From contig JAZOAC010000132.1 in assembly GCA_045595285.1 (NCBI GenBank), positions 456 to 64,455 of the forward strand: 64,000 nucleotides of DNA, in the 5' to 3' direction. The position numbers were made by a program, and so were the translations under genes. A model generated the notes under the pieces. The model was not told where the DNA came from and searched no databases. It saw only the letters and a list, made by a program, of their open reading frames with translations. Of the stretch, positions 1 through 64,000 are shown piece by piece. The stretch is from Kiritimatiellia bacterium (lineage in GTDB: Bacteria > Verrucomicrobiota > Kiritimatiellia > RFP12 > UBA1067). Every line of letters begins with the position of its first letter. The stretch's first letter is position 1.

Positions 1-119
1 TTCACCGCCTTGCGTTCAAGACGCACACACTTGCGGAACGTATCCAGCTCCCGCAATTCATCGTTCTTCGATCGCCTCCATGCCCGTGCGCGGGCACACG
101 CAGTCTTAATCAGCCACAT
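1..119 (-). CDS. Possible partial CDS running off the window edge (MWLIKTACARARAWRRSKNDELRELD...)
   Basis: ATG at 119-117 overlaps the stop of 106..834. The frame is open to position 1. Not in the ORF track. Confidence 0.3.
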   Translation of the reverse strand, partial: MWLIKTACARARAWRRSKNDELRELDTFRKCVRLERKAV

Positions 120-834
120 AAGTTTCTTCATTTCTCAACTCCTTCAAATACTTTTCATTCATATTATCATGCCATTTCTTTGTTTCTTGCAACCGTTCCC
201 TTACGCGCTCATCGACTTTACCAAAATGAGGAAACAATTCCCAAACCAATGGATGATCATGACTACCATACTGATTATATACGGTATAGCTGTCGTCTGA
301 ATAATCCCATCCTAATTCCGTTATGTTTCCATATTCCTTTTTTGCCCGCTCAAGGCATGCTTGATAATCTTCCTCGGTGCAAGGGAACCCGTCAATCAAC
401 ACCGGTTCTGCGGAAACTGATGAGACTTCAAAAGCCACGTCCCCTGGTTTAAGCTTCAGCGTTTTTGGATCTCTACCCTTAAATGTCTTCCTACAGGCAG
501 CGTCAAGCAGACTCTCGCATAGGAGTGTGCCATCCGCCAAGTACGCCCTGACCGAATCATATTCGCAGATCATCTTCCCGAAAGAACAGCGGTCAGACTC
601 GACATATCCACCATCAACCGTATGTTCATACAACCAGTATCCGATCGTACGCATTACGCCATCCTTTGCAACTATTCTGCGGATAAACCGCTCCGCTTTC
701 TGGAGCGAACTGTATAAACCCATCGGGTGCTCGGAAACATCATACGTACCGTTTTGACGCTTCGCATACCCATGCTCTAACATTACCAGACGGAACACTT
801 TCATGGCATATCCTTTCACCTTATTATACTGCAC
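106..834 (-). CDS. Hypothetical protein, paralog 2 of a tandem pair
   Basis: Shares IGYWLYEHTVD.GYVESD.CS.GKM.CEYDSVRAYLADG.LLCES and WDY.DDSY.VY...H.HPL.W..FPHFG with 841..1518. Likely start is MKVFRL. Confidence 0.75.
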   Translation of the reverse strand: MQYNKVKGYAMKVFRLVMLEHGYAKRQNGTYDVSEHPMGLYSSLQKAERFIRRIVAKDGVMRTIGYWLYEHTVDGGYVESDRCSFGKMICEYDSVRAYLADGTLLCESLLDAACRKTFKGRDPKTLKLKPGDVAFEVSSVSAEPVLIDGFPCTEEDYQACLERAKKEYGNITELGWDYSDDSYTVYNQYGSHDHPLVWELFPHFGKVDERVRERLQETKKWHDNMNEKYLKELRNEETYVAD

Positions 835-840
835 ACAAAG

Positions 841-1518
841 TCACACTTCGCTTTCCTGTTTCTCGACACATTTTTCCATGCAATCATATTCCGCCTTTAT
901 CTTCTGCAAACGCTTCAGCACCCGCTTGTTGACATTTCCAAAATGCGGAAAGACCGTCCAAGCCAATGGATGGGCATGTTCTCTGTCTTGCTTGTATACC
1001 AGATAGCTGTCATCCGTATAATCCCAAAACAGATTCTCAATCTCATATTCCTTTTTGGCGGCCACTTTCTCCTTTCGATAATCGTCTTTTGTTGGCGGAC
1101 ATTTTCCAACCAGAACGGGTTCTGCGCGTTCACGGCCAACCAAGAAGGCTACATCACCACATTTGAGCTTCAACGTTTCAGAATCGCGTCCTTTGAACGG
1201 CTTCACTCCGGCTTCATCAAACGAACTCTCGCACAAAAGACTTCCATCCGCCAAATACGCCCTGACCGAATCATATTCACAAACCATCTTCCCGGAAGAA
1301 CAGCTGTCAGACTCGACATACCCGTCATCAACCGTATGTTCATACAGCCAGTATCCGATCGTGTGTTTCATTCCTTCCTGCGCAATGATTTCGCGAATGA
1401 CCTTCTCCGCACTACTGACCGAACCATACATCCCGGCAAAATAGACTGAGACATCATACGAACCATCTTTATTCTTCGCGTACCAATTCCGTATATGTTT
1501 TAAACTGAACACTTTCAT
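841..1518 (-). CDS. Hypothetical protein, paralog 1 of a tandem pair
   Basis: Clear paralog of 106..834 with tight spacing in the operon. Confidence 0.75.
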   Translation of the reverse strand: MKVFSLKHIRNWYAKNKDGSYDVSVYFAGMYGSVSSAEKVIREIIAQEGMKHTIGYWLYEHTVDDGYVESDSCSSGKMVCEYDSVRAYLADGSLLCESSFDEAGVKPFKGRDSETLKLKCGDVAFLVGRERAEPVLVGKCPPTKDDYRKEKVAAKKEYEIENLFWDYTDDSYLVYKQDREHAHPLAWTVFPHFGNVNKRVLKRLQKIKAEYDCMEKCVEKQESEV

Positions 1519-1521
1519 ATC

Positions 1522-2151
1522 TCAATCTCTTACGTCATGTCTTTCATTATTTTCAGCTTGGTACCAGCAACAATCTTTTGTATCGACTAAAAAACCAGTC
1601 CCGTCTTTCAATAAAGTTTCTATATTTTCTATCTTCCATTTATTATCGCAGAAGTTTGCGATAACAACCTGTACCTTTCCACTACATAAATTTTCCTCTT
1701 TACACAAGGAATATAAAAACTCAACAGCTTCCTTGTAATATTTTGTCAATCTGGAGATAATCAATAGCACGCCATTAGAAACATCATACAAATTCATATA
1801 CTCCCGAAGTTGCACAACGCCATTAAATATTTCGTAATCATTGTTCTTATGTAATATTTTCACCTCTATCAATGACGCTATTTTATCGTTCTTAACAAAA
1901 AAAAAACCATCAGGACGTGCATATGACTTTCTTGCATGTTTGGGGTAATTATGACATAGATGAAGCCGAGGCTTTAAAATAATCTCTTTAGCGTCTTTAA
2001 ATTGTTTTTCTCCTTTGATACATCCATTCCTTAAATGCCCCTTCTTAAAGATTACGTCCTTAATATCCTCTTCTTCCTCAGATGAACAATATTGATTCTT
2101 AAAATTAGGGTGATTAGTTAAATAATCTATAAGGCTTTCAGCAAAATTCAT
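1522..2151 (-). CDS. PD-(D/E)xK restriction-endonuclease-like protein
   Basis: Motifs RPDG...LIEVK...GVVQLREYM (PD, ExK, QxxxY). AT-rich. Confidence 0.65.
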   Translation of the reverse strand: MNFAESLIDYLTNHPNFKNQYCSSEEEEDIKDVIFKKGHLRNGCIKGEKQFKDAKEIILKPRLHLCHNYPKHARKSYARPDGFFFVKNDKIASLIEVKILHKNNDYEIFNGVVQLREYMNLYDVSNGVLLIISRLTKYYKEAVEFLYSLCKEENLCSGKVQVVIANFCDNKWKIENIETLLKDGTGFLVDTKDCCWYQAENNERHDVRD

Positions 2152-2152
2152 T

Positions 2153-2944
2153 TTATACCTCCCCTATTTTCAATTTAAATTCCTTTATAGCCTCGATTGC
2201 CGGTCCATATCCTTGATCCGCCGCTTTTTGCAACCATTTTCTTGCATATGTCACACTAAGCTTAAACCCATTTTCACCATAATAAAAATTCTTGCCCACT
2301 ACATATTGCGCATATGCAATCCCATCTTTTGCCAAATTAAGCATCTCTTGGGAGTCTCGACAAAACTCCAACCTATTGATTGGATTCCCTGTTCTCGATT
2401 TATTTAATTCCTCTAATTGCTCCAGAGCCTTCTCATATCCTTGTTCAGCCGATTGCTCAATCCACTTTCTTCTTTCATAAGCGTTTTCGCAACACATGCC
2501 ATAATTATACTGAGCCCTCATATCCCCAGATTCTGCGGCTTGCTTCCATTTCTCAAAATAAATTGAACGGTCTGGCACTTTGTCATAATCTGGAAGCGAC
2601 TCTCTTTCACGGACAGCTCTTTTGGCCTCGCGTTCAGCCTCCAGTTTCTCCATCTCCGCCTTTTGTGCAACCGCGCGCTCTGCGGCTATTCGATTTCTTG
2701 TATCCTCTATTTGTTTTCGGTCCAACCCCATAATCCCAATAATGGCGTCAATCAATTCATCATCAGAGGACTTTTTGTCAAGGGCCTTGATCCGATTGGC
2801 AACATCATCTTCACCCACTTCTTCAAGCCATTCGCTCAACGAATCGTCCCTGAATTGATCCAGAATCTCTGTGTCATTAAAATTCTGTTCTATCTTCTTA
2901 GGATTAAAATTATGGATTGAAATTCCGTTTAAAGCAAACCTCAT
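2153..2944 (-). CDS. Sel1-like repeat protein with helical N-terminal domain
   Basis: AAESGDMRAQYNYG, EQSAEQGYEKA, AQYVVGKNFYYGENG...WLQKAADQGYGPA. Confidence 0.8.
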   Translation of the reverse strand: MRFALNGISIHNFNPKKIEQNFNDTEILDQFRDDSLSEWLEEVGEDDVANRIKALDKKSSDDELIDAIIGIMGLDRKQIEDTRNRIAAERAVAQKAEMEKLEAEREAKRAVRERESLPDYDKVPDRSIYFEKWKQAAESGDMRAQYNYGMCCENAYERRKWIEQSAEQGYEKALEQLEELNKSRTGNPINRLEFCRDSQEMLNLAKDGIAYAQYVVGKNFYYGENGFKLSVTYARKWLQKAADQGYGPAIEAIKEFKLKIGEV

Positions 2945-2956
2945 AATAATTTCCTT

Positions 2957-4537
2957 TCACGAAGCGGATCTAGCATCCAACTCATTCAGTTTCTTCATCA
3001 TCTTATCAAGTTTCTCTTTTTGCGAATGATAACTTGAACGTGTATCTTTTATCACATCCATCAATATGGAAGCCGAAAGTTTTTCCCATTGCTCTTTTTT
3101 ATCCAACCCGTATTTACCAACATTGTAATTAAAAACCCGTTTCATCGCCTCCTTGACAATGCTTTCAATATCAGCACCAGAATAATTTTCCGTATTCTTC
3201 AGTTCGGACACAACCTTTCCCAATTCATCGGGAAGTTCATTGTTATTTCTTCGCCTGATATGAAGTTCTAAAATCTGGCGACGCTCTGCCGCATCCGGAT
3301 ATTTCACTTGGAATATCTCATCAAATCTCCCACGACGCAAGAATTCGGGCGGCAGCTTATCAATGTTGTTGGCCGTCGCAACGACATATATGTTTGACGT
3401 TTTCTCCTGCATCCATGTAAGGAAAATACCGAACATCCTCGTCATTGAACTGCCGCCTCCGCCTTCGTCACCAATGCCGGAAAACGCCTTTTCTATTTCA
3501 TCAATCCACAAAACACATGGGGCGGCCGCTTCGGCGACAGATATTGCACGATGAAGATTTCCCTCACTTTCTCCCACATACTTTCCCATCAGCCGTCCTA
3601 CGTCCAATTTCAAGAGAGGAATTTCGAATTCCTTGGCAATTGTCTTGGCCATTAAGCTTTTCCCGCAGCCCGGCATGCCGACTATCATGATTCCAGCCGG
3701 TGCATCCACTCCATACTCTCGCGCCAACCCGGGATTCTGAAATATTGTTTTATTCGCGGCTATAAAATCGCGGAGTTTTCCAAGACCCCCTACTTCCCCA
3801 ATCGCATCTGTTTCTATCAATTCCAACAAACCGCTCTTTGAAATCAGCTGACGTTTTTCTTCATGCACCAACGAAAGATCATTACGGTTGAGTTTTTTGT
3901 CTTCAAGTGCCAAATCAAGTATCTGCCGTATTTCAAACTCTGAAAGTCCCAACAACGCTGTCACAAGCTCCGTACGAGAATCTGGATCAACTTTTGCAGA
4001 TTCCGATGCCACCACCTCGTCAATAATCTTACCGATAGCCTCTCTGTCAGGAGATTTCATCTCGACAACCGTAATCAGTTTTTCGAGTTCTGGGGGGATT
4101 CTCAATTGGGAATCGACAATGACAATCTGTACCCGATATTTATTGCCCGACTGCTCCTGTGCGACTTTCAATCGCCATGCTATTGTCTGAAGCAATGAGC
4201 AGACTCGTGGATTTGAAAGCGACTCATGAACTTCTCGCAATATCAGCAAATAATTATTCCTGTCATCATTCAGTTGCGACGTATTGAATTTCTCAAGAAA
4301 CTCCTCCAAAGTACATCTGCATCTTGGGTTTCGCGGTGATTTGGTCTTGAAAGATATCCAGCCTCCCGCCTCTGAATATTCTTCTATGCGACATACCTTA
4401 TCACCGCCCATACCAGGCACGCCAGACTTAGACAACAAAACATCAACTGATTTGAAGTCAAAATTTGGGATATAGATTATCGGCCGACGAGCCGCAAGAT
4501 AATCCTCTAAACACATTCCTGATGATTTGCTATTCAT
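2957..4537 (-). CDS. AAA+ ATPase, Ycf46-like (degenerate N-terminal AAA-like domain plus active AAA domain)
   Basis: Walker A GMPGCGKS, Walker B LWIDEIEKAF, sensor/R-finger ATANNIDKLPPEFLRRGRFDEIF, LKLDVGRLMGKYVGESE. Confidence 0.9.
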   Translation of the reverse strand: MNSKSSGMCLEDYLAARRPIIYIPNFDFKSVDVLLSKSGVPGMGGDKVCRIEEYSEAGGWISFKTKSPRNPRCRCTLEEFLEKFNTSQLNDDRNNYLLILREVHESLSNPRVCSLLQTIAWRLKVAQEQSGNKYRVQIVIVDSQLRIPPELEKLITVVEMKSPDREAIGKIIDEVVASESAKVDPDSRTELVTALLGLSEFEIRQILDLALEDKKLNRNDLSLVHEEKRQLISKSGLLELIETDAIGEVGGLGKLRDFIAANKTIFQNPGLAREYGVDAPAGIMIVGMPGCGKSLMAKTIAKEFEIPLLKLDVGRLMGKYVGESEGNLHRAISVAEAAAPCVLWIDEIEKAFSGIGDEGGGGSSMTRMFGIFLTWMQEKTSNIYVVATANNIDKLPPEFLRRGRFDEIFQVKYPDAAERRQILELHIRRRNNNELPDELGKVVSELKNTENYSGADIESIVKEAMKRVFNYNVGKYGLDKKEQWEKLSASILMDVIKDTRSSYHSQKEKLDKMMKKLNELDARSAS

Positions 4538-4543
4538 TTCTTT

Positions 4544-5101
4544 TCACCCCAATGCAACTGCCTTTTTAAGAAGGCTTAGCCCTATCTCGCCAATTTTTCT
4601 TACTGCAGATTGATAAAATGCTCTCGCTTTAGATACTATCTTCCTTGTCCCTATTTTAATCGCTTTATGCACTGATGGATTCCTTACCATTCGCCTCCCT
4701 AATGCTTCACCCGTGCACTTCCCCAGTTCTACAATTTTCGGATTGCCATGACTGGTTAACGCCCCTAATGCTCCGCCAATTGCGCCGCATGTCTTTATGG
4801 CCACCTTTTCAATGATGGATACAAGGACAACGGCCTTCCTGTCAGAGACTTCATCAATAGCATCCTCTTCACTTATCTTCCCTTCTCCTACTTGATATTC
4901 CTTGTTTTTTTGAAAAAGAGCGTTGTCGGAGGAAATCGCCGCGTCTCGAGGATCTATTTCCTTATCAATCAGCAAAATCGCAAGAGACGCAATTTTTCGT
5001 GCGACATCAAACTTATCGGAAGAAGTAGGATCCGAAATGGCTTCAACCATAAAGTCTGTCATTTTAAGTGGTGATGGAGCAATAACAGTTTCCATGTTCA
5101 T
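4544..5101 (-). CDS. Hypothetical protein with a glycine-zipper-like hydrophobic segment
   Basis: CGAIGGALGALT...GEALG followed by a basic amphipathic C-terminal helix. Lies 2 nt from the upstream stop and 6 nt from the ATPase start. Confidence 0.65.
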   Translation of the reverse strand: MNMETVIAPSPLKMTDFMVEAISDPTSSDKFDVARKIASLAILLIDKEIDPRDAAISSDNALFQKNKEYQVGEGKISEEDAIDEVSDRKAVVLVSIIEKVAIKTCGAIGGALGALTSHGNPKIVELGKCTGEALGRRMVRNPSVHKAIKIGTRKIVSKARAFYQSAVRKIGEIGLSLLKKAVALG

Positions 5102-5103
5102 CT

Positions 5104-5541
5104 TTAAGCCTCCTCTTCTTCCATAAAGGATTTAATAGTTGAAACTTCCAAACCTTCGTTTAATGTCCTGATTATTTCAGAAGCTTCAATTCCGTCATAT
5201 GACATTGAGCCTGGATTTTCTGCGCCTAAAGCCTCTGCGGCCTGAACAAGAACTTCTCCGGTCGAATGTCGATCCTCGTTCAAACTTTGATTAGACTGAA
5301 CAACACAATCAATTCGTCTTCTTAACCACTCCTCGCGATTCCCATTCTTTTTCGCTTCCTGAAGGTTCTGATAATTCGTATCAATATCAGAAAGTGTTTG
5401 TACAATTTCGTCTGCGCACTTCTGCCCATCATCACGAGCTTCTGACAATTTTTTTGCCAAAAAGTCATTAATTTCGAGTCCAGAGTCTTTAAACTCATTC
5501 ATTAACTCGCTTATCTTGTTATCGAGTTCTATTGCCTGCAT
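5104..5541 (-). CDS. Hypothetical alpha-helical acidic protein
   Basis: Open 145-aa frame with an SD-like GGTGG upstream, operon-coupled. Confidence 0.65.
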   Translation of the reverse strand: MQAIELDNKISELMNEFKDSGLEINDFLAKKLSEARDDGQKCADEIVQTLSDIDTNYQNLQEAKKNGNREEWLRRRIDCVVQSNQSLNEDRHSTGEVLVQAAEALGAENPGSMSYDGIEASEIIRTLNEGLEVSTIKSFMEEEEA

Positions 5542-5559
5542 CTCCCACCACCTTTCTTT

Positions 5560-5763
5560 TTAAATCTTTTCCCAACGGGTCCATTTCGGGCAAGACGAAC
5601 CTGCGGATGCGGCACTACCGTTTTTGACATCACACCTTGCCATCATGTCGCCTACTTTGACATAGATCGGTCTGTTGCCGCCCGCAAAGTCAACCATCCG
5701 TACGCCATTCCACCATCTGCATGTCGCACAGCACCTCTGTTCAATTCTATAATTTGCCGCCAT
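5560..5763 (-). CDS. Small Cys-rich protein (possible metal-binding)
   Basis: CCATCRWW...C...CPKWTRW pattern. GAGGAGAGAGAA upstream. First gene of the operon. Confidence 0.6.
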   Translation of the reverse strand: MAANYRIEQRCCATCRWWNGVRMVDFAGGNRPIYVKVGDMMARCDVKNGSAASAGSSCPKWTRWEKI

Positions 5764-5894
5764 TTCTCTCTCCTCGTTCGCGCCGTTTGTTCAACGCAAT
5801 CTCATCGGCGCAAAGAATGAGATATGCGGTCATTTCTTCACTGCTCCGCAGTCAAACACGAATCAAGGGTAAAATAAATCCTCTCTTCGTATTC

Positions 5895-6000
5895 CGGTAG
5901 AGGTCGTGAGAATAACCCTGAAGGAAATACAAAGAGAGGAAAACGCACATGCGTTCCTCTGCCAAGTATCGCCCTTCTGAAATTTCTCACGTTTCTACCG
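5895..6000. other. Long imperfect rod-like hairpin (about 106 nt)
   Basis: Nested pairs: cggtaga 5895-5901/tctaccg 5994-6000; cgtgagaa 5905-5912/ttctcacg 5984-5991; gaagg/ccttc; atac/gtat; agagga 5935-5940/tcctct 5955-5960; acgca/tgcgt. Confidence 0.6.
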
Positions 6001-6018
6001 ACGATCGCTTTGCAGCTA

Positions 6019-6094
6019 TGCAAATTGTTATGGTGACGAAGTGGTTGCTCCGTCTATGTCCGTTTTACTGAGTTATTGAGTTCTTCCTTTCATT
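6019..6094. repeat. TA-cassette 3' repeat, copy 1 (block A plus partial block B)
   Basis: tgcaaattgttatggtgacgaagtggttgctccgtctatgtccgttt (6019-6065) is near-identical to 7664-7710. ttcttcctttcatt at 6081-6094 matches block B. Confidence 0.85.
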
Positions 6095-6117
6095 ATTCAG
6101 TTCTTCAGATTTTGAAA

Positions 6118-6486
6118 TCATCCTAACACTTTACGCGCTTGAATATACGCGTCTAAACTTTTCAATTTCGGCAATGTCTCTGGAATAAAATTGACGAAGA
6201 CATCCCAAACATTCGCAAGGTCGATTCCGAAATATTGATGAATCAACACATCCCTGAACCCTGCCATCCCCGTCCAATCGATTTCAGGATGCGACATACG
6301 GAAATCGTCAGACAGATTTTTTGTCGCCTCTCCGGCGATTTCAAAACTTCGAACCACCGCATTGATCAACAATTTACTTTCGACAAAATCAGAATAATCC
6401 TTGCCCGATAGAAAATCAACCACATCCTGTAGTGAATCTGCAATATGCAATATGTATATACCGTCTGTCCGCTCAGTCTTGCTCAT
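6118..6486 (-). CDS. hepT: HepT-like HEPN ribonuclease toxin (DUF86)
   Basis: RX4HXY motif FRDVLIHQYF; AVVRSFEIAGEA; HPEIDW. Overlaps the mntA stop. Confidence 0.9.
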   Translation of the reverse strand: MSKTERTDGIYILHIADSLQDVVDFLSGKDYSDFVESKLLINAVVRSFEIAGEATKNLSDDFRMSHPEIDWTGMAGFRDVLIHQYFGIDLANVWDVFVNFIPETLPKLKSLDAYIQARKVLG

Positions 6487-6773
6487 ATCGCCACCGACTC
6501 CAACAAAACCTGATTCTGTATATACGGATGTATTCCGCGAGTCGAAACAACATCCACCTTTCGACCCAAAAAATCCCGCAATGCATTCATCAAATGGACA
6601 TGAGAAAGAAGCGACGACCCTTCGCCAAATTCAACCAGAAAATCGACGTCGCTCTCCGGCGTTTCCTCTTTACGTGCACACGAACCGAACACCCAAAGCT
6701 TTTCGGCTTTGTGCGCCCTTGCGACAGCGTAAATCTCATCGCGCTTCGCACGTATCTCGTCAAGCATGCACAT
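6483..6773 (-). CDS. mntA: MntA-like minimal nucleotidyltransferase antitoxin
   Basis: FGSCARKEETPESDVDFLV (GSX10DXD) and GRKVDVV. Confidence 0.9.
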   Translation of the reverse strand: MCMLDEIRAKRDEIYAVARAHKAEKLWVFGSCARKEETPESDVDFLVEFGEGSSLLSHVHLMNALRDFLGRKVDVVSTRGIHPYIQNQVLLESVAI

Positions 6774-6829
6774 ACTGCTATTTCATCCTTAAAGCGCCGT
6801 TATTATACTCCTTTTGACTGCATAGCGCA

Positions 6830-6860
6830 ACTCACGCCCTCCGACTCACGCCCTCCGACT
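6830..6860. repeat. 14-bp tandem repeat x2 (actcacgccctccg)
   Basis: Seen directly at 6830-6843 and 6844-6857. Confidence 0.8.
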
Positions 6861-6948
6861 TATCTTTACATTTCGCTAAAATATCCGGGATATTGGACTT
6901 GTCAAGCGATGAAAAGGCGAAACACTTTTTGCCGAGATGGTTGTGTAA

Positions 6949-7030
6949 TGTTGCCAATGTGGTAATGTTGCCAATGTGGTAGTGTTGCCAATGTGGTAGT
7001 GTTGCCAATTGCCAATGTTGCCAATTGCCA
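6949..7030. repeat. 17-bp tandem repeat (tgttgccaatgtggtaR x3 plus tgccaat fragments), 3' flank of the four-helix-bundle gene
   Basis: Units at 6949, 6966 and 6983, with partial units from 7000 to 7030. Confidence 0.9.
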
Positions 7031-7032
7031 TT

Positions 7033-7386
7033 TTAGCCCCCAATCTTTTTCTTCGCCGTTGTCACGCTCGCTGACAGAATGCGGGACAACTCCTTGGATT
7101 CAGCTATTAAGTCACTCAGCCTCGTAATTTCAATATATCCTGATTCTCCAATTAACTTCAACCATATGCGAGTTTCCGATAATTCCTTCATTGCAATCTT
7201 CAGCTTATGCACAAAATCTTTTGAAGATTCTGCCTCACATGCCTCCGCATAATTTGCAGCGATACTTGTTGCAGAGCGAAACATCTGATCTGCAAAATTT
7301 GCACTTCCAACCAATTTGACAGGTAGCAACGCGCAAGTCTTGACGCACTGTGCCGCAAATTTAACAATTCTATCTTCAAGTAACAT
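7033..7386 (-). CDS. Four helix bundle protein (23S rRNA-IVS/bAvd-like family)
   Basis: DQMFRSATSIAANYAEA...ESSKDFVHKLKIAMKELSETRIWL is the canonical family pattern. Confidence 0.92.
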   Translation of the reverse strand: MLLEDRIVKFAAQCVKTCALLPVKLVGSANFADQMFRSATSIAANYAEACEAESSKDFVHKLKIAMKELSETRIWLKLIGESGYIEITRLSDLIAESKELSRILSASVTTAKKKIGG

Positions 7387-7547
7387 TATGCCGCCCTCCC
7401 CATTGGAAATTGGACTTGGGAAGTGGCAACACTATCACATTGGCAACATTTCACTTCATCAAGCATAACCTGAACGCCGCGAATCGTGAAGATTCGCGAA
7501 CGTATCAAATCTGAGTTTGATAATTCCTGTATGGTCAGCTCGTTCAT
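7386..7547 (-). pseudogene. Truncated ORF6N-domain gene (MNELTIQELSNSDLIRSRIFTIRGVQVMLD...)
   Basis: IRSRIFTIRGVQVMLD matches the start of ORF6N. The frame then runs into the inverted repeat and stops in a TAATG overlap with the four-helix-bundle start. TGATATAAT lies at about 7579-7587. Confidence 0.7.
7424..7450. repeat. 27-bp inverted copy of the 6964-6990 repeat
   Basis: The reverse complement aatgttgccaatgtgatagtgttgcca differs from 6964-6990 at one base. Confidence 0.9.
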
Positions 7548-7663
7548 ACCCTATAAGATTACCGCAAGAAACGCTTGAATTATATCATTTTTTGCCACGG
7601 CAATGATCGAGGTCTTAAGAGGTCTTAATAAAATCTGCTCGTGCCCGTACTTTTTATCTCTGT

Positions 7664-7751
7664 TGCAAATTGTTATGGTGACGAAGCGGTTGCTCCGCCT
7701 ATATTCGTTTCAATCAGTCCTCTTTTCTTCCTTTCATTGTCTGGCTGCTGA
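7664..7751. repeat. TA-cassette 3' repeat, copy 2 (blocks A+B)
   Basis: Block A at 7664-7710. Block B caatcagtcctcttttcttcctttcattgtctggctgctga at 7711-7751. Ends 1 nt from the HEPN stop. Confidence 0.9.
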
Positions 7752-7752
7752 C

Positions 7753-8148
7753 TTAAATGAATTCATCCATGTTATCTGGTAATAGAGGTTCTTTTGGCAA
7801 TAATTCAACAATCGGCTTAAGTAACTCATCCAATATTGGCAAATCATAGCTGATTGCATTCCACACAATATCAAGATCGATATTTGCATAGTCATGAACG
7901 AGACGATGTCTAAGCCCCGCCCATCCAGCAAAATCAATCTCAGGATGTTCTGCACAAAAGGCATCCGAAATATTGTTTGCCGCCTCCCCTAAAACCTGCA
8001 AGTTGTAAATAATCAATTCTGTGCAATCATCACCTTCACGCATCATTGAGCGCTCCAAGCCTTCCATTTTAGACTTGATTCGTTCAACTGTACGCATCAT
8101 ATGCAAAAGACGATCCTCGTCTCTATAATTAGCGCCGCCACTTCTCAT
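7753..8148 (-). CDS. hepT: HepT-like HEPN ribonuclease toxin (DUF86), second copy
   Basis: LRHRLVHDY (RX4HXY), LQVLGEAA, HPEIDF. The ATG at 8148 overlaps the mntA TGA. Confidence 0.9.
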   Translation of the reverse strand: MRSGGANYRDEDRLLHMMRTVERIKSKMEGLERSMMREGDDCTELIIYNLQVLGEAANNISDAFCAEHPEIDFAGWAGLRHRLVHDYANIDLDIVWNAISYDLPILDELLKPIVELLPKEPLLPDNMDEFI

Positions 8149-8441
8149 ACAGCAACCGCCTCCCGACAAACTCGATTGGCAAAACGAGGAGAACTGCGCA
8201 AAACACCGGTAGAAACAACATCTACGCTACGTCCGAGAAGCAAAGAACAAAAGTCCTCAATCGCAGCGTAATCTCTATGACTAACATCCTTACCGAACTT
8301 CACCAAAAAATCCACGTCGCTTTCAGGAGTTTCCTCTTTGCGTGCGCACGAACCGAACACCCAAAGCTTTTCGGCTTTGTGCGCCCTTGCGACAGCGTAA
8401 ATCTCATCGCGCTTCGCCCGTATCTCGTCAAGCATACACAT
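8145..8441 (-). CDS. mntA: MntA-like nucleotidyltransferase antitoxin, second copy
   Basis: First 47 aa identical to 6483..6773. C-terminal half divergent. Confidence 0.9.
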   Translation of the reverse strand: MCMLDEIRAKRDEIYAVARAHKAEKLWVFGSCARKEETPESDVDFLVKFGKDVSHRDYAAIEDFCSLLLGRSVDVVSTGVLRSSPRFANRVCREAVAV

Positions 8442-8636
8442 GATTTTTATCTGTAAAACGCCGTTATTATACTTCTTTTCCGCTCTCTACGCAACCGGAA
8501 CAGGCATTGCCAAGGCTGGGGCAGATAGGGCGGAGGCGCGGCGACTTTCGAGGTGGTGCGGCGCATTCTGTTCACCTCTGAAATGCTCAATGCGAGTTTT
8601 ACAGTGTAAATTGCCAATCTCGAGAACCAGACAAAT

Positions 8637-9698
8637 TCAGGAGGCGGTGGATTCGCGGACGATGAGCGTTGTATCCAGAAGAATCTGCCGCGGCGGCAGA
8701 TCGGGATTCTTTATGCGCTCCAGCAAGGTGCGAAACGCCGTGGTCGCCAGATCGAAGCAGGGTTGACGGATAGAGGTCAAGGCCGGCTTCATCCTGCCGG
8801 CTTCGACAACATCGTCGAAACCGGCAAGCTTGACATCCCGCGGAATGCGCACTTTCAGCCTGGCAAGCGTTCTAGAAAGTTTCAATGCCGCGAGATCGTT
8901 GGAACAGACGATCGCATCCGGGCGATACGCGGCCAATCCGGCAGCTATCAAACCGACATCGGCAGGCTTCGCCTCGATTATATCCACATGTCGGCCGGTG
9001 ACGCGGTAGACTTCCGCGTCCACGCCCGCAAAACGCGCATGAACGCTGTCGGCGCTGAGTTTGTAGAGCAGGCAGCATATCCTTTTCGCCCCCGCATCGA
9101 TCAGATGCGCCGCGACCTTGCGTCCGGCATTGAAGTTGTCGATCGCGACAAGATCGTACTTGCTTCGCGCAGGCGGAGGAAGGATATCGTAGTCTATCAG
9201 AACAACCGGTATGCCAGCTTTGTCGAGTATGTCGGCGATTACCTCGTTTACGCTCTGCGCCTCTTTCGAATAAGCGACCGGCTGCATGATCACGCCTGCC
9301 GCAGGAATCGAAACCAAATGTCGTGCAAGACGTTCCGCCTGTAGACCGCGAGGTTTGTGAGCTACCGGAAACACATCTCCGGCCACAAGATCCATCCCGT
9401 ATTGATTGCAGTTGCAGACTAGGCCTTCCATAACCGCGGAAAAGAACTCCGAATCCGCAGTTCCCGGAATCGCAAGCCCGATTGTGCGGTTCACCTTCGA
9501 CACAAAAGTGCCTGACCCCTTCCGCACCGTGACAAGGCCAAGACGCCTCAGCTCTGCAATGCTGCGCACCGCGCTTGGACGCGAAACACCAAAGCGCCGC
9601 ACTATCTTTGTAAGACTGGGAAACGCGTCGGAATCCGAATAGATACCGGCGTGAATCTCATCGCGCAAAACCTTCGCAATCTCGATATAGTCAATCAT
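8637..9698 (-). CDS. GntR-HTH / LacI-type sugar-binding transcriptional regulator (AraR-like)
   Basis: FPSLTKIVRRFGVSRPSA...RKGSGTFV; C-terminal PDAIVCSND...VRIPRDVKLAGFDD...LTSIRQP...LIVREST. Confidence 0.9.
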   Translation of the reverse strand: MIDYIEIAKVLRDEIHAGIYSDSDAFPSLTKIVRRFGVSRPSAVRSIAELRRLGLVTVRKGSGTFVSKVNRTIGLAIPGTADSEFFSAVMEGLVCNCNQYGMDLVAGDVFPVAHKPRGLQAERLARHLVSIPAAGVIMQPVAYSKEAQSVNEVIADILDKAGIPVVLIDYDILPPPARSKYDLVAIDNFNAGRKVAAHLIDAGAKRICCLLYKLSADSVHARFAGVDAEVYRVTGRHVDIIEAKPADVGLIAAGLAAYRPDAIVCSNDLAALKLSRTLARLKVRIPRDVKLAGFDDVVEAGRMKPALTSIRQPCFDLATTAFRTLLERIKNPDLPPRQILLDTTLIVRESTAS

Positions 9699-9736
9699 CG
9701 CATGAAAAGCACCTAAAACAGACTCTTTACCAATCT

Positions 9737-9808
9737 CAATCAGTCCTCTTTTCTTCCTTTCATTGTCTGGTTGCTGATATGAAAATCAAAAATATCATCT
9801 TACTTCGC
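9737..9808. repeat. TA-cassette 3' repeat, copy 3 (block B plus extension)
   Basis: 72 nt identical to 11033-11104. Confidence 0.92.
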
Positions 9809-9958
9809 AACCGCTCCTTGCATCTGCCCATTGGCAAATTCAGGATGTGTCAAGCGCTGTTCTTCGAGCAATGCATCAAAGAACTCCCTGAACGACTTAT
9901 ATTTAGCCGCTATCGCATCCTTGATCGCCCTCAATTCCTTTGTTGCTTCAGTTTCCAT
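9800..9958 (-). CDS. Small protein (52 aa), paralog of the PIN-associated partner at 11096..11260
   Basis: Manual translation METEATKELRAIKDAIAAKYKSFREFFDALLEEQRLTHPEFANGQMQGAVAK. Below the ORF-track cutoff. Confidence 0.65.
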   Translation of the reverse strand: METEATKELRAIKDAIAAKYKSFREFFDALLEEQRLTHPEFANGQMQGAVAK

Positions 9959-10424
9959 AATCATATTTCTCTATTATTTCCGCTTTCAAAAAACTTATGC
10001 ACTTTAACGCCTCATGCGTACAAAAGCAAATCTGATGCGTCGGATACTTGAATTTTACCAAAGCCCAGAACGCTTCGCGGGAGATTACGCCGCTTACGAA
10101 ATCATTGACGTAATTCCAGACCGTATCATTCGCCATCGGGCCTTCAACGATATCGAAGTTATGTTCTTTCCCGCTGCGGCATTCGGCGATAAAATCGAGC
10201 CATTCATCCGTCATCGCATTGAACTTCTTAACCGACAACCCCTCGATAGTTTCAAATTCGTAATGGTTTATCACCGCGACAAGATTACGGTCTCGCTTCG
10301 CCCAGCGCTCAGCCTGCGCATAATTCGCCGTGCAATAAAACCCGAAACCGAAATCTTTGGCATAAACCGCTTTACGGATTTCAGGCTTTTTAACCTCAAC
10401 ATCACTGGCGTGGTAAAGTATCAT
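9948..10424 (-). CDS. DUF3990 family protein (predicted ADP-ribosyltransferase-like fold, putative toxin)
   Basis: MILYHAS...KDFGFGFYCT...QAERWA...EWLDFIAECR...DIVEGPMAND...HQICF. Confidence 0.8.
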   Translation of the reverse strand: MILYHASDVEVKKPEIRKAVYAKDFGFGFYCTANYAQAERWAKRDRNLVAVINHYEFETIEGLSVKKFNAMTDEWLDFIAECRSGKEHNFDIVEGPMANDTVWNYVNDFVSGVISREAFWALVKFKYPTHQICFCTHEALKCISFLKAEIIEKYDYGN

Positions 10425-10900
10425 TGCAATAACCTCCCCGCCTTATATGATTCCCACTGATAACTCGGGTTTTCAAAATAGACGCCATTGGCGAAATCGG
10501 AGATTTCATCAATGATAAAAGAGCTAAAAACCTTCCGAAACGGAGAGAGCATATCTGCAACGGTGATAATTGGCGCATCAGAGCGCCCCATTTCACTCTC
10601 GATTAGCGTCGAATACACGCGCCCGATTGATGTCGCTGTTGGAATTGAATACTTGCAGTTCGTTATCGTATCATAATCGCCGTTTTTAATTCCACAATCG
10701 GCTATAAGTTCATCCGACACCCTTTCAAACGGCAGGCAGTGATTCAAATCGGCATATTCAAGGTGGTGTTTAAGACAATCGTCATCCATCGCGGCGACAA
10801 TATCGCCGCGCTTATTATTCGTTTTACGCCCGACATACTCTACTAGCGAACAGACATAAAACAAATCATTCTTTTTCTTTTCGTCCAACACAAAACACAT
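10421..10900 (-). CDS. Partner of DUF3990 (DUF3791-like, putative antitoxin)
   Basis: NDLFYVCSLVEYVGRKT...HCLPFERVSDE...IGRVY. 4-nt overlap with DUF3990. Confidence 0.6.
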   Translation of the reverse strand: MCFVLDEKKKNDLFYVCSLVEYVGRKTNNKRGDIVAAMDDDCLKHHLEYADLNHCLPFERVSDELIADCGIKNGDYDTITNCKYSIPTATSIGRVYSTLIESEMGRSDAPIITVADMLSPFRKVFSSFIIDEISDFANGVYFENPSYQWESYKAGRLLQ

Positions 10901-11032
10901 TATAGCACTTTTCTTATTATAATCCCACTATGTGATCCAAACACATTTAAGGAGCTTCTTCCTGCTACTTCCTGTGCGGAAAATCTGTTTTCGCTCCGCC
11001 AAAACGCCACACGCTTCAACGAAACCTTGTTT

Positions 11033-11104
11033 CAATCAGTCCTCTTTTCTTCCTTTCATTGTCTGGTTGCTGATATGAAAATCAAAAATATCATCTTACT
11101 TCGC
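11033..11104. repeat. TA-cassette 3' repeat, copy 4
   Basis: Identical to 9737-9808. Preceded by gttt, as in copy 2. Confidence 0.92.
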
Positions 11105-11260
11105 CGCCGCTTCCATCGTCGGTCCATTGGCAAATTCAGGATGATGTTCTGCCTGATACTTGAGAAGATCTTGAAAATAATCATGAAATGATTTATATCC
11201 AGATGAAAGTTCTTCCTTGATCTTCCAAAGTTCTTCCATTATTTCAGACTTCAATTCCAT
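11096..11260 (-). CDS. Small PIN-associated partner protein (54 aa, putative antitoxin)
   Basis: Manual translation MELKSEIMEELWKIKEELSSGYKSFHDYFQDLLKYQAEHHPEFANGPTMEAAAK. SD GGAGG upstream, 1 nt after the PIN stop. Confidence 0.7.
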   Translation of the reverse strand: MELKSEIMEELWKIKEELSSGYKSFHDYFQDLLKYQAEHHPEFANGPTMEAAAK

Positions 11261-11261
11261 T

Positions 11262-11747
11262 TCATACCTCCTTCATCAATTGTTCGGGCGTACAGATCAA
11301 TGGACACGCAAAACCATTAACCTTGCATGTTTCATATATCTTGGGCATCGTCTCACCATTTGCAATATGTCGACAATTCCATGTGACAAGAAAATCCATC
11401 CTGTTCACAGCCGCTATTGCAATATGAACAGCATCCTCATAACTTGTTCTCGGAACAGCCGTCGCTTCAAGCAATTTCTCTGCCAGATTCTCTGCTTCAG
11501 GTATAATAGGTAATTTCTCCAAACGAGCAACAGCCTCCATCCTTCGAGCGGCAGCATCCGCGTCACCTCTTTGTGCCTCACGCTCTACAAGAACAGAGGA
11601 AAAAAGCTCATAAGACGTCTCGGCATCATCCCACCATTGCTGCGTAGCGACTTGACGGGCAAGATCAACAATATTAAGCGACCGCCGCGCGGTCAGGTTG
11701 CTGACCACGCTCGTTTCGACATAAACTTTTTTCTTTGCTTCCGCCAT
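11262..11747 (-). CDS. PIN-domain (VapC-like) toxin
   Basis: KVYVETSVV...EDAVHIAIA...DFLVTWNCRHIAN...ICTPEQL. Start placed at MAEAKKK. TATAAT at 11773-11778. Confidence 0.88.
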   Translation of the reverse strand: MAEAKKKVYVETSVVSNLTARRSLNIVDLARQVATQQWWDDAETSYELFSSVLVEREAQRGDADAAARRMEAVARLEKLPIIPEAENLAEKLLEATAVPRTSYEDAVHIAIAAVNRMDFLVTWNCRHIANGETMPKIYETCKVNGFACPLICTPEQLMKEV

Positions 11748-12009
11748 ACAATCCTCTCGAAATATCGCTACTATTATACATCTTTTCATTGCCGCACGCA
11801 ACGACGCAGGCCCTCACCGCTCCCGAGGAAAGTTCTACAATGTCGTGAGTCAAATCGGAAAGCCGGATTGTCGAGGTGGAGACAAGAGGCGAAATGGGAA
11901 AACGATAGAGATCGAAAGAGGAGGGAGAAGAGAAAAAGGAAGGTATGCGCCCCCTCGGGGGCATCGCGCCAAAAAAAGGAGACTTGAAAAGGCGGCCTCG
12001 AAACCGGGG

Positions 12010-12910
12010 TTATCTTATCAGCACTTTAAACCCTGTTTCCTTGAACGTCACGGTCAATGTGGATGTGCCCGATCCGGCGTCATCAACAATATCCCGCGAC
12101 ATATGCACCGACACAAGCCCCTGCGGTTTCTTGATGTCTAGCTTGGCAAACACATCGTCTGCGATTTCCGATTTCACGGTCATCACCCCCATCGACAGAG
12201 CCTCCTTTGCACCGGTTGCACCGGACACCAACCGCACCGGAACTTTCGTCATGCCTCCGGCGAGCGACAGGGCAAGCGGCGAGGAAGTCCTGTCGTTTCT
12301 CAATCCGTATGTCTTGAGGGATGCATCATCTGTGTCCATATCAAGCTCAATTGCCACATCAACACCCGTTACGGAGTTGGAGAACACAAGATCAAGTCCA
12401 TTGAACGCATCGGCCGAAAGCGGTTTCAGGACACCGCCCTGAACATAGAGCGTGCGGTTGATGGCATCATCCGGCGGCAGATCCGCAAGCGCACCTTCCG
12501 CATCGAGAAACTTCAACTCGCCGCCCATGGCAAGCGTACCCGCCCCTTGCTTATAGACGCAGCCGTTTACGGTGACCGGCTGCAGAAGCGTCAGCGAATC
12601 TCCCGCTGCCGGCGTTTCAAGCTGAGCTATGCCGGAAAGGAACAACCCGCGGGTCCTATCGGTGAACTCAACCTTGTTTGTGGTGATGAGCCGCGGCATC
12701 TTCGCCCTTCCACCAGAATTTCACCTCGCCATAGCCGCCCTGCCTGTTCATCTGCAAGCGCGTCACCGTAGCCTTGCCGGAGGAAACCTTCATCACCGCC
12801 GCAACGATCTGGTTCGTCATTGCATATATGCCCGCATCAACTGTTGGATATACATTGCTTCCCATACCTCCGAGAATCCGCCGCGAGCCGCGCTCGACAA
12901 ACAGCTTCAC
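12010..12910 (-). pseudogene. 5'-truncated, frameshifted remnant of a large secreted beta-strand-repeat protein ending GFKVLIR
   Basis: 12010..12699 aligns with the C-terminal ~200 aa of 32195..34660 (RGL, KxGxGTL, ADxxxGL, YGxRNxxT, GVMTVxSxIA). 12668..12910 joins it through a frameshift near 12715. No signal peptide. Confidence 0.65.
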
Positions 12911-13093
12911 CCCGAATGCCGCCTACCCCATTGCATTCTTGCGTCCGCCCGATCACACCCATCCCGCCCTTCCAAATCCTCACTACCCAAACGATCAATC
13001 ACAGCAATCAATACCCCGCGCTTCTTCAACGATTCCTACCACCCATTTACCCGATAGGCGCGCCATCAAAAACCATTGCCGAAACACCCAGAT

Positions 13094-13135
13094 GTCATCA
13101 ATTCTCACAAATTATAATTTGTGAGAATTGATGAC
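13094..13135. repeat. Perfect 42-bp palindrome
   Basis: gtcatcaattctcacaaatta|taatttgtgagaattgatgac. Contains the TAA of the ArsR gene at its centre. Confidence 0.95.
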
Positions 13136-13684
13136 CGCAAATTTCAGGAATGCATTGGCGAACCTTTCTTCTTGGGGCACAGCCAAGACGGTTGCATTCA
13201 CCGATAATTTGGCAAAACCAAGGGCCGTCAATTCACCGACAATGCGGTAGCAGGTCTTTATCGGCATGAACGAGCGTTCCGCAAGGACTTCGACAGAAAT
13301 CTCGCCGTCTTTGTTCAGCACTGAAAGAATTGCCGTCTTACGGGCATTGGAGAATGCCGGCAAAACGGCAAGCACCCTATCCTTCCAAGCTGGCGCCTCT
13401 ATGATGCTCTCGAGCTCGTCGACAAGGCGCATAAACTCCCGAGCGCCGTCACGCCGCCGTTCATAGAATACATTCTTGCCGCGCCGCACCGCAACAATGA
13501 ACCCCTGCACATTGAGCATGCGCAGATATTGACTGGTGACCGATTCCTTCTCGTCAACGGCGGCACTTATGTCACTCACCGAAACAGGGTGACTGGAAAG
13601 CATCACCGTACGAAGCATCTCAAGGCGAATCGGATTGTCCAACGCTCGACTCACTCTCCATGGTATAGGTACATATTCTTGCAT
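13112..13684 (-). CDS. Tandem winged-HTH protein, ArsR-like
   Basis: ALDNPIRLEML...SQYLRML...GFIVAVRRGKNVFY, plus a second wHTH AFSNARKTAIL...ISVEVLAE. ATG at 13684. Confidence 0.8.
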   Translation of the reverse strand: MQEYVPIPWRVSRALDNPIRLEMLRTVMLSSHPVSVSDISAAVDEKESVTSQYLRMLNVQGFIVAVRRGKNVFYERRRDGAREFMRLVDELESIIEAPAWKDRVLAVLPAFSNARKTAILSVLNKDGEISVEVLAERSFMPIKTCYRIVGELTALGFAKLSVNATVLAVPQEERFANAFLKFAVINSHKL

Positions 13685-13720
13685 GAAAGAAATTAAACCA
13701 AAACACAGAACCAAACGCAA

Positions 13721-13758
13721 GCTCAATTCTCACAAATTATAATTTGTGAGAATTGAGC
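13721..13758. repeat. Perfect 38-bp palindrome sharing a 32-bp core with 13094-13135
   Basis: gctcaattctcacaaatta|taatttgtgagaattgagc. Confidence 0.95.
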
Positions 13759-14166
13759 ACAGAACGTGAGGGATGACCAGATCCCGAAAATGAGAATTCG
13801 ATTCGGAACAATTCTCTCGCTTCTAATGTAATGAGGCCGCGGGATGATGAGAATATGGTTTGGACTGATTCTCAAGATTACGGTTTCTGAGAGGATTAGC
13901 AAGATTACGGCTCGGACGAAATCTTATGTATCTCTAAAAAAAAAACGCTATTTCACAAAACCACCAGAATCACAAGCGAAATTACCACTCTTTTCAGGGT
14001 CCCACCCCAATTATTCGTTCCCGAATTTCAGGCGGAACGCAAGCGGTTCTTCTTCGGTCTTCCGGAAATCGGCGTCTGCATGTCTCGGACAGGGTGAAAT
14101 TGTCGAGAATGTCAGCGCCGAGCGGGACAAGAATCACCTGAATTGCACAAAAAGCCAACTTGAAAA

Positions 14167-15003
14167 TCACGGCTTCTTCGAGACCTCGACAAACTTACCG
14201 TCCCTCAATTCGAAGAAATCAAGGCGAACACGAGGAGGATTGTTGACAGGATCCTTGCGCCAGGCTCGCATGTTTCCTCCCAGAGCCCGGACTGCAAAAA
14301 ACACTTTTGCATCGGACTTGGCCACGGATTTCGGGAGCATGTCAAAACCTTCGAAGCAGGAGAACGCGACAGTCTCCACTTCCTTCAGATCCCCGGTCAC
14401 ACGAGCCGTGCCGCCATAGCACCCAAAGAAAAGATACTTTCCGTCCGTTGCCATGGTCTGGACGCCGTAACGAATGTCAAATCCAAGATCAAGGTCAACA
14501 TTGTCCTTCTCTGCAAGATCAAGACCCAGACGCTTTACGCAGCACATAGGATGTTTGCCTTTACCCCATCTGTCTACACCGACATAAATGGTGTCGCCAA
14601 GCACTGCTATCCCGTCCAACGCCTCAGGAAACCACCTCTCGTCCAAAACATTGAGGTTTTCATCCCATACACGTACCAGTCCCTGCATGCCGTCTTTGCG
14701 CAGCTTTTTATTGCGTATCACAAAAGCGCCGTATATCTTCCCGTTGGCATAGGCCGTGTCGCCAAGATGGGCAGGAGTCTCAATTGTCTTGATAAGCTTG
14801 CCGTCCCAGCCAATCTTCGCAATGCCAAGCTGATGCGAAAGATACACCCCCTGTTCTGAACAGCATGCCCCCTGGACGTGACCGGCCTTTATGAGCATAT
14901 CCAGTTCATGCGGTACGGTGTATACCGGAGCCATACTGAATCCAGAGAAAACCTGCAGATGCGCAAACAACAGGGTAAACACGACAGCAACTTTACTGTT
15001 CAT
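14167..15003 (-). CDS. Secreted hypothetical protein (possible beta-propeller)
   Basis: Signal peptide MNSKVAVVFTLLFAHLQVFS. Beta-rich repeats such as HLGD, LDGIAV and GVQTMATDG. Confidence 0.65.
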   Translation of the reverse strand: MNSKVAVVFTLLFAHLQVFSGFSMAPVYTVPHELDMLIKAGHVQGACCSEQGVYLSHQLGIAKIGWDGKLIKTIETPAHLGDTAYANGKIYGAFVIRNKKLRKDGMQGLVRVWDENLNVLDERWFPEALDGIAVLGDTIYVGVDRWGKGKHPMCCVKRLGLDLAEKDNVDLDLGFDIRYGVQTMATDGKYLFFGCYGGTARVTGDLKEVETVAFSCFEGFDMLPKSVAKSDAKVFFAVRALGGNMRAWRKDPVNNPPRVRLDFFELRDGKFVEVSKKP

Positions 15004-15055
15004 AATCGCGCGTCCTTCTTTATGGTACACCGCAACCCGATTGCGTATCCTGGAA

Positions 15056-17167
15056 TCATCTTAACACGATTACGGTACCCTTCACATTGATCTTCTCCGG
15101 ATTTCCGACCGTTGAAAACCCAGGATCGCTCTGCATCGCATAATCGGCTGAAACCCAGGCGACATCCGATGGAGCGGCGCGCAGACGCATCTCATCCATC
15201 CAGCCCGGGAATGGGGTGTTGCTGGCGTCGCCCTTGCCCAGAAAAAGAGCGTTCGCAGTATTTGTGGGGGCATAGTTTGCCGATTTGATATGCGTTCCGT
15301 TGATGTACAGAGCCACCCCGCCACCGGAATAGGTTGCTGAAAGATAGACAAAATCATTTGTGCTGTCAAACGCCGTGTTGGCGCACTTCATCTGCTTATT
15401 GCCACTCGGGGTGTGGGTGGCCACATTATACGACAACGGCGATTCCATCAAGGTCAGCTCGAAACTCTGCGCCACGGAAAAGACCCGCGGATTCTTTTCC
15501 CCAAACGGCAAGGCCTTAACCCATGCAGACATTGTGAAGTTGCTTATGTCAAAGGTTTCGTGGTTGATGGGCGTAGTCTCGATATAGTCATAGTCCTGCC
15601 AACGAATTTCCGTACCGTCGCTTTTGTGCGTACCATCTCCGAAAAACGCCGTTCCAATCTTCCCCGGATCGGAAAGTCTGGGTCCCGCCCCGTTCACAGT
15701 TCCATCCATGCCCGCGCCCGACGAGTCCGCCGCCGATCCGGAGAAGTGCCATACGCCTATGTAATTTGCCTGAGACCAAACGGACGTCTCCGGAAGCGCC
15801 TGCGCCGCCGAAGCGTTCGGCCTATAGTACATCCACAGCGTAGATGGCGACGGGACGAACGCATCCAACCGCACCCATACGGTAGATTCGCCTTCCGGAT
15901 TCCAGCAATCAACCTCATGCGGTAGCACAAAGCCGTTATCATCCGTAAAACGCAGATCGTTTTCTGCATCGGCGCATTCGCTGTACACCGGCGAACCTTG
16001 CGGAATGCGTATCAGAACCGGAAACGAATAAAGAATCTTATCTACACCGCTGCCCTTGATTGAAACACTGCATCTGCGGCGGAAATTCTCGGCGTCAATC
16101 AACTGAGTCCTGTCTATGTCCTCCAATTCGCCGACATCGGCAAAATTCGGATCGTTCTGGGTTGCATAGTCAGCCGCCACCCAATCCGCGTTTGACGCAA
16201 CAAATCTCAGACGCATTTCATCCATATAGCCTCTAAAGGAAGAGGCGTATCTGTTTGGATAGCTGCCGAGCCTCAAATCGTTTTCCGACGGCGTCACAGA
16301 GAAACCAGAAGCCTCACGGCCTTCATACTCGCCATTCACATACAGGTCGCAGCCTCCATCCCGGAAGACAGCCGTCAAATAAACATAGTCCACGGTGCAG
16401 TACTTAGTTGTCTCCTTTTTATACTGTTCAGTGGCGCCGACCGCCGTATAGGTATTGGCATTCTTCACCTGCAATCCGAAGCCCGTTGTCTGATTAGACG
16501 GATCGTTTTTGTTGCAAAATACATATCGGGCCCCTTCAATAACCTGGATACCTGATTTAACCCATGCGGACAAAGTGAAATTAGTTCCGTTGAAATCCCC
16601 TGAGTTTATGACTCCGGTTTTGACGCAATCGTTGCCGTCTCCGTAAAATGCAGTGCCGACCTTGCCTCCCGCACTGAAGGACGGCTCGCCCACATTGGTC
16701 GACGCCATTGCGCTGGGCGAGGAGTCCGCCGCCGATCCGGAGAAGTGCCATACGCCGGCATAATTCGATTTGCCCCACACTTCGGTAGATTGTGCAGAAG
16801 ACTGTCCAATGCCGCCGACATACATCACTATTCTGGACGACGCGCCGCCAAGAACCGGTACGTTCACCCAGACCGTCGACTCACCGTCCAGATTCCATAC
16901 GTCAATCTCATGGGGTAGGAGATTCCCGGATGCATCGGCGAAGCAGATGTTTGCGGAATCGCCGGCCGTTGCGGAATGGATGGCCGAATCCGACGGTATG
17001 CGCAACAGAACCGGAAAATCACGAAGCTCCGAACCGCCCGTGTAGCCCGGAAACGTTACATTGCATTTCCAGCGGAACAGCGTCGTATCGACCTTCTCCG
17101 CCTGCGCCTGACGGCAGATTCCCACCGCCGCCAATGCCATGAACACAGCTGCCAATGTTTTCTTCAT
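15056..17167 (-). CDS. Secreted protein with two DUF2341 + LamG/concanavalin-like modules, ending GTVIVLR
   Basis: Signal peptide. FPVLxRIP...LPHExDxWNxxGESTVWV occurs twice, as do GVWHFSGSAADSS and GxMDEMRLR...WVxADYAxQ. Confidence 0.85.
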   Translation of the reverse strand: MKKTLAAVFMALAAVGICRQAQAEKVDTTLFRWKCNVTFPGYTGGSELRDFPVLLRIPSDSAIHSATAGDSANICFADASGNLLPHEIDVWNLDGESTVWVNVPVLGGASSRIVMYVGGIGQSSAQSTEVWGKSNYAGVWHFSGSAADSSPSAMASTNVGEPSFSAGGKVGTAFYGDGNDCVKTGVINSGDFNGTNFTLSAWVKSGIQVIEGARYVFCNKNDPSNQTTGFGLQVKNANTYTAVGATEQYKKETTKYCTVDYVYLTAVFRDGGCDLYVNGEYEGREASGFSVTPSENDLRLGSYPNRYASSFRGYMDEMRLRFVASNADWVAADYATQNDPNFADVGELEDIDRTQLIDAENFRRRCSVSIKGSGVDKILYSFPVLIRIPQGSPVYSECADAENDLRFTDDNGFVLPHEVDCWNPEGESTVWVRLDAFVPSPSTLWMYYRPNASAAQALPETSVWSQANYIGVWHFSGSAADSSGAGMDGTVNGAGPRLSDPGKIGTAFFGDGTHKSDGTEIRWQDYDYIETTPINHETFDISNFTMSAWVKALPFGEKNPRVFSVAQSFELTLMESPLSYNVATHTPSGNKQMKCANTAFDSTNDFVYLSATYSGGGVALYINGTHIKSANYAPTNTANALFLGKGDASNTPFPGWMDEMRLRAAPSDVAWVSADYAMQSDPGFSTVGNPEKINVKGTVIVLR

Positions 17168-17209
17168 AATGATTCTCCGTTTTCATCAGTTCAGGTTGAC
17201 GATAAATAC

Positions 17210-20200
17210 CTAGTTCGATGCATCTGAAGAGCTCACGAAAAGGGTCCCCCACGTCGACGGAGTGTGCGGGACGCCATTTTGCCACCCAAACGCCCCGCAT
17301 TTCGCGTTCCTGTCGGGGAGTCCAAGCGAAACCCTTTCGAAAAAACGGAGCTGCGGATTGACGTTCGGCTCAAACTGCAGGGATGAGAACGGAATGACGA
17401 CAATGGCGCGCCAGCCTTCCTGGGTCTTTTCGACACGGCTCTCCCACTTGCAGTCCTTGCTCCCATCCGAAACGACCGCTTTGTTGCGGGTGCCGTCCGC
17501 CGCCAGCATGAAGTGCCGGTAGGAAGCCCGGTCCGCCTCGAAAAACAGTTCTATGAAATCCCCAGTCGAGCAGGCGTTGCGGTCCGAAGTGGAATGCGTC
17601 ACGACGGGCAGTCCGCCCTTCTTCACGTCAATGCCGAGGACGAGTTCCCGTTCGTTCGCATAGATGCGCGTATTGACGCCGGCGGTTTCAGGGATGGCGG
17701 CAGGGCGTATGCGGGTGAAGCCCGTCAACGACGTACCCCGCGACCACGGCTTCCCGTGGAACATGTCGAAATGCGGCTTTTTCGGCGTACCCGTGAAACG
17801 GACGCGCGTTTCGACCTGTTTGTATTTGGGCGATTCGTCGATCCACATCTCAAGGATGCGCTGCATGGATGCAATCCATTTTCTACGCTCTTCGCAATCC
17901 GCTTTCGCAAAGGCCGCTTTCAGCGCTTCCCGGCACTTGTCGGATATTCCGTTCTGGACTATGTAGATCGATGCCATTCGGAACGGATTGTCGCAGAAGC
18001 CTGACGAGATGCTGTTGGAGTACCATGACCTGCGCACCTCGCCATAGAAACGCCCTACATCACCGGCGGCAGGGCCGAACGTACGCGAAAGGAATTCCCT
18101 GCGCAATGCCGCCGGGTCAAGGGACGGATTCCAGAAGAGCCGCTCGACAACCCAAGCCTCCATCGCATTCATGTCGTAGAATTCGGATCTGGGGCGCATT
18201 ACTCCCTTTGCATTGGCCCCCTGCATCACTTCGTCATCGGATTCGACAATAGGCGCATATACGTATTTCCCTCCTTTTTCAAGGAAGTAGCGCAGGTCGA
18301 CTGCGGCGGTGTCGGCCATCGGCCTGGGGAAGAACAGGTTTCCGCACCAGTAGTACTCCCTGAGTCCGATCTCCGCACCGCTTGCAAGCCAGCCGTCGAG
18401 CTTTTCCCTCCAGCGGCGATTGGTCGAACCTTCCACAAACGATTCGCGCATGTTACGCGGATAGGGGCAGAAGCGGACTATGATGTTCTTCTCGAGCTTG
18501 ATGCGCGGAGCGTCGGTAAGGTGGTAGTATCCGTGGACTATGGCCTTCGCGCCTGGACGGACCGCCGCCACGCGCCGGGCGACCTGGTTGTAGAACCGGA
18601 AAAAGCGCGTCGAACGGTAGGCCGGATCGCCAGCCTCAAGGAACGTTCCGTCATCCAGGCGTATCGGCTTCTGGCACTCGTCGCACTGGCATGTAAGCAC
18701 ACGGTCCTCTATCGTGATGTTTATCAGCTTGATGTCGCGCGGCACGGATGGCATCTTCCGTTCGACGGCATCGCAGAACGCCTTGACGAATCCAGGATTG
18801 CTTTCGCAGAAATTCATCTTCCCGCCCGTCCAGCGCTTGCCGTCGATCATCATGCGGTATTCCGGATGGTCGGGACATTCCGTCTTCGGGAACCACACCT
18901 TCTGCATGTTGTGTCCGCGGCCGCCGCCCCAGTAATCCTTGTGACATCCGATCATGCCGTACCGCACCGCAAGGGTGCGATGCTCCAGACGGGTGCCGCG
19001 ATCATGCAGCGACGTATCGCCGTTGCGCACCCTGTAGCGCCAGATTTCCGGCAGTTTCGAGCCCGAACCCAATGTCCGCCTGAGGAATGCGGGAATGTCC
19101 ACATACTCGTCCTGAAGTCCCTTCCATCCGTCCGGCGCCGGACGCTTCGTGTAGAAGCAAAGGTCGCCGCCGGGCCTTGGCCAAATGATATCGGTATGCC
19201 GCTCCAGCCACTTGTGGACACCATTGACGAGTCCCTTGGGATTTGCCGCAACAAAGTTCAGCACGCCGTCCCTCCATCTTACGGCATATCCGTCAGTCCC
19301 TTCCAGACGATTCCAGTCGGCGGCGAACAGACCATTCTCCGAAGGCAGCCGGAAACGGACGGGCGGAGCGGAACCGAAAACCTTCGTCGCAAAGTTGGTG
19401 AACTCCTCATGCGCCCATTCGACGGCCGGATGGCTCGACATAGGATAATCGAACGACCAGAACTTCTCGGGAGAGAGAAACACGTGCCCGACAATCCCCG
19501 TAATGTCGAACATCCAATCTTCAAGAAGGCCTTTCTCCGCCTTTTTGAATACGGCCTTCCAGAGTCCGGCATCGGCCCCCGCCTGCTCGATATGCCCCTT
19601 CCAGGCAAACACGGACGGACAGTTGTATACGCTCCGGCCCGTCGAGGAGACCAGCTCGACTCCTATGGCTTCGCTGCCGTCACCCGAAACAAAGAATCCG
19701 AACTCCGGCGCATATTCCGGAACGGAGAAATACAACTCTCCCTGAGAGCCGATGGCCGCACACCAGTCAGACGTAAGATCGGCAGCAATGGGAGCAGCGC
19801 ACTCAAGAAGCGACAGCTGCAGGCCGATGCGCCTTGAGTCAAGGAAATAGAAGCCCGCCCTGGGCGCATCGAACTTCAGCGTCTCCACGTCCTTCCCCGG
19901 CAAAGGGACGGAAGCAATAATCTTGCCGTCAACATCGGAAAATTCCACTTCCCCGGATACGGCGCGGGAATATCTGCCGATGGGATTTTGCCTCCACTTG
20001 AACTTTATGGTTCTGGCGCGATCGGCATAGAATACAAACCGCAACTGATGACGGAAACGGATTGGCGAGAGCTTGACCATCTCGCCAGGACGGGAGTCTG
20101 AAACCCTGGCCCGGGAGAAATCCGGAGCAGGCTTAACGGTCGGAACCTTATTCTTCGCCGAAAGGAACGGAAGGTTTCTGACAACCCATTCGTCATCAAC

Positions 20201-21346
20201 CTTCGTCTCGACCACTCTTCCTCTCTTATTCCGCTCGACGATGCGACAACCGGTGAACTCGCAGGTGAACGGGCATCTCAGAGAGGCCTTTATCGAAAAG
20301 ACGTTGTTTCGCGGATGCTCGAACGAGCTGTCGCGGAATATGAGCCGTCCGCCGATTTCCGAGCGGTCGTCCCGCGTGTTGTGCACGGTGACAGCTGTTG
20401 CATTGCCAATGGTGCGGCAGCGTTCAAACACCATGTCAAAGGGCTGCGATTTTCCCGGAACCAACCTGCCCAGGGCAAGCTCTATGCCATGACTCTTGTT
20501 GTTCTCAAAGACACAGTCCCGCATCACAATGCCCCGCATCAGATCCTCCGGGGAATTCGGCTCGAAGTCTATCCCCGACTGCGGCGGCAATCCGCGTGTG
20601 TTCTTGAACGTGCAGCGTTCCACAATCAATCCATCGACACTTGTGACACTGATTCCCTGACGGACGCTTGTATCGACACATACGTCTTCGATGCGTATGC
20701 CGGTGGAGGCGCGCACGCCGTCTGTGATGCCGAAAGCCTTGCCCCGGCGCTTCTTGAGAGCGCCCACATAGATGCCGTCGCCTCCGGCGTTAAGTATCTT
20801 GAGTCCCCTGACTATGGCATTGTGCGTCCCCAGTATTGTTATGGCGTGACGCCATTCGGATTTCCGGTACGGAGGCTTCAGGTAATCATCGTGGTGCATA
20901 CGAAGAACGCCTTTGCCTCCTATCACGACATTGCTGCACCCCGGAAACGAGAATACGCAATCATCCTTTCCGAGATACGCGCCTTTCTTGGCCTCCACCA
21001 CCGCACCATCCTCGAAGAATATCTCCTGGTTAGAACGGCCCCGCAATGGCAGCACAATCCAGCGGCGGGCATCGACCACAACCTTTTTCGCTCCGGAATC
21101 GATTGCCGCCTGCATAAACCTGGTGGAATCTTCAGCGTCGAAGCCAAACTCCGAAACCCGCACCACATCCTTCGCCAATGAAGACGCGACGGCCAATGTC
21201 ACCACGACCGCAAGATTGAACTTATGTGTCATCCTGCAGAGCAGAGATCCATGCCCCGGCATTGCCGATGCTATTTTCCCCACGTCAAACCGTACATGCG
21301 GATTTCCCGCATACGGCTTTCCATTGATCGCTTCTCTCTTTGCCAC
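17210..21346 (-). CDS. Large secreted fusion: right-handed beta-helix + DUF4838-like GH domain + CBM9-like domain
   Basis: GGDGIYVG, RQGISVTS, PQSGIDFEPN (beta-helix); NGVHKWLE, HNM, MNFCESNP, VRFCP (DUF4838-like); GDFIELFF...GWRAIVVIPF (CBM9-like). The signal peptide starts at ATG 21232. An alternative GTG at 21346 has an SD. Confidence 0.8.
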   Translation of the reverse strand: MAKREAINGKPYAGNPHVRFDVGKIASAMPGHGSLLCRMTHKFNLAVVVTLAVASSLAKDVVRVSEFGFDAEDSTRFMQAAIDSGAKKVVVDARRWIVLPLRGRSNQEIFFEDGAVVEAKKGAYLGKDDCVFSFPGCSNVVIGGKGVLRMHHDDYLKPPYRKSEWRHAITILGTHNAIVRGLKILNAGGDGIYVGALKKRRGKAFGITDGVRASTGIRIEDVCVDTSVRQGISVTSVDGLIVERCTFKNTRGLPPQSGIDFEPNSPEDLMRGIVMRDCVFENNKSHGIELALGRLVPGKSQPFDMVFERCRTIGNATAVTVHNTRDDRSEIGGRLIFRDSSFEHPRNNVFSIKASLRCPFTCEFTGCRIVERNKRGRVVETKVDDEWVVRNLPFLSAKNKVPTVKPAPDFSRARVSDSRPGEMVKLSPIRFRHQLRFVFYADRARTIKFKWRQNPIGRYSRAVSGEVEFSDVDGKIIASVPLPGKDVETLKFDAPRAGFYFLDSRRIGLQLSLLECAAPIAADLTSDWCAAIGSQGELYFSVPEYAPEFGFFVSGDGSEAIGVELVSSTGRSVYNCPSVFAWKGHIEQAGADAGLWKAVFKKAEKGLLEDWMFDITGIVGHVFLSPEKFWSFDYPMSSHPAVEWAHEEFTNFATKVFGSAPPVRFRLPSENGLFAADWNRLEGTDGYAVRWRDGVLNFVAANPKGLVNGVHKWLERHTDIIWPRPGGDLCFYTKRPAPDGWKGLQDEYVDIPAFLRRTLGSGSKLPEIWRYRVRNGDTSLHDRGTRLEHRTLAVRYGMIGCHKDYWGGGRGHNMQKVWFPKTECPDHPEYRMMIDGKRWTGGKMNFCESNPGFVKAFCDAVERKMPSVPRDIKLINITIEDRVLTCQCDECQKPIRLDDGTFLEAGDPAYRSTRFFRFYNQVARRVAAVRPGAKAIVHGYYHLTDAPRIKLEKNIIVRFCPYPRNMRESFVEGSTNRRWREKLDGWLASGAEIGLREYYWCGNLFFPRPMADTAAVDLRYFLEKGGKYVYAPIVESDDEVMQGANAKGVMRPRSEFYDMNAMEAWVVERLFWNPSLDPAALRREFLSRTFGPAAGDVGRFYGEVRRSWYSNSISSGFCDNPFRMASIYIVQNGISDKCREALKAAFAKADCEERRKWIASMQRILEMWIDESPKYKQVETRVRFTGTPKKPHFDMFHGKPWSRGTSLTGFTRIRPAAIPETAGVNTRIYANERELVLGIDVKKGGLPVVTHSTSDRNACSTGDFIELFFEADRASYRHFMLAADGTRNKAVVSDGSKDCKWESRVEKTQEGWRAIVVIPFSSLQFEPNVNPQLRFFERVSLGLPDRNAKCGAFGWQNGVPHTPSTWGTLFVSSSDASN
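21236..21321 (-). ncRNA. Group II intron domain V + degenerate domain VI remnant
   Basis: GAAAGCCGTATGCGGGAAATCCGCATGTACGGTTTG has the AGC triad, stem, GAAA loop and bulge. It is followed by ACGTGGGG...CTCTGCTCTGC, which resembles a DVI end (canonical CTCTACTCTAC). No RT gene and no domains I-IV nearby. Confidence 0.85.
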
Positions 21347-21381
21347 AGCTTTCGTCCTTTCTTCGCTTTAAATGGCTGTGA

Positions 21382-21408
21382 ATTATATTTGTTTTTTTTT
21401 TCTGTCAA
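21382..21408 (-). promoter_or_regulatory. Consensus sigma70 promoter TTGACA-N15-TATAAT with an A10 tract in the spacer
   Basis: tgtcaa at 21403-21408, attata at 21382-21387, and t x10 at 21392-21401. Confidence 0.7.
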
Positions 21409-21418
21409 ATCCGCGTTT

Positions 21419-23464
21419 TCAACGCCCAAGATCACACGCACCCTCGTTGCGGTTTGCAAAACGGTAAAGGCGGATGGCATCGGGCGCGAGCGGAGCATCG
21501 GGCGCAACGGCTCCCGTCTGCGGCTCTGTTACGGATTGCGGTTTCCCCAATCCGTCCACATTCACTGCCGCCGGTTCTGCTGAAATGTTCCAGACGATGA
21601 CACCACTGCCTTTCTTGCCAATGAAACGCTTGGCTATACAGCCTTTGCCGGTAAATATGAATCCGTCCGTATCCACGAAGCGGCCTTCGAGAAGAATATC
21701 CGAGTTGGCGTGCTGGAAGTCTGAAACCGCTTTCATGTAGCCGGCAAGAGTCCCCTTCGGCCCCGACTTCAGTATGGCGAAGTTGGGCACTCTGATAACG
21801 GTCCCGTAGTTTGTGGTGACATTGCCGGTTTCCGCGTATATGCGGTCCGGTCCATACCGCAATTCAACATCGTGGCGCATGCCGAACACAACAGTATAGT
21901 TCACCATCGGCCTGTCCTCGATCGGCGTGGGCACGCGCACGGTGGTGGCGAGTTCCGGGAACGTGTAGCGGACAAGTTCCGGCCATTCATTGCCGGGATT
22001 CCGGCCGTTTCCGCGAGACTTCATGAACGATTCGCAAGAATCGCGGCTTGCGCAGTAAGAAATACCGTGCCAGAACGCAATGGAATCCATAATAGTGTCG
22101 TGGAAGCCCTCCGTCATAACCGCGAAATCGGGATCCACCGTACGCATTTCGGCTGCGACACGGTCAAGAAAACCGACACGCTCCTCCGCGTAGCTGTATG
22201 CCGGCACGAGATGGCCATGCCCTTTACCGTAGCAGGCGTACGGACCAGATACACCGAGCTGATCGTAGAGAATCGCGTCTGCCCCCAGATTCTTCGCATT
22301 GCGGGCGAGGGACAGCATCCTGTCGAACCACGGCTTGGAATGAAGACAAGCGAGCGCCTGATCGTAATTGGGAATGTCGCTATACTTGTGGTAATGCTGA
22401 ATAACCAGTCCGCCGTCTTTGCGGATAAGCGAATGATCTTTGCCGTACTCGTTCCAATACCTGGTTGCGCCGACATGCTGAAGCTGCCCGTTCGCGTACA
22501 GGCAGACCCGCTTGCCGCGCTTCTTGAGAAGTTTGATTCCTTCGACAAGCGCATCGCGTCCGCCCATCTTCGGACACGGTTCGTAGTCGGGATAAAGATG
22601 ATCGTGTCCGCCGACGGTCCAGCCGAAGAGCCCGATCATGTCGAGGCCGAGCGAATCCGCATAGTCCGCCAGTTTCCCGAAATCTCCATAGGGCCAGAAA
22701 ATCTCCTCGTTCTGCTGCTTGAGTATGACGAGAAGCCAGCCGTTCACCTGTTTCGTCCAGGCGGGGGAAGCAGTCGCTTTGTGAACCGTGTCATACCAGG
22801 CGCGATACTTCCGCGCCGCCGCATGCCAGTCGCCTTTGTAGCGGACGTATGACACCATAGGCAGCTTCCATATCTGCCCTGAAGCGATGAAGACTAAGTG
22901 CTTCGGCACAATTGCCGCCTTGTCACTCTCAGGCCGATAGCGAAGCGCGAAACTCTTCGCGTTCGCGCGGGAATCCAGCACCATCACCGACGCGCCGGAT
23001 ATTCCGTCGTCGAGCGCCACCCACGGCATGGTGAGCTTGCGGCTTGGATAGACATACGTCTCGAATGTAAATTCTCCTTCTGCCGCGGATTTCCATTCGA
23101 CCGCATCACAGGAATCGTTTATCTGCGCAAAATTCGACACGCGCCGCCCGAAACCTTCCGGCACGTAGAATCCAGAACGGGCCTTATCTACGGGCAGCCC
23201 TTTTATTATCGGACCTTCAAACGATGTCACAAGCCCTTTGCCGTTATTGGCGATGCGTCCGGTGAAATCCCATCCGTCCGCTGTTTTCACAGGCTCAAGC
23301 ACGACCTCGATGTCACCCCGCGGCGCCTCGCTCGTCACCACCGCGACACTTCCGTCGGGCTCCTCGACCGTCAGCCGCCATTCCCAGGACATGGCAGAAG
23401 CGTTTCTTGCGACCGCACAGGCCATGACCACAGCGGCAAACCGGCCGCATGCTCCAAGTTTCAT
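21419..23464 (-). CDS. Secreted TIM-barrel glycoside-hydrolase-like protein (DUF6259-like)
   Basis: Signal peptide. GLFGWTVGGHDHLYPDY...MGG...LYANG...ILYDQLG...MTEG. Confidence 0.65.
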   Translation of the reverse strand: MKLGACGRFAAVVMACAVARNASAMSWEWRLTVEEPDGSVAVVTSEAPRGDIEVVLEPVKTADGWDFTGRIANNGKGLVTSFEGPIIKGLPVDKARSGFYVPEGFGRRVSNFAQINDSCDAVEWKSAAEGEFTFETYVYPSRKLTMPWVALDDGISGASVMVLDSRANAKSFALRYRPESDKAAIVPKHLVFIASGQIWKLPMVSYVRYKGDWHAAARKYRAWYDTVHKATASPAWTKQVNGWLLVILKQQNEEIFWPYGDFGKLADYADSLGLDMIGLFGWTVGGHDHLYPDYEPCPKMGGRDALVEGIKLLKKRGKRVCLYANGQLQHVGATRYWNEYGKDHSLIRKDGGLVIQHYHKYSDIPNYDQALACLHSKPWFDRMLSLARNAKNLGADAILYDQLGVSGPYACYGKGHGHLVPAYSYAEERVGFLDRVAAEMRTVDPDFAVMTEGFHDTIMDSIAFWHGISYCASRDSCESFMKSRGNGRNPGNEWPELVRYTFPELATTVRVPTPIEDRPMVNYTVVFGMRHDVELRYGPDRIYAETGNVTTNYGTVIRVPNFAILKSGPKGTLAGYMKAVSDFQHANSDILLEGRFVDTDGFIFTGKGCIAKRFIGKKGSGVIVWNISAEPAAVNVDGLGKPQSVTEPQTGAVAPDAPLAPDAIRLYRFANRNEGACDLGR

Positions 23465-23544
23465 GCTAAATATTGATTCTCTCGTATCCATTGTCTGCAA
23501 GGCTCCGAATCTACCGTTGACCGGTGACACTCCATTGAACTTCT

Positions 23545-23910
23545 CTAGAACTCACGGCGTTCGCTGTTTGCCGCGCAGGTATCAACATTCTCGACGATGA
23601 GGCAGCGTGTCCCGGGTTTCGTTACGATCTGATGCCATGTTCCCTTGTGGACATTGTAGATCTTGCCGACAGACATCTTCACTTTCTGACCGCTCTCCCC
23701 GATAAGAAGCGTTGCTTCACCGGCAAGAAGAACAAACACCTCGTCCGTCTCATTATGCCGCTCCATGTATGTCGGCGCGGTGAAGCGGTCTCCATGATTG
23801 AGGAACGCCACGCACCACCCGCCATCCTCAACCGCACGGATGTAATTGCCGCCGTCATACGAAACGACATCAAGTCCACATACCGGACTTTCTCTGCGAA
23901 TTTCTTTCAT
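23545..23910 (-). CDS. Cupin-fold protein
   Basis: ERHNETDEVFVLLAGEATL...YNVHKGTWHQI. Confidence 0.75.
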   Translation of the reverse strand: MKEIRRESPVCGLDVVSYDGGNYIRAVEDGGWCVAFLNHGDRFTAPTYMERHNETDEVFVLLAGEATLLIGESGQKVKMSVGKIYNVHKGTWHQIVTKPGTRCLIVENVDTCAANSERREF

Positions 23911-23982
23911 GGCGCGGATTGTATCAAAACGGCATTCCATTCCTCAACGGGTAGAGTACATTAAACAGGCAACAGTTTTTAC

Positions 23983-25170
23983 ATGATTCAGGCAATTTGT
24001 GATATACTTCAACACATGAAAACCAAACGCACGAAGTCAATTCTTGTCGCAATCTCGTCATCAAATGCCGCCTCGCGCCAGAAACTGCGCGGAATCTACC
24101 GGTACGCCTTGCGCAAGGACGACTGGGACATAACCCTTGTACGCTCTCCTGCCGATCTCACGCCGCAGCTTTTGGAGGAATGCGCAAACGGCGATATCGA
24201 CGGCTTTATCCTGTCTTCGGATGAATGCTCAACAGAAATCGGCCGTGTCGTTCCCGCAGACAAACCCATCATCGCCATTGAGATATGGAAAAAAGTCCCC
24301 GCAAAGCGCAGCAGACGAAATACGCTTGTGCTCAAAACGGACAACGCCGCCATCGGAGACATGGCGGCCGCGCATTTCAGATCTCTCGGACGCTTCTCGT
24401 CGTTTGCATACATCCCGGACGAAAAAGGGCGGGATTGGTCGAAGATGCGCGGAGATGCATTCATGGATGCGATTGCATCGTCCGGCCGCCATGCCGAGAC
24501 CTACGATGCGACGCGGGAGACAATCCCTGAATTCCTCGCTCGCCAGGAGCTGCCGGTCGCCGTTTTTGCGGCGTGGGACTTTCTTGCCGCCAAGGTGATC
24601 AAAGACTGTCACCGAATAGACCTCAATGTTCCGTCGCAGGTTTCCGTTCTGGGAGTAGATGACGATGACCTGATATGCGAATCCGTGAGACCGCCCCTTT
24701 CCACGATTTTGGTTGACCGCATCAAACAGGGCTTTATGGCGGCCAAGACGCTTGATGCGATGATGAAGTTCCCGAAAGGTACCCATGCGCAGGATTACAT
24801 TGCTCTGCCGATCAAGGTTGTGCAGCGTGAATCAACCGCCTATCTCTCCACCGGCGCCGCCATCATTGAACGGGCGCGAAAGTTCATTGAAGACCACGCC
24901 ACCGAAGACATTGATGTAAACGACGTCGCAGGCGCACTTTGCATCTCTCGCCGGCTTCTTGATCTGCGCTTCGAGGAATCCGGGATGGGATCGGTTGCCG
25001 CCATGATCCGCGCGAAGCGACTTTCGGCGGTGAAGCGTCTGCTGAAGCAAACATCGCTGTCCGACTCCAGAATCGCCATGAGATGCGGATTCAAGAGCGT
25101 CGGCTCCCTTCGCAATCTCTTCCGCAACACCTTCGGCATGTCAATGCGCACCTACCGCATTCAACATTGA
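23983..25170 (+). CDS. XylR-type regulator (LacI-like sensor + AraC HTH)
   Basis: PVAVFAAWD...VSVLGVDDD...PPLSTI; ISRRLLDLRF...RLSAVKRLL...IAMRCGF. Confidence 0.88.
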   Translation: MIQAICDILQHMKTKRTKSILVAISSSNAASRQKLRGIYRYALRKDDWDITLVRSPADLTPQLLEECANGDIDGFILSSDECSTEIGRVVPADKPIIAIEIWKKVPAKRSRRNTLVLKTDNAAIGDMAAAHFRSLGRFSSFAYIPDEKGRDWSKMRGDAFMDAIASSGRHAETYDATRETIPEFLARQELPVAVFAAWDFLAAKVIKDCHRIDLNVPSQVSVLGVDDDDLICESVRPPLSTILVDRIKQGFMAAKTLDAMMKFPKGTHAQDYIALPIKVVQRESTAYLSTGAAIIERARKFIEDHATEDIDVNDVAGALCISRRLLDLRFEESGMGSVAAMIRAKRLSAVKRLLKQTSLSDSRIAMRCGFKSVGSLRNLFRNTFGMSMRTYRIQH

Positions 25171-25227
25171 ACCGCACAGGTAACACACCTGCACGCCGAA
25201 CATTCCACGGAAACAAGCGGAGACGGC

Positions 25228-26697
25228 TCAGACGTTAAGCTGCGCCGAATCGCGTTCGACCCGGGATTCGTCGAGATCAAGTTTTGAAACATCGACATCG
25301 ACAATGCCCAGAGGTTTCGCCTTGCGCCATCCGCCCTTGGTGAAATCCGGAATGTCGCATGAACCGGAGCGGCCGCGTACCGACCTGTCGGAAAGTTCGG
25401 CGATGCAGCACCAGCTCGCCAGATCATACACGTCCATATCCATGGGAAGTCCGTTCTGCAGACAGTACGCCCACCTCAGATCCATGAGGAAGTCCATGCC
25501 GCCATGCCCGCCGACCTTCCTGGCGATCTCGCCGACGGATTTCCAAAGCGGATGCCTGTAGGCTGCCGCAATCTCCGCCGTACGCCTTTCATCAAAAAAC
25601 CTGTGAAGTCCCGCCCCTGGCCGCTCCTCCCATCCGAATCTTGTCATGCCCGGATCGTCGCCGTATGTGCGCCACGGCATGCCGTGGAATATCCCCTTCG
25701 TTCCCGTGACCATGTTTATGCGCGAATACGGACGCGGGCTGGATATGTCGTGCTGGAGCATTATCGAACAGCCGTTCACGGTGCGGATGAGCGTGGTGTT
25801 CATGTCTCCCATGGCGACTTTCGCGTCAGCCTTCCACGTTCCGGGGAAAGCATGTTTCGCATAGGCGCGAAAGTTGGCCTGACGCGACTCGAGAGACACG
25901 AGATAGTCGAAACGGTCTCCGCGATTGATGTTCATGTACTGGCAGACCGGACCAAGCCCATGAGTGGTGTACTGATTGCCTTTATGCCTCTGATTCCAGC
26001 GCAGGCGCCAATAGTCCCAGCACCCCTTGACCCCGTCCGGTTCCTGGTCGTAATAACTGCTGACGCGAAGATCGTGGATGTACGCGCATTCACCATGGAC
26101 GATCTCGCCCAGCAATCCCTGCCGGCAGAGATTGAGGCCCAGCATCTCCATCTCGCCGTAGCAGCAGTTCTCGAGCTGCATGCAGTGAAGGCGCGTACGC
26201 TCTGCCGTTTCGACAAGTTCCCAGCACTCGTCGATCGTCATCGCCGCCGGAACTTCAATGAACGCATGCTTGCCGCAGTTCATCGCAAAAACCCCGATCG
26301 GAGCGTGCAGAGACCAGGGAGTCACATTGTAGACGCAGTCGATGCCGTCGTACCGGCACATGTCTTTCCAGGAATCCTCCCTTCCTGAAAACATCTTCGG
26401 CAGCGGCCTGCCGTTATCCTTAAGCCATTTGGCTTCGGCCTCGACCCGCACCCGACGGATGTCGCACAGCGCGGCGACTTCAACCCCGGGAATCATGGAT
26501 ATGCGATGGACGGCAGACGTTCCACGGCTCCCCAAACCGACCACCCCGACGCGCACCCTCTTCAGCGGAGCCGCCGCAAAACCCTGCATGGCTCCGCCGT
26601 CGCCGCCGAATCTGACCGCATTGGCGCATCCGCCCGCCATCGCCGCCGCGCCCATCCATGCAGTTCCCTTGATGAAGTCTCTTCTGTTCATGCTCAT
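25228..26697 (-). CDS. GH109 NAD-dependent alpha-N-acetylgalactosaminidase-like protein (Gfo/Idh/MocA), Tat signal
   Basis: NRRDFIK; VGVVGLGSRG; EVPAAMT; MQLENCCY; YTTHGLGPV; GGHGGMDF; DMDVYDLASW. Confidence 0.88.
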   Translation of the reverse strand: MSMNRRDFIKGTAWMGAAAMAGGCANAVRFGGDGGAMQGFAAAPLKRVRVGVVGLGSRGTSAVHRISMIPGVEVAALCDIRRVRVEAEAKWLKDNGRPLPKMFSGREDSWKDMCRYDGIDCVYNVTPWSLHAPIGVFAMNCGKHAFIEVPAAMTIDECWELVETAERTRLHCMQLENCCYGEMEMLGLNLCRQGLLGEIVHGECAYIHDLRVSSYYDQEPDGVKGCWDYWRLRWNQRHKGNQYTTHGLGPVCQYMNINRGDRFDYLVSLESRQANFRAYAKHAFPGTWKADAKVAMGDMNTTLIRTVNGCSIMLQHDISSPRPYSRINMVTGTKGIFHGMPWRTYGDDPGMTRFGWEERPGAGLHRFFDERRTAEIAAAYRHPLWKSVGEIARKVGGHGGMDFLMDLRWAYCLQNGLPMDMDVYDLASWCCIAELSDRSVRGRSGSCDIPDFTKGGWRKAKPLGIVDVDVSKLDLDESRVERDSAQLNV

Positions 26698-26751
26698 CGG
26701 ATATCTCCTTTCAATCGATTCCTGAAAACGGCACCGTCCGCCCGGAACTCC

Positions 26752-28803
26752 CTATCTGCGGATCCTTAACACCTTCACGCCGTAGCACGGCCATTCGCAG
26801 GGAATGCGGACAACGCCGTCCTCGAACGAGAAGCCGACCTCGCCCCATCCGCCGTCCGGATTCATCACCTCCACCGAAGCAGGTCTTGCGTTGCGCCGGA
26901 TCAGCAGTTCATCCTCCGTGTCATAGTTGAGGTTCCCGAAGAGGAGAATGTCCGAACCGTCCGCCGCATTGCGGCTCAGCGCGAGCACGTTCTGCGCGTT
27001 CATGCACACGTTCTCGAGCGGTGCGCCGTTAAGTTCGTCAAGCACATCGTTAAGGTATTGCCGACGCGCCTCGGAATAGAGCCATCCATACTTAATCCCA
27101 AGGTGAAAGGACATCACCGCCACCGTTCCGCCGAGCGCATTTCTGAACAGCACGGCCGCATCGGCCACCCGCTCCACGCTTTTGGACATTGAGCTCTCGC
27201 GCCATATCGCAGACCCAAGAACCTTCGCGCCGGGCAACGCCTCGAACAGCGGCGGATCGGAACTTTTGGGCAACTGAAGGATGTCGCCGTTCATCTCGCT
27301 GCGCTCCCCCGTGAAGAGTTTGACGCCGCACAGCTTCACCCCGATTTCAGGCCCAAAGCCCCTCGCAATGAGTTCGCGGGCCGCCAATCCGTCTATCAGC
27401 ACCTTTTTGGAGAGCATCCGCCTGAGATCGGCATCACTGGAATTGATGACGCAGTTTGTCCCCCCCAACGCATATATGCCGTCAACGGCAAAATCCTCCG
27501 TCGCCCGGTAAGGGATTCCGTACCAGCTGAACATCTTCTGCGCCCACCCGTCCTGGTCGAACGTGTCGCGGAACCCCGCGCCCGCCACGCCGAATCTGGG
27601 ATAATCCCGATGGCATGGGATCAGCAGACCGGCAAGCGACGTTCCGCGGACGGCTGCGGAAAGCGAAGGATAGAACCCTCTGTGGCGCTCAAGAATCCCG
27701 GTATAGTGACGGCTGACCGGATATCTGCCCTTGTGGGCGTTCACAAGCCAGAGCTTCGCCCCCTTCAAGCCGATGAAGGCGCTCATCGACAGCTTGGCGT
27801 GGAACGCAACGGACGACTTCGCCCACAGATTGTGCGGCCAGGTGTCCGCCTCGTCAAGAAGGAGAAGCCCCGTACCCTTCAGCCGCTCCGCGCTTGCCAT
27901 TGTCCGCAGCGCGAGTTCGCCCATTGTCTCTTTCGGCGCAGATTCATAGTACTGTCCGTTCGCAAGGCGCGCCCACGCCGTATGCCTCGGCCCCGCCATC
28001 GTGCGCGCATACTCCGCGATGTAGCGGCGCGCCCACGCCGCACCCGGCTCGCACACGCCGGACGGGATCGAGGGATCGACGGAATCTATGCCTTCGCGCA
28101 AGAGCCGGCATATGCCCTTCACCGTATCGCGCTGAAGCTCCGCGAACGCCATGTGCTCCGCGCTCTTCCTGTCCGCCTTCGCGAGAAGATCGCGCAGGCC
28201 CTCCGGCGTGAGGCGCTTCCCCGTCCTGCGGTTGTACTCGGCCGTGTGCAGCGGACACGTGCATTCCGCCAGCGGCGAAAACGCACGGACGTCGTCATCG
28301 CTGAGTATGAGCGCGGGACGGCATTCAGCAAGTTTGCGCGCCGTTTCCCGGATGTAGGCCCGATAGCCGGGATCGAGAGGGCAGAAGCGGGTGACGGTCC
28401 CCTTCCAGTTGACGGCCCTCTGCCAAGGCTCGGTTTCCTTCTCCGCCAGATCGCTCGTCCAATGTCCGACGACGGACTGCAGAAGAATCGCAGGCTTCAC
28501 CACGCTTCCTTCGAGAAGCTCGGCCCATCTGCGGTAGCTTGCAACCCCGGCCTCCACGGTCTTCATGGCCGGACGCCCCTGAGGATGCAGCGTAAGCGAA
28601 TAAAGGCAGTATGGATTCCCCGTCCGCTCCGCAAACTCCCTTGCATCCGCCGCCGCAACTTCCTCCCTGCCGGGGCTGGACGGTATGATGTTCAACATCG
28701 AGAACGAGTCCTCGGTTATCACCTCACGGAATCCGGTCGTCGCGGCAAGCGAAACCGTGACAATGGACATTGCAAAAGAAAGGAAACATGTTGACTTAAT
28801 CAT
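26752..28803 (-). CDS. Secreted hypothetical GH-like protein (TIM barrel + class I GATase-like domain)
   Basis: Signal peptide. FCPLDP...LILSDDD...DEADT...KVLIDG. Confidence 0.55.
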   Translation of the reverse strand: MIKSTCFLSFAMSIVTVSLAATTGFREVITEDSFSMLNIIPSSPGREEVAAADAREFAERTGNPYCLYSLTLHPQGRPAMKTVEAGVASYRRWAELLEGSVVKPAILLQSVVGHWTSDLAEKETEPWQRAVNWKGTVTRFCPLDPGYRAYIRETARKLAECRPALILSDDDVRAFSPLAECTCPLHTAEYNRRTGKRLTPEGLRDLLAKADRKSAEHMAFAELQRDTVKGICRLLREGIDSVDPSIPSGVCEPGAAWARRYIAEYARTMAGPRHTAWARLANGQYYESAPKETMGELALRTMASAERLKGTGLLLLDEADTWPHNLWAKSSVAFHAKLSMSAFIGLKGAKLWLVNAHKGRYPVSRHYTGILERHRGFYPSLSAAVRGTSLAGLLIPCHRDYPRFGVAGAGFRDTFDQDGWAQKMFSWYGIPYRATEDFAVDGIYALGGTNCVINSSDADLRRMLSKKVLIDGLAARELIARGFGPEIGVKLCGVKLFTGERSEMNGDILQLPKSSDPPLFEALPGAKVLGSAIWRESSMSKSVERVADAAVLFRNALGGTVAVMSFHLGIKYGWLYSEARRQYLNDVLDELNGAPLENVCMNAQNVLALSRNAADGSDILLFGNLNYDTEDELLIRRNARPASVEVMNPDGGWGEVGFSFEDGVVRIPCEWPCYGVKVLRIRR

Positions 28804-28855
28804 CGGAACCCCATTCCTTTTCCGGCACGCGCGGCGCCGACGCCATGCATGGCGA

Positions 28856-31360
28856 TCAATACCTCAAAAACGTGAAATGCCTCGCGTCCCACGGATCCAT
28901 CTTCGGCTTGGGGCCATACGACGGATACCGCTTCGCGTTGAGGACGTTCAGCACACGACGGGCAAAATGCGACAGTTCCATACGATCCCCGCAGAAAACC
29001 TCAAGCTCTCCGATCCTGACGCCAAGCCGGGCGAACTCCCGGTTCTCCGCAATGCCGACAGCCGGACCGGACTTCTCGCCATCCTTTTTGCCGGCGGACC
29101 TGAAGAAAAAGCGGAACCTTTCGGCGATCTCCCGAGAATCCGCATCCGCCGAATGCTCCACGGCAAGTTTTGAAAGGTCCGAAAGGCAAAGTCTGCCGAT
29201 AGCGTCCGCCGCAGCCGCAAGGGAAGCGTCGCGATATGCAAGACGCACGGTCTCGCCGCCCTTGAAATCAAGCGCCGCCGGACCGGAGAGGCGGTATCCC
29301 TCTATCGCATCCCTGCAGACGACCTTTCCGCGGAATCCGCCGGACTTCAGCATGAGGGTCATTCTTCCGCAGCCATCCCCCTCCCATGACGCCGAGAGCA
29401 TTCCTTCGCCATCGACAGTCGCCACGGCCTCAAGCACGTTCGCGAGCAGGGCTCCGGCGGAAACGGACACCCGCATGCGTCCGTCGCCGAACGTGCTGTC
29501 GGCGGCGCCGCCGTAGAACGGCACGTAGAGGAAACCCTTGGCATCGGACTTCGCCCCGACAAGTCCGGTGGCGATTTCGTCCGGATACATGTCCATCACG
29601 ATCTTCCGCGTGAGATTCGTCAGGTTGCACACGGCGATGAACGATCTGTCGCCAAGCCCGTACCGGGCCAGCTCGCATTCACCGCATTCCGGTTTCGCGC
29701 CGATGACGGGCTTCCATCCCGCCGCGTTCAGGCGCACGAACGCATGCGACATTTTGGCGACATATTCGCTCGTGTAGCGCACCGGAAGCGATGCGCAGGC
29801 CGCAAGCGACCTGTGCACGGCAAAACGGCCGAGGTCGTTCTTGAGCATGTCCAGCCGCCCCGCCGGCCACTTCGCATAGTTCGGATCGAAGCTTTTCGGC
29901 GAATAGCCCTCCCACAGGGTAAGCGCCTTCTCGCCCAGGGCGAGTCTGCTGTGCATCGGGAACGGCAGCTGATGGTCCCACGGTGTCGTCTCGTGCATGA
30001 CGGTATCCGCGTACAGCATATCGCTGACATGCTGATACCTCGTATTCACGGCAGCACCGGCGCATCCGGGAAGTCTGCTATTCTTTAGAGTGTGCAGATA
30101 TTCGAATATCTTTGCGTTCGCCACTCCTCGGACTACGCCAGGTCCGAATTCATCCCAGCTGACGTTCTTCATCGCCTTGAGGCGTTCGCCGCGATAGACG
30201 CTTCTTGCGCTGGCCACGTCGAACGCCATGCCGCCAAGATCCCATCTCGGCATCAATTCGGCAAGCTGGCGGCGCAGCTCGACGCCCCAGGAGCATTCCG
30301 GGAACGCAAACACCTCTGTCGTGTAGTGGTAGGCGCTCAACCCGAATCCGTTGACGGTGGCATGGGAATCAGGATGCGGCGCGGCATGCTTCTTCGAGAT
30401 GTTCGCCAATGTCATCGTGTAGAATCCGTTCGCGACGCCGCAATAGTACCCGTTGGAGAAACGCGAACCCTGAATCCTGTCGAAGCGCTCCCTCGATATC
30501 TTCGCGCTGGCGACCTTGCGTATCTTGCCGCCGTTGCGGTTGTGGTATTTCAGGTCCACCCACTTGTAGTCCACCGAATTCTTCCCGGAGGGGTTCACGG
30601 AATTGAGAAGGTCTCCCCATGTGCGGTCCGCCCCGTAGCACCACTCCCACGTCGCGTTCATGAAACGGCACATGTCTGGATTCGGAGACTGCCAGCTGGC
30701 ATACTCCGCGCATATTCCGTAGTATCCGGGATACACATCGGGATTCTTGAAGAACCGCTCCGGATACAGTCGGTAGTAGCGGGCGTAGGCCTCGCGTATG
30801 CCGTACTTCGGGCTGAACGGAACGCGGTGGAAGCTGCAGACATATTCGGAGCCCTTCCCCGTCAATGTCGCATGCACCGATATCGAACGCATGTCGCCAT
30901 CGAGGATGCCGTCCACGTACGAGTTGAAATCCTCAGCTCCGGCGGCGAGCGCCACGCCGGCGCTTTCATTCCAGGAGGCCACCATGAGGAACCTGAAGTT
31001 CATGTACAGCGGAACCGAGATCCTCCTTCCCGACGGCTTGACCTCATCCTTTCCGTCCCACAGCACCGTCGCGCCCTTGAATTCGTCCGAGGCGACGATC
31101 CGCAGCATCTGGATTCGGTCGCACAGCGACACGACGCGGCAGCGTATGGTCTCCGCTCCGCAGACATCCTGCATGCGCTCCACCGTCAGCTCGACCTGAC
31201 CGTCCTGCCGGTACGGCGTGCCGTCCCGGTTCTGCAGAACAACGTCAAACGCCCTCGCCGACGACACCGCGAACAGCACGCTTGCCAACAGCAGACTTTT
31301 CATCATCGTTTCCTTCATCTTTCTTCTCTCCTTGATTCCCCGGTTGCCGTCCGACCTCAA
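28856..31360 (-). CDS. Secreted hypothetical GH-like protein
   Basis: Signal peptide from MKETMMKSLLLASV (ATG 31318). Aromatic-rich, with GGMAFDV. Confidence 0.55.
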   Translation of the reverse strand: MRSDGNRGIKERRKMKETMMKSLLLASVLFAVSSARAFDVVLQNRDGTPYRQDGQVELTVERMQDVCGAETIRCRVVSLCDRIQMLRIVASDEFKGATVLWDGKDEVKPSGRRISVPLYMNFRFLMVASWNESAGVALAAGAEDFNSYVDGILDGDMRSISVHATLTGKGSEYVCSFHRVPFSPKYGIREAYARYYRLYPERFFKNPDVYPGYYGICAEYASWQSPNPDMCRFMNATWEWCYGADRTWGDLLNSVNPSGKNSVDYKWVDLKYHNRNGGKIRKVASAKISRERFDRIQGSRFSNGYYCGVANGFYTMTLANISKKHAAPHPDSHATVNGFGLSAYHYTTEVFAFPECSWGVELRRQLAELMPRWDLGGMAFDVASARSVYRGERLKAMKNVSWDEFGPGVVRGVANAKIFEYLHTLKNSRLPGCAGAAVNTRYQHVSDMLYADTVMHETTPWDHQLPFPMHSRLALGEKALTLWEGYSPKSFDPNYAKWPAGRLDMLKNDLGRFAVHRSLAACASLPVRYTSEYVAKMSHAFVRLNAAGWKPVIGAKPECGECELARYGLGDRSFIAVCNLTNLTRKIVMDMYPDEIATGLVGAKSDAKGFLYVPFYGGAADSTFGDGRMRVSVSAGALLANVLEAVATVDGEGMLSASWEGDGCGRMTLMLKSGGFRGKVVCRDAIEGYRLSGPAALDFKGGETVRLAYRDASLAAAADAIGRLCLSDLSKLAVEHSADADSREIAERFRFFFRSAGKKDGEKSGPAVGIAENREFARLGVRIGELEVFCGDRMELSHFARRVLNVLNAKRYPSYGPKPKMDPWDARHFTFLRY

Positions 31361-32175
31361 TGGGTCAGCGATGCGCCCTCCTGAGGCGCGTAGACTCCGT
31401 CCATCATGCCGTCGGCATAGGTGACGGACAGCATGCTGCCATCAACGCGCTTGGTATTGTCGAATCCCCTCAACGCATCGGAGTCGGCGATTATTTCGCT
31501 ATACTCCGCCACGGGATCGGCAAAGCGCCTTTCCCACTGCAGATCCCGCAGCCCCACAAGTTCAAGCGCCAGCCGCTTCACCGGCGCGCCCTTGTGCTCA
31601 GCCACGAGCGGTATCCGGTCCATCTCCGTTATGTCTATCAGGAATGGATGCGCGATCTCCACCGACCCTGTCGACATGAATACGCCGAATTTGAACTGCA
31701 CCTTCCCGACAAGCTCCTCGGTCACGTCTATCGGGCGGTACAGAATACTCCACCTGTCTCCGCCGCCGCCAAGCTGCGCCTTTATCTCCGGCCTGAGATA
31801 CCCGTCGAGGCAGCTGTTGAAACCGCCAAGAAGATATACCCTATTGTTGTAAGGCTTGTCCTTTTTCGTACGTCCATAGCTCCACAGCAGCACAGGCGCC
31901 TTGTCCCGCCTGACCCATGCGCCGTAAAGATAGCGGTGCCCGGTCTTAAGCGACACTTCCTGCCGCCAGAACGCCGACAGTGGCACACGGGACGTGATCT
32001 TCCATACCGGCTCCTCGGCCGTGAACGGTCCGCCCTTCGACTTCTCCCATGTGAAGCCTCTGCGGTCGGAATTATCCACTCTGTTTTCCCATTTCCTGTC
32101 CTTGAACAGGTTCGCCTCCGTCTTCAGCACAGACGGATACAGCAGCGCCGCCAGCAACAACCAACTCATGATCAT
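31357..32175 (-). CDS. Secreted hypothetical protein (CBM-like beta sandwich)
   Basis: Signal peptide. WRQEVSLKTGHRYLYGAWVR. Confidence 0.55.
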   Translation of the reverse strand: MIMSWLLLAALLYPSVLKTEANLFKDRKWENRVDNSDRRGFTWEKSKGGPFTAEEPVWKITSRVPLSAFWRQEVSLKTGHRYLYGAWVRRDKAPVLLWSYGRTKKDKPYNNRVYLLGGFNSCLDGYLRPEIKAQLGGGGDRWSILYRPIDVTEELVGKVQFKFGVFMSTGSVEIAHPFLIDITEMDRIPLVAEHKGAPVKRLALELVGLRDLQWERRFADPVAEYSEIIADSDALRGFDNTKRVDGSMLSVTYADGMMDGVYAPQEGASLTH

Positions 32176-32194
32176 TTCCTTTCTGTTTTCCGTG

Positions 32195-34660
32195 TTATCG
32201 GATTATCACTTTTGTCCCATGATTGACGCCGATCTCCAGGGCGAAAGTCGTCCAACCGTTCACCTCATCGGAAATCTCAACCTTCCTCACGATCTTTTCG
32301 TCGATGCGACGCGGCATCTCCGGCAGTATGGCCTTGATCCGGGCGGCGATCGCACTGCGGACCGTCATAACGCCAAGAACCGCTCCTTCTTCCGGAATCG
32401 ACTGCGGATACAGAATTTCAAGCGGAAGGGTGGCAGACCCGGCAGGAAGGACGAACGGTGTATCCGTTTTCACGTTCCTGACTCCATAGCGCAGAGAATC
32501 GGCATCGAATGACGTTGCGTCGATGACAAACTTCGCCGAACTGCCGAAACGTATCTCAAGTCCGTCGATGCAGTCCGCCCCGCGCACCTTGAGCGTGCCT
32601 TCCGCAATGTTCAGGATGTTCGAATTCACCGACGGCATGTCACTTACGGCCCCCTCTCCGAATTTAACCGGAGCGGCAAGAGTGAGCGTACCGACTCCCT
32701 CCTTATTCAGTGTTCCGTTCATCGTAAGCAGGGTCTCCACCGCGAACTCCTTTCCGGAAATTACGAAAATTCGCCCCAGAAACGCCGTGCCTTCCACATC
32801 AGAGGTACTGTCGATGTAAAGTCCCCTGTTTGTGCCCTTGGCGAGTGCGGCATTCCCGGAGACATGTATCCGGCACATTCTTTTGAGGGTAATTCCATCC
32901 CATGCCATTTCGGAAATCACACCTCCAAGCTGATTGGTCGCGGCTACACTCAGCGTCTGCATATTAGTCGCGGTCGGGACATTTCCTTTGTAATTCACCT
33001 GCGATACAGAGAATCTGCCTTTGAACGCCGAATTATCCCCTGTAAATCTCGTAAACCCCTGCGGTGAAGAAGTTGCGCTGACACCTGGAATTGTTATCGT
33101 CGCCTCACCCGACAGATCGCCGGAAAACTCCGCCGTATATCCTGTGTATACACCGACCTGCACCGACCCCGATGGAGCAGCCAGCCTTTCGCCCTCTATT
33201 TTGACTATCCCGTCTTTCTCGGTGGAGAACTGCCCCAAGCGTACGCACGCACCATCCAGAAGACGCAGTTCCTTTACCTTGAAAAGCGACTGATACAACG
33301 TAAGCACGCACCCAGGACCTATCGTAAGCGACTCTCCCGGGAAATGACGCATTTCATACGCTACAGTTGCATTAGCACGCCCAGCGCCCATCGTATTCAG
33401 GTAACGGATGGCATCTCCGTTTTTCAGGACGACATAATGCGCCCCTTCGTGCGGAAGCTGCTTGTCCGACCAATGACTCTCATTGTCGTCCGCAAAAGAC
33501 GTTGTGGCCCTGCTGCAGGCTGTCTGTTCACTGTTGTCGGATATCACAAGACTCACGACAGGCTCAAACGTAAACACGAGCGAATCCCTGTCTTCTCCGC
33601 GTTCGACCTCAAGCTTGGCAAGGCGGCGCATATCCTCAGGGTATGTGCCCATATCTAAATCAAGGACGAAATCATCAACGTCCAGTTCAGCGGACTTTGG
33701 AGCCGTCAATACCACAAAGCGGTTTGTGAGTCCGTCAAACGCGATGTCCGACATTGAAAGCTTCACCTTCACCAATCCTTCTGTTGAAAGACTGTCTGTC
33801 ACATGGATCGTCGCGCCTGAAGCGTGCTCAACCCCATTGGCATCGACCGTCTTGGCTATCGTCACCCTGATTGCCGCATTTGTGTCGAGTGACAGCGTTG
33901 AAAGCGTCCAGTCGTCTGTCGCCGAAGCGGCGAATATCGTGCCGTTTGTCCCGACGGTCACTTTGGCCTGGGAAACGCCGCTCATGCCCAAGCTACTGTT
34001 ATACTCGCAAGCGACCGTACCTTTATATTGTGAAGCGTCAAGGAATCTGGCGGTGACTCTTTGAATCGAGAACTTGGATGACTCATCACCGACCAATGGC
34101 CCGTGGAAATTGACGACCTGATTAGTCAAGGTGCCATTCCGGGTTACACGGAAGGTTCCTTTGCCTGACCCGTCGGCAAGAACGGTAACCTTGCCATATA
34201 TCTCATAGTTGGCGTTGTTGTCGTTTAACAGCGTTATGCTTCCATAGCGAAGAAACAACCCGTCATTTGCAAATGTGGTTTTAATATTCTTCGCTGAAAG
34301 ATAAAGAATACCGTCGCCGTTGCTCCAGTAGTCATCGCCAATGGTTAAAGATCGTCCCGCAAAGACAATATCCCCCGTTTTGGAAGTGCGTATAACCTTG
34401 GAATATGTCTCTCCCCTATCTGGATACTTCCAGCTGACAAGATAATCGGCAGTGGAATCAAGCGTCGAGCTCTCTGCACATTGGCTGCCGGATTCATCCA
34501 GCCAATACACCGCATTCGTCAACGCGCCGCCCAAGGCAGTATTGCCGGATGCCGACAATCTGTAGACCGTAGGAACCGGCTCCTCCGCGCACAATGGCGA
34601 ATGTGCCGCAAAGGCAGCCAGACCCACCGCAATCAGGAAACGTTCAAGCATTGTTTTCAT
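32195..34660 (-). CDS. Secreted beta-strand-repeat (autotransporter-passenger-like) protein ending GTKVIIR
   Basis: Signal peptide. Two repeats of FAGRSLTIG/FPGESLTIG and KEGVGTLTL. No beta-barrel domain. Confidence 0.75.
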   Translation of the reverse strand: MKTMLERFLIAVGLAAFAAHSPLCAEEPVPTVYRLSASGNTALGGALTNAVYWLDESGSQCAESSTLDSTADYLVSWKYPDRGETYSKVIRTSKTGDIVFAGRSLTIGDDYWSNGDGILYLSAKNIKTTFANDGLFLRYGSITLLNDNNANYEIYGKVTVLADGSGKGTFRVTRNGTLTNQVVNFHGPLVGDESSKFSIQRVTARFLDASQYKGTVACEYNSSLGMSGVSQAKVTVGTNGTIFAASATDDWTLSTLSLDTNAAIRVTIAKTVDANGVEHASGATIHVTDSLSTEGLVKVKLSMSDIAFDGLTNRFVVLTAPKSAELDVDDFVLDLDMGTYPEDMRRLAKLEVERGEDRDSLVFTFEPVVSLVISDNSEQTACSRATTSFADDNESHWSDKQLPHEGAHYVVLKNGDAIRYLNTMGAGRANATVAYEMRHFPGESLTIGPGCVLTLYQSLFKVKELRLLDGACVRLGQFSTEKDGIVKIEGERLAAPSGSVQVGVYTGYTAEFSGDLSGEATITIPGVSATSSPQGFTRFTGDNSAFKGRFSVSQVNYKGNVPTATNMQTLSVAATNQLGGVISEMAWDGITLKRMCRIHVSGNAALAKGTNRGLYIDSTSDVEGTAFLGRIFVISGKEFAVETLLTMNGTLNKEGVGTLTLAAPVKFGEGAVSDMPSVNSNILNIAEGTLKVRGADCIDGLEIRFGSSAKFVIDATSFDADSLRYGVRNVKTDTPFVLPAGSATLPLEILYPQSIPEEGAVLGVMTVRSAIAARIKAILPEMPRRIDEKIVRKVEISDEVNGWTTFALEIGVNHGTKVIIR

Positions 34661-34693
34661 TTTTCACTCCTTGCTTAGGTTGGAAGATGGAGA

Positions 34694-35473
34694 TCACGTT
34701 CCGTACGGCGGAGGCAGACAGAGGTGTCCGCCGTCCGCGATGATGTTCACGCCGGTGACGAAGCCCGCGGAATCGCTGCACATGTACAGCACGACATCCA
34801 CCAGCTCGTCCGGCTCCGCGGCGCGTCCGAGAGTCGTGAGCATCGTCGACATGCCGGGGCGGGTCATCACCGGTCCGGGAGACACGCACACCGCGCGTAC
34901 GCCATGCGGTCCGCCCGACACGGCCAGCGATTTCACGAAATTGAACAGTCCGCATTTCGCCGCCCCGTACATTGCGCCGATGCCGTCCGCCTCGACGCCC
35001 ATCACGCTGCCGATGAGGCAGATCACCCCTTTCTTCGCCGCCACCATGTGCGGCATGCAGGCCCGGACGAAGTACACGGCGCCGCGCAGATTGACGTCGA
35101 TCCCCCAGTCGATCGCCTCCACCGGCTGTTCGTAGAAAGGCCGGCCTCTCGTTCCGCAGCATCTGGCCTCGTTGCCGCCCGCGAACGGGATGAGCAGGTC
35201 TATGCGTCCGAACCGCTCCATCGCGAGAGCGGCGGCCCGCTCCGCATCCGCGAACCTGCGCACGTCCGTCCGGCACGCCTCGACTGTTCCGCCCTCTGCG
35301 CGAACCGCCGCCGCCGCGCTTTCGAGCGCATCCGCCGCCACGTCGCACATCACGACCCTTGCGCCCTCTTTCGCGAGCCGCCGCGCGGCGCACAGCCCCA
35401 TACCGCTCGCCGCGCCGGTGATAACGGCCACCCTGTCCTTGAATCCGTATTCCTTCATGGGTTCAGTCTCCAT
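34694..35473 (-). CDS. SDR family oxidoreductase
   Basis: VITGAASGMG, YGAAK (YxxxK), VSPG, VTGVNIIADGG. Confidence 0.92.
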   Translation of the reverse strand: METEPMKEYGFKDRVAVITGAASGMGLCAARRLAKEGARVVMCDVAADALESAAAAVRAEGGTVEACRTDVRRFADAERAAALAMERFGRIDLLIPFAGGNEARCCGTRGRPFYEQPVEAIDWGIDVNLRGAVYFVRACMPHMVAAKKGVICLIGSVMGVEADGIGAMYGAAKCGLFNFVKSLAVSGGPHGVRAVCVSPGPVMTRPGMSTMLTTLGRAAEPDELVDVVLYMCSDSAGFVTGVNIIADGGHLCLPPPYGT

Positions 35474-36713
35474 AATCGCGTTTCAGAAAGCACACCCTCG
35501 CCACAAGAGTCACTGCGGCTCCGGCAAGATAGAACACGCCAAGCATCGACATTGCGACATTGAACGAGAATCTTCCGCCCATGAACCCCAGAATCGCCGG
35601 GGCGAACGAACCCATCACGAATGCTCCGCTGGCAAAAAGACCGTATGCCGAGGTGCGGTACCGTGGCGTGATCACCTCGTAGAACGACGCTATGAAGTTC
35701 GCGTCATAGAATGCGTTTATGAATCCGTACGCAAGGAGACCCGCCGCCGTCACCCACAGCGAACCGGTGCTGTTGGCGACAAAGACGACCGTCGGCGCGC
35801 ACAGGACAAGCCCGATGAGGTTGCAGTCCAGCCGGGCGCCGATGTTGCCCCTGCGCTTCCACGAGTCGGATATGCGGCTTGCGACAAGAAGGCCCGCAAA
35901 TCCGCCCGCATAAAACCAGAACACGGAATGGAACGCCGCCGATGCCGGAGATATCCCCTCAAACGTCCGCTGGAGACACGTCGGCATCCAGGTCCTGAAA
36001 CCGATGCTCCCGAAATTGGAAAGGCCGAAGGCGAGCGTCATCAGGATGGCGGACGGCTTGGAGAACATCGCGAGCAATGCTTCCTTGAGCGAGCGCAGCA
36101 GCGGCATGCGCCGGGCGGGCCCCTTCGCGTCTGAATCCTGCGGCGGAGTGTCCTTCAGCGCAAAGACGATCATGAGCGTCCACGCTATGCTCATGCCGCC
36201 GAACAGCATGAATGCGCTGCGCCAGCCGCCCGGTCCTAGAGAGCCGAGATAGCCGGACGCGACACTGCACAGGATCACGCCCGCATACAGCGCGATCTGA
36301 TAGACCGAAAGCGCCGTGGCCCGGGATTCGGAATGCAGCTGCTGTATTATCGAAGTGGAGGATACCGGCACAAGGCTCTGTCCAACTCCGTTGATGATGC
36401 CGTAGGTGACAAGCAGCAGACCGAGCGATGACGCGAACGAGGCGGAGAAGACGCCGATCGCGAACAATGCCGCCCCCGCCGCGATCACCCATTTCCGCCG
36501 GAACAGGTCGGCGATGAACCCTCCGAACGGCACCATGACCGCATACGCCATGAAGAATGCGGACGCCACCATTCCCATCTCAAGATCCGACGCCCCGATA
36601 TCGGCCTTGATCTGGGGGATCGTCACGCCGTATATCTGGCGCGTACCCTGCAGAAGAAAGTACGTCACCCACAGCAGTCCAAGCGCCGCCCATTTATACG
36701 GAACGCGGATCAC
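35463..36713 (-). CDS. MFS transporter
   Basis: 12 TM-like segments. GFIADLFRRK and ISDSWKRR loop motifs. Confidence 0.92.
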   Translation of the reverse strand: MIRVPYKWAALGLLWVTYFLLQGTRQIYGVTIPQIKADIGASDLEMGMVASAFFMAYAVMVPFGGFIADLFRRKWVIAAGAALFAIGVFSASFASSLGLLLVTYGIINGVGQSLVPVSSTSIIQQLHSESRATALSVYQIALYAGVILCSVASGYLGSLGPGGWRSAFMLFGGMSIAWTLMIVFALKDTPPQDSDAKGPARRMPLLRSLKEALLAMFSKPSAILMTLAFGLSNFGSIGFRTWMPTCLQRTFEGISPASAAFHSVFWFYAGGFAGLLVASRISDSWKRRGNIGARLDCNLIGLVLCAPTVVFVANSTGSLWVTAAGLLAYGFINAFYDANFIASFYEVITPRYRTSAYGLFASGAFVMGSFAPAILGFMGGRFSFNVAMSMLGVFYLAGAAVTLVARVCFLKRDYGD

Positions 36714-37747
36714 TTCACCACCTCTTCCAGCATTGAATGCCTCATCTCGATTTCCTTCACCTCATCAGGGGAGAACACCCTGCGGCCAAGCTTCCATTTT
36801 CCGGAGATGTCGTCCTTTTCAACATATTCGCGGCTTACGAAATTTTTGAAGATGCCGCACTTCTTCAGGACGTACAGGTTGAATCCGCGGAGGTGTCCGC
36901 CCGGGACCGTCTCCTTCAGGTTCATCATGAAGAGATATGCGGCGAAAAGGCTGTTCGCCCGCTTGTGGTCTCCGCATTCCAGCGCACTCCATATCTTGGC
37001 AAGGCACTCCGCGTATGCGGCGCGTTCGGATACGAGGCCGCCCGTTCCGAACCTCCTGTACTGGTCGAGCCACCCATAGCTTCCCCATGCGCTGAAGACC
37101 GTCTTGATCTCCGGCGCCGAGGTCTGCGCCGCCATTCTTGCGTTCGCGTCCTCGCCGCCGGTCTCTTCCTTTATCCATCCATAGACCGACGGGAATTCGC
37201 GGGAAAGGCCGATGAGAAGGGACGTATCGGGTATCGGCACCTTCTCGGAGGTGTACGTCTGGATTATGACCGGGCGCTTCGCTATCTTGGCAAGGGCGAC
37301 ATAATATCTGCGGATATCCTCCTGGGTACGGGCATCGTGCGGCGGGCGGGAGGCGATGGCAAGCTTCGTGCGCGGATATTTTCCGGCCAGCAGTTCGACA
37401 TGACGCGCCAGCGCCGCCATGTCCGCCGTGTCGCGCCCCTGGCAGCCAAGCACCACCGCCACGTCGCGTCCGGAAAACGCCTCGGCCAGAAACCCGAAAC
37501 TCTTCTTGCGCTCTTCGACGGACAGAAGATCGATGGCGTCGTTGGACTGAGCCCAGATGAACCCCTTGACTCCCTTCCCGACGACGAACTCCGCCTCGCG
37601 CACGACCGTCGCGCAGTCCACCGAACCGTCCTCATGGTACGGAACCGAGAGTATGGGAAACACGCCCCTGAGCAATCCGGGTTCCGGAGCACCGGGGAAC
37701 GCGGTGTTCGACAGAGCCAGCAGGACAAATGCAATCGTCTTTTTCAT
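36710..37747 (-). CDS. DHDPS/N-acetylneuraminate lyase family aldolase with an apparent signal peptide
   Basis: GVFPILSVPY...DGSVD...IIQTY...WIKEE. Start MKKTIAFVLLALS. Confidence 0.8.
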   Translation of the reverse strand: MKKTIAFVLLALSNTAFPGAPEPGLLRGVFPILSVPYHEDGSVDCATVVREAEFVVGKGVKGFIWAQSNDAIDLLSVEERKKSFGFLAEAFSGRDVAVVLGCQGRDTADMAALARHVELLAGKYPRTKLAIASRPPHDARTQEDIRRYYVALAKIAKRPVIIQTYTSEKVPIPDTSLLIGLSREFPSVYGWIKEETGGEDANARMAAQTSAPEIKTVFSAWGSYGWLDQYRRFGTGGLVSERAAYAECLAKIWSALECGDHKRANSLFAAYLFMMNLKETVPGGHLRGFNLYVLKKCGIFKNFVSREYVEKDDISGKWKLGRRVFSPDEVKEIEMRHSMLEEVVK

Positions 37748-37823
37748 GGCAGAGATAATACCATATCGGCCACACAAAAACATATCTTTTCAACCACAAA
37801 TAATATATCCTTTTACACGGATG

Positions 37824-37832
37824 TGATATAAT
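37824..37832 (+). promoter_or_regulatory. Extended -10 (TGnTATAAT) 8 nt before the xylR-like ATG
   Basis: tgatataatgttccgccATG. Confidence 0.6.
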
Positions 37833-37840
37833 GTTCCGCC

Positions 37841-39064
37841 ATGGACAGAAAACGTATTTTTGCGGCTTTCAGAATGGCCTATTCATCCAACCGCGAATTC
37901 ATCACCGGCATTTCACGGTTCATCCGGCGCAACCGGGGCTGGCATGTGACGCTGGCCGACAACTTCACGGATTTCGACGTCGACCTTCTCTCCAATGTGG
38001 AATCGAACTACGACGGGATAATAACGATCCGTCCGCATTCAAAGGAGGCGATGAACGCAATACTGAAGGCAAAGATCCCCATCGCCATGCTCGGAACATC
38101 CGGGAGCGACTTCAAACCGAAAAGGAACGGGATTGTCATGGTCCGCGGAAACGATATCGCCATAGGTCAGGCGGCCGCCGCGCACATCGACATGCTTGGC
38201 GCATTCCGCTCATACGCCTATGTCAGTACGATTGCGAAAACCTCATGGTCAAAAGCGCGTGAAAAGGGATTCACGAGCCGATTGCGCGAACGGGGCGAGG
38301 TTTCGTCCTTGAATTCACCGTTTCCGGAAGGATCTCCGATGGACATCAAGTACCTCACGGAAAAGATCTCCGCACTGCCGAAGCCCGCCGCGCTGATGGC
38401 CGCATACGACAACCGCGCCATTCAGGTGATTACCGCCTGCCGCACAGCGTCGATAGACATCCCCAGGGAGGTTTCGCTGATAGGGGTTGACAACGACTGT
38501 TTCCTTTGCGACTTCGCGACGCCATCGCTGACAAGCATCTCCACCAATGCCGCCCAAAAGGGTGAAGCGGCGGCGGCTGAACTCGACAGGATGATCAGAG
38601 GGCGGCAGCGCCGCAGCAAGATCATAATCATAAACGACACACGTGTCGTCGAACGTGAAACGACCGCACCAGTATCCCCTTCGAAGAACCTTGTCGAAAG
38701 AGCGCTTCTGTTCATACAGTCGAATGCATCGGCGGATATCCGCCCGCGAGACGTCGTGCGCCACCTGAAGGTGTCGAGATCCCTGGCGGACGAAAGATTC
38801 AGGAAGATGACGGGCCGATCGCTCGGAGAGGAGATAACGCGAGTCCGGCTTGATGCGGTAAAGAAGAAGCTGATCGACACCGACATTCCTATCGGGAGAA
38901 TAACCGAACTGTGCGGATTCACCGCCCCGAACTATCTCAAACGGCTTTTCAGGGATAATTTCGGCATGTCCATGAAACAGTTCAGGGAGGCGAGACGAGC
39001 TGAGGATGCTCATGGCGATGGACGATGCCAAGTGCGCGGATTCTCCGCACGTCGTTTTCCGTAA
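37841..39064 (+). CDS. XylR-type regulator (LacI-like sensor + AraC HTH)
   Basis: LPKPAALMAAYDNRA...IGVDND...PSLTSI; VSRSLADERF...RLDAVKKKL...ELCGF. Confidence 0.88.
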   Translation: MDRKRIFAAFRMAYSSNREFITGISRFIRRNRGWHVTLADNFTDFDVDLLSNVESNYDGIITIRPHSKEAMNAILKAKIPIAMLGTSGSDFKPKRNGIVMVRGNDIAIGQAAAAHIDMLGAFRSYAYVSTIAKTSWSKAREKGFTSRLRERGEVSSLNSPFPEGSPMDIKYLTEKISALPKPAALMAAYDNRAIQVITACRTASIDIPREVSLIGVDNDCFLCDFATPSLTSISTNAAQKGEAAAAELDRMIRGRQRRSKIIIINDTRVVERETTAPVSPSKNLVERALLFIQSNASADIRPRDVVRHLKVSRSLADERFRKMTGRSLGEEITRVRLDAVKKKLIDTDIPIGRITELCGFTAPNYLKRLFRDNFGMSMKQFREARRAEDAHGDGRCQVRGFSARRFP

Positions 39065-41921
39065 GGGGCTTTTTGACGGGATGGATGCTCGGACGCTCGT
39101 GCGCATCATCGGACTTGAAGTGATAGTATTCCTTTTCGCCGTTGCATCCGCCCGGATGGTAGAAAACGGGAGGCGGAACACCTCGTTCCATCATGGACTT
39201 GAGTTCGCCAAGATGCCTGGAGTATACCGCGCGCGGAGTGCAACCGTGTTTTCTGCAGATCGCCGCCGCCATGCCTGTGACTTCGCCGCATACGCCCAAT
39301 GTGCCCATTACGCGCGTCGCGGCGAAAGCGACGTGCGAACAGCTGATGTCGCGCCCGGCCAGAAAGAGATTGTCGCAGTCTCTCGCGTATAGACATCTGT
39401 ATGGAATGGCGTAGGGGCCGTTGTAATGACGATGGTAGGCACACGACCGGAACGGCTCCCTGAACTTCGCCTCATTGTCCGGATCGGGAAAGTGAAGGTC
39501 GATGTTCCATGTAACGGGCGCGGTCAGATCGGGATGCTCCACGTGATTTTCGATATCATTCTGCGTAAGAACATAATCTCCGACAACGCGATAGCTTTCC
39601 CTCTTGCCGCCGATGGGGGAAATCCAGGTGATCTCCCGTTTCGCCCATTCGGCCCGGCGCGGCGAACGGTTCTTGAGATAGCTCCAGTTCGAAAACACGG
39701 CATACAGGCCATAGTCCCGTATCGCCTCGGTGTCATCGGCCATGTCGCGATATTGACCCGCCTCCTGCTCCCATCCTCCTTCCGTGATGTGGTAGACGTT
39801 CGACTCACCCAGCGCAAAGCCCCAGTCAATGTCAGGGAACGGAACCGCCGCCGGAGCGATGCGGCTCGTCCACTGCGTAGAGTGCCCCATGACCTGGCGG
39901 CTCGCCGTCTCTGGCGCACACGATTCGTTGAAGCGGCCGCGTGGCTCCCGTCCGTACATGGTTTCGCATCCCGCCAGACGCGCAACCGTGGCATCTCCGG
40001 TTGCATCCGCAAAAAGCGTAGCGCGATGACGCGTGACCGCGCCCGTGTGCGTATTGCGGGAAAGTACGGCGACGATGCGCCTCCTGTCTGCAGGATCCGT
40101 CTCTACGGCGAAAACATGCTCACGGAAGAACACATCGCAGAATCTCCGTGACCGATGGAGGAAATTAGCCTTGCGAGCATCCTCGTAGAACTCCGGCGGA
40201 AGCGGACGGTTGTTGTTGAAGGCAGGGGCGAATTCGTCCAGGACGTTCCCGAGGTTCGGATATGGAGGCAAATGCCAGCGTCCGCCCAGTCCCACCCGCA
40301 CTTCGGACGAGTTGCATCCGCCGAGAACGTCACGGTCCTGCAGAAGCAGGACGGAAAGACTGTACCGGGCAGCGGTCTGCGCCATGCATATTCCGGCAAT
40401 GCCACCACCGACGACGATGAGATCGTATGACTTCGGATTGTCTGCGGCAACGGACCCGGGACGCGAGAACGGAGGCTTTGCGCAGATGTCGGAGGTGAAG
40501 AGCAGCGCATCGCAGCGTCCATTGAATCCGGTAAGATCATGAAGCGCGACCTTCGCCTTCCCCGACCCGAGATCGAGTTCGCCCGCCTTCTGCCAATGCC
40601 ACTCCCCGCCTTCGGCGCCAAGTTCCGCCCCAAGCATACTCCCGTTCACAAGCACACGGAACCGTCCGGGGGCAGAGCCGCGACCTTCGCGCCATTCGGC
40701 AGCCCAATCGCGCGTCCTCGCCCATACCGCATAGCGTCCGGAAGACGGAATCGTCACAACCGTCTCTGCGTCCGCGACAGGTCTGCCGACACCGTGCGCC
40801 ATCACGTATGACGAGCCCAGTCCCTTCATGGAATGCGGATCCACGACCCAGCCGCCGAGACTGTCGAACGACTCGCACTCAACATAAACCTGCTTTGCGC
40901 CTGCATCGGCAACCGTTGACGTCTCCACCGGCAATGCCGAATCAAGGACATCAATGCCGGAGATGGAGCCAAAACGGTCCGGATCATGGAGATGCCACAC
41001 GACATTGCCGTCCTTGTCGAACTCCACGACCTGCCAGCCGCGCGAAGAATCCGTCGCTCCGTGACCGGTCCAGTGCGCCATGTACACATGTCCGTCAGGC
41101 ATCGGCTTCGGCTGCGCATAGAACAGGCTGCGGCATCCGTCGCGTTCCGGCACAAACCAGGACGATACGGCCCTGCCGTCCTTCCCGAAACGGACAAGTC
41201 CGCCGCCATACCCGCATCCGGCAAGATAGCCTTCACCGGACGTAATCGGAACCACATCGAACAGATTGCGTCCCTTGGGCTGACGGAAATCCCCTACGAC
41301 CTCGCACTTGTCGCCGGATTCGGGGATACGGATCCTCGCGAATCCCTTCTCCCAGGAAAGAAGCAGCGTCCTGCCGTCACGATCCCATTGCAGTGAACGG
41401 GCATAGAAGAATCCCTCGCATCGATACGTCGCGACAAGCGCTCTGTCCTTCGAAAAGCGGCGCAGCAGCACGACCTTATTCTTGTCCGGTCCAGTGCGGG
41501 GATTGACGGACGCCACAAATCCGCCGTCCGGCATGTCACACACGGCGGTAAGCTGGTGAAGAAGCGGATGGCGAAATTCATCCACAACCTTGCGCTTGCG
41601 CAGGTCAAACACCTTGAAGCCCCTATTGCACACGACACGGTAGCGCAGGTCCCCCACTCTTTTCAGGTCCCACATTGGACGTTCCCCGGGGATCGAGAAG
41701 CAGGCCGAAGGATTCCCGGATTCCCAATAATGAAGCCGGGGACGGGATTCATCGGCCAGAACGAGTCTGCGTTCTGCGCCGTACGAAATCCCCGTCCCGG
41801 CTGCGATAAATGCCGCAAGCAGAACACCCGCTGCATTCAGCGGCCGTTCAATGCAGATTCCATTCAAACTCATGCCGGTATCCTTTCCCGCAAGGCCGCA
41901 TCGAAACGGCCTGTCCGTCAA
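38982..41921 (-). CDS. FAD-dependent oxidoreductase (pfam12831-like) with an N-terminal beta-propeller-like extension
   Basis: DLIVVGGGIAG, LGGCNSSE, FADATGD, KRESYR, PYRCLY...NLFLAGRDIS, RVMGT...GE. Confidence 0.85.
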   Translation of the reverse strand: MTDRPFRCGLAGKDTGMSLNGICIERPLNAAGVLLAAFIAAGTGISYGAERRLVLADESRPRLHYWESGNPSACFSIPGERPMWDLKRVGDLRYRVVCNRGFKVFDLRKRKVVDEFRHPLLHQLTAVCDMPDGGFVASVNPRTGPDKNKVVLLRRFSKDRALVATYRCEGFFYARSLQWDRDGRTLLLSWEKGFARIRIPESGDKCEVVGDFRQPKGRNLFDVVPITSGEGYLAGCGYGGGLVRFGKDGRAVSSWFVPERDGCRSLFYAQPKPMPDGHVYMAHWTGHGATDSSRGWQVVEFDKDGNVVWHLHDPDRFGSISGIDVLDSALPVETSTVADAGAKQVYVECESFDSLGGWVVDPHSMKGLGSSYVMAHGVGRPVADAETVVTIPSSGRYAVWARTRDWAAEWREGRGSAPGRFRVLVNGSMLGAELGAEGGEWHWQKAGELDLGSGKAKVALHDLTGFNGRCDALLFTSDICAKPPFSRPGSVAADNPKSYDLIVVGGGIAGICMAQTAARYSLSVLLLQDRDVLGGCNSSEVRVGLGGRWHLPPYPNLGNVLDEFAPAFNNNRPLPPEFYEDARKANFLHRSRRFCDVFFREHVFAVETDPADRRRIVAVLSRNTHTGAVTRHRATLFADATGDATVARLAGCETMYGREPRGRFNESCAPETASRQVMGHSTQWTSRIAPAAVPFPDIDWGFALGESNVYHITEGGWEQEAGQYRDMADDTEAIRDYGLYAVFSNWSYLKNRSPRRAEWAKREITWISPIGGKRESYRVVGDYVLTQNDIENHVEHPDLTAPVTWNIDLHFPDPDNEAKFREPFRSCAYHRHYNGPYAIPYRCLYARDCDNLFLAGRDISCSHVAFAATRVMGTLGVCGEVTGMAAAICRKHGCTPRAVYSRHLGELKSMMERGVPPPVFYHPGGCNGEKEYYHFKSDDAHERPSIHPVKKPLTENDVRRIRALGIVHRHEHPQLVSPP

Positions 41922-41924
41922 TCA

Positions 41925-42791
41925 TCAGAAACTCAGGGACATTCCCATGCCGAACACGGCAAGGTCGCGCTTTGATTCAGGCGCAGGCGAAGCCTTCACT
42001 GCGTCCCGTGCATCTTCGGAGACAATGTCAAACTGCCATGCGAACGCATAGAGTCCGAAACAATCCGTGACCTTGTAGTCCAGACGCAGAACCAGATTGA
42101 GCGCCTGCAATCCCCCATGATAGCGGGATCCCGGCTTGCCGGGCTTTGGTCCGTACTGGGCGGCAAAATGATGCGCGTCTCCAAGTTCACCGAAGAGGTC
42201 AACCGTGAACGAAAGATCCTCCGTCAGGCTGAACGACCTTCTCAGTCCGACATCCCAATAGTTCCAGGGAGATGGACGGCAGCAGTGACGCAACAGCCAA
42301 TACGGAGTGACCCATGGATTGTGCAGGGTTTGGGCGGCATGCCACTCGCAGAAGGTGCTCGCCTTTCCGCGATATCCCGGAAGCGTGACCCACTGGCGCG
42401 CAACCCGGTTCTCAAGCGTCCAATCCTCGGCCATCTCCCAATCGTAGATGTAGTGGAGGTTGTAGTCCACTTCATTGTACGCATTGCGCCTTGACGCCCC
42501 CTGTCCTGCACTGGAAAGCGCCGTCACACTCCAGGCATGTCCGCCCAGTCGGCCGAATCTGCCAAGCTTGACGTCCCCATTGACAAACTGCGCGGAGAAA
42601 GGGTCTGCATTCACAACCGTGCCGCGCGCAAGATATGCGGACTGAATCTCCGCGAATGCGCTTATGGACAGCCACTCGCGGGCATTGTCGATAAAGTTGG
42701 TGCGGGAAGCTGCATCCCCCGCCGCAGACGAATGAAAGGTCGCAAGAGCAAGAGAGCCTGCGACAACCAAGGAACGATGTACTGATCTCAT
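41925..42791 (-). CDS. Outer-membrane beta-barrel protein
   Basis: Signal peptide, alternating beta strands, terminal ...MGMSLSF. Confidence 0.75.
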   Translation of the reverse strand: MRSVHRSLVVAGSLALATFHSSAAGDAASRTNFIDNAREWLSISAFAEIQSAYLARGTVVNADPFSAQFVNGDVKLGRFGRLGGHAWSVTALSSAGQGASRRNAYNEVDYNLHYIYDWEMAEDWTLENRVARQWVTLPGYRGKASTFCEWHAAQTLHNPWVTPYWLLRHCCRPSPWNYWDVGLRRSFSLTEDLSFTVDLFGELGDAHHFAAQYGPKPGKPGSRYHGGLQALNLVLRLDYKVTDCFGLYAFAWQFDIVSEDARDAVKASPAPESKRDLAVFGMGMSLSF

Positions 42792-43936
42792 ATCTCTTTT
42801 CCCCTGCCCTTCTTGGGCTTTACGCGCTTTGTTTTCCCAGAGGTGGATTCGCGCACGACAAGCGGCGCGGACAGGAAAAGCGCCCGTGGCGGGATGTCAG
42901 GGGCGGCAATGCGCGCAATCAGCATTTCCACCGCATGACGGGCGATCTGCGCGCAAGGCTGGCGCAAGGTCGTAAGCTGCGGACTGACCAATGTCGCGCA
43001 ATTGACATCGTCGAATCCGGCAACCATGATGTCGTCGGGCACCCTGTGCTTAAGGTCTGACAGCGTCTTTATCAGCGCCGCAGCCTGAAGATCGTTGTAG
43101 CAGGCAATTGCATCCGGACGGTGACGGCGCAGGAAATTGCGGATTGACTGCGCATCGGAAGGATCGGAGAAGATGGGTTCTGCGGCGAGAAGGAGTGAAC
43201 CGCATCCAAACTTCATGCCCTGCCGACGTTCGTTGACGCACGGAGCGCGGTTCTGCTGCATCAGATATGCCACGCGTTTCGCTCCGGCCTCAATGAGGTG
43301 GGCGGCAAGACGCCGTCCCGCTGCAAAGTGGTCGATCCCGACAAGATCGTACCGGCTTCTGTTCGGAGCCGGAACAATATCACTGTCAAGCAGCACAAGC
43401 GGCACCCCGGCCTCGTCCAACATGGAGCACACGCGGGCATTTACGCTTTTCGCGTTTCTCAGCAGCTCCACAGGCTGAAAGATCACACCGTCCACACCCT
43501 GTTCAAGGCATTCGCGCACCAACGCCACCACCCGCTCGGCCCGTCCGCGGACGCTTGGCACATTCACATCCCCGAGAAGCAGTGAATACCCGTTCTCATG
43601 GCAGATGTGCGATATCTCACGCATGATCGGCGCAAATATCTCGCAGTAGTCGCTGCCATGGACGACAAGCGCAATTCTCCCTGTGCGTCCGGGCTGGCGA
43701 GACACGAACGTCCCCTTGCCTTGTCGCCGCACGACAAGCCCCTCCGCGCGCAGCTCCCATATTGCCCGGAGAATCGTATGACGGGCGACGCCGAAACGCC
43801 GCATGAGCGATACCTCGCTGGGGAAGGGCTTTTTCTTGCCGTACTTTCCGCCAACGATCTCAGCGCGCAGCGTTTCGCAGATCGACCGATATTTTACAGA
43901 AGTGTCTTTCATGTCCAACGCGCAACAGTATATCAC
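42788..43936 (-). CDS. GntR-HTH / LacI-type regulator (AraR-like), paralog of 8637..9698
   Basis: FPSEVSLMRRFGVAR...RQGKGTFV; PDAIACYND...VPDDIMVAGFDD...LTTLRQP. Confidence 0.9.
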   Translation of the reverse strand: MIYCCALDMKDTSVKYRSICETLRAEIVGGKYGKKKPFPSEVSLMRRFGVARHTILRAIWELRAEGLVVRRQGKGTFVSRQPGRTGRIALVVHGSDYCEIFAPIMREISHICHENGYSLLLGDVNVPSVRGRAERVVALVRECLEQGVDGVIFQPVELLRNAKSVNARVCSMLDEAGVPLVLLDSDIVPAPNRSRYDLVGIDHFAAGRRLAAHLIEAGAKRVAYLMQQNRAPCVNERRQGMKFGCGSLLLAAEPIFSDPSDAQSIRNFLRRHRPDAIACYNDLQAAALIKTLSDLKHRVPDDIMVAGFDDVNCATLVSPQLTTLRQPCAQIARHAVEMLIARIAAPDIPPRALFLSAPLVVRESTSGKTKRVKPKKGRGKEI

Positions 43937-44010
43937 GCGTCAAACATGTGCATTCAACTTGTCTAACCAAGTTTTTACAGGCGTTTTCCGATGTGGCATC
44001 CACGATGCCG

Positions 44011-45408
44011 TCAAAGGCTCCAGCCATTGGCGTATGGAGCCATAAGCAATCTATTGAGATCTTCGGAGTTCGGTCCGACGCATACCTCCCGCACAGGATC
44101 CCAACGAAGCCCGGAAAGGCCGAGTCTCACACACATGTTGGCGAGAAGGCTGATCGAAGTGGAACGATGGCCGATTTCACAGTCTGTCGCAATCGGACGG
44201 TTTTCGTATATGCCGTCTATGAAATCGCTCTCGTGGCTATGTCCGCCCGCCGCCTTGTACAGACGCACATCGCCGTCCTTGAGGTCCTTGCCCTCGCGCC
44301 ACTTTTTAAGATGCGCCGGCATGCCGAGTTTAACCGGCTGTCCACTGTACAGGCCTTCGACGAGATCGCCCTTGGAGCCATGATATATCGTCCCCCTGTA
44401 GACGCCTTTTTCCTTGGCGACGTTCGTGACATGCATGCGAAACCCGTTGGCATACACAACGTCGAAATCAAAGAAGCCCGCCCAGGTGAAGAGATCGCGG
44501 TTCTTCTGGAAGCCGGAAACCTTCATGTTCTCGATGGCAACCGGCCCTGTGCGTTCAGTCCCGAGCGCCCACTGCACAGTATCGAGCTCATGGGCTCCGA
44601 AATCCGGAATCATGCCTCCGCCATAGCGGCAGTTCCACCGCCATGCCATCGGCGCATGGATGCCGGGGATGAAAGCATTGCCGTCAAAATGGGCGGCAGG
44701 CCCCTGCCACATATCCCACCCTTCAGATGTGAAATATGGCGGCAACGGCGTTTTTTCGGTGATGACAGGAACTCCCCACAGTCCACCCGAACCTGAAGGA
44801 AGGGCCACACGGCAGCTCTTGCACTCCCCAAGCAGGCCGTTACGCACGATCTCTGCCGCTATGCGCTTGACGGAACTGTTGCGGCCCTGGTTGCCCACCT
44901 GGAACGTAACGCCGGTTTCCTTGGCCACACGCGCCATTTCCCGCCCTTCCGCGATGCTTATCGTGAGCGGCTTCTGGCAATACACATGCTTGCCGGCCTT
45001 CATGGCAGCAATGGCGATCGCCGCATGCCAGTGATCAGGCGTGGCTATGAGCACTGCATCAACCGAAGGATCCCCTGTGACGTCCCGCCAATCCGTGGTG
45101 ACACGGCAGGAATTGTCACCATAAAATCTGTCGATCCGCTCCTTGAAGGTTTCACAGCCGACTGGTTTCCTCCATGCGCCATTCCAGTCTCCGGCCTTCC
45201 GCACGGGATCGCAGCACACAGTGACGCGCACCCTCTTGTCCTGAAGGAAGATATTGGTATTGGACCATCCCATTCCACCGCAGCCTATGACGCCAAGATG
45301 AAGGGTTTCCGACGGCTTCAGGCGCCGCGGAGACACGGAACACCCAATGTTGAAAAATGGCACGGATGCGGCCGCGCCCATGAAGAACTGCCTTCGATTC
45401 AGTTTCAT
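44011..45408 (-). CDS. Gfo/Idh/MocA oxidoreductase with Tat signal
   Basis: NRRQFF; GVIGCGGMG; IATPDHWH; YCQKPLT; DFGAHELD. Confidence 0.92.
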   Translation of the reverse strand: MKLNRRQFFMGAAASVPFFNIGCSVSPRRLKPSETLHLGVIGCGGMGWSNTNIFLQDKRVRVTVCCDPVRKAGDWNGAWRKPVGCETFKERIDRFYGDNSCRVTTDWRDVTGDPSVDAVLIATPDHWHAAIAIAAMKAGKHVYCQKPLTISIAEGREMARVAKETGVTFQVGNQGRNSSVKRIAAEIVRNGLLGECKSCRVALPSGSGGLWGVPVITEKTPLPPYFTSEGWDMWQGPAAHFDGNAFIPGIHAPMAWRWNCRYGGGMIPDFGAHELDTVQWALGTERTGPVAIENMKVSGFQKNRDLFTWAGFFDFDVVYANGFRMHVTNVAKEKGVYRGTIYHGSKGDLVEGLYSGQPVKLGMPAHLKKWREGKDLKDGDVRLYKAAGGHSHESDFIDGIYENRPIATDCEIGHRSTSISLLANMCVRLGLSGLRWDPVREVCVGPNSEDLNRLLMAPYANGWSL

Positions 45409-45534
45409 TTCTGTTTCCTTCTGCTGATAGATGTCATTATTATAACCTTGTTGCGCAGTAGTCGAAAGCCACGAGAGCTTGTAGACCAAAATCTTGGCCC
45501 GTTCGGCAAGCGCAGCTCTTATACCATCCACTGC

Positions 45535-46644
45535 CTACGGACGCACTCCCGATTGTTCCGCTCGTGGAACGAAAGCGAAACATAGTGGATTCCATATTTC
45601 GATACGGGTGCCGACAGGCTCCAGAGTGCAGGCCGAACGGTCGAATCGGTACATGCACACCTCATTGGACCTCTTGTGTCCGACAATCATGTATTTCTCA
45701 TCGGGTGTCAGTTCAAAGTCGCGGGGAAACACGCCGTCGATTGCGGCGACATTGCGAAGCGACAACGTGCCTTTCTCTCTGTCGACAGAAAACAGCGCAA
45801 TGGAGTTCTTCTCGTATCCGCGGTTTGAGGCCATCAGCACCGAACCGTCTGCTGTGAGCTTTATTGCGGCGGCCTTCGACCATTCCGTGAAACCTTCAGG
45901 CAAGGTCGACCACTTGCCGATACGCGAGAAGCCCGTGCCGTCGAACGCAAAACTCATCACGCTGTTTCCGAGTTCGTTCACGACGAAAAGGAACCTGCCG
46001 TCCTTAGACCACACGGCATGGCGAGGTCCGTCGCCCGGATCGGTGCGCACCGTCATCGCCGGTACTGGCTTCATCGTCGCGGACTCGTAGAACAGGATGC
46101 TGTCCTTGCCGAGATCGACGATGCCGACATGCTTTCCGTCCCGGGTGAAGATTGAACAATGCGCATGGGCCTTGTCCTGACGCTTCCTGTCGGTGCCGAG
46201 ACCTTCATTGTCGTGGACGACGGTCACGAGTCCGCTTCCGTCCACGGCTACCGTCCCTGCCGTAGCCGACCCGTAGCAGGCGAAGCCCAGCCTGCCGCCG
46301 TCAGGGGAGATGGAAATGTGGCAAGGCGCTTCGCTCGGCAATGCAACAAGGCGAACCATGTTGCCAAGTTTGCCGTCCTTGAACAGGAACTTCACTATCG
46401 CGCCGCGCTTCTCGCCATCAACAACCTCGCCTACGTACGTATATAGATTTTCCTTGTTGCGGTCGAAACAGAAATAGTTCGTGCCCTGCACACCTTTCAC
46501 TGTCTGAACCAGCGCCATCTCGCCCGTGGACGTGTCGCATCTGAGCACATGAAGCGTCTGACCGTCGGTGGCGCCGACATTGCATCCAACCACGCAATGG
46601 ACTATTGCGGAAAACACAGGGTTCATCTCGTACTCCTCTATCAT
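45535..46644 (-). CDS. pgl: 6-phosphogluconolactonase-like 7-bladed lactonase
   Basis: PCHIS, RQDKAHAH, GDGPRH, VVNEL, SNRG, PRDF. Confidence 0.85.
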   Translation of the reverse strand: MIEEYEMNPVFSAIVHCVVGCNVGATDGQTLHVLRCDTSTGEMALVQTVKGVQGTNYFCFDRNKENLYTYVGEVVDGEKRGAIVKFLFKDGKLGNMVRLVALPSEAPCHISISPDGGRLGFACYGSATAGTVAVDGSGLVTVVHDNEGLGTDRKRQDKAHAHCSIFTRDGKHVGIVDLGKDSILFYESATMKPVPAMTVRTDPGDGPRHAVWSKDGRFLFVVNELGNSVMSFAFDGTGFSRIGKWSTLPEGFTEWSKAAAIKLTADGSVLMASNRGYEKNSIALFSVDREKGTLSLRNVAAIDGVFPRDFELTPDEKYMIVGHKRSNEVCMYRFDRSACTLEPVGTRIEIWNPLCFAFVPRAEQSGVRP

Positions 46645-46649
46645 GCCAA

Positions 46650-48515
46650 TCAGTTTTCGTTCGAGTGAAGTCCGCCGGAACCCGCCGTGAACACCACATT
46701 GGACTTGTCCGTCCCCGGCTGCAGCATTGCGCAGTTCCAGATGCACGCGCCGCAGTGGACGCACTTTTCGCGGTCGAACTTCGGCGGCTCACCGTCGTCG
46801 TCCGCAGGCATGAGAGCCTGGGCGCTGCAAATCTCGATGCACGTCTGCTTCGTGCACTTGCGGCAGAGGTCGGGATCTGCGAAACGGACATGGTCCGCGA
46901 ATCCCGGCGCCGCCTGTACCTTGCCGCCGATGAGCAGGGCGTCCTGATGCAGAAGCATAAGCTTTCCGTCGTACGGGATCTCAGGCCATCCGCATGCATC
47001 CATCACGGCGTCGTGAAGCGGCTTGCGCGCCTTCTTCGCTTCGCTCACGTTCTTCGCGAGCGCCTCTCGGTCGCACTTGCGTCCCTGCACGGCATCATAC
47101 AGTTCGGGGATGCGCTTCGCCGGCGGGACGGACTTGAAGATTCCGCCGAGGTGAAGGAGTCCTCCGGTCATTCCGCACAGGCCCTCGCCCACCATTCCCC
47201 AGAAGAACGACTTGTTGAACCCGGCACGGGCGTGCGTCGCCTTCTTGAGCCTGCGCCCAAGCCTGGACGAACGGCGTTCCGACACATATGTCGCCTCAAG
47301 ATTCTCCTTCGTGAAATCCTTGCCTTCGGAAAGGAGCTTGAGGACGTTCCTGGCGAGCATGGCACCCGACTCCCACGCCTCGTCGACACCGGCGTTCGCC
47401 AGACAGTCCGTCGTGCCAGAACCTTCTCCGATCCGCGCGAAACCGTCTCCGCAGAGGAACGGCTCTCCCTCCGTTCCTGACTCCTGAATCGACTTCGCGC
47501 CCCAGGAGACGAGCGTACCGCCCTCGATATGTCGCCAGATGTACGGGTGCATCATCCAATGCTGGAGATAGCGGTATGTCGTGCGGACAGGAGTATCCTG
47601 CCACGGGGCAACGAATATGCCCATTGACGCGGTGCGGTTCGGATGCACATAGAAGAAGCCGAAAATCTCAGGCTCGGGGAATCCAAGCGTGTGAATCACC
47701 GTTCCCGGCTCAAGAGTGCAGGATTCGGGAAGCTGTACGACGGCCTTCATGCCGACGCCCCAATCGTGGCGTGCATGGCCTTCAGGCAGGCCGAACCTCT
47801 CGTCAAGCACACGTCCCACCGCACCCACGGGGCCGTCGGCCACAACCGTCAGCGCCGCCTTCACGTCCATTCCGGGCATGTGGCAGTCGGTGGGCGTGCC
47901 ATCCTTCTCGACGCCTTGATCCGCCATGCGCACACCGACGACGCGGTCGCCATCGAAAAGAGGTTCGGCAACGGGGGAACCAGGCCAGATCTGCGCCATG
48001 CCGGTCTCCATCACCTTGCCTGCCGCCCAGCCCATGAAGGACCCCATGTTGAGCACGAGACCGCCGCGCTTGTCCATGAACGGCGGGGTGAAAGGAAGTT
48101 CGCGGGCGTTGAATTTGCCACCCTTCATGACAATACCGCCGGCCTTGAAGCAGGCATCGATGAACTTCGTGCCGACCGAACGCTTTGAGCATCCGAGATG
48201 GTCGAAGAGATATGCGGTCTCCTCACCGGAGACGTCGGCTGCGTTCGGAATCTCCTTTGCAAGATCTGCGCCGGGGAACGTGGCGCGGATGGCATCCGCC
48301 TTGGTCACGATTCCTGAAACGCCGAAACCCGTATCGTCGGCGCGTTCGTAGCACATCACCTGGAGAGGCATTCCCGGCATCACCTTCGACTCGTAGAGCG
48401 GAGTGCCGTCCTCCTTCGTCTTGGCAAGCTCAGGGGCGAGCGTGAGAAGAAATCCTGCGGAGGCAGGACCGAATCCCGTCACCACAATGTCTGTTTCCAT
48501 TACCTGACGGTCCAT
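46650..48515 (-). CDS. Electron-transfer flavoprotein:quinone oxidoreductase-like (FAD + 4Fe-4S)
   Basis: DIVVTGFGPAS; GMDVKAALTV; WGAKSIQE; C-terminal CxxC..CSAQA..CVHCGAC. Confidence 0.8.
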   Translation of the reverse strand: MDRQVMETDIVVTGFGPASAGFLLTLAPELAKTKEDGTPLYESKVMPGMPLQVMCYERADDTGFGVSGIVTKADAIRATFPGADLAKEIPNAADVSGEETAYLFDHLGCSKRSVGTKFIDACFKAGGIVMKGGKFNARELPFTPPFMDKRGGLVLNMGSFMGWAAGKVMETGMAQIWPGSPVAEPLFDGDRVVGVRMADQGVEKDGTPTDCHMPGMDVKAALTVVADGPVGAVGRVLDERFGLPEGHARHDWGVGMKAVVQLPESCTLEPGTVIHTLGFPEPEIFGFFYVHPNRTASMGIFVAPWQDTPVRTTYRYLQHWMMHPYIWRHIEGGTLVSWGAKSIQESGTEGEPFLCGDGFARIGEGSGTTDCLANAGVDEAWESGAMLARNVLKLLSEGKDFTKENLEATYVSERRSSRLGRRLKKATHARAGFNKSFFWGMVGEGLCGMTGGLLHLGGIFKSVPPAKRIPELYDAVQGRKCDREALAKNVSEAKKARKPLHDAVMDACGWPEIPYDGKLMLLHQDALLIGGKVQAAPGFADHVRFADPDLCRKCTKQTCIEICSAQALMPADDDGEPPKFDREKCVHCGACIWNCAMLQPGTDKSNVVFTAGSGGLHSNEN

Positions 48516-48541
48516 GTCCCGACCTCCTTCTGTGCAATCCG

Positions 48542-50038
48542 TTACGTACGGTAGTTAGGGGCTTCCTTGGTGATCGTGATGTCGTGCGGACGCGCCTCGC
48601 GCTGACCCGCCGCCGTCACGCGGTAGAACTTGCCGCGCTCCTGGAGCTCCTTGATCGTCTTCGTGCCGCAATAGCCGAGCGAAGCGCGGAGACCTCCGCA
48701 GAACTGCGTCATGATCGAACGGACATGGCCGGAATACGGCACCATTCCCTCGATGCCCTGCGGGACGAGATCATCCTCGGACTCGTTGTCCTGGAAATAG
48801 CGCGCGCGCGAGCCCTTGCCGTTCTTGAGAGCGGCCATGGAACCCATTCCGCGGTACACGACATACTGACGCCCGTTGGAGTAGATCTTCTCGCCCGGGC
48901 TTTCGTCCGTGCCGGCAAGGACGCTGCCGAGCATCACACTGTCCGCACCTGCCGCAATCGCCTTCGGAACGTCGCCGGAAAGCTTGATGCCGCCGTCCGC
49001 AATGACCGCCACCCCGGAACCGCGGAGGGCCTTGGCTGCCGAATAGACCGCAGTAAGCTGCGGAATACCCACGCCGCACACGACGCGCGTGGTGCAGATG
49101 GAACCGGGGCCTATGCCGACCTTGACGGCATGAGCGCCGGCCTTGGCGAGGGCGAGAGCCGCTTCGCCGGTGGCGATGTTGCCCGCAATCACATCCACCT
49201 TCGGGAAATGCTTCACGATGTACTTCGTCATTTCGACGATGCCCTTCGAGTGACCGTGCGCGGAATCGACCACAACGACATCAACGCCCGCCTCTGCAAG
49301 CTTCTCCATGCGGGAAAGGTCGCCCTTTCCGCCAGAGACGGAAGCGGATACGCGCAGACGGAACTGCTCGTCGCAGTTGTAGGTGGGGTTCTGATTCTCG
49401 ACCAGGCGCTGCACGTCCGTAAACGAGTAGAGCCCGACGATGCGCCCCTTCCTGTCGACGAGCGGGAGCTTGCCGATCTTGTTGGCGCGCATGATTTCAT
49501 AAGCCTTCTTGAGCGTGGTGCCGGGCTTTGCCGTGACCATGACCTTCTGCATGACATCGGAAAGCTTGCGGGCCTGCATCGGCGCGAAGCGCATGTCGGA
49601 CGCCGTTATCATTCCGACGAGACGATCCTCGTCATCAAGCACGGGGAAGCCGTTGAACTTCAGCCCCATGCGCTTCTTCTCGGAGCGGAGGAACGAAATA
49701 TCGTCGTTCGCATGGAAGCATACAGGGCTGGAAATGAGTCCGTTGAGATAGTTCTTGACCTTGGCCACCTCACGCGCCTGCTCTTCTTCCTCGAGATTCT
49801 TGTGGATGACGCCAATGCCGCCGGCGAGGGCCATGGCGATCGCCATCGGAGCCTCTGTGACCGTATCCATCGCCGCCGAGATGAACGGAATCTTCATCTT
49901 CTGGCGTGACGTGAGATTTGTTTCCAGGGATGCGTCGTCGGGAAGAAAATCGGCGTACTGGGTCACAAGCGTGACATCATCGTACGTAAGCCCCTCAAAC
50001 GGGAATGTCGCCATGAATTTATCAAGATATCTGTTCAT
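48542..50038 (-). CDS. guaB: IMP dehydrogenase
   Basis: [13 protein letters not shown] pair, [26 protein letters not shown] terminus. Confidence 0.97.
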
Positions 50039-50278
50039 TCTGCACCTTTTCCTTTTGCGTGCGCCCCACGGAACACACACGCCTTTAATCGAAATTGCGC
50101 CACATTATACCATAAAAAACGGCGCGATGCGAATCCTTCCGACACCAATCCTGTTTTATTGCATTTCCAAGGATCGTAATCCCGTTTTGACACCTATTGA
50201 TTCCAAATTACGCGCTCTGTCATTCTTTTCCGTCGCTGGTTTTCCACCAGCTTTTGAAACCGTGCCCGCCTTGATTGA

Positions 50279-51280
50279 TCAGCGGTCGCGCATCCCTTCG
50301 AACACGAGAGGGTTATGCGGAATTTGCGCAGGATCGAAAATGGCGGTCAGGGAATGAAGCTCAACCGGTTTTCGCTCAGGATTCACGCCAAGCGACCAGG
50401 CGAGATAGCCGACAATCTCCTCCGGGCGCATGCCCGCCTCCCTGAAAGACGAGATACGCGTATCGCCGTGACGTTTCGCCAGACGCCGCCCGTCAGCACC
50501 GACCACAAGCGGAACATGGAAGAATCTGGGTACCGGCAGACCAAGGGCACGGTAAAGAAGCATTTGCTGAGGTGTAGCCGGAAGCAGATCATCGCCGCGC
50601 ACGACCTCGGTGACCCCCATCGCCGCATCATCCACAACCACGGCTAGAGTATAGCCAGCGCCGTTCTCGTCCCGGGCGAGAGGGAAATCACCGAGTCTGG
50701 AGCTGACATCCATCTCATACCCGCCTGCGAACCCGTCATCAAACGACACCCTGGCATTTTCAGCCGCCCGAAACCTCCAGCACGGCAACCGTCGCGCTCC
50801 GTCCGCAGTCGGATCGGGATTGAGATGGGCATACGCCTCCTGCCAGGAAGCGAATCTATCCCGGCATGTTCCGGGATAATGGAGCTGGTCGCCTTCGTGC
50901 GGAGCGGATTGCGCCGCCTCCACATCTCTACGGGAACAGACGCAGGGATACGCGAGACCGTCCGTGTGGAGTTTGCGTATCGCCGCCGCATAGAGTTCCG
51001 TGCGGGAACTCTGCACATGCTCCTCGTCCCAGTCAAACCCCAGCCAACGCAGATCCTCAACTGCCTGAATCTCAGCGCCGGCCTTGTGTTTGGGATGATC
51101 GAGATCCTCCGTGCGGAGAATCAGTCTGCCGCCCGCCTGGCGCGCACGGAGCCATGCGACCATGAAGGTACGTACGTTACCAAGATGCAGCGCACCCGTA
51201 GGACTCGGCGCGAGCCGCCCAACATACGCGGATTTCGGTTCGCAAGAACAACCGCCTTCAACGGAGGCGATGCCGGACAT
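50279..51280 (-). CDS. gluQ: tRNA glutamyl-Q(34) synthetase GluQRS
   Basis: GRLAPSPTGALHLGN, LRTEDLD, CVCSRR, YPGTC, VVRGDDL, RLAKR. No anticodon domain. ATG overlaps the acrB stop. Confidence 0.9.
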   Translation of the reverse strand: MSGIASVEGGCSCEPKSAYVGRLAPSPTGALHLGNVRTFMVAWLRARQAGGRLILRTEDLDHPKHKAGAEIQAVEDLRWLGFDWDEEHVQSSRTELYAAAIRKLHTDGLAYPCVCSRRDVEAAQSAPHEGDQLHYPGTCRDRFASWQEAYAHLNPDPTADGARRLPCWRFRAAENARVSFDDGFAGGYEMDVSSRLGDFPLARDENGAGYTLAVVVDDAAMGVTEVVRGDDLLPATPQQMLLYRALGLPVPRFFHVPLVVGADGRRLAKRHGDTRISSFREAGMRPEEIVGYLAWSLGVNPERKPVELHSLTAIFDPAQIPHNPLVFEGMRDR

Positions 51281-54200
51281 CACTTTCTCCCGTCGCGCTT
51301 CACAAAATCGCGAAGACGCTGGAACACTGCATATAGAGACGGAACGAACACGATTCCCACGAACGTGGCGGCGAGCATTCCGCTGCATGTGCATATGCCA
51401 ATGGCCTTCATGGCGCCGGCACCAGCTCCGCTTGCGAATACGAGCGGAAGCACGCCGATTATGAAGCTCCATGCGGTCATCATCACAGCACGGAAGCGGA
51501 GATCGGCGCCTCGCACGGCGGCTTCGGTTACCGGGAGTCCGGATTCTCGCTCCTGCTTGGAGAACTCGACCATGAGAATGGCGTTCTTTGCAGCAAGGCC
51601 AATGAGCATCACGCATCCGAGCTGGGCATACACGGAAAGAGCGGTGCCGGTAAGCCACATGCCAAAGAATGCCCCGGCAAGGGCAAACATGACAGACAAC
51701 ATCACCGATACAGGCATAGTCCAGCTCTCATACTGCGCCACGAGGAACAGGTACGCAAAGATGAGCGCCGCCACCATAAGCCAGAAAAGACGGCCTTCGT
51801 TCTCCTTCTCCTGAAGCTGCACAGGACCCCATTCCACTATGTAACCTTTAGGCAGAGGCGTTTCTTCGATAAGCTTCATGATGACCGAGGACGGAACCCC
51901 CTCCTTAGGCATCACATCACACCATGCCGCCATCATCTTGTTGTAGCTCATCGTTTCGCGAGTGCCGCCGACGTACTCAACGGATCCTATGGACGAAAGC
52001 GGCACGGAACTGCCGTTCGAGGTCGGAATCCGGATGGAAAGGATGTCGTTCATGGACGTACGCTGATCGGGGTCGTTCTGCAGCTTAACCTCGTACACGC
52101 CGCCCTTGAGGTTAAAATCATTAACGTAATATGACGCAAGCTGGTTCTGTAGCGTGGAGAACACAACCTTCGGCGTAAGACCCAAAAGATCGGCCTTGCG
52201 CCTGTCCAGCTTCAGCTCAAGCTGCGGGGTAGAGGCGGTGAAGCCGTGCACCGCGCTTCGAACAAGGCTGTTCGTGCGCAAATGCTCGACGACCCCGTCG
52301 GCAACCTCAAGAAGCTCAAATGGCGTAACTCCGTCTATTGCGCAAAGGTTGAAGCCCACTCCGCTCGATCCTCCCAAGCCGCGAATCGCCGCCGGCTGAG
52401 TGAACACGTACTCTCCTGCATACAAGTCAGAAACCATGTCCTTGAGTTTGTCCATGATCCTGTCGATTCGCAGATCCGGAGAACTGCGCTTGTCCCAATG
52501 GTCAAGACGGAACCATATTACGGCCTGATTCTCGCCCGTGCCCCATAGGTTGCTTTTCCCGCAGGTGGAAGATGTAGAGGCGATTCCGGGCATGTTCGCC
52601 GCACGCTCGTGTATCTCATCCACGATGGCGATGATCCGCTCCATGGACTGGCCTTCCGATAGGCGGATGTTGAGTCCTATGTAGCCTCTGTCCTCCTTGG
52701 GGAGGAAGGCGGTAGGCACCTTTCCGGTCAGGCACCATAGTGCAGCCACGCAACCGGCAAAAAGCAGCAGAGTGAGAACTACGCGGCGCACGAAGAATCC
52801 GACAAACTTGAGGTATGTTTTTCGACTCGTCTCAAGAGTCCAGTTGAACGGCGCAAGAAGGATGCGGCGCCTGTCGGGATCGGGCTTTTTCAGCAGATAT
52901 GCGCACAGAACAGGCGAGAGCACGATTGCAACGACCGTGGAAAGGCAGAGCGACACGCACATCGTAACGGCGAACTGCACATACATCATGCCCACCATGC
53001 CGCCGTAGAACGCCAGCGGAAGGTAGCATGCGAGCGTCACAAGCGTCGTCGCTATAATGGCGCCTGTGATCTGCGACATGGATTTAGCCGCCGCCTCTTT
53101 TGCGGAAAGCCCTTCGCGCTCCATAAGGGCCTGGGTGTTTTCGACGACGACGATGGCGTCGTCCACAAGAGATCCGATAACCAGGATCAACCCGAACATC
53201 GTCAGGACGTTTATCGTAAAACCGAACATGTACATGAACGTAAACGTTCCGACGAGGGACACGGGAATGGCGATCGCGGGAACAAACGTCGCACGGACAT
53301 CCTGCATGAAGAGGTATGTGATGGCGACGACAAGCAGAAGCGCGACGATGAGAGTCACGAAGGTCTCCTTCAGGAACACCTTCGTGAACGCGGTGGTGTC
53401 GTCAGCCAGCACGCCGACGACGCCCGCAGGCATTCGCTTGATCCACTTGTCGATCTCCAGCTTCACGCGCTCTGCCGTCGCCACGGCATTCGCCTCGGGA
53501 GTCTTGTACACGGAAAGCGACACGGCGGGGTTTTCGTTGAACCGTGTGCGGACCGTGTATCCCTTGCAGCCAAGCTCCACGCGGGCGATGTCCTTGATCC
53601 GAACCTGCGCGCCGGTGTCGGGGTTCGTGCGCACGATGATGTTCTCGAACTCCTCCTTCGTGGCAAGGCGCCCCTTCACGTTCAGCTTGAAGGTAAGGTA
53701 CTTGTTGGCGTATTCTCCGCCGATCATTCCGGCGGCCGCCTGTATGTTCTGGGATTCGATCGCGGACTTGATCTCGGCAATGGAGACATTGAGTCCGGCA
53801 AGCCTTATCGGATCGAGCCAGATGCGCATGGAGTAGGTACGCCCGCCCGTCTCGACAAGCGCAACGCCGTCCATTCGCGCAATGGCATCCGCCAGCTGCT
53901 TTTCGACGAAATTGGACAGGCCCATTATGTCTATCTCGCGCCCGTCGGTCATGAACATGTACATGACCATTCGGTCCTCCGGACGCTTTTTCACGGTGAC
54001 GCCGCTCTGGGTCACCTCCATCGGCAGTTTCGGCTCGGCGCGCTTGACTGCGTTCTGCACGTTCACAAGCGCGATGTTGGACTGCACACCCGGTCTGAAC
54101 ACGCAGTAGCAGTTGTACAGCCCCTTGTCGTTGCAGTTCGATTTATAGTACCAGATGTCCTCCACACCGTTCAGCTGATCCTCTAGAACCTGCGCGACCG

Positions 54201-54417
54201 AATCGTTCAGCACCTTCGTGCTGGCACCGGTGTAGTTGGCGGTCACCGTGATGGTGACCGGCGTGACGTTCGGATACTCCGCGACCGCAAGGCGCATAAG
54301 ACTTATCGCGCCTATGAGCGTTATCACGATGGAAACCACCCATGCAAAGCGCGGGTGCGTAATGAAGAACCGGGACAGACTCGGATACTTCGCGGTCACA
54401 TCTTCAGCCGTGCTCAT
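51280..54417 (-). CDS. RND efflux permease (AcrB/HAE1 family)
   Basis: GSLVDDAIVVVEN, GLAAKNAILMVEF, LRFRAVMMT. Confidence 0.95.
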   Translation of the reverse strand: MSTAEDVTAKYPSLSRFFITHPRFAWVVSIVITLIGAISLMRLAVAEYPNVTPVTITVTANYTGASTKVLNDSVAQVLEDQLNGVEDIWYYKSNCNDKGLYNCYCVFRPGVQSNIALVNVQNAVKRAEPKLPMEVTQSGVTVKKRPEDRMVMYMFMTDGREIDIMGLSNFVEKQLADAIARMDGVALVETGGRTYSMRIWLDPIRLAGLNVSIAEIKSAIESQNIQAAAGMIGGEYANKYLTFKLNVKGRLATKEEFENIIVRTNPDTGAQVRIKDIARVELGCKGYTVRTRFNENPAVSLSVYKTPEANAVATAERVKLEIDKWIKRMPAGVVGVLADDTTAFTKVFLKETFVTLIVALLLVVAITYLFMQDVRATFVPAIAIPVSLVGTFTFMYMFGFTINVLTMFGLILVIGSLVDDAIVVVENTQALMEREGLSAKEAAAKSMSQITGAIIATTLVTLACYLPLAFYGGMVGMMYVQFAVTMCVSLCLSTVVAIVLSPVLCAYLLKKPDPDRRRILLAPFNWTLETSRKTYLKFVGFFVRRVVLTLLLFAGCVAALWCLTGKVPTAFLPKEDRGYIGLNIRLSEGQSMERIIAIVDEIHERAANMPGIASTSSTCGKSNLWGTGENQAVIWFRLDHWDKRSSPDLRIDRIMDKLKDMVSDLYAGEYVFTQPAAIRGLGGSSGVGFNLCAIDGVTPFELLEVADGVVEHLRTNSLVRSAVHGFTASTPQLELKLDRRKADLLGLTPKVVFSTLQNQLASYYVNDFNLKGGVYEVKLQNDPDQRTSMNDILSIRIPTSNGSSVPLSSIGSVEYVGGTRETMSYNKMMAAWCDVMPKEGVPSSVIMKLIEETPLPKGYIVEWGPVQLQEKENEGRLFWLMVAALIFAYLFLVAQYESWTMPVSVMLSVMFALAGAFFGMWLTGTALSVYAQLGCVMLIGLAAKNAILMVEFSKQERESGLPVTEAAVRGADLRFRAVMMTAWSFIIGVLPLVFASGAGAGAMKAIGICTCSGMLAATFVGIVFVPSLYAVFQRLRDFVKRDGRK

Positions 54418-55451
54418 TTCACCGCCTCAATCGTCATTCCGCGCTTGGCCTTGTGGGCGCCGTCCGCGACGATTCGCTCGCCAACCTTGACGCCCTTCTC
54501 GATCATGACCCAATCGCCCGAAAGGTCGCCACGGGCGACAGAGCGGCGCTCGGCGCGGTTCTCCCTGTCGAGAACCCATACGTATGGGCCCTGAATGTCC
54601 TGAAGAATGGCGGTGGGCGGCACGGCGGGACGCATCGCCCCCCTCTTGGACGCGAGGGTGACGCTTACCGTGCCCGCCGGACGGAGCAACCCCTCCTTGT
54701 TCTCGTACTGATAGTACACCTGAATCGTATCCGTCAACTGGTCCGCCGTGTTCTCCACATAGTCAAAGCTCCCATTCCCCGCATACTGAGTGCCGTTGGC
54801 AAGAAACACGGATGCGATGGACTCTTCGCGCAGGCGTCGACTCAATCCGCTGAACAGGTCGAGGAACTGACGGTTGGACACGGAAAAGCACACGCGGATC
54901 GGAGATATCTGGACGATTGTGACAAGCATGTTCTCACCAGCCCTCGCGTAGTTGCCGCGCGTCATGGTCGTGGAACCGATCTTTCCGGAGATTGGAGCGA
55001 CAATCGTGCAGTGGGCGAGGTTGTCCTTCGCCGATATCAAACTCGCCTGGGCCGCCGCATACGCAGCCCGCGAAGAGTCGCGCTGGGAAAGCGCGTTGTC
55101 GACGGCGTCAAGCGACACGGCACGCGTCTCAAGAAGCTTCTTGTGGCGGGCATACGAAAGCTCGGCGTACGAGAGGTTCGCCTTGCATTCGGCGAGCTTT
55201 GCCTCCGCGTTCTTGACGGCGGCGGAATACTTAATCGGATCCAGACGGTACAGGACATCACCCTCCTTCACCATCGCACCGTTCTCGAAACAGACCTCCA
55301 GAATCTCGCCCGAAACCTGCGGAACAACATTCACCTGAGCAATGGGAACGACACGCCCCGGATATGTGGAGACACTCATGTCCGGTCTCTCGACAACCTC
55401 ACATACAGGCAATGTAATCGATGCCGCCAACAATAAAAAAGAATGTATCAT
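54414..55451 (-). CDS. RND membrane fusion protein (AcrA family)
   Basis: PQVSGEI...VKEGDVLYRLD, TIVAPISG, GVKVGERIV. Confidence 0.92.
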   Translation of the reverse strand: MIHSFLLLAASITLPVCEVVERPDMSVSTYPGRVVPIAQVNVVPQVSGEILEVCFENGAMVKEGDVLYRLDPIKYSAAVKNAEAKLAECKANLSYAELSYARHKKLLETRAVSLDAVDNALSQRDSSRAAYAAAQASLISAKDNLAHCTIVAPISGKIGSTTMTRGNYARAGENMLVTIVQISPIRVCFSVSNRQFLDLFSGLSRRLREESIASVFLANGTQYAGNGSFDYVENTADQLTDTIQVYYQYENKEGLLRPAGTVSVTLASKRGAMRPAVPPTAILQDIQGPYVWVLDRENRAERRSVARGDLSGDWVMIEKGVKVGERIVADGAHKAKRGMTIEAVK

Positions 55452-55552
55452 TTTAACTCCTTAATTGACCCAAAATTATACCACATTCCGTAATCCATGG
55501 GCATTAAACGGAACAACCCCCTTTTCCCCCAGACAATCAATGCGAACTCATG

Positions 55553-56563
55553 TCATTTGACTGGCTTGGGAATATTGGCAAGAAGTCTTTTGAGATCCTG
55601 AACACGGTCTTTCGTGGCCACAAGCACTGAATCTTTCGTGGTGACGATAACAATGTCCTTCACACCTAGCGCCGCTATGTTCGCGCCTTCGGCGACGGCA
55701 ACAGAGTTCTCGCAGTCGAGGAGCGTGACCTCTCCGCGTATTGCATTCCTGCGCCCATCGGTCTTCAGGTGACGGTCTGCCGCCGTCCAAGTGCCGACAT
55801 CGTCCCAGCCGAAATCGCCTGACGTCACAAGCACATTGTCCGCCTTTTCCATCACAGCGTAGTCGAACGATATCTTCGGGAGATTCTCGTAGTCCTTTGG
55901 CGTGATGCCGACAAGCTGCGGCGCAAACCTCCGCAAGGCGGCATTCATCGTGGACACCTTCCACACGAACATTCCCGCGTTCCATACATACCTGCCGCTT
56001 TTGAGATACCTTTTCGCCGTCGCTTCATTCGGTTTCTCCACGAACCTTTCGGCGCGGGACACCTTCCCAAACGGTGACCCTACCTTTATGTATCCGAATC
56101 CCGTGGCTGGATACGTCGGCTTCACGCCCATCGTGACGATGTCGTTGGACGTTGCCGCCGCATCGGCCGCGAGCGAAAGTATCTTGCGGAACGCCTTTTC
56201 GTTCTTCATCAGATGGTCTGCGGTCAATATCGCAGCAACCGCGCTTTCGCCGCCCCGTCTGCCAATCTCGGTGCACGCCGTGGCGACCGCCGCCGCCGTG
56301 TCGCGCCTGCACGGTTCAAGAAGAACGTTCTTTCGCGGGATTTCGGGCAGTTCCCTGTATGTCGCCTTCGCAAGCGTCTTCGCCGTGACGATCAGGATGT
56401 TCTCCGCAGGAACGACACCCTTCAGGCGGTCCACGCTCTGCCGGATCAGCGACTTGCCGCCGAACACGGAAAGGAACTGCTTGGGATGCTCGGGCGTGGA
56501 AAGCGGCCAGAATCGTTCTCCGCTCCCGCCAGAAAGTATGGCGGCGTAAAAGTTTTTCTTCAT
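55553..56563 (-). CDS. manC: Mannose-1-phosphate guanylyltransferase (no PMI domain)
   Basis: ILSGGSGERFWPLS...PKQFL, EPCRRDTA, FVEKP, WNAGMF, ISFDYAVMEK, WDDVG. Confidence 0.92.
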   Translation of the reverse strand: MKKNFYAAILSGGSGERFWPLSTPEHPKQFLSVFGGKSLIRQSVDRLKGVVPAENILIVTAKTLAKATYRELPEIPRKNVLLEPCRRDTAAAVATACTEIGRRGGESAVAAILTADHLMKNEKAFRKILSLAADAAATSNDIVTMGVKPTYPATGFGYIKVGSPFGKVSRAERFVEKPNEATAKRYLKSGRYVWNAGMFVWKVSTMNAALRRFAPQLVGITPKDYENLPKISFDYAVMEKADNVLVTSGDFGWDDVGTWTAADRHLKTDGRRNAIRGEVTLLDCENSVAVAEGANIAALGVKDIVIVTTKDSVLVATKDRVQDLKRLLANIPKPVK

Positions 56564-56569
56564 GCCGAC

Positions 56570-56605
56570 ATTATACCACAACGCAGAGAATCACTATGGT
56601 ATAAT
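56570..56605. promoter_or_regulatory. Back-to-back TGGTATAAT elements for divergent manC and vsr
   Basis: Minus-strand TATAAT at 56570-56575, 6 nt before the manC ATG. Plus-strand TATAAT at 56600-56605. Confidence 0.6.
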
Positions 56606-56616
56606 CTGCGGTAATT

Positions 56617-57096
56617 GTGGACAGGATAACCCCAGAGCAGAGAAGCAGGATAATGAGTCGGATCAGAGGCAGGGACACCACGCCCGAAATTCTGGTGCGA
56701 CAACGCATCTTTGCCGCCGGTTGGCGGTTCAGGGTCTGCGACAAACGCTTTCTGGGCAAGCCGGACATCGTCGTCCCGAAGGCCCGAACAATCATCGATG
56801 TGCGCGGATGCTTTTGGCACCGTCACGGATGCGCAGACTCTACAATGCCGAGAAGCAACGTCAAGTTCTGGATGGAGAAATGGTCCAAAAATGTCAAGCG
56901 CGACAGGCGAAACGAGAAATCCTGGCAGGATGCGGGCTGGAACATCATCACAGTATGGGGCTGCGCGCTGGACGGTTTGAAACGCGAGCGCACACTTCTG
57001 CGGATATGCGAATGCCTGAACGCATGGGCGGAAGAAACTGCCGACGGTACGAAACGCATCCGACCACATCGGCTCACTCTGCCGCGCCTGCCGTGA
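56617..57096 (+). CDS. vsr: Very short patch repair endonuclease
   Basis: MDRITPEQRSRIMSRIRGRDTTPE, GKPDIV, GCFWHRH, FWMEK...NVKRD, VWGC. Confidence 0.92.
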   Translation: MDRITPEQRSRIMSRIRGRDTTPEILVRQRIFAAGWRFRVCDKRFLGKPDIVVPKARTIIDVRGCFWHRHGCADSTMPRSNVKFWMEKWSKNVKRDRRNEKSWQDAGWNIITVWGCALDGLKRERTLLRICECLNAWAEETADGTKRIRPHRLTLPRLP

Positions 57097-57571
57097 GTAA
57101 ATCCCGTTCACCCCTTCAGGAAACACGTTGGAACCGGGGTCTCCTTCAGCGCTGCACTCTTTGCCGCCGCACATTAGAGGGCCCGCACTCGATCGCCGCA
57201 ATAAATGGCGACCATCAGTTAAGACAAGACGGACAATAAATAGAAGTGTCAGCGAATAATGCAGTTGCGCCCAGTACCCAACGCCGCAAGCTGTCGATAT
57301 ATCCGGAATTCATAGCGCACCCATTCATTTAATTTTTTGTTATTAGCAAATAAGTTACAAAAAGATGCTGCCTGAATCCATTAATCATGAAACACGCAAA
57401 TGCCGAAAGGCGATTTGGCGACGCCCACCCCGACACTTGCTCCGAGGTGCAGTCGAAGACAAGATATGTCCAGCCCAAGATGCGGAATCTACAGACCACA
57501 CCATACCACGACAACGAAAGTCTCACGAAGTATGGTATAATTATCCGCAATATTCAGAGAAGGTGGTGAGG

Positions 57572-57895
57572 ATGAAGAAGAAAAACTCCATGACAAGAAA
57601 CGTCCGTGCGGTGATCGAACTCAAGATCACCCCTCAGCGCAACATCGGATTCGGGAAAATCGCGAGCAAGGTTTCGAAATACGCACAGGTCGATGCCTGT
57701 TTTCTCATGAGCGGCGCGTATGACCTCCTCGTATTCGCGAGCGGAGACTCGCTTCAGGATGTAGCCGAGTTCGTCTCGTCCGAGCTCTCCACGATCGATG
57801 GAGTACTCTCCACCTCCACGCATTTCATGCTCAAGACGTACAAGGCGAACGGAGAATACGCCTTTGAGGAAGACAAGCGTCTCCCGGTGGTCTGA
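57572..57895 (+). CDS. Lrp/AsnC ligand-binding domain protein lacking the HTH
   Basis: VIELKITPQRNIGF..IA...LMSGAYDL...VSSELSTIDGVLSTSTHFMLKTYK. TGGTATAAT at 57533-57541, with an SD before ATG 57572. Confidence 0.8.
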   Translation: MKKKNSMTRNVRAVIELKITPQRNIGFGKIASKVSKYAQVDACFLMSGAYDLLVFASGDSLQDVAEFVSSELSTIDGVLSTSTHFMLKTYKANGEYAFEEDKRLPVV

Positions 57896-59070
57896 TGGCT
57901 CGCGATTTTACAGCCAGACACATTGCGGAACTGCCGAGAAGCGGTATTCGCAAATTCTTCGATATCGTCGCACAGCGCAAGGATGTCATATCGCTTGGTG
58001 TTGGCGAACCGGACTTTGACACCCCCTGGCATATATCGCGAGCGGCGGTAACCTGTCTTGAGGACGGCGGCACGCACTACACCTCAAACCTTGGCACCCC
58101 GGAACTGCGTAAGGCGATATGCCGCTATCTGAAGCGGCGGTTCAAGGCATCTTTCGCATGGGAGAACGAAGCGCTTGTAACGGTTGGCGTATCCGAGGCT
58201 ATAGATCTTGCGATCCGTGCAATCACCGAACCAGAAGACGAGATAATCTACCATGAACCGTGCTTTGTCTCCTATGCACCCACGATCCGCATGGCACATG
58301 GCGTCCCGGTATGCGTCGAAACCTATGCGCGCGACGGATTCAGACTCACAGTTAAGTCACTCGAGAAAATCATAACGCCGAAGACGAAAGCACTTCTCAT
58401 AAATTTTCCGTGCAACCCCACAGGCGCGGCACTCTCGCTTCAAGACATGAAGGACATTGCCAACTTCGTCCTAAAGCACGATATTCTCCTCTTGTCTGAT
58501 GAGGTGTACTCAGAACTCGTATACGACCGAAAGCCCGCAAGCTTTGCGTCATTTCCGGAACTCAAGGACAATCTCATCCTTCTGAACGGGTTTTCAAAGA
58601 GCTGGGCAATGACCGGGTTCCGTCTCGGCTATGCATGCGGTCCCGCGCCGCTGATCGGCACAATGATGAAGATCCATCAATACGGCATCATGAGCGCACC
58701 GACGCTCAGCCAGGCGGCAGGTGCCGAGGCTATGGACAACGGGGACGTAGATGTTGCACGCATGAGGGCAGAATATAAACGCCGCCGTGACTTTCTTGTG
58801 GCCGCACTCAACAGGATGGGATTGAAAACCATCCTTCCAAAGGGTGCGTTCTATGTATTCGCGGACATTTCCAAAACTGGCCTCAAGGACGAGGAATTCT
58901 GCCTGCGGCTTCTAGAGGAGCAGGATGTCGCCTGCGTCCCCGGATCTGCATTCGGTGCATGCGGAGAAGGCTTTGTGCGCATGAGCTATGCAACCTCACT
59001 CGAGAAGATACATGCCGCCGCCGAACGTCTGTCCGCATTTCTCCGCAATACAGGCAAACTTCAACAATAG
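57895..59070 (+). CDS. Class I/II PLP aminotransferase (AlaT/YugH-like)
   Basis: LGVGEPDF, NFPCNPTG, DEVY, NGFSKSWAMTGFRLGY, GAFY, PGSAFG. Confidence 0.93.
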   Translation: MARDFTARHIAELPRSGIRKFFDIVAQRKDVISLGVGEPDFDTPWHISRAAVTCLEDGGTHYTSNLGTPELRKAICRYLKRRFKASFAWENEALVTVGVSEAIDLAIRAITEPEDEIIYHEPCFVSYAPTIRMAHGVPVCVETYARDGFRLTVKSLEKIITPKTKALLINFPCNPTGAALSLQDMKDIANFVLKHDILLLSDEVYSELVYDRKPASFASFPELKDNLILLNGFSKSWAMTGFRLGYACGPAPLIGTMMKIHQYGIMSAPTLSQAAGAEAMDNGDVDVARMRAEYKRRRDFLVAALNRMGLKTILPKGAFYVFADISKTGLKDEEFCLRLLEEQDVACVPGSAFGACGEGFVRMSYATSLEKIHAAAERLSAFLRNTGKLQQ

Positions 59071-59131
59071 AGACCGCACGCACGCAGGGAGGCTACGTCA
59101 AGAGCCCCCATGAAGTCCGGTTCGGTGCTCA

Positions 59132-60184
59132 TTACTGCGCCGCAAACCTCTCAAGGTCGGCCTTTTGCATGAAACCGACAGCCTGCGCCGCCACCTTGCC
59201 GTCCTTGAAGAGAAAGAGTGCTGGAATGCTGCTGATGCCATACTTGGCGGCAAGATCGGCTGCCTCATCAACATTCACCTTGCCGACTTTCAGCACATCG
59301 GCCTTCTCCACCGCAATCTGCTCCAGAATTGGAGCAAGCATGCGGCATGGTCCGCACCACGGCGCCCAGAAATCCACGAGTACAGGCTTATCGGATTTCA
59401 AGACCTCTGCCTCGAAATTTGCCGAAGTCAGTTCTATTTCCATTTTCTTCTCCTTCGTGTTGTCTTTTGGTTTTAATATTGTCGCATTTTCCTGTGTAGA
59501 TACCTCTGCTGCCTTTTGAACCGCATCCGAACCGGCATTCTCCGCCGCAACTGCTTTCACCCACGGTCCGGCGATCATCCATGCCCCGAACGCCATAAGC
59601 AACGCTCCACATATCGGATTGATGATGTTGTAGCGTCTTTTTATGAATCCGAAAGCAGTCTGAAAGCATCCCAGAAGCGCGGCCGACACCACGAAAGGAA
59701 CACCAAGCCCAAGCGAATACGCAAGAAGGAGCACGGCGCCCTGCAGTGCTCCTCCCTCCGAGGCGGCCTGCATGAGTGCAGCACCAAGAAAAGCTCCTAC
59801 GCACGGGGTGAGGCTCACCGAGTAGATGAGACCGAAAACGAATGCCGAAACAACGCCATTAGGCGTTCGCCCGCTTTTCATTCCGGAAAACGGCAGACGA
59901 AACAAGCCGAGATAGCCAAGTCCAAATGCAAACACTATGATTCCGCACACCACGTTGACGGCTGTTCTATGCGCAGCCAAAGCAGCTCCAAGTGTCCCCG
60001 CAAAAACTCCTAGCGCAACGAATACAACCGTAAATCCAAGCATGAACGCAAATGCACGGGCGAACATTTTGCCTTTGCCGACGTCACCAGCGGCAAAGTA
60101 CGTAGCGTATACCGGAAGCAACGGAAGCATACAGGGGGAAATAAAAGAAATCACCCCTTCCGTAAATGTGAGCAGGACATTCAT
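59132..60184 (-). CDS. CcdA/DsbD transmembrane domain fused to thioredoxin
   Basis: SPCMLP and LTPCVG cysteines; C-terminal [10 protein letters not shown]...SIPAL. Confidence 0.9.
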
Positions 60185-60293
60185 GAGACACCTCCTATTT
60201 TACTTATTACGGGCAACATTATACACGATTGCGCATTTCAAAACAATCACCGACAAAAGATATCCTAAAATGCTATCGCATTCCCACCCATCC

Positions 60294-61820
60294 CTAACGG
60301 CGGCGGTTCCACTTCATCCCCATCGCTGCCATGGATATGAAATACACCGCACCGCCAACCGCGATGGAGGCCGCCAACAGAAACAACGGCGGCAGATAAA
60401 CGAATCGTTTCAGCAGAAGGATTGCAGCCGACATCAATACCGAACCGGTCAGCATCTTTGCGACCGGCACCACCAGCCTACGCATTCCAAGCGAACCATT
60501 CCGGCGTCGTGCGGCCTCAATGAGAAACACAATGCCGCATCCAGAGCAGAGCACCGTCGATGCTGCAAGCCCCACATGGCGCCATTCTACCGGAAGGCAG
60601 AATACCGCCATAACGTTCAATGCCGCATTCAAGCAGACCGTCCATACAGAAACGCGCAACGGTGTCTTCATATCGTTCTGCGCCTGAAACCACGGAACGA
60701 GCGACTTATGGAGTCCAAAGAATCCCAGTCCAACAGCATACACCGCTACAGCCCTGGAAACGCGCACAACAGCCAAATCATCGAATGCGCCGCCCCGATA
60801 GATCACGGTTGTAACATCACCGGCCAGCACACCTAAGCCGACAGCTGCAGGCACCATCACAAAAAGCATCTGTCCGGATGACGAAACAAATGCCTCTCGC
60901 GCCCCTTCTACATCGCCCTTCGAAAAGAAACCGGCAAACGTCGGCAGCAGAACAGTGCCGAAGGCAACGCCGATGACGCCAAGAGGAAGGTCCATCAGGC
61001 GTTCGGCGTAGCCAATCACGCCTGCCGCCCATGGCGCGGCGAGCTGCCCTAGAACCTGATCAAGCATATAATTTATCTGAACCGCTCCTGCTCCCATGGC
61101 GGCAATTGCGGTGTTTTTCCATACAAGACGCACCTTCGTGTCGCGCCAGCCATTGAATGTGACACCTGGAGTGACACCTGCGCGGTGCATGCACCAGAGC
61201 ATGAAAGCCATCTGGAACGCACCCGCCACAAGAATCGCCATCGCAACACGGTGGATGCGCTGATCAAGTTCCAATTCGGGATGGAAGCATATCCAAAGAA
61301 GGATTCCTATCCAGAACACATTGAGCAGACACGGCATCGCGCTTGACGCCTTGAAGCGTCCCATCGCGTTCAACACACCCATGCCGAACGCCGCACCGCA
61401 TATGAAAATCATGTACGGGATGAGCGTCTTCACAAGACGAATGGTGAGCAACGCCCGGTCAGAAAGTTCAAAATCAAATCTGAAATGGACGACTGCCTCT
61501 AGACCTATTAAGGCGACCGCTACAATCGACACAAGCATAAGCATCGCCATCGTCATTACGGACCTGGCAAGGCGTCTCGCGCTGTCCATCGCCTGAGCCT
61601 CGACCTCACCCTTGAATACCGGTACAAACGCAGCGGTCAGCGCACCCTCGCCAAAAAGCTTGCGCGCCATGTTCGGAAGCGCGAACGCAAGCGTGAACGC
61701 ACTCTGCTCCACACCTGCGCCGATGAAGCGGCTCTGAAGCATTTCGCGAACCAGCCCCAAGACCCGGGACAGCGCGGTGAACGCCCCGACGGTAAACGTA
61801 TTCTTCAATATGCGGTTCAT
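60294..61820 (-). CDS. murJ: Lipid II flippase
   Basis: LSRVLGLVRE, LFGEGALTAAFVP, YAERLMDLPLG, HVGLAAST. Confidence 0.93.
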   Translation of the reverse strand: MNRILKNTFTVGAFTALSRVLGLVREMLQSRFIGAGVEQSAFTLAFALPNMARKLFGEGALTAAFVPVFKGEVEAQAMDSARRLARSVMTMAMLMLVSIVAVALIGLEAVVHFRFDFELSDRALLTIRLVKTLIPYMIFICGAAFGMGVLNAMGRFKASSAMPCLLNVFWIGILLWICFHPELELDQRIHRVAMAILVAGAFQMAFMLWCMHRAGVTPGVTFNGWRDTKVRLVWKNTAIAAMGAGAVQINYMLDQVLGQLAAPWAAGVIGYAERLMDLPLGVIGVAFGTVLLPTFAGFFSKGDVEGAREAFVSSSGQMLFVMVPAAVGLGVLAGDVTTVIYRGGAFDDLAVVRVSRAVAVYAVGLGFFGLHKSLVPWFQAQNDMKTPLRVSVWTVCLNAALNVMAVFCLPVEWRHVGLAASTVLCSGCGIVFLIEAARRRNGSLGMRRLVVPVAKMLTGSVLMSAAILLLKRFVYLPPLFLLAASIAVGGAVYFISMAAMGMKWNRRR

Positions 61821-61960
61821 TCTCGGTATATCGCAACTTTCCTTAAAATACCGGTGCAGTATACCACATGACTGTTTTGCGGGTCAATTTTTCACCAGTT
61901 CTTCAAGAAGATTTCCCACACTTTATCGGGATTCAACATCGATACCTTCACGGTCTGGAG

Positions 61961-62017
61961 GGGCAATTGTAAAACCACCCGTGGCGCAAGCCTGATCCAG
62001 GGGCTTTGCAATTGCCC
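61961..62017. other. Stem with two internal hairpins (three-way-junction-like)
   Basis: gggcaattgtaaa 61961-61973 pairs with tttgcaattgccc 62005-62017 (1 mismatch). Inner pairs ccac/gtgg and agcc/ggct. Confidence 0.45.
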
Positions 62018-62032
62018 AACCGTTATCCTCAT

Positions 62033-63434
62033 TTACATTTCAGTTGGAGGTGTGATTGCACCGCTTACCGGTATCTCATGAGTATTGACAATCACTTTGA
62101 AAAATGCGGTCCCGCTTTCCGGTTTCGGAATCGTCAGCGTAACGCCGTCCCACGAAGCACGGGCGGCATCGGCGGCTCCGGCAGTCTGCAGATCTGCAAG
62201 ATTGTCCGCAACCGCAACGCCGTAAACTTTGTACGCATCGACGGGAATATTCTCACCGACGCTTCCGGGTTGAAGACCGTAAACTCCGGCAGGTACAGCG
62301 CATAGCCGATTCCCACGGACAATTCGGTACGGTATAGCTTCATGCCGTTCCAGGTATTTCCGGGATCCGCCCCCCCCCCATGCAAACGAAGGAATGAACA
62401 CTTTGGCTGTCTCAGGACAGTAATAGAACGCATACTTGCCCACAGCCGGCTCATTGCCGGTGAATGTCGCCGATTCAAGTGATGTGCAGCCGCAAAACGC
62501 GTAATCGCCCAAAATAAGCACGTCTCCCTTGAATGTTATGCGTTTTAACGACGAACAGTTATAAAACGAATAATCACCGACCGCAATCATCGAAGAAGGA
62601 AAGACAGCCGTCCTGAGCGACGAACAGCCTTCAAACGCGGAAAGCCCTATGCTTGTCACCCCTTCCAGAATCGACACCGAAGTCAATTTGTCGCAATACC
62701 GGAACGCTCACTCTCCAATGGCCAAGACTTCACAATTCCCAAGTTTGGAAGGTATTGCGATATCACCGGCGACAGAACGGGGGATAGAGGGCGAACCGAA
62801 CGTTCTGCTGCCCACCGTGGCCATTCCATTTGACACGGTGAATGTCCACGTCACGCCATCTACCATCTCGTTGTACGGTCCACCATCGGCTCTTGCCGCG
62901 ATTACGATCATGCCGTACCACGTATCGCCGATTCCCGCCCAACCTTCCAGCTCTGCAGGCAGCGTCACTTGCGCATTCTCAGGAGGAGTGGTGAACAGCT
63001 CTTTTCCCATAACCGGCGCATCGCCGACAAACCGCACGGAAGCCAACGCCGGACATCGTTCGAAAGCGTTTTTCCCGATGCCCGTCACGGTGGACGGAAT
63101 CCGCACAGACGAAAGACCGCTGCTGCAGGCAAATGCGTACTCCCCGACATTTGTCACGCCGAACGGGATCTCAAGCTTTTCAAGCGACGCACAGCTGCTG
63201 AACGCAGATGAACCTATGCGCTTAAGATTTGCCGGATATTTTACGCTTTTAAGCGAACTGCATGCCACAAAAAATGCATCCTCTATTTCTGTCATCTGAT
63301 TCGGGAGCGATATGCTTTCGAGAAGTTCGCATTGGTAGAACGAGCGCTCCCCCATGCGCATGACACTCGACGGAAGCGATACCCCCCTTCAGGCTCGAGC
63401 ATTCAGCAAATGCGTTGTTGCCGCTCACATAGAT
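62033..63434 (-). pseudogene. Disrupted BspA-type (LRR_5) surface protein
   Basis: Repeats such as AFxxCSSLxSVxIPxxVTxIGxx. In-frame TGA at 62708-62710, +1 G in a G6 run at 63382-63387, a G10 run at 62370-62379, and no 5' end. Confidence 0.8.
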
Positions 63435-63513
63435 TCAGTGGCGCAAATATCCTGCACAGCGGGAAATGTAGAAAAATGGCATGGACAATGCACATCCCGG
63501 GCCGTGCCATGAC

Positions 63514-63870
63514 TGCGAACTCCCGCACATCATGAAAATGCGGCCCTGACACCGGCATCGGGCATGCCATCCACTGGAAGCTCTCTCACGTCATGAAATA
63601 CAATCAAAAAAAAACTCCGTATAGTCAGCACCTCCCTTACATGGGAACTCGCGCGCTTAATGAAATGCAATACGCGGCGACTGGCGCATACCCGTGCTCT
63701 GACCTGGAAACTCACGCGGCGTATCATGAAATGCAATTCGGCGGAACACTCATCCCCGCACTGTTTGTCTGCAGGAAACTCGCACGTAAATTGCGAAATA
63801 CAATCTAATCCGAACGGACGACGAGCCCAAAAACTTGCTGTAACCTCGTGTGCGAGTTGTGAAATAGCGG
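63514..63870. repeat. Degenerate regularly spaced repeat array, 6 units (consensus about TGGAAACTCGCGCAC..CATGAAATRCAAT)
   Basis: Unit starts at 63514, 63575, 63642, 63705, 63773 and 63839 (spacing 61-68 nt), with unrelated intervening sequence. Confidence 0.6.
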
Positions 63871-64000
63871 ACTTGCCGACAATCCCCTTTGCAGAACCGC
63901 CCGGCACACGCCTCCTCTCATGCATCAAGCTCAGGCTTGGCGACAGCACCATTTGTAGAACCGAACTGACCCGACAAAAAATAGGCCTTCCCATATACAT

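What the first reader, a model, noticed from the sequence alone, without database searches (positions are those of the whole stretch)
6019..11801. Array of four co-oriented TA modules, each ending in the same repeated element (integron-like, no attC consensus)
Seen in sequence: MntA/HepT, MntA/HepT, DUF3791-like/DUF3990 plus a small ORF, and PIN plus a small partner are each followed closely by related DNA. Copies lie at 6019-6094, 7664-7751, 9737-9808 and 11033-11104. Copies 3 and 4 are identical over 72 nt, copies 1 and 2 share block A, and all keep the minus-strand core AATGAAAGGAAGAA. Unrelated toxin families sharing one 3' boundary suggests cassette capture or shuffling. The element lacks the RYYYAAC/GTTRRRY attC ends and no integrase is in the window. 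Inference: a recombination hotspot of an undescribed type, possibly an anti-phage TA array.
Basis: partly seen in the sequence, partly recalled or inferred. Interest (0 to 1): 0.75.

Follow-up and report, generated by a model that had tools for sequence, protein, structure and literature searches.

The report
Shared end-cap repeat of toxin-antitoxin modules
A short conserved DNA element sits directly after the stop codon of many unrelated toxin-antitoxin gene modules in gut Kiritimatiellae and marks the joints where these modules are stacked and swapped, without any integron machinery.

Summary
Four co-oriented minus-strand copies of a repeat with the invariant core AATGAAAGGAAGAA each follow a toxin-antitoxin-type module.

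It is not a local duplication. This genome has about 10 copies. The element occurs in 62 of 221 genomes of the same family (gut and rumen Kiritimatiellae). It has three subtypes and often lies in arrays of 2-5 modules.

In 79 of 88 distinct copies a co-oriented gene ends just upstream, usually 0-5 nt before the element. These genes are mostly HepT, PIN, GNAT-like, DUF2442, Rpn and small partner ORFs.

The element is the first piece of a modular spacer: element, then GC hairpins, then the next module's promoter. The same module is joined to different neighbours in different genomes, with the break at the element.

It is not an integron. It has no AAC/GTT boxes. None of 21 element-bearing genomes has an integron integrase, while 3 element-free relatives do.

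Breakpoints fall at several positions. MntA/HepT modules also share a conserved 5' cap. Copies within one array are homogenised. I therefore favour homologous recombination between shared caps over a dedicated recombinase. That mechanism is inferred, not shown. The role of the Shine-Dalgarno-like core is unknown.

The parts
11262..11801 (-). PIN-like toxin candidate, first gene of module 1
   Evidence: Weak Pfam PIN match (E 1.4e-3, below cut-off). Clear relatives (KKKVYVETSV...WNCRHIAN) recur with the same overlapping small partner ORF in the array of another genus.
11096..11260 (-). 54-aa partner ORF of module 1
   Evidence: No Pfam or NCBIfam family. Homologous to 9800-9964 (44% aa). The same small-ORF family follows PIN genes and precedes the element in other genomes.
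11029..11082 (-). Element copy 4 (subtype 2). Imperfect inverted repeat TTTCA-t-ATCAG / CTGAT-TGAAA around a purine-rich stretch holding the core AATGAAAGGAAGAA.
   Evidence: Homology edges at -22 and +32 from the core. Weak fold: -6.5 kcal/mol, z -1.2.
10421..10900 (-). 159-aa gene of module 2 (unverified 'DUF3791-like')
   Evidence: No family match. Its end overlaps the DUF3990 start by 4 nt.
9948..10424 (-). DUF3990 protein of module 2
   Evidence: Pfam DUF3990, E 9e-52.
9800..9964 (-). 54-aa small ORF of module 2
   Evidence: Its 3' end is part of the 112-nt repeat shared with copy 4 (family D2).
9733..9786 (-). Element copy 3 (subtype 2)
   Evidence: Homology with a congeneric genome's GntR upstream region starts about 9 nt after the element's 3' end.
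8637..9698 (-). GntR-HTH/periplasmic-binding regulator. Resident chromosomal gene, not a cassette.
   Evidence: Pfam. The homologue in G093 lies next to a housekeeping gene with no element.
7753..8479 (-). Module 3: promoter, MntA (8145-8441), HepT (7753-8169)
   Evidence: Pfam, NCBIfam. The unit's left edge at about 8477-8479 lies between -35 and -10 of its promoter.
7707..7760 (-). Element copy 2 (subtype 2). Its 5' arm overlaps the HepT stop codon.
7664..7706 (-). 'Block A', copy 2: 7-bp hairpin GGCGGAG-N6-CTTCGTC (7680-7699) plus ACCATAACAATTTGCA (7664-7679), a truncated start of the rod leader
   Evidence: The stem is kept and the loop varies in copies from other contigs.
6118..6816 (-). 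Module 4: promoter, MntA (6483-6773), HepT (6118-6486)
   Evidence: Pfam. Its 5' cap 6625-6815 is 87-91% identical to 8293-8479, while the HepT proteins are only 32-35% identical.
6060..6117 (-). Element copy 1 (subtype 1): ...GAACTGAAT-AATGAAAGGAAGAA-CTCAATAACTCAGTAAAACGG
   Evidence: 94% identical over 317 nt to contig C52, where it follows a KilA-N gene.
6019..6054 (-). 'Block A', copy 1: hairpin GACGGAG-N6-CTTCGTC (6035-6054) plus tail (6019-6034)
5851..6028 (-). 'Rod' leader. A separate repeated structured element starting with hairpin TTTGCA-N4-TGCAAA, placed ahead of the Cys-rich peptide/AAA operon.
   Evidence: Repeated on C52, C63, C118 and C176 and in many genomes of the genus. The composite 5835-6120 folds at -89.9 kcal/mol, z -5.1.

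Best explanation
The repeat ('E') is a lineage-specific, orientation-specific intergenic cap of about 54 nt, found in gut and rumen Kiritimatiellae. It begins 0-5 nt after the stop codon of the last gene of small self-contained toxin-antitoxin or defence-type modules (promoter, antitoxin, toxin). It is the first unit of a modular spacer: E, then one or two GC-rich hairpins, then the promoter of the next module or a long structured leader.

Shown:
- its sequence limits and three subtypes;
- its tight placement after stop codons;
- its enrichment behind TA-type genes;
- its occurrence in arrays in several genera;
- many-to-many joining of upstream modules and downstream flanks at E.

Inferred:
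- E is transcribed as the 3' untranslated end of the module. Its invariant core AATGAAAGGAA matches the local ribosome-binding consensus, so it may act as a decoy ribosome site or a stabiliser ahead of terminator-like hairpins.
- Because many modules share it, it serves as portable homology. Modules are exchanged, accreted in tandem and homogenised by ordinary homologous recombination between caps. E is the 3' cap. For MntA/HepT modules the 5' cap is the promoter plus the first roughly 110 nt of mntA.
- The result is an integron-like array with no integrase and no attC.
For: Distribution:
- About 10 copies on 8 contigs of this genome.
- 62 of 221 family genomes and 8 of 27 genera.
- All 25 named genome hits are Kiritimatiellae/Kiritimatiellia MAGs from ruminant or human gut.
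- 31 metagenome contigs.
- None in viral contigs, phage records or plasmid records.

Sharp unit: pairwise homology edges pile up at -21 to -23 and at +27 to +32 from the core.

Placement: 79 of 88 non-redundant copies have a co-oriented ORF of at least 40 aa ending upstream. The stop-to-core gap peaks at 22-27 nt.

Cargo: the upstream ORFs fall into 51 clusters and 24 families; of 40 representatives scanned, HepT 7, PIN 3, DUF2442 2, ORF6N 2, and one each of Rpn, KilA-N, GNAT and a JetB-like protein.

Array in another genus (G112): five modules, each followed by E, hairpin 2 and hairpin 3, then a TGnTATAAT promoter.

Shuffling: the same upstream gene has different downstream flanks. Examples are copy 2 versus L030 (break at +25), copy 1 versus L072 (+14), C17 versus L132 (+27), and L105, L103 and L046 (+54 to +73). 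One downstream class has five different upstream partners.

Pointers to homologous rather than site-specific exchange:
- Breakpoints fall at several positions: -22, -13, 0, +14, +25 to +32, +82.
- Chimeric elements switch subtype inside the invariant core (L072).
- Copies 2-4 of this array are 97-100% identical although attached to unrelated modules, while the orthologous HepT module in G087 carries a different 5' half.
- All MntA modules share the promoter and mntA 5' end at DNA level while the rest differs.
- No recombinase gene recurs within 5 kb of copies.

SD-like core: the same 11-mer sits 5-8 nt upstream of real start codons elsewhere.
Against: - No transcript data.
- Hairpin 1 is thermodynamically weak (z about -1.2 to -1.5). 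Covariation is inconclusive: 85.8% of cells pair, but sliding the partner by +3 columns gives the same covariation score.
- 54 nt is short for efficient RecA-dependent exchange.
- Homologous recombination does not by itself explain why E abuts the stop codon so exactly, or why the core is invariant across subtypes and genera.
- A trans-acting recombinase cannot be excluded. Serine recombinase genes are commoner in E-bearing genomes (12 of 21 against 2 of 20).
- No empty site or excised circle was observed.
- All data come from fragmented MAGs, and ORFs were called by a simple script.
Confidence: 0.45

Rival explanations
1. E is a dedicated site-specific recombination site. As folded single-stranded DNA (an 11-bp stem with one bulged base, as in attC) or as duplex DNA, it would be used by a recombinase encoded elsewhere (XerC/XerD, a serine recombinase or an unknown enzyme). 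That enzyme would excise and insert TA cassettes, making this an integron analogue with a new type of site.
For: - Arrays of co-oriented cassettes, each ending in the site right after the stop codon.
- A sharply bounded unit delimited by an inverted repeat with a bulged base in subtype 2.
- High conservation across genera and unrelated cargo.
- Many-to-many joining at the site.
- Serine recombinase genes occur in 12 of 21 E-bearing genomes against 2 of 20 E-free genomes.
Against: - No AAC/GTT boxes.
- Integron integrase absent from all 21 E-bearing genomes tested (G000 plus 20 others) and present only in 3 E-free genomes.
- Several E-rich genomes have only two Xer-like tyrosine recombinases and no serine recombinase.
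- No recombinase recurs near copies.
- Breakpoints lie at several positions, not one.
- The inverted repeat is not conserved in register between subtypes, and subtype 3 has only a 4-5-bp stem.
- The arms are 28 nt apart, unlike duplex Xer or serine-recombinase sites.
Confidence: 0.2
2. E is a miniature non-autonomous transposable element (MITE-like or REP-like) with 11-12-bp terminal inverted repeats. A transposase acting in trans would insert it preferentially just downstream of stop codons.
For: - In subtype 2 the homology limits coincide exactly with the ends of the inverted repeat.
- Patchy distribution at 80-94% identity across genera.
- Y1 (HUH) transposase-like genes occur in most genomes of the family.
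Against: - No target-site duplication is visible at the junctions.
- 79 of 88 copies are co-oriented with the upstream gene, whereas a MITE should insert in both orientations.
- At most about 10 copies per genome.
- The same HepT gene carries different E subtypes in different genomes, which is replacement and not presence/absence.
- No allele lacking E between the same two flanks was found.
- Y1 transposase presence does not track E: 19 of 21 against 14 of 20.
- Subtypes 1 and 3 lack comparable terminal repeats.
Confidence: 0.12
3. E is primarily an RNA regulatory element of the toxin transcript, and the shuffling is incidental. Options are a decoy ribosome-binding site, a tiny ORF (MKGRKEN* and variants) read by ribosomes leaving the toxin stop codon, a protein-binding loop, or a 3'-UTR-derived small RNA. 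It would tune toxin synthesis or mRNA decay.
For: - Fixed orientation and a fixed 22-27-nt distance between stop codon and core.
- The invariant core equals the local SD-like motif found before real start codons.
- Changes in the mini-ORF of subtypes 1 and 2 are synonymous or conservative.
- A minigene is known to modulate toxin expression in the axe-txe system (PMC8708949), there placed upstream of the toxin gene.
Against: - No SD precedes the ATG of the mini-ORF.
- In subtype 3, indels change the mini-ORF's frame and length, so a conserved peptide is unlikely.
- No Rfam family matches.
- No expression data.
- This reading does not explain near-identical DNA behind unrelated toxins unless it is combined with recombination or mobility.
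Confidence: 0.18
4. The four copies come from one local tandem duplication or are a chance resemblance.
For: The two MntA/HepT modules are paralogous at their 5' ends (spacing 1645-1668 nt). The two small ORFs are homologous (spacing 1296 nt).
Against: Copies occur on seven other contigs of this genome and in 61 other genomes, behind unrelated genes. The 14-mer core is expected 0 times by chance.
Confidence: 0.01

Closest known systems
Integron gene-cassette arrays and attC clusters without integrase (CALINs), especially sedentary chromosomal integrons rich in TA cassettes (e.g. PMC13108822; established knowledge)
   Same: Tandem, co-oriented small cassettes. A conserved repeat of 54-130 nt starts at or just after each cassette's stop codon. 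Repeats within one array are highly similar. The cargo is rich in toxin-antitoxin genes. The same cassette has different neighbours in different genomes.
   Different: No RYYYAAC/GTTRRRY boxes and no conserved AAC/GTT. The stem is short and its register differs between subtypes. Modules carry their own promoters. No integron integrase occurs in any E-bearing genome, while true IntI genes occur in three E-free genera of the same family. Breakpoints are not at a single position.
REP/BIME-type repetitive extragenic palindromes (established knowledge)
   Same: Short intergenic imperfect palindromes located 3' of genes. They are possibly transcribed as part of the 3' UTR, and can affect mRNA stability and translation of the upstream gene when close to the stop codon.
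   Different: About 10 copies per genome instead of hundreds. E is restricted to TA, defence and mobile-type genes. The orientation is fixed. A long purine-rich centre carries an invariant SD-like core. No link to a RAYT-type transposase was found.
pdif (XerC/XerD-site) modules of Acinetobacter plasmids (recalled from memory, not tested against sequences)
   Same: Small discrete modules, often TA pairs, bounded by short repeated sites and found in different combinations. The host's housekeeping recombinases would suffice.
   Different: E shows no 11-6-11 Xer-type site. Its arms are 28 nt apart. E is chromosomal and always in one orientation, whereas pdif sites alternate in orientation.
Tandem accretion of cassettes with repeated ends, and allelic exchange through conserved flanks. 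Includes notes of this scan on other genomes (e1-3205877, e1-4532221, e1-3918891).
   Same: TA modules are stacked in a row, each separated by a repeated end-piece, with no recombinase nearby. Conserved ends bracket a variable centre.
   Different: Here the repeat is not a copy of a neighbouring gene's end or a tRNA/att site. It is an autonomous, family-wide element with three subtypes and an SD-like invariant core.

Membership tests
Integron attC site / gene cassette | R'' (RYYYAAC) and R' (GTTRRRY) boxes with conserved AAC and GTT triplets at the two ends | tested here: not met
   Read directly on the alignments of 53 and 32 copies. The ends are TTTTCAC... / ...TGAAAC (subtype 2) or AATCTCAAATCG... 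/ ...CAGTTAAAACG (subtype 3). There is no GTT at the 3' end on either strand.
Integron attC site / gene cassette | Integron integrase (IntI) in the genome or lineage | tested here: not met
   TIGR02249 is below cut-off in the own genome and in 20 of 20 other E-bearing genomes. It is above cut-off only in E-free G001, G003 and G009.
Integron attC site / gene cassette | Imperfect hairpin with extrahelical bases formed by one strand | tested here: inconclusive
   Subtype 2 has an 11-bp stem with one bulged base, but the fold is weak: DNA -3.9 kcal/mol, z -1.1; RNA -6.4 kcal/mol, z -1.5. Covariation is not distinguishable from a slid control. Subtype 3 has only 4-5 bp.
Integron attC site / gene cassette | Arrays of co-oriented cassettes with the site at the 3' end of each ORF | tested here: met
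   Four copies in the window. Five in G112:C48, and 2-3 in several other contigs. The element starts 0-5 nt after the stop codon.
MITE | Terminal inverted repeats | tested here: inconclusive
   Present in subtype 2 (11 of 12 bp). Absent or only 4-5 bp in subtypes 1 and 3.
MITE | Target-site duplication and presence/absence polymorphism; insertion in either orientation | tested here: not met
   No direct repeats flank the unit. No E-less allele between the same flanks was found. 79 of 88 copies are co-oriented with the upstream gene.
REP/BIME | Hundreds of copies spread over intergenic regions, with an associated RAYT (Y1 transposase) | tested here: not met
   At most 10 copies per genome. Y1_Tnp presence does not follow E: 19 of 21 against 14 of 20.
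Xer (dif/pdif) site | Two 11-bp arms in inverted orientation around a 6-8-bp central region | tested here: not met
   By inspection of the consensus only. The only inverted arms are 28 nt apart. The genome's own dif site was not identified, so similarity to it was not tested.
Intrinsic (Rho-independent) terminator | GC-rich stem followed by a U tract | tested here: not met
   The consensus scan finds none at any copy. Hairpin 1 is AT-rich with a 28-nt loop. The GC hairpins that follow E in other genomes lack a U tract. Whether this lineage terminates without U tracts is unknown.
Type VII TA module MntA/HepT (the cargo) | Nucleotidyltransferase antitoxin followed by a HEPN RNase with the Rx4-6H motif | tested here: met
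   Pfam NTP_transf_2/Polbeta and HepT-like above cut-off for both pairs. NCBIfam MntA/HepT matches are below the equivalog cut-off. Toxicity was not tested.
Rfam RNA families | Match to any curated covariance model | tested here: not met
   No relevant match in the window or in 11 related loci.

The most novel reading that the evidence does not exclude
E is the recombination site of an integrase-free cassette platform specialised for toxin-antitoxin and defence modules. A trans-acting enzyme, not an integron integrase, recognises the E hairpin or core. It excises modules as circles and inserts them at the 5' edge of another E, typically upstream of the long 'rod' leaders of surface-protein or defence operons. 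That would be a second, independently evolved integron-like system in a phylum where it has not been described.
Probability: 0.2. Interest if true: 0.8.

Novelty: new variant of a known kind. Interest (0 to 1): 0.55.

Why it matters
Toxin-antitoxin and defence genes often pile up in arrays, but outside integrons the way they are gathered and exchanged is poorly understood. Here a whole bacterial family from animal guts uses one short conserved cap behind dozens of unrelated toxin modules. The cap lies at the joints where modules change partners.

If the cap only provides homology, it is a simple, general route to integron-like gene stacking without special enzymes. If a dedicated enzyme uses it, it is a new cassette system. 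In either case the invariant ribosome-site-like core placed a fixed distance after the toxin stop codon is a testable candidate for a new way of controlling toxin expression. The element is also a practical marker for finding unannotated TA and defence modules in Kiritimatiellae metagenomes.

Tried and rejected
- Rfam scans of the region, the whole window and 11 related loci found nothing relevant.
- Group II intron remnant. The intron tail at 21230-21420 has no similarity to E, and E has no GUGYG start and no domain V.
- attC and integron: rejected.
- Rpn (PDDEXK_2) nuclease as the responsible enzyme. It occurs in 9 of 21 E-bearing genomes against 1 of 20 E-free genomes. However, E-rich genomes such as G171, G164 and G191 have none, and Rpn genes are themselves followed by E, so they are cargo.
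- Y1 transposase shows no association.
- Serine recombinase shows an association but is absent from 9 of 21 E-bearing genomes. It may only reflect mobile-element load.
- Conserved micro-peptide. The frame and length are not kept in subtype 3.
- Orthologous-locus comparison within the genus. The flanks are on different small contigs and the array is not conserved in place, so no clean empty site could be shown.
- An apparent insertion into the loop of hairpin 2 (L041) turned out to be a junction with truncated chromosomal genes.
- Phage or plasmid carriage: no matches.
- A literature search found no description of this element.

Full report
**What is there**

All genes between 2957 and 13726 lie on the minus strand. 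The core AATGAAAGGAAGAA occurs four times in the window, all on the minus strand, against zero expected by chance. Read in the direction of the genes, the order is as follows.
- A PIN-like gene and an overlapping 54-aa ORF, followed by element copy 4 (11029-11082).
- A 159-aa gene, a DUF3990 gene and a homologous 54-aa ORF, followed by copy 3 (9733-9786).
- A GntR-type regulator gene.
- MntA/HepT, followed by copy 2 (7707-7760) and 'block A'.
- An ORF6N remnant interrupted by a four-helix-bundle gene.
- A second MntA/HepT, followed by copy 1 (6060-6117), block A and a long rod-like hairpin that leads into an AAA-ATPase operon.

These assignments rest. Copies 3 and 4 are identical over 73 nt. 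Copies 2-4 share 45 nt at 93-98%.

Three points need correcting. The PIN match is weak. The 'DUF3791-like' label has no database support. The GntR gene is resident chromosome, not cargo: in a congeneric genome its homologue follows a housekeeping gene with no element, and homology to the window begins about 9 nt after the end of copy 3.

**Not a local duplication**

The own genome (3.8 Mb, 184 contigs, 86% complete) has further copies on contigs C17, C52, C63, C107 and C123, a partial copy on C148, and block A alone on C162. An exact-pattern scan of reference genomes returned 25 loci. All are Kiritimatiellae/Kiritimatiellia MAGs from yak, sheep, deer and human gut. The metagenome scan returned 31 contigs. 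Three patterns found nothing in viral contigs, and BLAST found nothing in phage or plasmid records.

A sequence-only covariance model built from 32 copies found the element in 62 of 221 genomes of the family and in 8 of 27 genera. There are three subtypes:
- subtype 1, as in copy 1;
- subtype 2, as in copies 2-4;
- subtype 3, the most widespread: AATCTCAAATCGTGAAACTGAC-AATGAAAGGAAC-AAGCCCATAGACAGTTAAAACGATAAGG.

Only AATGAAAGGAA and part of the 3' half are invariant.

**Anatomy**

I compared 400-nt flanks of about 55 copies pairwise. The left edges of homology pile up at -21 to -23 from the core and the right edges at +27 to +32, with further steps at +41 to +45, +73 and +81/82. The unit is therefore about 54 nt long.

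In subtype 2 the unit is delimited exactly by an imperfect inverted repeat, TTTCA-c-ATCAGT ... ACTGAT-TGAAA, around 28 purine-rich nucleotides. The fold is weak: RNA -6.4 kcal/mol, z -1.5; DNA -3.9 kcal/mol. Pair counts give 85.8% paired, but the covariation score is matched by a control slid by +3 columns. Subtypes 1 and 3 pair in a different register with only 4-5 bp. I do not regard the hairpin as established.

The core is the local Shine-Dalgarno-like motif. The same 11-mer lies 5-8 nt upstream of real start codons elsewhere in these genomes. A mini-ORF starts in the core: MKGRKEN*, MKGRTQ* or MKGTSP*. In subtype 3 its frame and length change with indels.

**Context**

Of 88 non-redundant copies, 79 have a co-oriented ORF of at least 40 aa ending upstream. 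The distance from the stop codon to the core peaks at 22-27 nt, so the element starts 0-5 nt after the stop. The upstream proteins fall into 51 clusters at 80% identity and 24 families.

Of 40 representatives scanned, matches are:
- HepT in 7;
- PIN in 3;
- DUF2442 in 2;
- ORF6N in 2;
- one each of Rpn/PDDEXK_2, KilA-N, GNAT and a JetB-like protein.

The rest have no family match and include several unannotated small ORFs and GNAT-like 200-aa proteins. Further Rpn genes are directly followed by the element (coordinates). It is therefore not a generic terminator.

**Arrays elsewhere**

G112 belongs to another genus. On one of its contigs, five modules follow each other: an antitoxin fragment, a PIN fragment fused to a small ORF, two PIN plus small-ORF pairs, and MntA/HepT. 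Each is followed 2-8 nt after its stop by the same spacer:
- subtype-3 element;
- hairpin GGCGGGGAGAAATCCGCC;
- hairpin TTTGCAATGCTGCAAA.

After each spacer comes an extended -10 promoter (TGnTATAAT) and the next module. The last spacer runs into a 'rod' leader and a leucine-rich-repeat protein gene.

Most subtype-2 copies are followed by a different GC hairpin. Its stem shows a compensatory change, CCGGTC/GGCCGG versus CCGATC/GGTCGG, and its loop varies. That hairpin ends in CTTCTCCAC and is often followed by a structured non-coding region of about 350 nt with no Rfam match.

The element is thus the first piece of a modular spacer.

**Shuffling**

The same upstream module is joined to different downstream sequences.
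- The HepT of copy 2 and its 87%-identical relative in G087 diverge at +25.
- The HepT of copy 1 and a 91%-identical metagenomic relative diverge at +14. This yields a chimeric element that switches subtype inside the core.
- The 94-aa gene on C17 and its relative diverge at +27.
- One HepT module has three different right-hand neighbours.
- One downstream class, a TTGCCA-17-TATAAT promoter element, has five different left-hand neighbours.

Modules also have discrete left edges 40-80 nt upstream of the antitoxin start, between the -35 and -10 promoter boxes. All MntA/HepT modules share the promoter and the first roughly 110 nt of mntA at 85-95% DNA identity. The rest of MntA and HepT differ: the two HepT proteins here are 32-35% identical. 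These modules therefore have conserved caps at both ends and a variable centre.

**Which mechanism**

No attC boxes are present. The own genome has three tyrosine recombinases, and none scores as an integron integrase. None of 20 other element-bearing genomes has one either. Three element-free genomes from other genera of the family do have one.

No recombinase or transposase cluster recurs within 5 kb of copies. Across 21 E-bearing and 20 E-free genomes, family presence is:

| Family | E-bearing genomes | E-free genomes | Comment |
|---|---|---|---|
| Rpn nuclease | 9 of 21 | 1 of 20 | Missing from several element-rich genomes; the genes are themselves cargo |
| Y1 transposase | 19 of 21 | 14 of 20 | No association |
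| Serine recombinase | 12 of 21 | 2 of 20 | Absent from 9 E-bearing genomes |

The serine recombinase result is a lead, not a finding.

Three observations fit homologous recombination and gene conversion between shared caps better than one defined crossover: breakpoints at several positions, chimeras at the only stretch identical between subtypes, and local homogenisation. On homogenisation, copies 2-4 are nearly identical behind unrelated modules, while the G087 orthologue of module 3 has a different 5' half.

Three things remain unexplained by that model: the exact abutment to stop codons, the fixed orientation and the invariant core. They point to an additional function in the transcript, or to a recognition step I could not detect.

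**Limits**

All genomes are fragmented MAGs. ORFs were called with a simple script. Breakpoints come from BLAST. No empty site or circle was seen. Two literature searches found no description of this element. A minigene that tunes Txe toxin translation (PMC8708949) is the nearest published idea for the mini-ORF, but there it lies upstream of the toxin gene.

**Verdict**

This is a real, family-wide, previously undescribed repeat that caps toxin-antitoxin modules and marks their joints. It resembles an integron in layout but is not one. The mechanism is unresolved. My weights are:
- homology-driven exchange plus a 3'-UTR role: 0.45;
- a dedicated site-specific system: 0.20;
- an RNA-only regulatory role: 0.18;
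- a MITE: 0.12.

Noticed in passing
window 6943-7454 (gene 7033-7386): A four-helix-bundle (23S rRNA IVP / TIGR02436) gene is bracketed by 27-33-nt inverted repeats. The 3' repeat is amplified as 17-nt tandem units. The whole unit is inserted in an ORF6N gene, leaving a 53-aa remnant (7386-7547). Similar low-complexity inverted-repeat stems, with or without such a gene, are inserted after CTTCTCCAC downstream of the element in other genomes (C107, L043, L044, L056).
   Followed up: partly
window 5851-6028; also C52, C63, C118, C176 and many genomes of the genus: A 'rod' leader of about 180 nt forms a bulged long hairpin preceded by hairpin TTTGCA-N4-TGCAAA. It is repeated several times per genome, upstream of small membrane proteins, leucine-rich-repeat proteins and the AAA operon. 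The composite 5835-6120 folds with z -5.1. There is no Rfam match.
   Followed up: partly
L038:1106-1345, L036, L052, L056; own genome C17:45801-45947, C123:2185-2329, C162:10245-10391: A second conserved structured non-coding region of about 350 nt has GNRA-type hairpins and a long rod. It is widespread downstream of the element and upstream of diverse genes. No Rfam match.
   Followed up: partly
window 6625-6816 and 8293-8479: The promoter and first roughly 110 nt of mntA are 87-91% identical between the two modules. The same segment appears in at least 8 MntA modules from other contigs and genomes, while the remainder of MntA and HepT is unrelated at DNA level. The 5' cap is conserved and the specificity region is variable.
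   Followed up: yes
window 11096-11801; L125:3351-4050 and 4139-4887: A recurrent gene pair: a PIN-like protein (KKKVYVETSV...WNCRHIAN) followed by an overlapping 54-70-aa ORF. The small ORF has no Pfam or NCBIfam family and in many copies, though not the window's two (...AAK*, ...VAK*), ends in ...AMA*. This partner lies downstream of the PIN gene, unlike classical VapBC.
   Followed up: partly
window 11827-11979: The segment bounding the upstream end of the array is 96% identical to the start of contig C148. There it precedes an ORF6N-promoter remnant, a 65-aa small ORF and a partial element.
   Followed up: no
window 13094-13135, 13723-13761 and 13721-14016: Perfect long palindromes bracket a double-wHTH (ArsR-like) gene. 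The 13721-14016 segment is repeated on dozens of contigs in this and congeneric genomes.
   Followed up: no
G009:C237:767-1702, G001:C143:6991-7845, G003:C17:750483-751412: True integron integrases (TIGR02249 at 358-417 bits, cut-off 265) occur in three other genera of the same family. None of these genomes has the element.
   Followed up: no
own genome C24:1336, C42:3709, C87, C157:35: Another repeat family, gcgccaagcaaagctcggcagagctaacag-AATGAAAGGAAGCTGTACGG..., shares the same SD-like 11-mer but is otherwise unrelated to the element.
   Followed up: no
own genome C123:834-1091: A HepT gene is truncated inside its RNxxxH motif (…GMRNV) by fusion to the element core. This is a junction at position 0 of the core.
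   Followed up: partly

Follow-up and report, generated by a model that had tools for sequence, protein, structure and literature searches.

About 5% of the proteins of an uncultured gut Kiritimatiellae bacterium end in the same free seven-residue tail, a Gly followed by five mostly hydrophobic residues and an Arg. The carriers are mostly large exported proteins of sugar-binding or sugar-cutting types and belong to about 80 unrelated families. The tail looks like an undescribed address or docking label, whose reader we did not identify.

We first examined three minus-strand ORFs in a 64,000-nucleotide stretch of the genome (the window; positions count from its first letter). The first-pass annotation had pointed out that three proteins here share a C-terminal heptapeptide, G-x-x, three hydrophobic residues and R-stop, and this observation is confirmed. 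The ORF at 12010-12699 ends in GFKVLIR (encoded at 12013-12033, stop at 12010-12012). It is a 3' remnant (229 aa, no signal peptide) of a gene for a beta-helix/PATR-type exoprotein resembling the third protein (30% identity, E 3e-19), with a full-length 791-aa relative, P0251. The ORF at 15056-17167 encodes a secreted protein of 703 aa, with a signal peptide and two DUF2341 + LamG units, ending in GTVIVLR (15059-15079). About 85% of its 109 database homologues end in the tag, and G697 and R703 are nearly invariant. The ORF at 32195-34660 encodes a secreted 821-aa protein with a signal peptide, no Pfam domain and a weak PATR-repeat hit, ending in GTKVIIR (32198-32218); all eight homologue sequences that we read end in tag variants. 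Across divergent homologues the tag is conserved while the preceding linker varies. The DUF2341/LamG protein shows no similarity to the 821-aa protein, supporting the earlier claim that the motif is not simply paralogy.

The genes between the second and third ORFs (17210-31360) are untagged and belong to the same polysaccharide-utilisation-type locus. They lie on the minus strand, except for the regulator, and encode a beta-helix/DUF4838 protein with an N-terminal 'NGKPYAGNPHVRFD' leader (17210-21346), a DUF6259 protein (21419-23530), a XylR/AraC-type regulator (23983-25170, plus strand), a Tat-exported GH109 (25228-26697) and two secreted proteins with no Pfam hit (26752-28803 and 28856-31360).

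Enrichment of the motif among signal-peptide proteins had been set in advance as a condition on which the idea would stand or fall. Thus, we searched the whole genome (3.82 Mb) with the pattern proposed at that time, G..[VILF]{3}[RK]$. It hits 59 ORFs, that is 55 of 2953 non-overlapping genes, whereas 0.42 are expected from 164 internal occurrences, a more than 100-fold enrichment at C-termini. An iterated position matrix selected 143 genes, with about 1.5 false positives expected, and yielded the consensus [P/K]-x-G-[FLTM]-x-[IV]-[IVS]-[VIFL]-[R>K,H,Q]-stop. Gly occupies position -7 in 122 of 143 genes, Arg position -1 in 113 of 143, and hydrophobic residues positions -6, -4 and -2 in at least 95%. 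The genes fall into 80 BLAST families, 55 of them singletons, including LamG, DUF1565 beta-helix, PATR, BspA-LRR, polysaccharide-lyase-like and FGE-like proteins. Signal-peptide-like N-termini occur in 94 of 143, compared with 27% genome-wide (Fisher p 1e-22, with a crude detector). Terminal Arg codons are mixed (AGG 28, CGT 21, AGA 20 and others), as are stop codons (TGA 74, TAA 45, TAG 24), indicating that the repeat lies in the protein and not in the DNA. Counting the motif as a DNA pattern gave a signal to noise of only about 2 and was abandoned.

A match to an already defined sorting model was the other outcome declared beforehand as fatal to the idea. None of 110 tails matched any NCBIfam model at E<=1, and the three window proteins match no sorting-signal model in Pfam or NCBIfam, including the PEP-CTERM models (PF07589/TIGR02595) and the T9SS C-terminal domain (CTD) models (PF18962/TIGR04183/TIGR04131). 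Likewise, our literature searches found no description of this tag. PEP-CTERM and the other tripartite signals (LPXTG, GlyGly-CTERM, PGF-CTERM, MYXO-CTERM; PMC1569441, PMC3237569) are also lineage-restricted and also sit at the extreme C-terminus of many unrelated exported proteins of one genome. They span about 25-35 residues, with a signature motif (PEP in PEP-CTERM), a transmembrane helix of about 20 residues and an Arg/Lys cluster. In contrast, the tag has seven to nine residues, at most five consecutive hydrophobic residues and a single terminal basic residue.

The genome is nevertheless not free of the PEP-CTERM system. It encodes one exosortase-EpsI fusion protein (547 aa, with a C-terminal extra domain), and a PF07589 scan found one true PEP-CTERM protein (contig coordinates C69:679-1269), which our non-overlapping gene set lacks and which is not a tagged protein. 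Homologues in other lineages carry known sorting signals at the position of the tag: one (P0050) ends in a PEP-CTERM, and another (P0097) has a T9SS CTD. PEP-CTERM counts are 0-7 per genome in this family but reach 103 elsewhere in the phylum, where the signal also sits on proteins of 700-3000 aa. We therefore considered whether the tag is a miniaturised PEP-CTERM, its P-x-G, short hydrophobic run and Arg still cleaved by the exosortase. This is very unlikely, as five hydrophobic residues cannot span a membrane, there is no PEP motif or basic cluster, and PF07589 detects the true substrate but none of the tagged tails. An exosortase occurs in 35 of 36 phylum genomes, tagged or not, so that its co-occurrence with the tag speaks neither way.

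Genuine tags were found only in this order of Kiritimatiellae. A tag HMM was run across 251 phylum genomes, with low sensitivity (it recovers 30 of the 143 genes in this genome), and all seven hits checked outside the order were internal matches rather than termini. The distribution also rests on small genome samples: in 100-kb samples of relatives, tag density (about 1 per 100 kb or less) is too low for presence/absence calls. Within these limits the tag is lineage-restricted.

Tag positions -9 to -2 fit the published outer-membrane protein (OMP) beta-signal consensus, zeta-x-G-x-x-[arom/hyd]-x-[arom/hyd], read by the BAM complex (PMC10945584). The two share a C-terminal location, the Gly, alternating hydrophobic residues and a presumed beta-strand docking mode. 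However, in the tag one extra residue follows (Arg in 79%; R, K, H or Q in 137 of 143), and the hydrophobic residues are aliphatic rather than aromatic. Bona fide OMPs of this genome (BamA, FadL, a TonB-dependent receptor, DUF481, DUF2490) end in F, Y or W, never in R. The window itself offers a contrast, an outer-membrane beta-barrel candidate (41925-42791, minus strand, 288 aa) ending in a canonical beta-signal, ...GMGMSLSF. The carriers of the tag are LamG, beta-helix, PATR, LRR and FGE-fold proteins rather than barrels, and neither AlphaFold (AF2) model contains a barrel.

These similarities raise the possibility that the tag is a beta-signal mimic read by BamA/BamD, engaging BamA strand 1, with the terminal Arg preventing barrel-type release and so tethering or handing over non-barrel proteins at the outer membrane. 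BamA is present, some homologues and a few genes in this genome end in Y, F or W instead of R (GTIIIIY, GTVIFGW, GLIISFF), and lectin-like bacteriocins deliver a C-terminal beta-signal mimic to BamA (bioRxiv 10.64898/2026.09.25.754295). We consider this reading unlikely, since about 140 strand-only ligands on the essential BamA gate should be toxic, as darobactin and Llp peptides are. An extra Omp85/TpsB paralogue as reader also found no support: a jackhmmer search of this genome, which is 86% complete, returned BamA only. The barrel candidate at 41925-42791 was likewise considered as reader and rejected. Its protein family is restricted to this taxonomic family and its distribution parallels tag-rich genera, but the gene sits beside regulators like a substrate porin, and the family was not detected in two tag-bearing genomes (G007 and G134).

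We next examined the predicted structure of the tail. In the AF2 model of the DUF2341/LamG protein (pLDDT 87), residues 693-703 are low-confidence coil directly after the LamG body. Likewise, in an unrelated protein, a natural fusion of an FGE-like protein, a short module and the tag (g1165), residues 508-543 are low-pLDDT coil after a confident body. AF2 coil is weak evidence for a seven-residue tail, and the undocked tail of the fusion is only a weak negative against the FGE-like protein as a receptor in cis. Reading through the stop between a tagged gene and its FGE-like neighbour, as a stand-in for a complex, was precluded by extra stops and a signal peptide in the linker. Many tails are preceded by a short strand plus a P-x-G turn and could form a hairpin, so that the tail might be only a convergent structural cap stabilising beta-rich domains, or a neutral lineage habit. 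This is the least likely reading, as the same tail follows unrelated folds and disordered linkers, AF2 does not pack it, it is concentrated on signal-peptide proteins, and it swaps with true sorting signals in homologues.

A precedent for such a tail is the 12-residue C-terminal plug of PilC/PilY1 of type IVa pili, about 1% of a very large secreted protein, which is disordered in monomer models and docks by beta-augmentation of a partner (Denic et al. 2026, bioRxiv 10.64898/2026.09.18.752573). The plug belongs to one protein family and one partner, the minor pilin PilK, whereas here one tail is shared by about 80 families; Pfam reported no PilY1 domain in the carriers, and docking on a minor pilin was not modelled.

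By analogy, the tag could be a type II secretion (T2SS) signal, docking onto the pseudopilus tip (a GspK/PilK-like minor pseudopilin), a GspC-type PDZ domain or a SurA-like chaperone, after which the cargo is pushed through a secretin. The genome has two GspF genes, a GspK, a GspG-like gene, a 1074-aa protein with a GspK-like N-terminus (no Pfam hit) and five secretin-family genes. A SurA-like gene is translationally coupled to the pseudopilin operon, and no autotransporter barrel is present for the PATR proteins. Yet no linear T2SS signal is known anywhere, T2SS is widespread in the phylum whereas the tag was found in one order only, and inner-membrane-anchored anti-sigma factors carry the tag and cannot be secreted. 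Moreover, of ten pilin-motif hits about eight are true pilin-like genes, and none lies within two genes of a tagged gene. This rival is unlikely, though it ranks above the others.

Tagged genes do not cluster with any secretion genes. Neighbourhood enrichment around all of them revealed only regulators, FGE-like genes and metallophosphoesterases. The FGE-like association is new here: about 16 operons pair a small tagged protein with FGE-fold (PorK/GldK-like) genes, and the same module is fused to FGE-like proteins and to anti-sigma factors. Of 34 assessable FGE-like genes, 22 have a tagged small protein or a tagged (anti-)sigma fusion as the first upstream gene. The pairing is conserved in four genera, and the fusion occurs in 21 of the 120 database homologues listed.

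FGE-fold proteins (PorK/GldK relatives) are linked with the T9SS of Bacteroidota, whose CTD is also shared by dozens of large glycan-active exoproteins and, in a homologue of the DUF2341/LamG protein, occupies the place of the tag. The CTD, however, is a folded beta-sandwich of 70-100 residues, whereas the tag is a linear heptapeptide. The FGE-like proteins form a 37-member family with signal-peptidase-I-type leaders (from inspection of N-termini), not ring lipoproteins, and hit GldK/GldJ only far below cut-off. A search for SprA with TIGR04189 found nothing here but was equally silent in every control genome, and so gives no information on whether T9SS machinery exists in this genome.

The tag sits on one anti-sigma factor and one sigma-TM fusion, whose activation normally starts with C-terminal proteolysis. 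It could thus be a handle for a periplasmic protease or processing enzyme (a Prc/CtpA/DegS-type PDZ protease, or a sortase-like transpeptidase cutting at the Gly), serving turnover, maturation, covalent attachment or site-1 cleavage of the tagged anti-sigma factors. The requirement for a free C-terminus and the near-invariant Gly with Pro two residues before it, resembling a cleavage or attachment site, agree with this. No candidate enzyme was examined, and we regard this reading as unlikely, because known PDZ proteases prefer a hydrophobic last residue and a degron on 5% of the proteome, including the main glycan-handling proteins, is hard to rationalise. A parallel for the anti-sigma link is dockerin-cohesin assembly and the RsgI-type sensors of cellulosomal clostridia, where many glycan-active proteins share a C-terminal docking module and anti-sigma factors carry the same kind of extracytoplasmic module as the enzymes. 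Dockerins, however, are Ca-binding folds of about 70 residues in Gram-positive bacteria, and we found no cohesin-like receptor here.

Together, we favor the view, with a probability of roughly 0.55, that the heptapeptide is a modular C-terminal address or docking tag, [P/K]-x-G-Phi-x-Phi-(Phi/S)-Phi-[R>K/H/Q]-COOH. In this view the protein is exported through Sec, for which signal peptides are the only evidence, and the tag hangs as a flexible tail behind whatever folded domain precedes it, as AF2 predicts. The remaining steps are inferred: the tail would become a beta-strand by pairing with the edge strand of an envelope receptor, with the free carboxylate and the terminal Arg as specificity handles, thus routing or retaining glycan-binding and glycan-degrading exoproteins, FGE-fold proteins and the sensor ends of anti-sigma factors at one common site, most likely at or beyond the outer membrane. 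Anti-sigma fusions would have to span the periplasm if that site lies beyond the outer membrane. In this lineage the tag takes the place that PEP-CTERM holds on large surface proteins elsewhere in the phylum. The tag can be supplied in cis, as the last residues of about 120 large proteins, and it also occurs on a short disordered module, here called STM, which is fused to FGE-like proteins or to anti-sigma factors, or is made as a secreted protein of roughly 60 residues encoded directly upstream of FGE-like genes. What the sequence analysis establishes is the terminal position, the enrichment, the breadth of families and the link to signal peptides; no receptor, protease or translocon was identified, and nothing shows where the proteins end up or whether the tail is kept. 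The earlier interpretation, a terminal beta-strand recognised by a dedicated export or anchoring system, is therefore partly supported: it survived both tests named for it, and the recognition step is inference.

A more far-reaching reading, which we hold only tentatively, is that gut and rumen Kiritimatiellae run an undescribed envelope-sorting system. In it, a linear 7-9-residue tag, the beta-signal consensus capped by one Arg, would replace PEP-CTERM as the address label for more than 100 exoproteins per genome. The tag could be lent to untagged FGE-fold proteins through a small disordered adaptor module, and it would also sit on the outer end of anti-sigma factors, so that occupancy of the reader could be coupled to transcription of the polysaccharide-utilisation loci.

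All described bacterial C-terminal sorting signals are either tripartite membrane-anchored peptides cut by a sortase-like enzyme, or folded domains (the T9SS CTD). A free heptapeptide carried by about 5% of a proteome would be a third design, from a phylum whose protein export is almost unstudied. It gives a sequence rule for predicting the surface or secreted glycan-handling proteome of abundant, uncultured herbivore-gut bacteria, and a concrete peptide with which to fish for the receptor. The near-identity to the BAM beta-signal raises the question of how a cell keeps about 140 beta-signal look-alikes from jamming BamA. The link to FGE-fold (PorK/GldK-like) proteins and to anti-sigma factors suggests that the tag is wired into sensing as well as sorting.

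We first examined the three minus-strand ORFs at 12010-12699, 15056-17167 and 32195-34660, whose products (P0001, P0002 and P0003) end in GFKVLIR, GTVIVLR and GTKVIIR, respectively. P0002 has a signal peptide and two DUF2341 + LamG units, whereas P0003 has a signal peptide, no Pfam domain and only a weak hit to the autotransporter-associated repeat. P0002 and P0003 share no detectable similarity. P0001 is 30% identical to the last 210 residues of P0003 and corresponds to the C-terminal part of P0251, a database relative of 791 aa, indicating that it is a 3' gene remnant, as the first-pass annotation implied. The remnant is cut off (12700-13760) next to the double-wHTH (ArsR/IclR-like) gene at 13112-13726. 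A separate first-pass annotation describes this gene as bracketed by long palindromes, so the truncation may be linked to that insertion. The shared terminus that the first-pass annotation noticed is confirmed, and it extends far beyond the window.

We next asked whether the termini recur more often than expected by chance in the 3.82-Mb, 184-contig, 55% GC assembly that contains the window (C132:456-64455; C denotes contigs). The regular expression suggested by the first-pass annotation, G..[VILF]{3}[RK]$, hits 59 ORFs of at least 80 aa, that is 55 of 2953 non-overlapping genes, whereas only 0.42 hits are expected from the 164 internal occurrences. Likewise, IVR, VVR, IIR and ILR are the four commonest C-terminal tripeptides of the genome. 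An iterated 10-column position matrix, thresholded at the 99.95th percentile of internal windows, selected 143 genes with about 1.5 false positives expected. Among these, G occurs at position -7 in 122, F, L, T or M at -6 in 136, I, V, L, F or M at -4 in 142, I, S, V or T at -3 in 124, and V, I, F or L at -2 in 136. The last residue is R in 113, K in 13, H in 8 and Q in 3, and P occurs at -9 in 38. There are two flavours of the tag, G-h-x-h-h-h-R and G-L-I-I-S-F-[H/R]. The median carrier is 757 aa, and 116 carriers are at least 400 aa. Arg and stop codons are mixed, indicating that selection acts on the peptide; a reading in which the tail has no function was ranked as the least likely of all. 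The carriers fall into 80 BLAST families, 55 of them singletons, whose representatives carry DUF1565 beta-helix, BspA-type LRR, PATR, LamG and polysaccharide-lyase-like domains, or nothing known.

Lack of enrichment among secreted proteins had been put forward in advance as grounds for rejecting a sorting signal. In contrast, a crude detector finds signal peptides in 94 of the 143 tagged genes, against 27% of all genes (p 1e-22). Most misses are contig-edge truncations, leaders that the detector skipped, or a special N-terminal leader. Fifteen exported proteins, encoded at 17210-21346 (-) in the window and by 14 other genes of the genome (e.g. C12:27853-30132, C94:416-3070, C152:3478-4755), start with a conserved leader placed before the hydrophobic signal segment, 'M..REA(L/I)NGKPYAGNPHVRFDEGE...RRGSLLY'. 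Six of them also carry the C-terminal tag. This leader may be a specialised N-terminal targeting or regulatory extension. A match to an already defined sorting model was the other outcome named beforehand as counting against the idea. Pfam and NCBIfam give no sorting-signal hit for the three proteins, and none of 110 twenty-residue tails hits any NCBIfam model at E<=1. A full-text literature search found no paper describing such a tag.

We then compared the ends of homologous proteins. Of 109 database homologues of P0002, about 85% end in the tag, and G697 and R703 are nearly invariant over 25-92% identity, while the linker before them varies. Distant members of the same family end instead in a PEP-CTERM (P0050) or carry a T9SS CTD (P0097, PF18962), and Fibrobacterota-type relatives simply stop after the LamG domain. 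All eight P0003 homologue sequences that we read end in tag variants. Together these results show that the tag sits where sorting signals sit. That it is instead a handle for a protease or processing enzyme is doubtful in our ranking.

The genome does have the exosortase system, represented by one exosortase with an extra C-terminal domain (C113:23567-25210, 167 bits) and one true PEP-CTERM protein (C69:679-1269), the latter missed by a regular-expression search. The exosortase ORF is about 540-590 aa, with the extra C-terminal domain, in most genomes of this order, but about 325-345 aa in many other members of the class. Exosortase occurs in 35 of 36 sampled genomes of the phylum. PEP-CTERM domains number 0-7 in the twelve genomes of this family, where the PEP-CTERM proteins are small (about 170-300 aa). 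In contrast, they reach 103 elsewhere in the phylum, where they also end 700-3000-aa proteins. The tag thus occupies the niche of PEP-CTERM on large exoproteins. We consider it very unlikely that the tag is itself a miniature PEP-CTERM.

To examine how widely the tag is distributed, we searched with an HMM of the tail. It recovered 30 tags in this genome and 3-5 in genomes of the same genus and a sister genus, always at the ends of 600-2300-aa frames. Direct reading of DNA shows genuine tags in four further genera or families of the same order, for example ..PPMGLTIIIR, ..PRGGTLLIVR, ..PPKGTMISFK, ..GGTLLMMR and ..GGTLLFYQ. All seven HMM hits checked in other families and classes were internal matches. 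The tag is therefore lineage-restricted as far as this sampling reaches, although the method is insensitive. Source names for close homologues read Kiritimatiellae or Lentisphaerae MAGs.

Many tails are preceded by a short strand and a P-x-G turn. AF2 with a 35-sequence alignment models P0002 at pLDDT 87, with residues 693-703 as coil and the last blocks scoring 72 and 51. Likewise, AF2 of an FGE-like protein with a C-terminal tag models the body at pLDDT above 90, whereas residues 508-543 score below 50 and are coil. The tail is thus predicted to be free. The plug of PilC/PilY1 behaves the same way before it docks on PilK by beta-augmentation (bioRxiv 10.64898/2026.09.18.752573).

The published beta-signal consensus zeta-x-G-x-x-[aromatic/hydrophobic]-x-[aromatic/hydrophobic] (PMC10945584) fits tag positions -9 to -2, and the tag adds one residue, mostly Arg. 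The real barrels of the genome, which include BamA, FadL, a TonB-dependent receptor, and DUF481, DUF2490 and OMP_b-brl proteins, end canonically in F, Y or W. A few tagged homologues end in Y, F or W instead of R. Only one Omp85 protein and no autotransporter barrel were found in the genome. A mimic directed to BAM is possible in our ranking but unlikely.

We searched for the protein that reads the tag. Nothing in the neighbourhoods of tagged genes points to a machine. Candidates present in the genome are T2SS/T4P parts, five secretins, a SurA-like gene coupled to a pseudopilin operon, BamA, the exosortase-EpsI fusion and a family-restricted OMP family, but none is supported beyond plausibility. 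The five secretin-family genes lie on C57, C76, C71, C35 and C120, in contexts that suggest T2SS/T4P, Tad and possibly a T3SS-like system. The SurA-like chaperone gene (C131:6041-7000) overlaps by 4 nt the last gene of the pseudopilin operon, which includes a 1074-aa protein with a GspK-like N-terminus and no Pfam hit. The OMP family is represented in the window by a 288-aa outer-membrane-type protein without a Pfam hit (41925-42791, -). It has 6 copies in this genome and was detected in 11 of 12 genomes of this family and almost nowhere else in the phylum sample. It usually sits beside a LacI/XylR-type regulator, and is possibly a substrate-specific porin. Targeting to the T2SS is the leading alternative, although still an unlikely one. 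The recurrence of the terminus, its enrichment and its association with signal peptides are results of the analysis, whereas its role as an address that docks as a strand is inferred; we rank this reading first, with a probability of roughly 0.55. The interpretation of the first-pass annotation, a sorting signal recognised by a dedicated export or anchoring system, is supported in part, as it withstands both of the objections specified for it but lacks a reader protein.

We also found an adaptor module and FGE-fold partners of the tag, which are new here. The genome has 37 paralogues built as signal peptide + Ig-like N-domain + FGE-sulfatase fold, which match PF03781 with E 1e-20 to 1e-36 and hit PvdO and PorK/GldK only far below cut-off. 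Secreted FGE-fold proteins in an anaerobe are unlikely to be O2-dependent formylglycine enzymes. For 22 of the 34 assessable paralogues, the first upstream same-strand gene that is not itself a paralogue is tagged, whereas chance per gene is 4.8%. This gene encodes either a small secreted protein of 87-285 aa, an anti-sigma factor (C160:3228-4034; zf-HC2-type N-terminus, from sequence inspection) or a sigma-TM fusion (C158:3743-5107). The latter two each continue in frame through what looks like a relic signal peptide, run into a module of the small tagged secreted proteins and end with the tag, and each lies directly upstream of an FGE-like gene. In about 16 operons (e.g. C140:50218-51923, C181:4113-5754, C110:5902-10316) a small tagged secreted protein is followed by 1-3 genes for these FGE-fold proteins, and the pairing recurs in four genera. 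Furthermore, one paralogue of this genome (C81:11844-13475), and 21 of the 120 database homologues listed for it, carry the roughly 60-residue module (FW...F-D-S-R-F...) plus tag fused to their own C-terminus. That the FGE-like protein does not itself read the tag is only weakly tested, by the AF2 model of the tagged FGE-like protein. The tag is thus delivered in cis, or on a small separate protein, or on a sensor, which argues that it addresses a third party and is not read by the FGE-like protein itself.

Follow-up and report, generated by a model that had tools for sequence, protein, structure and literature searches.

Why should a bacterial gene for a small DNA-binding protein be enclosed between two long, perfect palindromes? 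This question is raised by a 64,000-nucleotide stretch of contig C132 (positions 456–64455) from the 3.8-Mb assembly of a gut Kiritimatiellae bacterium. (We call this whole stretch the window, and positions refer to it unless a contig is named.) The gene lies on the minus strand at 13112–13684, with its ATG at 13684 and its stop codon (TAA) at 13114–13112, and encodes a tandem winged-helix protein of 190 amino acids. The initial annotation of this DNA offered two explanations: a gene cassette that is moved by recombination at the palindromes, or twin operator-promoters that control the gene and its downstream neighbor. We conclude that the arrangement is probably regulatory and not mobile. More specifically, we give a probability of about 70% to the reading that the gene encodes a tandem winged-helix repressor that regulates its own expression from two operators, one on either side of the gene, that acts by looping or as a roadblock, and that has a small regulon.

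The palindrome at the stop codon (13094–13135) is 42 bp long and consists of a 34-bp core, TCAATTCTCACAAATTATAATTTGTGAGAATTGA, extended by GTCA on one side and TGAC on the other. The palindrome upstream of the gene (13721–13758) is 38 bp long and has the same core, extended by GC on either side. Neither is assigned to a strand; both are spacer-less, and their arms (21+21 nt at the stop codon and 19+19 nt upstream) are 100% complementary. The two cores are spaced 625 bp apart. The upstream palindrome has its dyad 55 nt 5′ of the ATG and its edge 36 nt 5′ of the ATG. In the 42-mer, the center of symmetry is located between the final sense codon and the TAA, so one arm of the palindrome encodes the tail of the protein (V-I-N-S-H-K-L) and the stop codon. 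The initial annotation had described the 42-bp palindrome at the stop codon correctly; it had also described a perfect 38-bp palindrome upstream, which is present but at 36 rather than 37 nt from the ATG, and its shared core of 32 bp proved to be two base pairs too short.

The core had no match in 100 dinucleotide shuffles of the window. Across the 3.8-Mb genome there are 18 spacer-less perfect palindromes with arms of at least 10 nt, as compared to 10 in a shuffled genome, and the two copies in the window are the longest of the 18. The next longest, tied at 17-nt arms, are two perfect solo copies of the same palindrome (described below) and three sites that belong to another, second family of palindromes, ACCGCATTTTGCAAAATGCGGT. 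According to the HMM for the gene's family, the gene is the sole family member in this genome, and there is no paralogue for the second palindrome family.

Because the same pair of palindromes recurs in more than 10 independent assemblies (at locus L012, in genomes G401 and G404, at L005–L011 from seven JGI samples, and at L085–L087), we ruled out an assembly artefact. The 38-mer upstream of the gene is identical in L012, L013, and L014. The outer extension of the symmetry is found in the window, in L012, and in L005, whose protein is 76% identical to ours and whose stop-codon palindrome is a perfect 44-bp version with a compensatory pair of changes (T>C and A>G). At L013 and L014, the palindrome at the stop codon has one mismatch (a synonymous change of CAC to CAT) and is not extended. 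The claim that each copy stays perfectly symmetric thus holds for the window, L012, and L005, but not for these two loci.

The protein itself has the makings of a transcription factor. An AlphaFold2 model built with 23 homologues (pLDDT 93, pTM 0.85) has two complete winged-helix domains. Domain 1 (residues ~8–95) is an ArsR/SmtB-like winged helix, with helices at 8–15, 18–29, 36–43, and 47–59, strands at 63–68 and 71–76, and a final helix at 82–95. Using Foldseek, this domain matches HlyU, NolR, and SmtB at an rmsd of 2.5–3 Å over 85 residues, and a profile search links it to HlyU (E = 5.6e-7) and NolR (E = 1.2e-4), so it belongs with ArsR/SmtB by both fold and sequence similarity. Domain 2 (residues ~100–185) is a second winged helix of the HTH_24/MarR/AsnC type. 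The Pfam results refer to a 204-residue reading, as an in-frame TTG at 13726 would extend the protein by 14 residues; 14 should be subtracted to place them on the 190-residue protein. In that numbering, HTH_24 is above the cut-off at 129–171, and the N-terminal HTH region at 31–78 is of the HTH_5/IclR type, with HTH_5 at 31–77 falling just below the cut-off (21.2 versus 22 bits). The initial description of a "double ArsR" gene is therefore apt for domain 1 but not for domain 2, which is a different kind of winged helix. Only HTH families were identified by Pfam, and neither Pfam nor Foldseek indicated a catalytic or enzyme fold. The best full-length match in Foldseek is the transcription factor PF0095 (E = 3.2e-4, probability 1.00).

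On inspection of the sequence, domain 1 has neither the α3 CxC motif nor the α5 His/Asp/Glu cluster with which ArsR/SmtB proteins sense metals or metalloids: there is no cysteine in α3 (VSVSDISAAV) and no histidine in α5 (GAREFMRLVDELES). The domain appears to resemble the non-metal members of the family, and because the metal-site motifs are absent, as they are in those members, we cannot propose a ligand for the protein. The dN/dS ratio of 0.15 relative to L005 indicates that the gene is under purifying selection.

The bracketed layout is a family trait, and it recurs in distant relatives across the class. An exhaustive profile search at E ≤ 1e-10 yielded 254 clusters (at 50% identity); among the best 150 matches of these 254 clusters, most are full length (~185–205 amino acids). 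At least one family member is present in 113 of 401 Kiritimatiellae genomes, and often there are several, while a scan of metagenome contigs added 5 loci only. In the close subfamily (52–96% identity), all of the complete loci are bracketed by CAATTCTCAYAWATTATAATWTRTGAGAATTG-type palindromes. The center of the upstream palindrome is 48–49 nt before the N-terminus throughout the subfamily, and the downstream palindrome is at the stop codon or 20–26 nt past it. We also considered 29 distant homologues (24–35% identity) from other families of the class. Palindromes are on both sides of the gene at 12 of these loci, only upstream at six (often as two palindromes, 54–100 bp apart), only downstream at six, and absent at five. 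Overall, 24 of 29 have a palindrome on at least one side, versus a chance expectation of ~0.002 per locus (based on the 10 such palindromes in the shuffled 3.8-Mb genome). When there is an upstream site, it is at -20 to -40 from the N-terminus in most, though not all, of the distant homologues, and the center of the downstream palindrome is 18 to 36 nt past the stop codon. A cognate palindrome near the start of its own gene, at a position that is kept among homologues, is as expected for an autoregulated repressor.

Two sites per locus are the rule in the family. The sites are spaced by ~600–640 bp at most bracketed loci, by up to ~830 bp at others, or by 54–100 bp. In loop-forming repressors of the lambda CI, LacI, GalR, and DeoR type, an oligomer cooperatively binds two or more separated operators, as this protein might. 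The sites share a core of CACA-N10-TGTG across the family, mostly as CACACTTTGCAAAGTGTG or TTTATAAA. Each locus has outer arms of its own, which agree between its two copies, and at several loci both copies carry one identical asymmetry. The bases at the dyad vary across the family and include TTTGCAAA, TTTATAAA, CCTGCAGG, TTCGAA, and others; TATAAT at the dyad is peculiar to the subfamily of the window gene.

The genes around these loci vary. No neighboring gene (such as a toxin, transporter, or recombinase) was conserved among 22 loci (BLASTP at 1e-5). The downstream genes are unrelated between loci and are sometimes convergent; they include what we take, from their sequences, to be MnmG-, DUF1848-, and DUF2961-like proteins. 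In four other genus-level comparisons, orthologues of the gene are in regions that are syntenic over 5–10 kb.

We infer that each palindrome is the putative binding site of the protein whose gene it adjoins, and the two do vary together. Across 34 loci, half-site identity rises from 0.57 for pairs with under 40% protein identity to 0.77 for pairs with 60–80% identity, in a comparison that does not separate function from kinship. For pairs with under 70% protein identity, the Spearman correlation is 0.33, a value that was reached in 0 of 2,000 label permutations. The CACA/TGTG core is 86% conserved across the 34 loci, the inner five positions of the half-site co-vary with the protein (rho = 0.45), and the outer arms (positions 10–14) show no correlation with overall protein similarity. 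At most loci whose protein has an aromatic residue before the conserved arginine of the second recognition helix, the site has TGTG or TATG and then A/G-A/G-A. The L042 site has the purine-rich motif without the aromatic residue. A link between the aromatic residue and a purine-rich stretch after TGTG is suggestive only. As the co-variation of palindrome and protein is confounded by shared ancestry, it may be taken as support for recognition, not as proof.

How might such a repressor work? We propose that the protein is a transcription factor that acts on its own, has two winged-helix domains in each chain, and would bind the 34-bp palindrome as a symmetric dimer, with ~17 bp for each monomer. 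Each palindrome would then be contacted by four winged helices, two per half-site. One domain might read the family-wide CACA/TGTG, and the other might read the variable bases that flank it. In most sites the symmetry runs through the dyad, which fits a symmetric dimer on duplex DNA; a hairpin loop needs no symmetry. The upstream palindrome would be the primary operator, located over or just 3′ of the gene's own promoter, and its occupancy would lead to autorepression. The palindrome at the stop codon would be a second, cooperating operator, and the two bound dimers could draw the intervening 625-bp gene into a loop. Another possibility is that the complex at the stop codon is a roadblock or insulator, or that this site is the operator of the next unit (the leader and open reading frame described below). 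These roles of the downstream copy are tentative; its neighboring genes are unrelated between loci. DNA binding, the stoichiometry of the dimer, the assignment of domains to bases, repression, and the choice of looping or a roadblock are all deduced from sequences and models.

The proposal of twin operator-promoters fared differently for its two halves. The operators are supported by a layout that is retained at 24–35% identity, by the co-variation, and by the solo and doublet sites. The promoter half is weak: a sigma-70 scan found no -35 partner and called no promoter at either palindrome (the promoter consensus in this class may differ), and TATAAT is confined to one subfamily. We ruled out the TATAAT dyad as a family-wide promoter, given that the centers vary and that no -35 element was called. 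One feature counts against operators as well, which is that perfect symmetry over 34–48 bp exceeds that of most operators.

This genome contains six of the palindromes: the pair in the window and four solo copies. Two of the solo copies are perfect (C67:15777 and C114:20844), one has 2 mismatches (C112:406), and one has 4 mismatches (C79:236). If the palindromes are operators, then these four would be further operators, and the protein would have a small regulon made up of accessory DNA. Among the neighbors, a DUF4143 ATPase is encoded downstream of the C67 copy and also downstream of the L085 pair, and there is a weak DUF3800 match near the C114 copy. The C114 site has an orthologue in the sister species G401, where 34 of 34 positions of the palindrome are the same and 324 of 334 positions of the alignment are identical. 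Within the genus, this type of palindrome is found in 4 of 13 genomes (G000, G401, G404, and G403, with a single solo site in G403). Of these four, the gene search covered G000, G401, and G404 and confirmed the gene in each.

Beyond the genus, the 18-mer CACACTTTRYAAAGTGTG is present in 30 of the 401 genomes, with up to 25 copies per genome, as compared to 0 matches in the 401 genomes for the reversed 18-mer. In G073, most of the copies are intergenic (this genome is GC-rich, and its open reading frame calls are unreliable). Many of the sites in G073 form doublets, 85–88 bp from center to center, around AT-rich spacers. We considered whether the doublets might be MITEs, which is ruled out by the spacers not being homologous to each other. 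The doublets look instead like paired operators around promoters. Both the solo sites and the doublets are intergenic, and the genes on either side of them are convergent or divergent. Together, the conserved layout, the matched sites, and the solo and doublet copies suggest that twin operators are the better-supported explanation, relative to a cassette.

Abutting the upstream palindrome is E_R (13759–14016, plus strand), a dispersed intergenic repeat of ~240–260 nt; using nhmmer and blastn, we found 43–48 matching stretches in this genome, many of them at the ends of contigs. Copies of E_R usually lie 25–300 nt 3′ of the stop codon of a gene that reads toward the copy. Most copies have no palindrome, some have only the repeat-proximal half of one, and the window gene is embedded in a long form of the repeat. 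High copy numbers of E_R (48, 43, and 46) are confined to the three genomes of the genus in which the gene is present; each of the other ten has one copy or none. These three genomes are from close sister species, so this co-occurrence may reflect phylogeny. E_R also includes two copies of a 25-nt hairpin, GAGAAT-N13-ATTCTC, which occurs 65 times in the genome, and the hexamer GAGAAT is shared with the outer arm of the palindrome.

On the other side, between the palindrome at the stop codon and the next gene, is E_L (12933–13093, no strand assigned), a leader-like segment of ~160 nt that is 88% identical to C67:15811–15978 at a site with no gene. The next gene is a co-oriented open reading frame of 80 amino acids (MKLFVERG..., 12668–12910, minus strand) that has no match in Pfam and is cut short at ~12693–12699. 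A surface-protein-like fragment of 229 amino acids (12010–12699) begins where it breaks off. (The fragment and the truncated open reading frame are what the initial annotation called a decayed surface-protein gene.) Homology around this open reading frame ends at 12693 in the comparison with G401 and at 12888 in the comparison with G404. We also considered known RNA families, but with Rfam (E ≤ 1) the palindrome matched only miRNA hairpins, spuriously, and the sole other match was a weak one to a group II fragment at another position.

Could the palindromes instead be the ends of a mobile unit? On this account, the unit of palindrome, gene, and palindrome enters or leaves copies of the palindrome by recombination (either site-specific, through a recombinase acting in trans, or homologous between the 34-bp repeats), and a solo palindrome is an empty site. 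The initial annotation had suggested a search for empty sites with one palindrome, and C67 has one: the left and right flanks from the window are colinear there, on either side of a single palindrome and with no gene between them (~170 nt of the left flank at 88% identity and ~260 nt of the right flank at 80%). Given this empty-site paralogue, the motif does not occur only as a normal auto-operator with no empty sites, the outcome that the initial annotation had named as a refutation. Homology to L005, whose context is unrelated, is limited to the stretch between the outer edges of the two palindromes; close homologues are almost all on contigs of just 0.8–3 kb; and the module of repeat, palindrome, gene, palindrome, and leader has different outer neighbors in G000, G401, and G404. 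Mobility is thus also compatible with the paralogous empty site and with the rearranged and repeat-rich surroundings in this genus. The asymmetries that are shared by both copies at several loci are as expected of duplicated sites, and a gene for a serine resolvase is ~650 nt from the C67 copy. However, that resolvase adjoins only one of the six sites in this genome, no resolvase or invertase is near the pair in the window (as would be expected for a segment that is excised or inverted by a serine recombinase), the three tyrosine recombinases of this genome are all on other contigs and adjoin no copy, and no recombinase is linked to the gene family at 22 loci. The protein has no catalytic fold of its own. 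The C67 site is a paralogue of the window locus, not an allele, and it is more diverged from the window (80–88% identity) than the occupied loci of the sister species are from each other (93–94%); deletion between two 34-bp direct repeats would account for it equally well, with no special machinery. Mobility is also at odds with the synteny of orthologues over many kilobases in other genera, with the conservation of the C114 solo site at its orthologous position in G401, and with the many homologues that have both sites upstream, 54–100 bp apart, where there is nothing between them to carry. Similarly, the doublets in G073 enclose only an AT-rich spacer. Overall, we consider movement at the palindrome to be unlikely. 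A more specific version is about as unlikely: a minimal module that inserts into and excises from its own operator, with the protein as the site-recognition subunit for the recombination or repair machinery of the host, and tied to the burst of E_R in this genus. Two known kinds of element were rejected. An integron cassette would have an imperfect attC site with R″/R′ cores and an IntI integrase with attI nearby, whereas here both ends carry the same perfect palindrome and no tyrosine recombinase adjoins any copy; a protelomerase or hairpin telomere is ruled out as no protelomerase-like gene is associated.

Two other explanations would give the palindromes a role as hairpins or as selfish repeats. 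The pair might form one hairpin at the 5′ end of the mRNA and, at its 3′ end, a terminator or stabilizer, or be hairpin ligands of the protein, rather than operators in duplex DNA. Both palindromes are predicted to fold at about -27 kcal/mol (z of about -7 to -8), a T-rich tail comes after the upstream palindrome, which was called as terminator-like, and sites just 5′ of the start and 3′ of the stop would suit the ends of an mRNA. Also, winged helices can bind RNA hairpins, and SelB is among the fold matches from Foldseek. But the symmetry continues through what would be the loop, the CACA/TGTG core is kept across the family irrespective of the context of the stem, and mismatches between the arms have no bias toward G-U on the sense strand (T:C, T:T, A:A, and C:A are all seen). 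Hairpins in mRNA would not be expected at the solo and doublet sites, which are intergenic and among genes of all orientations, and two independent hairpins need not match each other, as the two copies at a locus do. RNA hairpins are the weaker explanation as compared to duplex operators, and we consider them to be very unlikely. A REPIN/RAYT-like selfish system, in which the bracketed gene spreads its palindromes or the E_R repeat, is more improbable still. The likeness is in the layout: a gene present in one copy has its own palindromic repeats on either side and further copies of them in intergenic regions, and it occurs together with its type of repeat. The location of the gene within the long form of E_R and the abundance of E_R only in the genomes that hold the gene would fit as well. 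RAYTs (Bertels and Rainey 2011, PMC3116915; PMC3337134) are HUH/Tyr transposases whose targets are imperfect, single-strand hairpins that number in the tens to hundreds. In contrast, the protein here is purely a tandem winged helix, with no catalytic domain and no HUH/Tyr motifs according to Pfam and Foldseek; its palindromes are perfect and of a duplex type; and there are only six of them here, while in none of the 401 genomes does the related type exceed 25 copies. Most copies of E_R have no palindrome, and its link to the gene may be phylogenetic, as discussed above.

If the protein is an autoregulated repressor, how does it compare to known ones? Its N-terminal domain is like the ArsR/SmtB proteins without metal sites (HlyU, NolR, and BigR), with matches to HlyU and NolR in both sequence and fold. 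Proteins of this type are dimeric, bind palindromic operators, and commonly regulate their own genes. The protein here differs in having a second and different winged helix in the same chain, in having a perfect site of ~34 bp (theirs are imperfect and of the 12-2-12 type), and in having its gene bracketed by two copies of the site. PF0095 from the archaeon Pyrococcus furiosus (PDB 2quf and 2qlz) is of similar length (214 versus 190 amino acids) and is presumably likewise built from a pair of winged-helix domains on a single chain. However, the domains are packed differently (TM-score 0.25–0.28, rmsd 16 Å, 17% identity), the protein here is bacterial, and we know of no bracketing palindromes for PF0095. 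A parallel for the layout is found in phages: in lambda, with OL and OR, and in 186, with its flanking sites, the gene for the CI repressor likewise lies between two operator regions to which that repressor binds. Work by Dodd and colleagues is said to have established that these operators cooperate by DNA looping, which tightens autoregulation. The lambda repressor has an HTH domain and a C-terminal oligomerization domain, and it binds three imperfect sites per operator in a prophage, where the 2.3-kb loop takes in further genes. In our case, the fold is different, the loci are chromosomal, and a single gene has one long perfect palindrome at either end.

The components of the proposed system are all well known. 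These are the ArsR-type winged helix, the operator with palindromic sequence, autoregulation, and the pairing of operators that is also seen with OL and OR of lambda CI. In the literature, we found nothing about palindromes in Kiritimatiellae, palindrome-binding repressors with tandem winged helices, or operators that bracket a gene. The combination of a family of tandem winged-helix proteins with long, perfect, and private palindromes, and with one operator at each end of the gene, thus appears to be undescribed. If the cassette were the correct explanation after all, then we would be dealing with a novel type of mobile unit, one that lacks an enzyme of its own. If our preferred reading of an autoregulated repressor is correct, then the Kiritimatiellae would have a large and uncharacterized family of tandem winged-helix regulators (at least ~250 clusters), each paired with a perfect operator that is unusually long and private to it. 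The family would favor an architecture of two cooperating sites, often with one at each end of the regulator's gene. The pairs of proteins and sites could be used to work out the recognition code of a two-domain reader, and they might provide orthogonal repressor-operator parts. The family would also be a natural test case for autoregulation by the looping or insulation of a whole gene.

The bracketed gene, which encodes the tandem winged-helix protein, is located in accessory, repeat-rich DNA, as indicated by an array of toxin-antitoxin-like genes (DUF3990, PIN, and others) at 6019-11801 of the window, which lies upstream, co-oriented, and on the same strand. Next to the upstream palindrome, at 13759-14016, is a copy of the dispersed repeat E_R. 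This repeat is 240-260 nt long and intergenic, and it has 43-48 matching stretches in the genome, on contigs C39, C95, C63, C67, C112, C79, and others, with many at contig ends. Copies usually lie 25-300 nt past the stop codon of a gene that reads toward the repeat. E_R is abundant in this genome (48 copies) and in the sister species G401 (43) and G404 (46); the remaining 10 genomes of the genus have a single copy or none. Within E_R copies, sub-blocks combine as mosaics.

With up to 3 mismatches allowed, the genome has 65 occurrences of a 25-nt hairpin motif, GAGAATATGGTTYGGACTRATTCTC, in many contexts. One is at 13848-13872, and examples among the other 64 are C113:115, C62:322, and C104:286. 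It often lies about 110-350 nt from a contig end, after the common sequence "...cgtttcactgctttgtccatagcgg...". This motif is REP-like, and it has the hexamer GAGAAT/ATTCTC in common with the outer arm of the window's palindrome.

On the downstream side, an 80-amino-acid ORF (MKLFVERG...; 12668-12910) breaks at about 12693-12699, and homology to G401 stops at the same point. The adjoining 229-amino-acid frame (12010-12699) looks like the C-terminal portion of a large beta-strand-repeat surface protein. The break probably marks where a rearrangement joined the two and is less likely to reflect slow decay.

Between the upstream palindrome and the putative ATG, 14 in-frame codons run from a TTG at 13726 (13685-13726), and the peptide they encode is partly conserved (..GLIS..) in the gene calls of several homologues. 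The start codon is uncertain, and so is the distance from operator to start.

The palindrome also occurs without the gene, on contig C67. There, the neighborhood (C67:12731-17693) comprises a 491-amino-acid protein, a 168-amino-acid resolvase-domain protein (14568-15131), E_R, the palindrome, the leader E_L, and an AAA_14+DUF4143 ATPase (16416-17693). An ATPase of this family also follows the bracketed gene in the metagenome locus L085.

In genome G073, TTCCACACTTTGCAAAGTGTGGAA-type palindromes form doublets 85-88 bp apart at three loci (L073, L075, and L078) and also at C13:48146/48234 and C13:70412/70499. The spacers are AT-rich and unrelated to one another, and the genome has 25 sites to 5 genes from the family. 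At the L037 / L060 homologue (G263:C12, around 31294-31746), each flank has a pair of differing palindromes, ATTCTCACTTATTATAATAAGTGAGAAT and ATTCTCACATATTATAATATGTGAGAAT, 87 bp apart, and the whole pattern recurs with a period of 789 bp. These palindromes are similar to the window's type even though the protein is only ~31% identical.

The genome also contains a second family of perfect palindromes, GTTACCACCGCATTTTGCAAAATGCGGTGGTAAC and variants (30-34 bp), at C123:10670, C162:5964 and 6061 (97 bp apart), C15:4614, and C144:14849. No cognate tandem winged-helix gene for this family was found in the assembly, which is 86% complete. Palindromes resembling those of this family are also present at homologue loci, one in L085, 133 nt upstream of the gene, and another in L083, which hints at cross-regulation by another paralogue.

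Follow-up and report, generated by a model that had tools for sequence, protein, structure and literature searches.

The insertion sites of group IIC introns follow transcription-terminator or attC hairpins, and trans-spliced group II introns are known from organelles, as in psaA of Chlamydomonas and the nad genes of plant mitochondria. Truncated and fragmented bacterial group II introns, as retroelement remnants, were reportedly surveyed by Dai and Zimmerly in 2002. We know of no ordinary fragment of this kind that is read in frame into a neighboring gene or provides it with a promoter, SD or start codon. Group II introns also lie at or adjoin start or stop codons, as do those of Michel et al. 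2007 (Avi.groEL and EcKTE56.groEL) as summarized in PMC12584367. The groEL introns are described as proteobacterial and IIB1, with CL1-type RTs that have an endonuclease domain and a subdomain Ia of 300-700 nt, and as host-friendly in their insertion, which recreates the stop codon (PMC12584367).

The locus described here lies in a 64,000-nucleotide stretch of a Kiritimatiellae genome (the window) and holds the 5′-truncated 3′ end of a mobile group II intron. As with the groEL introns, insertion is host-friendly, since the Kiritimatiellae intron brings its own SD and start to replace those of the gene. The ribozyme again has an extra 5′ segment (~142 nt, repeating the intron's first ~45 nt, versus 300-700 nt for subdomain Ia). 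The differences from the groEL introns are the Kiritimatiellae host, a class C-like RT without an En domain, and targets that are for the most part secreted CAZyme-like genes instead of housekeeping genes.

The intron remnant and its host gene

The remnant forms the 5′ end of a gene whose product matches Beta_helix (2.5e-9) and DUF4838 (7.8e-34) in Pfam. A single open frame (21346 to 17210) specifies 1378 aa, with the leader read in frame into the host protein. The minus-strand features described in an earlier note made from the sequence, comprising the TTGACA and TATAAT hexamers, SD, GTG, DV, DVI-like segment and ATG in one open frame, are all present (Table 1).

Table 1. Features of the intron remnant and its host gene in the window.
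Feature	Position	Strand	Basis
Host gene including leader: secreted right-handed beta-helix + DUF4838 protein, CAZyme-like, 1378 aa	17210..21346	-	ORF list, Pfam
Start of former 3′ exon (native N-terminus minus Met)	21173..21235	-	read directly
Decayed domain VI + former 3′ splice site	21236..21286	-	consensus comparison, 3′ motif, fold
Intron-derived leader ORF, 37 codons, MAKREAINGKPYAGNPHVRFDVGKIASAMPGHGSLLC	21236..21346	-	in phase with host gene
Group II intron domain V (DV) hairpin	21287..21320	-	RF00029 alignment, exact core match, fold, identity table
SD AAAGGA (21360-21355), 8 nt, GTG (21346-21344)	21344..21360	-	read directly
Promoter-like site: TTGACA (21408-21403), 15-nt spacer, TATAAT (21387-21382)	21382..21408	-	read directly
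Remnant 5′ edge, last bases of RT ORF tail	21409..21420	-	homology between copies begins here

The proposed group II intron origin of this segment holds. An Rfam profile search of 901 nt matched RF00029 (Intron_gpII) at 21321-21210 with 39.5 bits and E = 4.1e-6. The gathering score for this family is 40, and because the remnant falls 0.5 bit short of it, a whole-window Rfam search at the gathering threshold listed zero entries; the E-value is nonetheless significant. The window contains a single occurrence of the 31-nt DV core, which was absent from all 100 shuffles, and 33 of the 34 DV bases (21320-21287) equal the family consensus. The domain VI-like segment (21286-21236), which terminates in CTCTGCTCTGC with 21236 as the last intron base, retains 39/54 consensus positions (72%) compared with ~98% for the promoter-to-DV part, and has diverged without a stop codon or frameshift. 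Its 3′ motif reads GGATCTCTGCTCTGC where the family consensus is GGGTCTCTACTCTAC. As had been noticed before, G replaces A at the branch point (21242) and in the terminal AC (21237), which reads GC. The predicted fold of this DVI lacks the bulged A, and the fold z-score of the DV-DVI stretch is -3.0, as opposed to -4.5 for the family consensus. Domains I-IV, the native 5′ UTR and the native ATG are missing, and the whole-window Rfam search found no match to DI-DIV. Since DI-DIV are absent and mutations have removed the branch-point A and the 3′ terminal A, the window copy cannot splice.

At its 5′ edge the remnant retains the end of the RT ORF as GAAAACGCGGAT (family form GAGAACGCGGAT); longer copies use these bases for the C-terminus of the RT, which finishes in YGLYRLATARTRI with its stop codon within TTGACA. 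The stop codon of the upstream ORF (TGA, 21421-21419) straddles the 5′ junction. Earlier placed about 100 nt upstream, it lies 72 nt before GTG 21346 and ~98 nt before DV. A DUF6259 gene is located upstream of the remnant. The window copy is a mosaic of a young promoter-to-DV part and an old domain VI, an origin most simply explained by recombination between dispersed copies.

On the exon side, 21173..21235 codes for RMTHKFNLAVVVTLAVASSLA, a Sec-type signal peptide with a positive n-region and a hydrophobic core (mean hydropathy 2.37), with a predicted cleavage site between SLA and KD. In a paralogue that lacks the element, the signal peptide starts from an ordinary SD-ATG.

Insertion after start codons in the intron lineage

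The element is far from single-copy. This genome has 29 RF00029 matches, exact DV matches in public MAGs number more than 111, and 464 public protein clusters carry the same peptide at residues 1-38; the GKPYAGNPHVRFD N-termini that the earlier note mentioned are indeed present on proteins from this lineage. A search for an RT/maturase locus showed that the assembly has just a single intact RT ORF (RVT_1 + GIIM; TIGR04416, 377 bits). The RT, among solved structures, is closest to class C RTs (E. rectale, R. intestinalis, GsI-IIC). The ribozyme is compact, with DI-DIII of ~350 nt in the C67 form. The resemblance to IIC introns in ribozyme compactness and the missing En domain is one of RT and size, the ribozyme's Rfam matches being D1D4-6 and D1D4-4 only. 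DV hardly varies between copies.

Copies share one fixed 3′ end and are truncated at many different 5′ points or deleted internally; in C105, 43 nt from the intron's 5′ end and ~300 nt from its 3′ end remain, whereas C24 and C67 retain both ends. This pattern identifies the copies as decayed full introns and not a discrete mini-element. Of the miniature leader cassette proposed earlier, what stands is a multi-copy arrangement of promoter-like site, SD, start and DV-DVI, and what falls is its status as a miniature element. As in other bacterial intron fragments, the 3′ end is fixed, 5′ truncation varies, the RT and DI-DIV are lost and multiple copies are decaying. Unlike ordinary fragments, the Kiritimatiellae remnants are in phase with the 3′ exon as a rule (78/81 unique copies, in five length classes) and stay so after DV loss.

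In this genome and its relatives, 24 of 25 independent 5′ junctions have the form SD-N5-9-ATG (one GTG) followed directly by GTGCGCC, with exons that are otherwise unrelated; the SD lies 5-9 nt upstream at all 24 host starts. The 3′ exon begins with A in 77/81 copies and with K, R or N in 65/81, and usually opens with Lys/Arg plus a signal-peptide core, without a start codon of its own. In 69/81 copies its frame runs without a stop for at least 100 codons or up to the contig end; 55 of these have no start codon among exon codons 1-3, leaving the remnant's start as the only candidate. In tandem stacks (P0045, P0056, P0060, P0002), the younger leader starts directly after the older leader's Met. 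Together these junctions show, at the level of sequence, that the intron lineage retrohomes directly after gene start codons (SD-N5-9-ATG, intron, A). IIC introns, in contrast, use hairpins; the two nevertheless seem to share a target of few paired bases (here ATG and exon base A) with a second, non-sequence-specific feature.

A built-in, in-phase SD and start codon at intron 3′ ends is likewise shown as a sequence pattern. In the full intron C157, SD and ATG overlap the RT stop, 36 codons before the 3′ splice site. For the TTGACA-bearing subfamily no intact full-length member was found, the best candidate being IS-disrupted, so the cassette's place in the complete intron was reconstructed from RT-tail-containing fragments.

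These data also bear on whether the remnants are one half of a trans-splicing or otherwise non-autonomous element, as had been suggested, with DV/DVI-exon RNAs and separate DI-DIV RNAs spliced to an ATG-ending leader exon to restore the native N-terminus. The unit of DV/DVI plus exon apart from DI-DIV resembles the organelle trans-spliced introns. DV, the bulged A and the GGGTCTCTACTCTAC motif are intact in 69/81 remnants, possibly because they are young or under some constraint; a spliced product could be translated, since the 5′ exons finish in SD-ATG; and several intron 5′ ends are at contig ends, where the 3′ continuation is not visible. Unlike in the organelles, however, no stand-alone DI-DIV unit was identified as a partner, and each intron 5′ end in contiguous sequence is part of a copy that is either full or internally deleted. 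Branch-point A and terminal A are gone from the window copy, orthologs have no DV at all, and in-phase starts and frame-preserving indels would be needless if the leader were spliced out. Because the start codon is in phase, splicing is needless in these remnants. Given the fixed 3′ and variable 5′ ends, the start-codon homing and the introns' own SD and start, we regard trans-splicing as extremely improbable.

Putative expression signals of the window copy

The promoter-like site is identical to the family consensus at 28/28 positions, and its A-rich spacer contains an A10 tract. Both hexamers are perfect in 33/79 unique copies, with 21 spacer variants of 13-19 nt. At 15 nt the spacer is suboptimal for sigma-70, and for this reason a consensus promoter scan, which requires 16-18 nt, reported none for the window remnant. 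We infer promoter activity from the site's sequence, and GTG 21346 is the putative start codon. At the equivalent position, an in-frame ATG (53) or GTG (21) follows an SD in 74/84 unique copies. Leader lengths within this genome are 105, 108, 111, 114, 183 and 225 nt, every one divisible by 3.

Alternatively, the remnant could be neutral debris, with translation from ATG 21232, the GTG, SD and promoter-like site unused, and transcription from upstream optional. The internal ATG (21232-21230) sits three bases past the former splice site and could be an alternative start though it has no SD; the short promoter spacer also fits with disuse. We consider this unlikely. An ATG without an SD would depart from all 24 host starts of the lineage, and most other copies (55/69) have no such early exon codon to use. 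The start position alternates between ATG and GTG and indels are in phase, which indicates selection on translation.

Orthologs point the same way. Six contigs (L234-L239) carry a 97% ortholog of the host protein (P0194) in which DV is absent and the leader is 39 nt shorter but still in frame, with TTGACA/TATAAT, SD and ATG intact; homology there also begins at the remnant's 5′ edge. The hairpin, then, is dispensable at this locus, unlike the expression signals. Neither an empty site nor a full intron was found as an allele of the host gene; the 97% orthologs already have the remnant and other relatives reach at most 42% identity.

This comparison also counts against a cis-regulatory RNA, the other role suggested earlier, in which the DV hairpin, located 24 nt inside the coding region, would have been co-opted to regulate translation or mRNA stability in a secreted-protein regulon. 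No other part of the remnants is as well conserved as DV (28-34 of 34 positions, diverged copies included), and DV is predicted to fold into a very stable hairpin. However, conservation peaks at DV in any active intron too, and remnants of different source introns therefore share it without a constraint of their own. The clean, in-frame deletion of DV in near-identical strains, and a copy (L074) with a decayed DV beside a perfect promoter-like site, make a regulatory hairpin very unlikely.

The leader and protein secretion

The cassette had been placed ahead of secreted-protein genes, and this is mostly where the in-frame leaders lie, with a signal-like hydrophobic segment after 60/69 open-exon copies (~87%). 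One could imagine a selected sorting peptide, with GKPYAGNPHVRFDEG...RRGSLLYK as an extended signal-peptide region for a particular export or surface route. The 464 protein clusters with the peptide at residues 1-38 would agree with this, as would the position of SRRGSLLYK immediately before the h-region. Such a peptide would be the counterpart of ESPR motifs, YSIRK motifs or a Tat-like n-region, and its DV/DVI likeness would be a matter of history only; we consider this very unlikely. The leader also heads cytoplasmic proteins (FGGY kinase, glycosyltransferase, SDR, RpiB-like protein) and is not specific to secretion. Its DVI-encoded half varies freely, with stop-free insertions of 69 or 117 nt tolerated, and the GKPYAGNPHVRFD part is gone from the window protein's orthologs. 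Species of a single genus have anywhere from 0 to 26 copies, and copies in different genera share up to 99% DNA identity, which points to recent movement and not to an old domain. Pfam gave no family at the N-terminus of the window protein, the sole leader-bearing protein scanned.

We think it likely that, as a whole, the locus is best explained by an exapted intron remnant that acts as an expression cassette and as an N-terminal extension cleaved with the signal peptide. In this mechanism an outward-facing cassette between the RT stop codon and DV would provide a sigma-70-like promoter with an A-tract spacer, an SD and a start codon (ATG or GTG) whose frame continues through DV and DVI into the 3′ exon, in phase and without a stop. 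A host gene beheaded by insertion would then still be expressible without splicing. In the window, the host gene would be transcribed from the promoter-like site and translated from GTG 21346, adding a 37-residue intron-encoded extension before the native signal peptide (RMTHKFNLAVVVTLAVASSLA, followed by KD). Removal of the extension by signal peptidase would leave the mature enzyme unchanged, which would explain the build-up of remnants on secreted proteins. The observation in the earlier note is confirmed, and its interpretation is partly supported.

The intron lineage is abundant in gut and rumen Kiritimatiellae. Judging from the arrangement of its signals, the remnant's promoter-like site, SD and start codon probably now drive the host secreted-enzyme gene, and similar remnants probably drive hundreds of genes in gut Kiritimatiellae.

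Structure and origin of the remnant in the window

The elements of the feature are collected in the table below. The ORF list places the GTG, the leader and the signal-peptide core within a single 1378-codon frame, and the host protein that it encodes carries Beta_helix and DUF4838 domains.

Parts of the intron remnant and the start of its host gene, in window coordinates
Feature	Coordinates	Strand	Evidence
Promoter-like site: TTGACA, A10-containing 15-nt spacer, TATAAT	21408-21403, 21387-21382	minus	direct reading
SD AAAGGA, 8 nt, GTG	21360-21355, 21346-21344	minus	direct reading
DV hairpin, 8 codons after GTG	21320-21287	minus	RF00029, consensus identity, fold
DVI-like segment, 51 nt, terminating CTCTGCTCTGC	to 21236	minus	direct reading
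AGG ATG, then hydrophobic signal-peptide core	ATG 21232-21230	minus	direct reading

With the Rfam model Intron_gpII (RF00029, DV and DVI) the segment scored 39.5 bits (E 4e-6, 901 nt searched), and because the gathering score is 40 bits this copy just misses a whole-window search at the gathering threshold. The DV core occurs once in the window and in 0 of 100 shuffles. It equals the family consensus at 33 of 34 positions, and folding recovered the 34-nt hairpin with its AGC triad and 2-nt bulge. The consensus (GGGTCTCTACTCTAC) folds with a bulged branch-point A and ..CUCUA*CUCUAC, both absent from the window copy, which has A-to-G changes at the branch point (21242) and at the 3′ end (21237). 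The earlier note had read these elements from the sequence, the two substitutions included, and comparison with the family consensus confirms that description. The Rfam search gave no D1-D4 match anywhere in the window, the upstream DUF6259 gene ends 98 nt before DV, and all that is left of the RT tail is its final ~12 nt. The stop codon of the DUF6259 ORF (TGA, 21419-21421) straddles the 5′ edge of the remnant. The copy is also a mosaic. Over the RT tail and on to the end of DV its identity to the subfamily consensus is ~98%, but in DVI it is 72% (39/54), with changes that are mostly transitions and include no stop and no frameshift. With DI-DIV, the RT, the branch A and the 3′ terminal A all missing, this intron remnant cannot self-splice; it lies in frame with the host ORF.

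The 97%-identical ortholog of the host protein, P0194, was found on six metagenome contigs, which carry the same remnant with its hexamers, SD and an ATG and have no DV. The ortholog leader stays in frame despite a length reduced by 39 nt (MTGRGSFKMEEALTAMPGHGSLLC followed by RMTHK..), and from GGCAATGCC onward it corresponds to the old DVI tail of the window copy. Since these orthologs lack DV yet retain the promoter-like site, SD, start and frame, DV is dispensable at this locus. Trans-splicing, one of the possibilities raised in the earlier note, is difficult to reconcile with the mutated splice signals in the window and the absence of DV from the orthologs, and no stand-alone 5′ half (an exon with a DI-DIV partner) was identified among the intron 5′ ends of the genome and its relatives. 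The window and the ortholog contigs are homologous only from the 5′ edge of the element onward, with entirely different genes upstream of it (ortholog loci L234 and L235), a sign that dispersed remnants may have mediated a rearrangement. Recombination between dispersed copies is the most likely origin of the arrangement in the window. The DUF6259 protein and its relative P0030 are too distant to judge C-terminal truncation at the junction. Between the leader proteins P0015 and P0016, identity is ~100% across the upstream gene, the leader and the signal peptide and 55-93% in the mature part (60-nt windows); because this pair is a recombination mosaic, it is silent on selection on the leader. 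The window feature is a decayed, recombined remnant, and its interest lies in the lineage that it reveals.

Copies in the genome and their decay

The genome of the window is a 3.8-Mb gut Kiritimatiellae MAG in 184 contigs. It holds 29 RF00029 matches, 17 of them above the gathering score, so the element is not single-copy. A BLAST search with the cassette returned 44 pieces, many of them at contig ends, which indicates that the repeat breaks the assembly. The remnants are dispersed repeats that break assemblies and appear to mediate rearrangements. The maturase locus for which the earlier note had advised a search is present once, as a single intact RT (C157:504-1943) with RVT_1 and GIIM domains (TIGR04416, 377 bits). 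This 480-aa protein ends after the GIIM/X domain, and a domain search of it gave no match to an HNH/En endonuclease. It sits within a complete intron (C157:4-2050) that has a GTGCG 5′ end and matches Rfam D1D4-4 and D1D4-6.

All copies share a 3′ end at the same base (..CTCTAC), and their 5′ extents vary. Some enter the C-terminal coding region of the RT (..RLKFADSYYGEMAHYGLYRLATARTRI and a stop, the TGA lying inside TTGACA), some begin at the hairpin GCAACTGCGAG, the window copy begins at GAAAACGCGG, and some keep only the SD onward, while copies on C105, C24 and C67 retain the true intron 5′ end and have internal deletions. A shared 3′ end with variable 5′ extents is the pattern left by decay of full introns. 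The non-autonomous miniature element that the earlier note had proposed would be a discrete unit, and the fixed 3′ end combined with differing 5′ truncations and internal deletions does not support this. No intact full-length member of the TTGACA-bearing subfamily was found in the genome assembly.

Several individual copies deserve description. Those at C24:1302-1845 and C105:6781-7080 are mini-introns with both true ends (ATG followed by GTGCGCC ... 3′ end), in which only ~345 nt or ~220 nt separate the 5′ end from DV, a length that is probably insufficient for the folding of a complete domain I. At C140:49925-50202 the remnant leads into no in-frame gene, as its frame meets a stop after 4 codons; the gene that comes next starts from an SD and ATG of its own. 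Upstream of this remnant, an RT-tail fragment is joined to the apparent SD-ATG-MKLLVIALM start of another gene. This is a rearranged and probably non-functional copy. A copy from another genus (L077, G015:C8:43000-49500) is 99% identical to the cassette of the window's genome and holds half an RT ORF, the 5′ end of which is overlapped by an opposite-strand 275-aa ORF, putatively transposase-like.

Insertion at start codons and the expression signals of the leader

Each intron 5′ end found in the window's genome is preceded by an SD and ATG. With relatives included, 24 of 25 independent 5′ junctions read SD-N5-9-ATG (one GTG) followed by GTGCGCC, with exons that are otherwise unrelated. For the 3′ side we tallied 81 unique copies, pooling the window's genome with public MAGs of Kiritimatiellae from the guts of ruminants and humans. 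The exon begins with A in 77/81 and its first residue is K, R or N in 65/81; in 69/81 the exon frame stays open over 100 codons or more, or until the contig ends. Among these 69 open-exon copies, 60 have a signal-peptide-like hydrophobic stretch and 55 have no start codon in the first three exon codons. As the 3′ exon starts with A, is open and mostly has no start of its own, it represents the host protein minus its Met. Within the genome, an element-free paralogue of one host gene has an ordinary SD-ATG and a 22-residue signal peptide. An empty-site comparison of the window gene across 40 relatives was uninformative, the best match being only 42% identical in a large paralogous family, and the host gene on C164 was likewise uninformative.

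Independent proof of the insertion point comes from tandem stacks in proteins P0045, P0056, P0060 and P0002, where the younger leader starts exactly after the Met of the older one (..GSLLY, then TTGKALNGKPYAGNPH..). Because younger leaders follow the Met codon of older ones, the start codon within a remnant serves as a homing target too. Stacks in these four proteins, and at C5:47078-47234 in the window's genome, comprise two to four intron-derived leaders.

The intact intron opens (C157:4-190, locus L030; also on C87 and C42) with an extra 142-nt segment before a second copy of the 5′ motif, its first ~45 nt being repeated at 145-190. The copy at C67:17815 begins directly at the second repeat, without this segment, and the long form is found in most 5′ junctions of relatives. 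SD-like and ATG motifs occur at several places in the segment (AAAGGAATG, GAAAGGAAG).

The DV frame is in phase with the 3′ splice site in 78/81 copies, across five length classes; leaders in the window's genome measure 105, 108, 111, 114, 183 and 225 nt, and DVI-loop insertions of 69 and 117 nt stay stop-free and in phase. An SD-preceded ATG (53) or GTG (21) lies 7-11 codons before DV in 74 of 84 unique upstream contexts. Alternation between ATG and GTG, and nothing else, is the pattern that selection for initiation would predict. In the intact C157 intron the SD and ATG overlap the RT stop (ATGA), 36 codons from the 3′ end. We dropped the stop-freeness of DV as significant in itself, since two of its three frames are open, and the argument therefore rests on phase, the SD and start, and in-frame indels. 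The suggestion in the earlier note of an intron-derived leader cassette ahead of secreted-protein genes was essentially right.

TTGACA and TATAAT are both perfect in 33/79 contexts, all of one subfamily, with 21 variants of an A-tract spacer of 13-19 nt (mode 15). The promoter scan demands a spacer of 16-18 nt and so misses these sites, and hexamers were tabulated directly; with none reported by the scan, hexamer conservation is the basis on which we infer promoter activity. The A-tract (21401-21392 in the window) varies from 7 to 13 A among the 79 copies; of the six contigs with the orthologous locus, five have A10 and one has A9. It could be a slippage-tuned or phase-variable promoter, and homopolymer assembly error could also produce such variation. 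In relatives, the promoter-like module (TTGACA-A-tract-CAAATATAATTGCCGCCATTT) also precedes ordinary SD-ATG signal-peptide genes without DV/DVI (L072, G003:C26; L074, G009:C1), and at L074 a perfect promoter-like site stands ahead of a strongly decayed DV-like leader (MATENTLDGGTNAADPRRAGRF). A domesticated regulatory RNA, also proposed in the earlier note, does not fit a DV that is dispensable at the orthologous locus and has decayed behind the perfect site in L074.

In the window, transcription would start downstream of TATAAT and translation would start at the GTG at 21346. We prefer this start to the ATG at 21232, which lacks an SD, unlike each of the 24 host starts. The product would bear a 37-residue extension ahead of a Sec signal peptide and lose it with that peptide. 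By pattern reading, the leader is followed by a positive n-region (RMTHK), a hydrophobic core (FNLAVVVTLAVASS) and a small-x-small cleavage motif (SLA/KD), as predicted for a Sec-type signal peptide with an extended n-region. Because the extension would leave with the signal peptide, secreted proteins would be unusually tolerant hosts, and leader removal together with a preference for ATG followed by A(A/G) can explain their enrichment. The leader also heads cytoplasmic proteins (an SDR at C67, the FGGY kinase P0027, the glycosyltransferase P0006 and an RpiB-like protein), which argues against a dedicated sorting function. Residues ~30-39 of the leader consensus (..TSRRGSLLYK), which DVI encodes, place S-R-R-x-S-L-L directly before the hydrophobic core, a loose resemblance to the twin-arginine (Tat) motif.

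Distribution and relation to other start-codon introns

The leader peptide begins 464 cluster representatives (E <= 1e-3; 1.84 billion searched), nearly always as residues 1-38, and a word-based search returned 43 leader proteins whose downstream domains are very diverse. In GTDB genomes >111 stretches match DV+DVI exactly, and nearly all of these genomes are MAGs of Kiritimatiellae, some bearing the label Lentisphaerae, that come from rumen, omasum, rectum and human gut. RF00029 matches range from 0 to 26 per species within the genus and 99%-identical cassettes recur in a second genus, the mark of a mobile element and not of an old protein domain. A genome of the same order, G033, has 31 matches to the DV/DVI model, 30 of equal score (48.2 bits), apparently a separate intron bloom unrelated to the start-codon lineage.

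Among PDB structures, the C157 RT is most similar to class C RTs (192 bits); 6ME0, which we take to be the T. elongatus IIB maturase, scores lower (147 bits). Literature searches found no paper on the Kiritimatiellae elements or the leader peptide. The nearest described case is the IIB1 clade summarised in PMC12584367 (Michel et al. 2007), the introns of which occur in proteobacterial housekeeping genes at the initiation or termination codon. Both are start-codon-associated and host-friendly, and an extra 5′ segment may be a further common feature. Members of that clade insert within or next to initiation or termination codons, and 24 of the 25 junctions described above likewise lie directly after a start codon. 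The IIB1 clade, however, has a CL1-lineage RT with a C-terminal endonuclease domain, whereas the Kiritimatiellae RT has no En domain. The present lineage also comes from a different host phylum and, unlike the IIB1 clade, has a promoter-like/SD/start cassette and very many exapted remnants. According to a 2025 paper (PMC12584367), it is not yet known how specialised group II introns, that clade included, find their start and stop codons.

As a joint reading, which we put forward tentatively and consider rather unlikely to hold as a whole, this would be a novel intron lineage that recognises initiation regions as such (SD, then a start codon followed by A) and not a specific sequence, and is built for translation-through. 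Remnants left by its decay would have been exapted widely as portable promoter/RBS/leader cassettes. Through the variable A-tract, secreted glycan-degrading proteins and surface proteins of gut Kiritimatiellae would come under control that differs from strain to strain or is phase-variable. Within this reading, recognition would perhaps proceed through a 3-nt EBS1 (CAU), for which the CAU in the GUUAUCAUUAAAAC loop is a candidate, plus an SD-sensing RNA module or initiating ribosomes.

If the main reading, of exapted intron remnants that are translated as leaders, is correct, hundreds of public Kiritimatiellae proteins start with ~38 residues translated from the catalytic hairpin of a ribozyme, which would bear on how such genes are annotated, how their starts are called and how signal peptides are predicted. 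The lineage would then provide natural insertion sites, dozens to hundreds of them, along with the tandem "fossil stacks", for deriving and testing target rules. A mobile intron would have found a low-cost life in genes by landing after the start codon and supplying a replacement promoter, RBS and in-phase start, and secreted proteins would be its ideal hosts because the extra peptide departs with the signal peptide.
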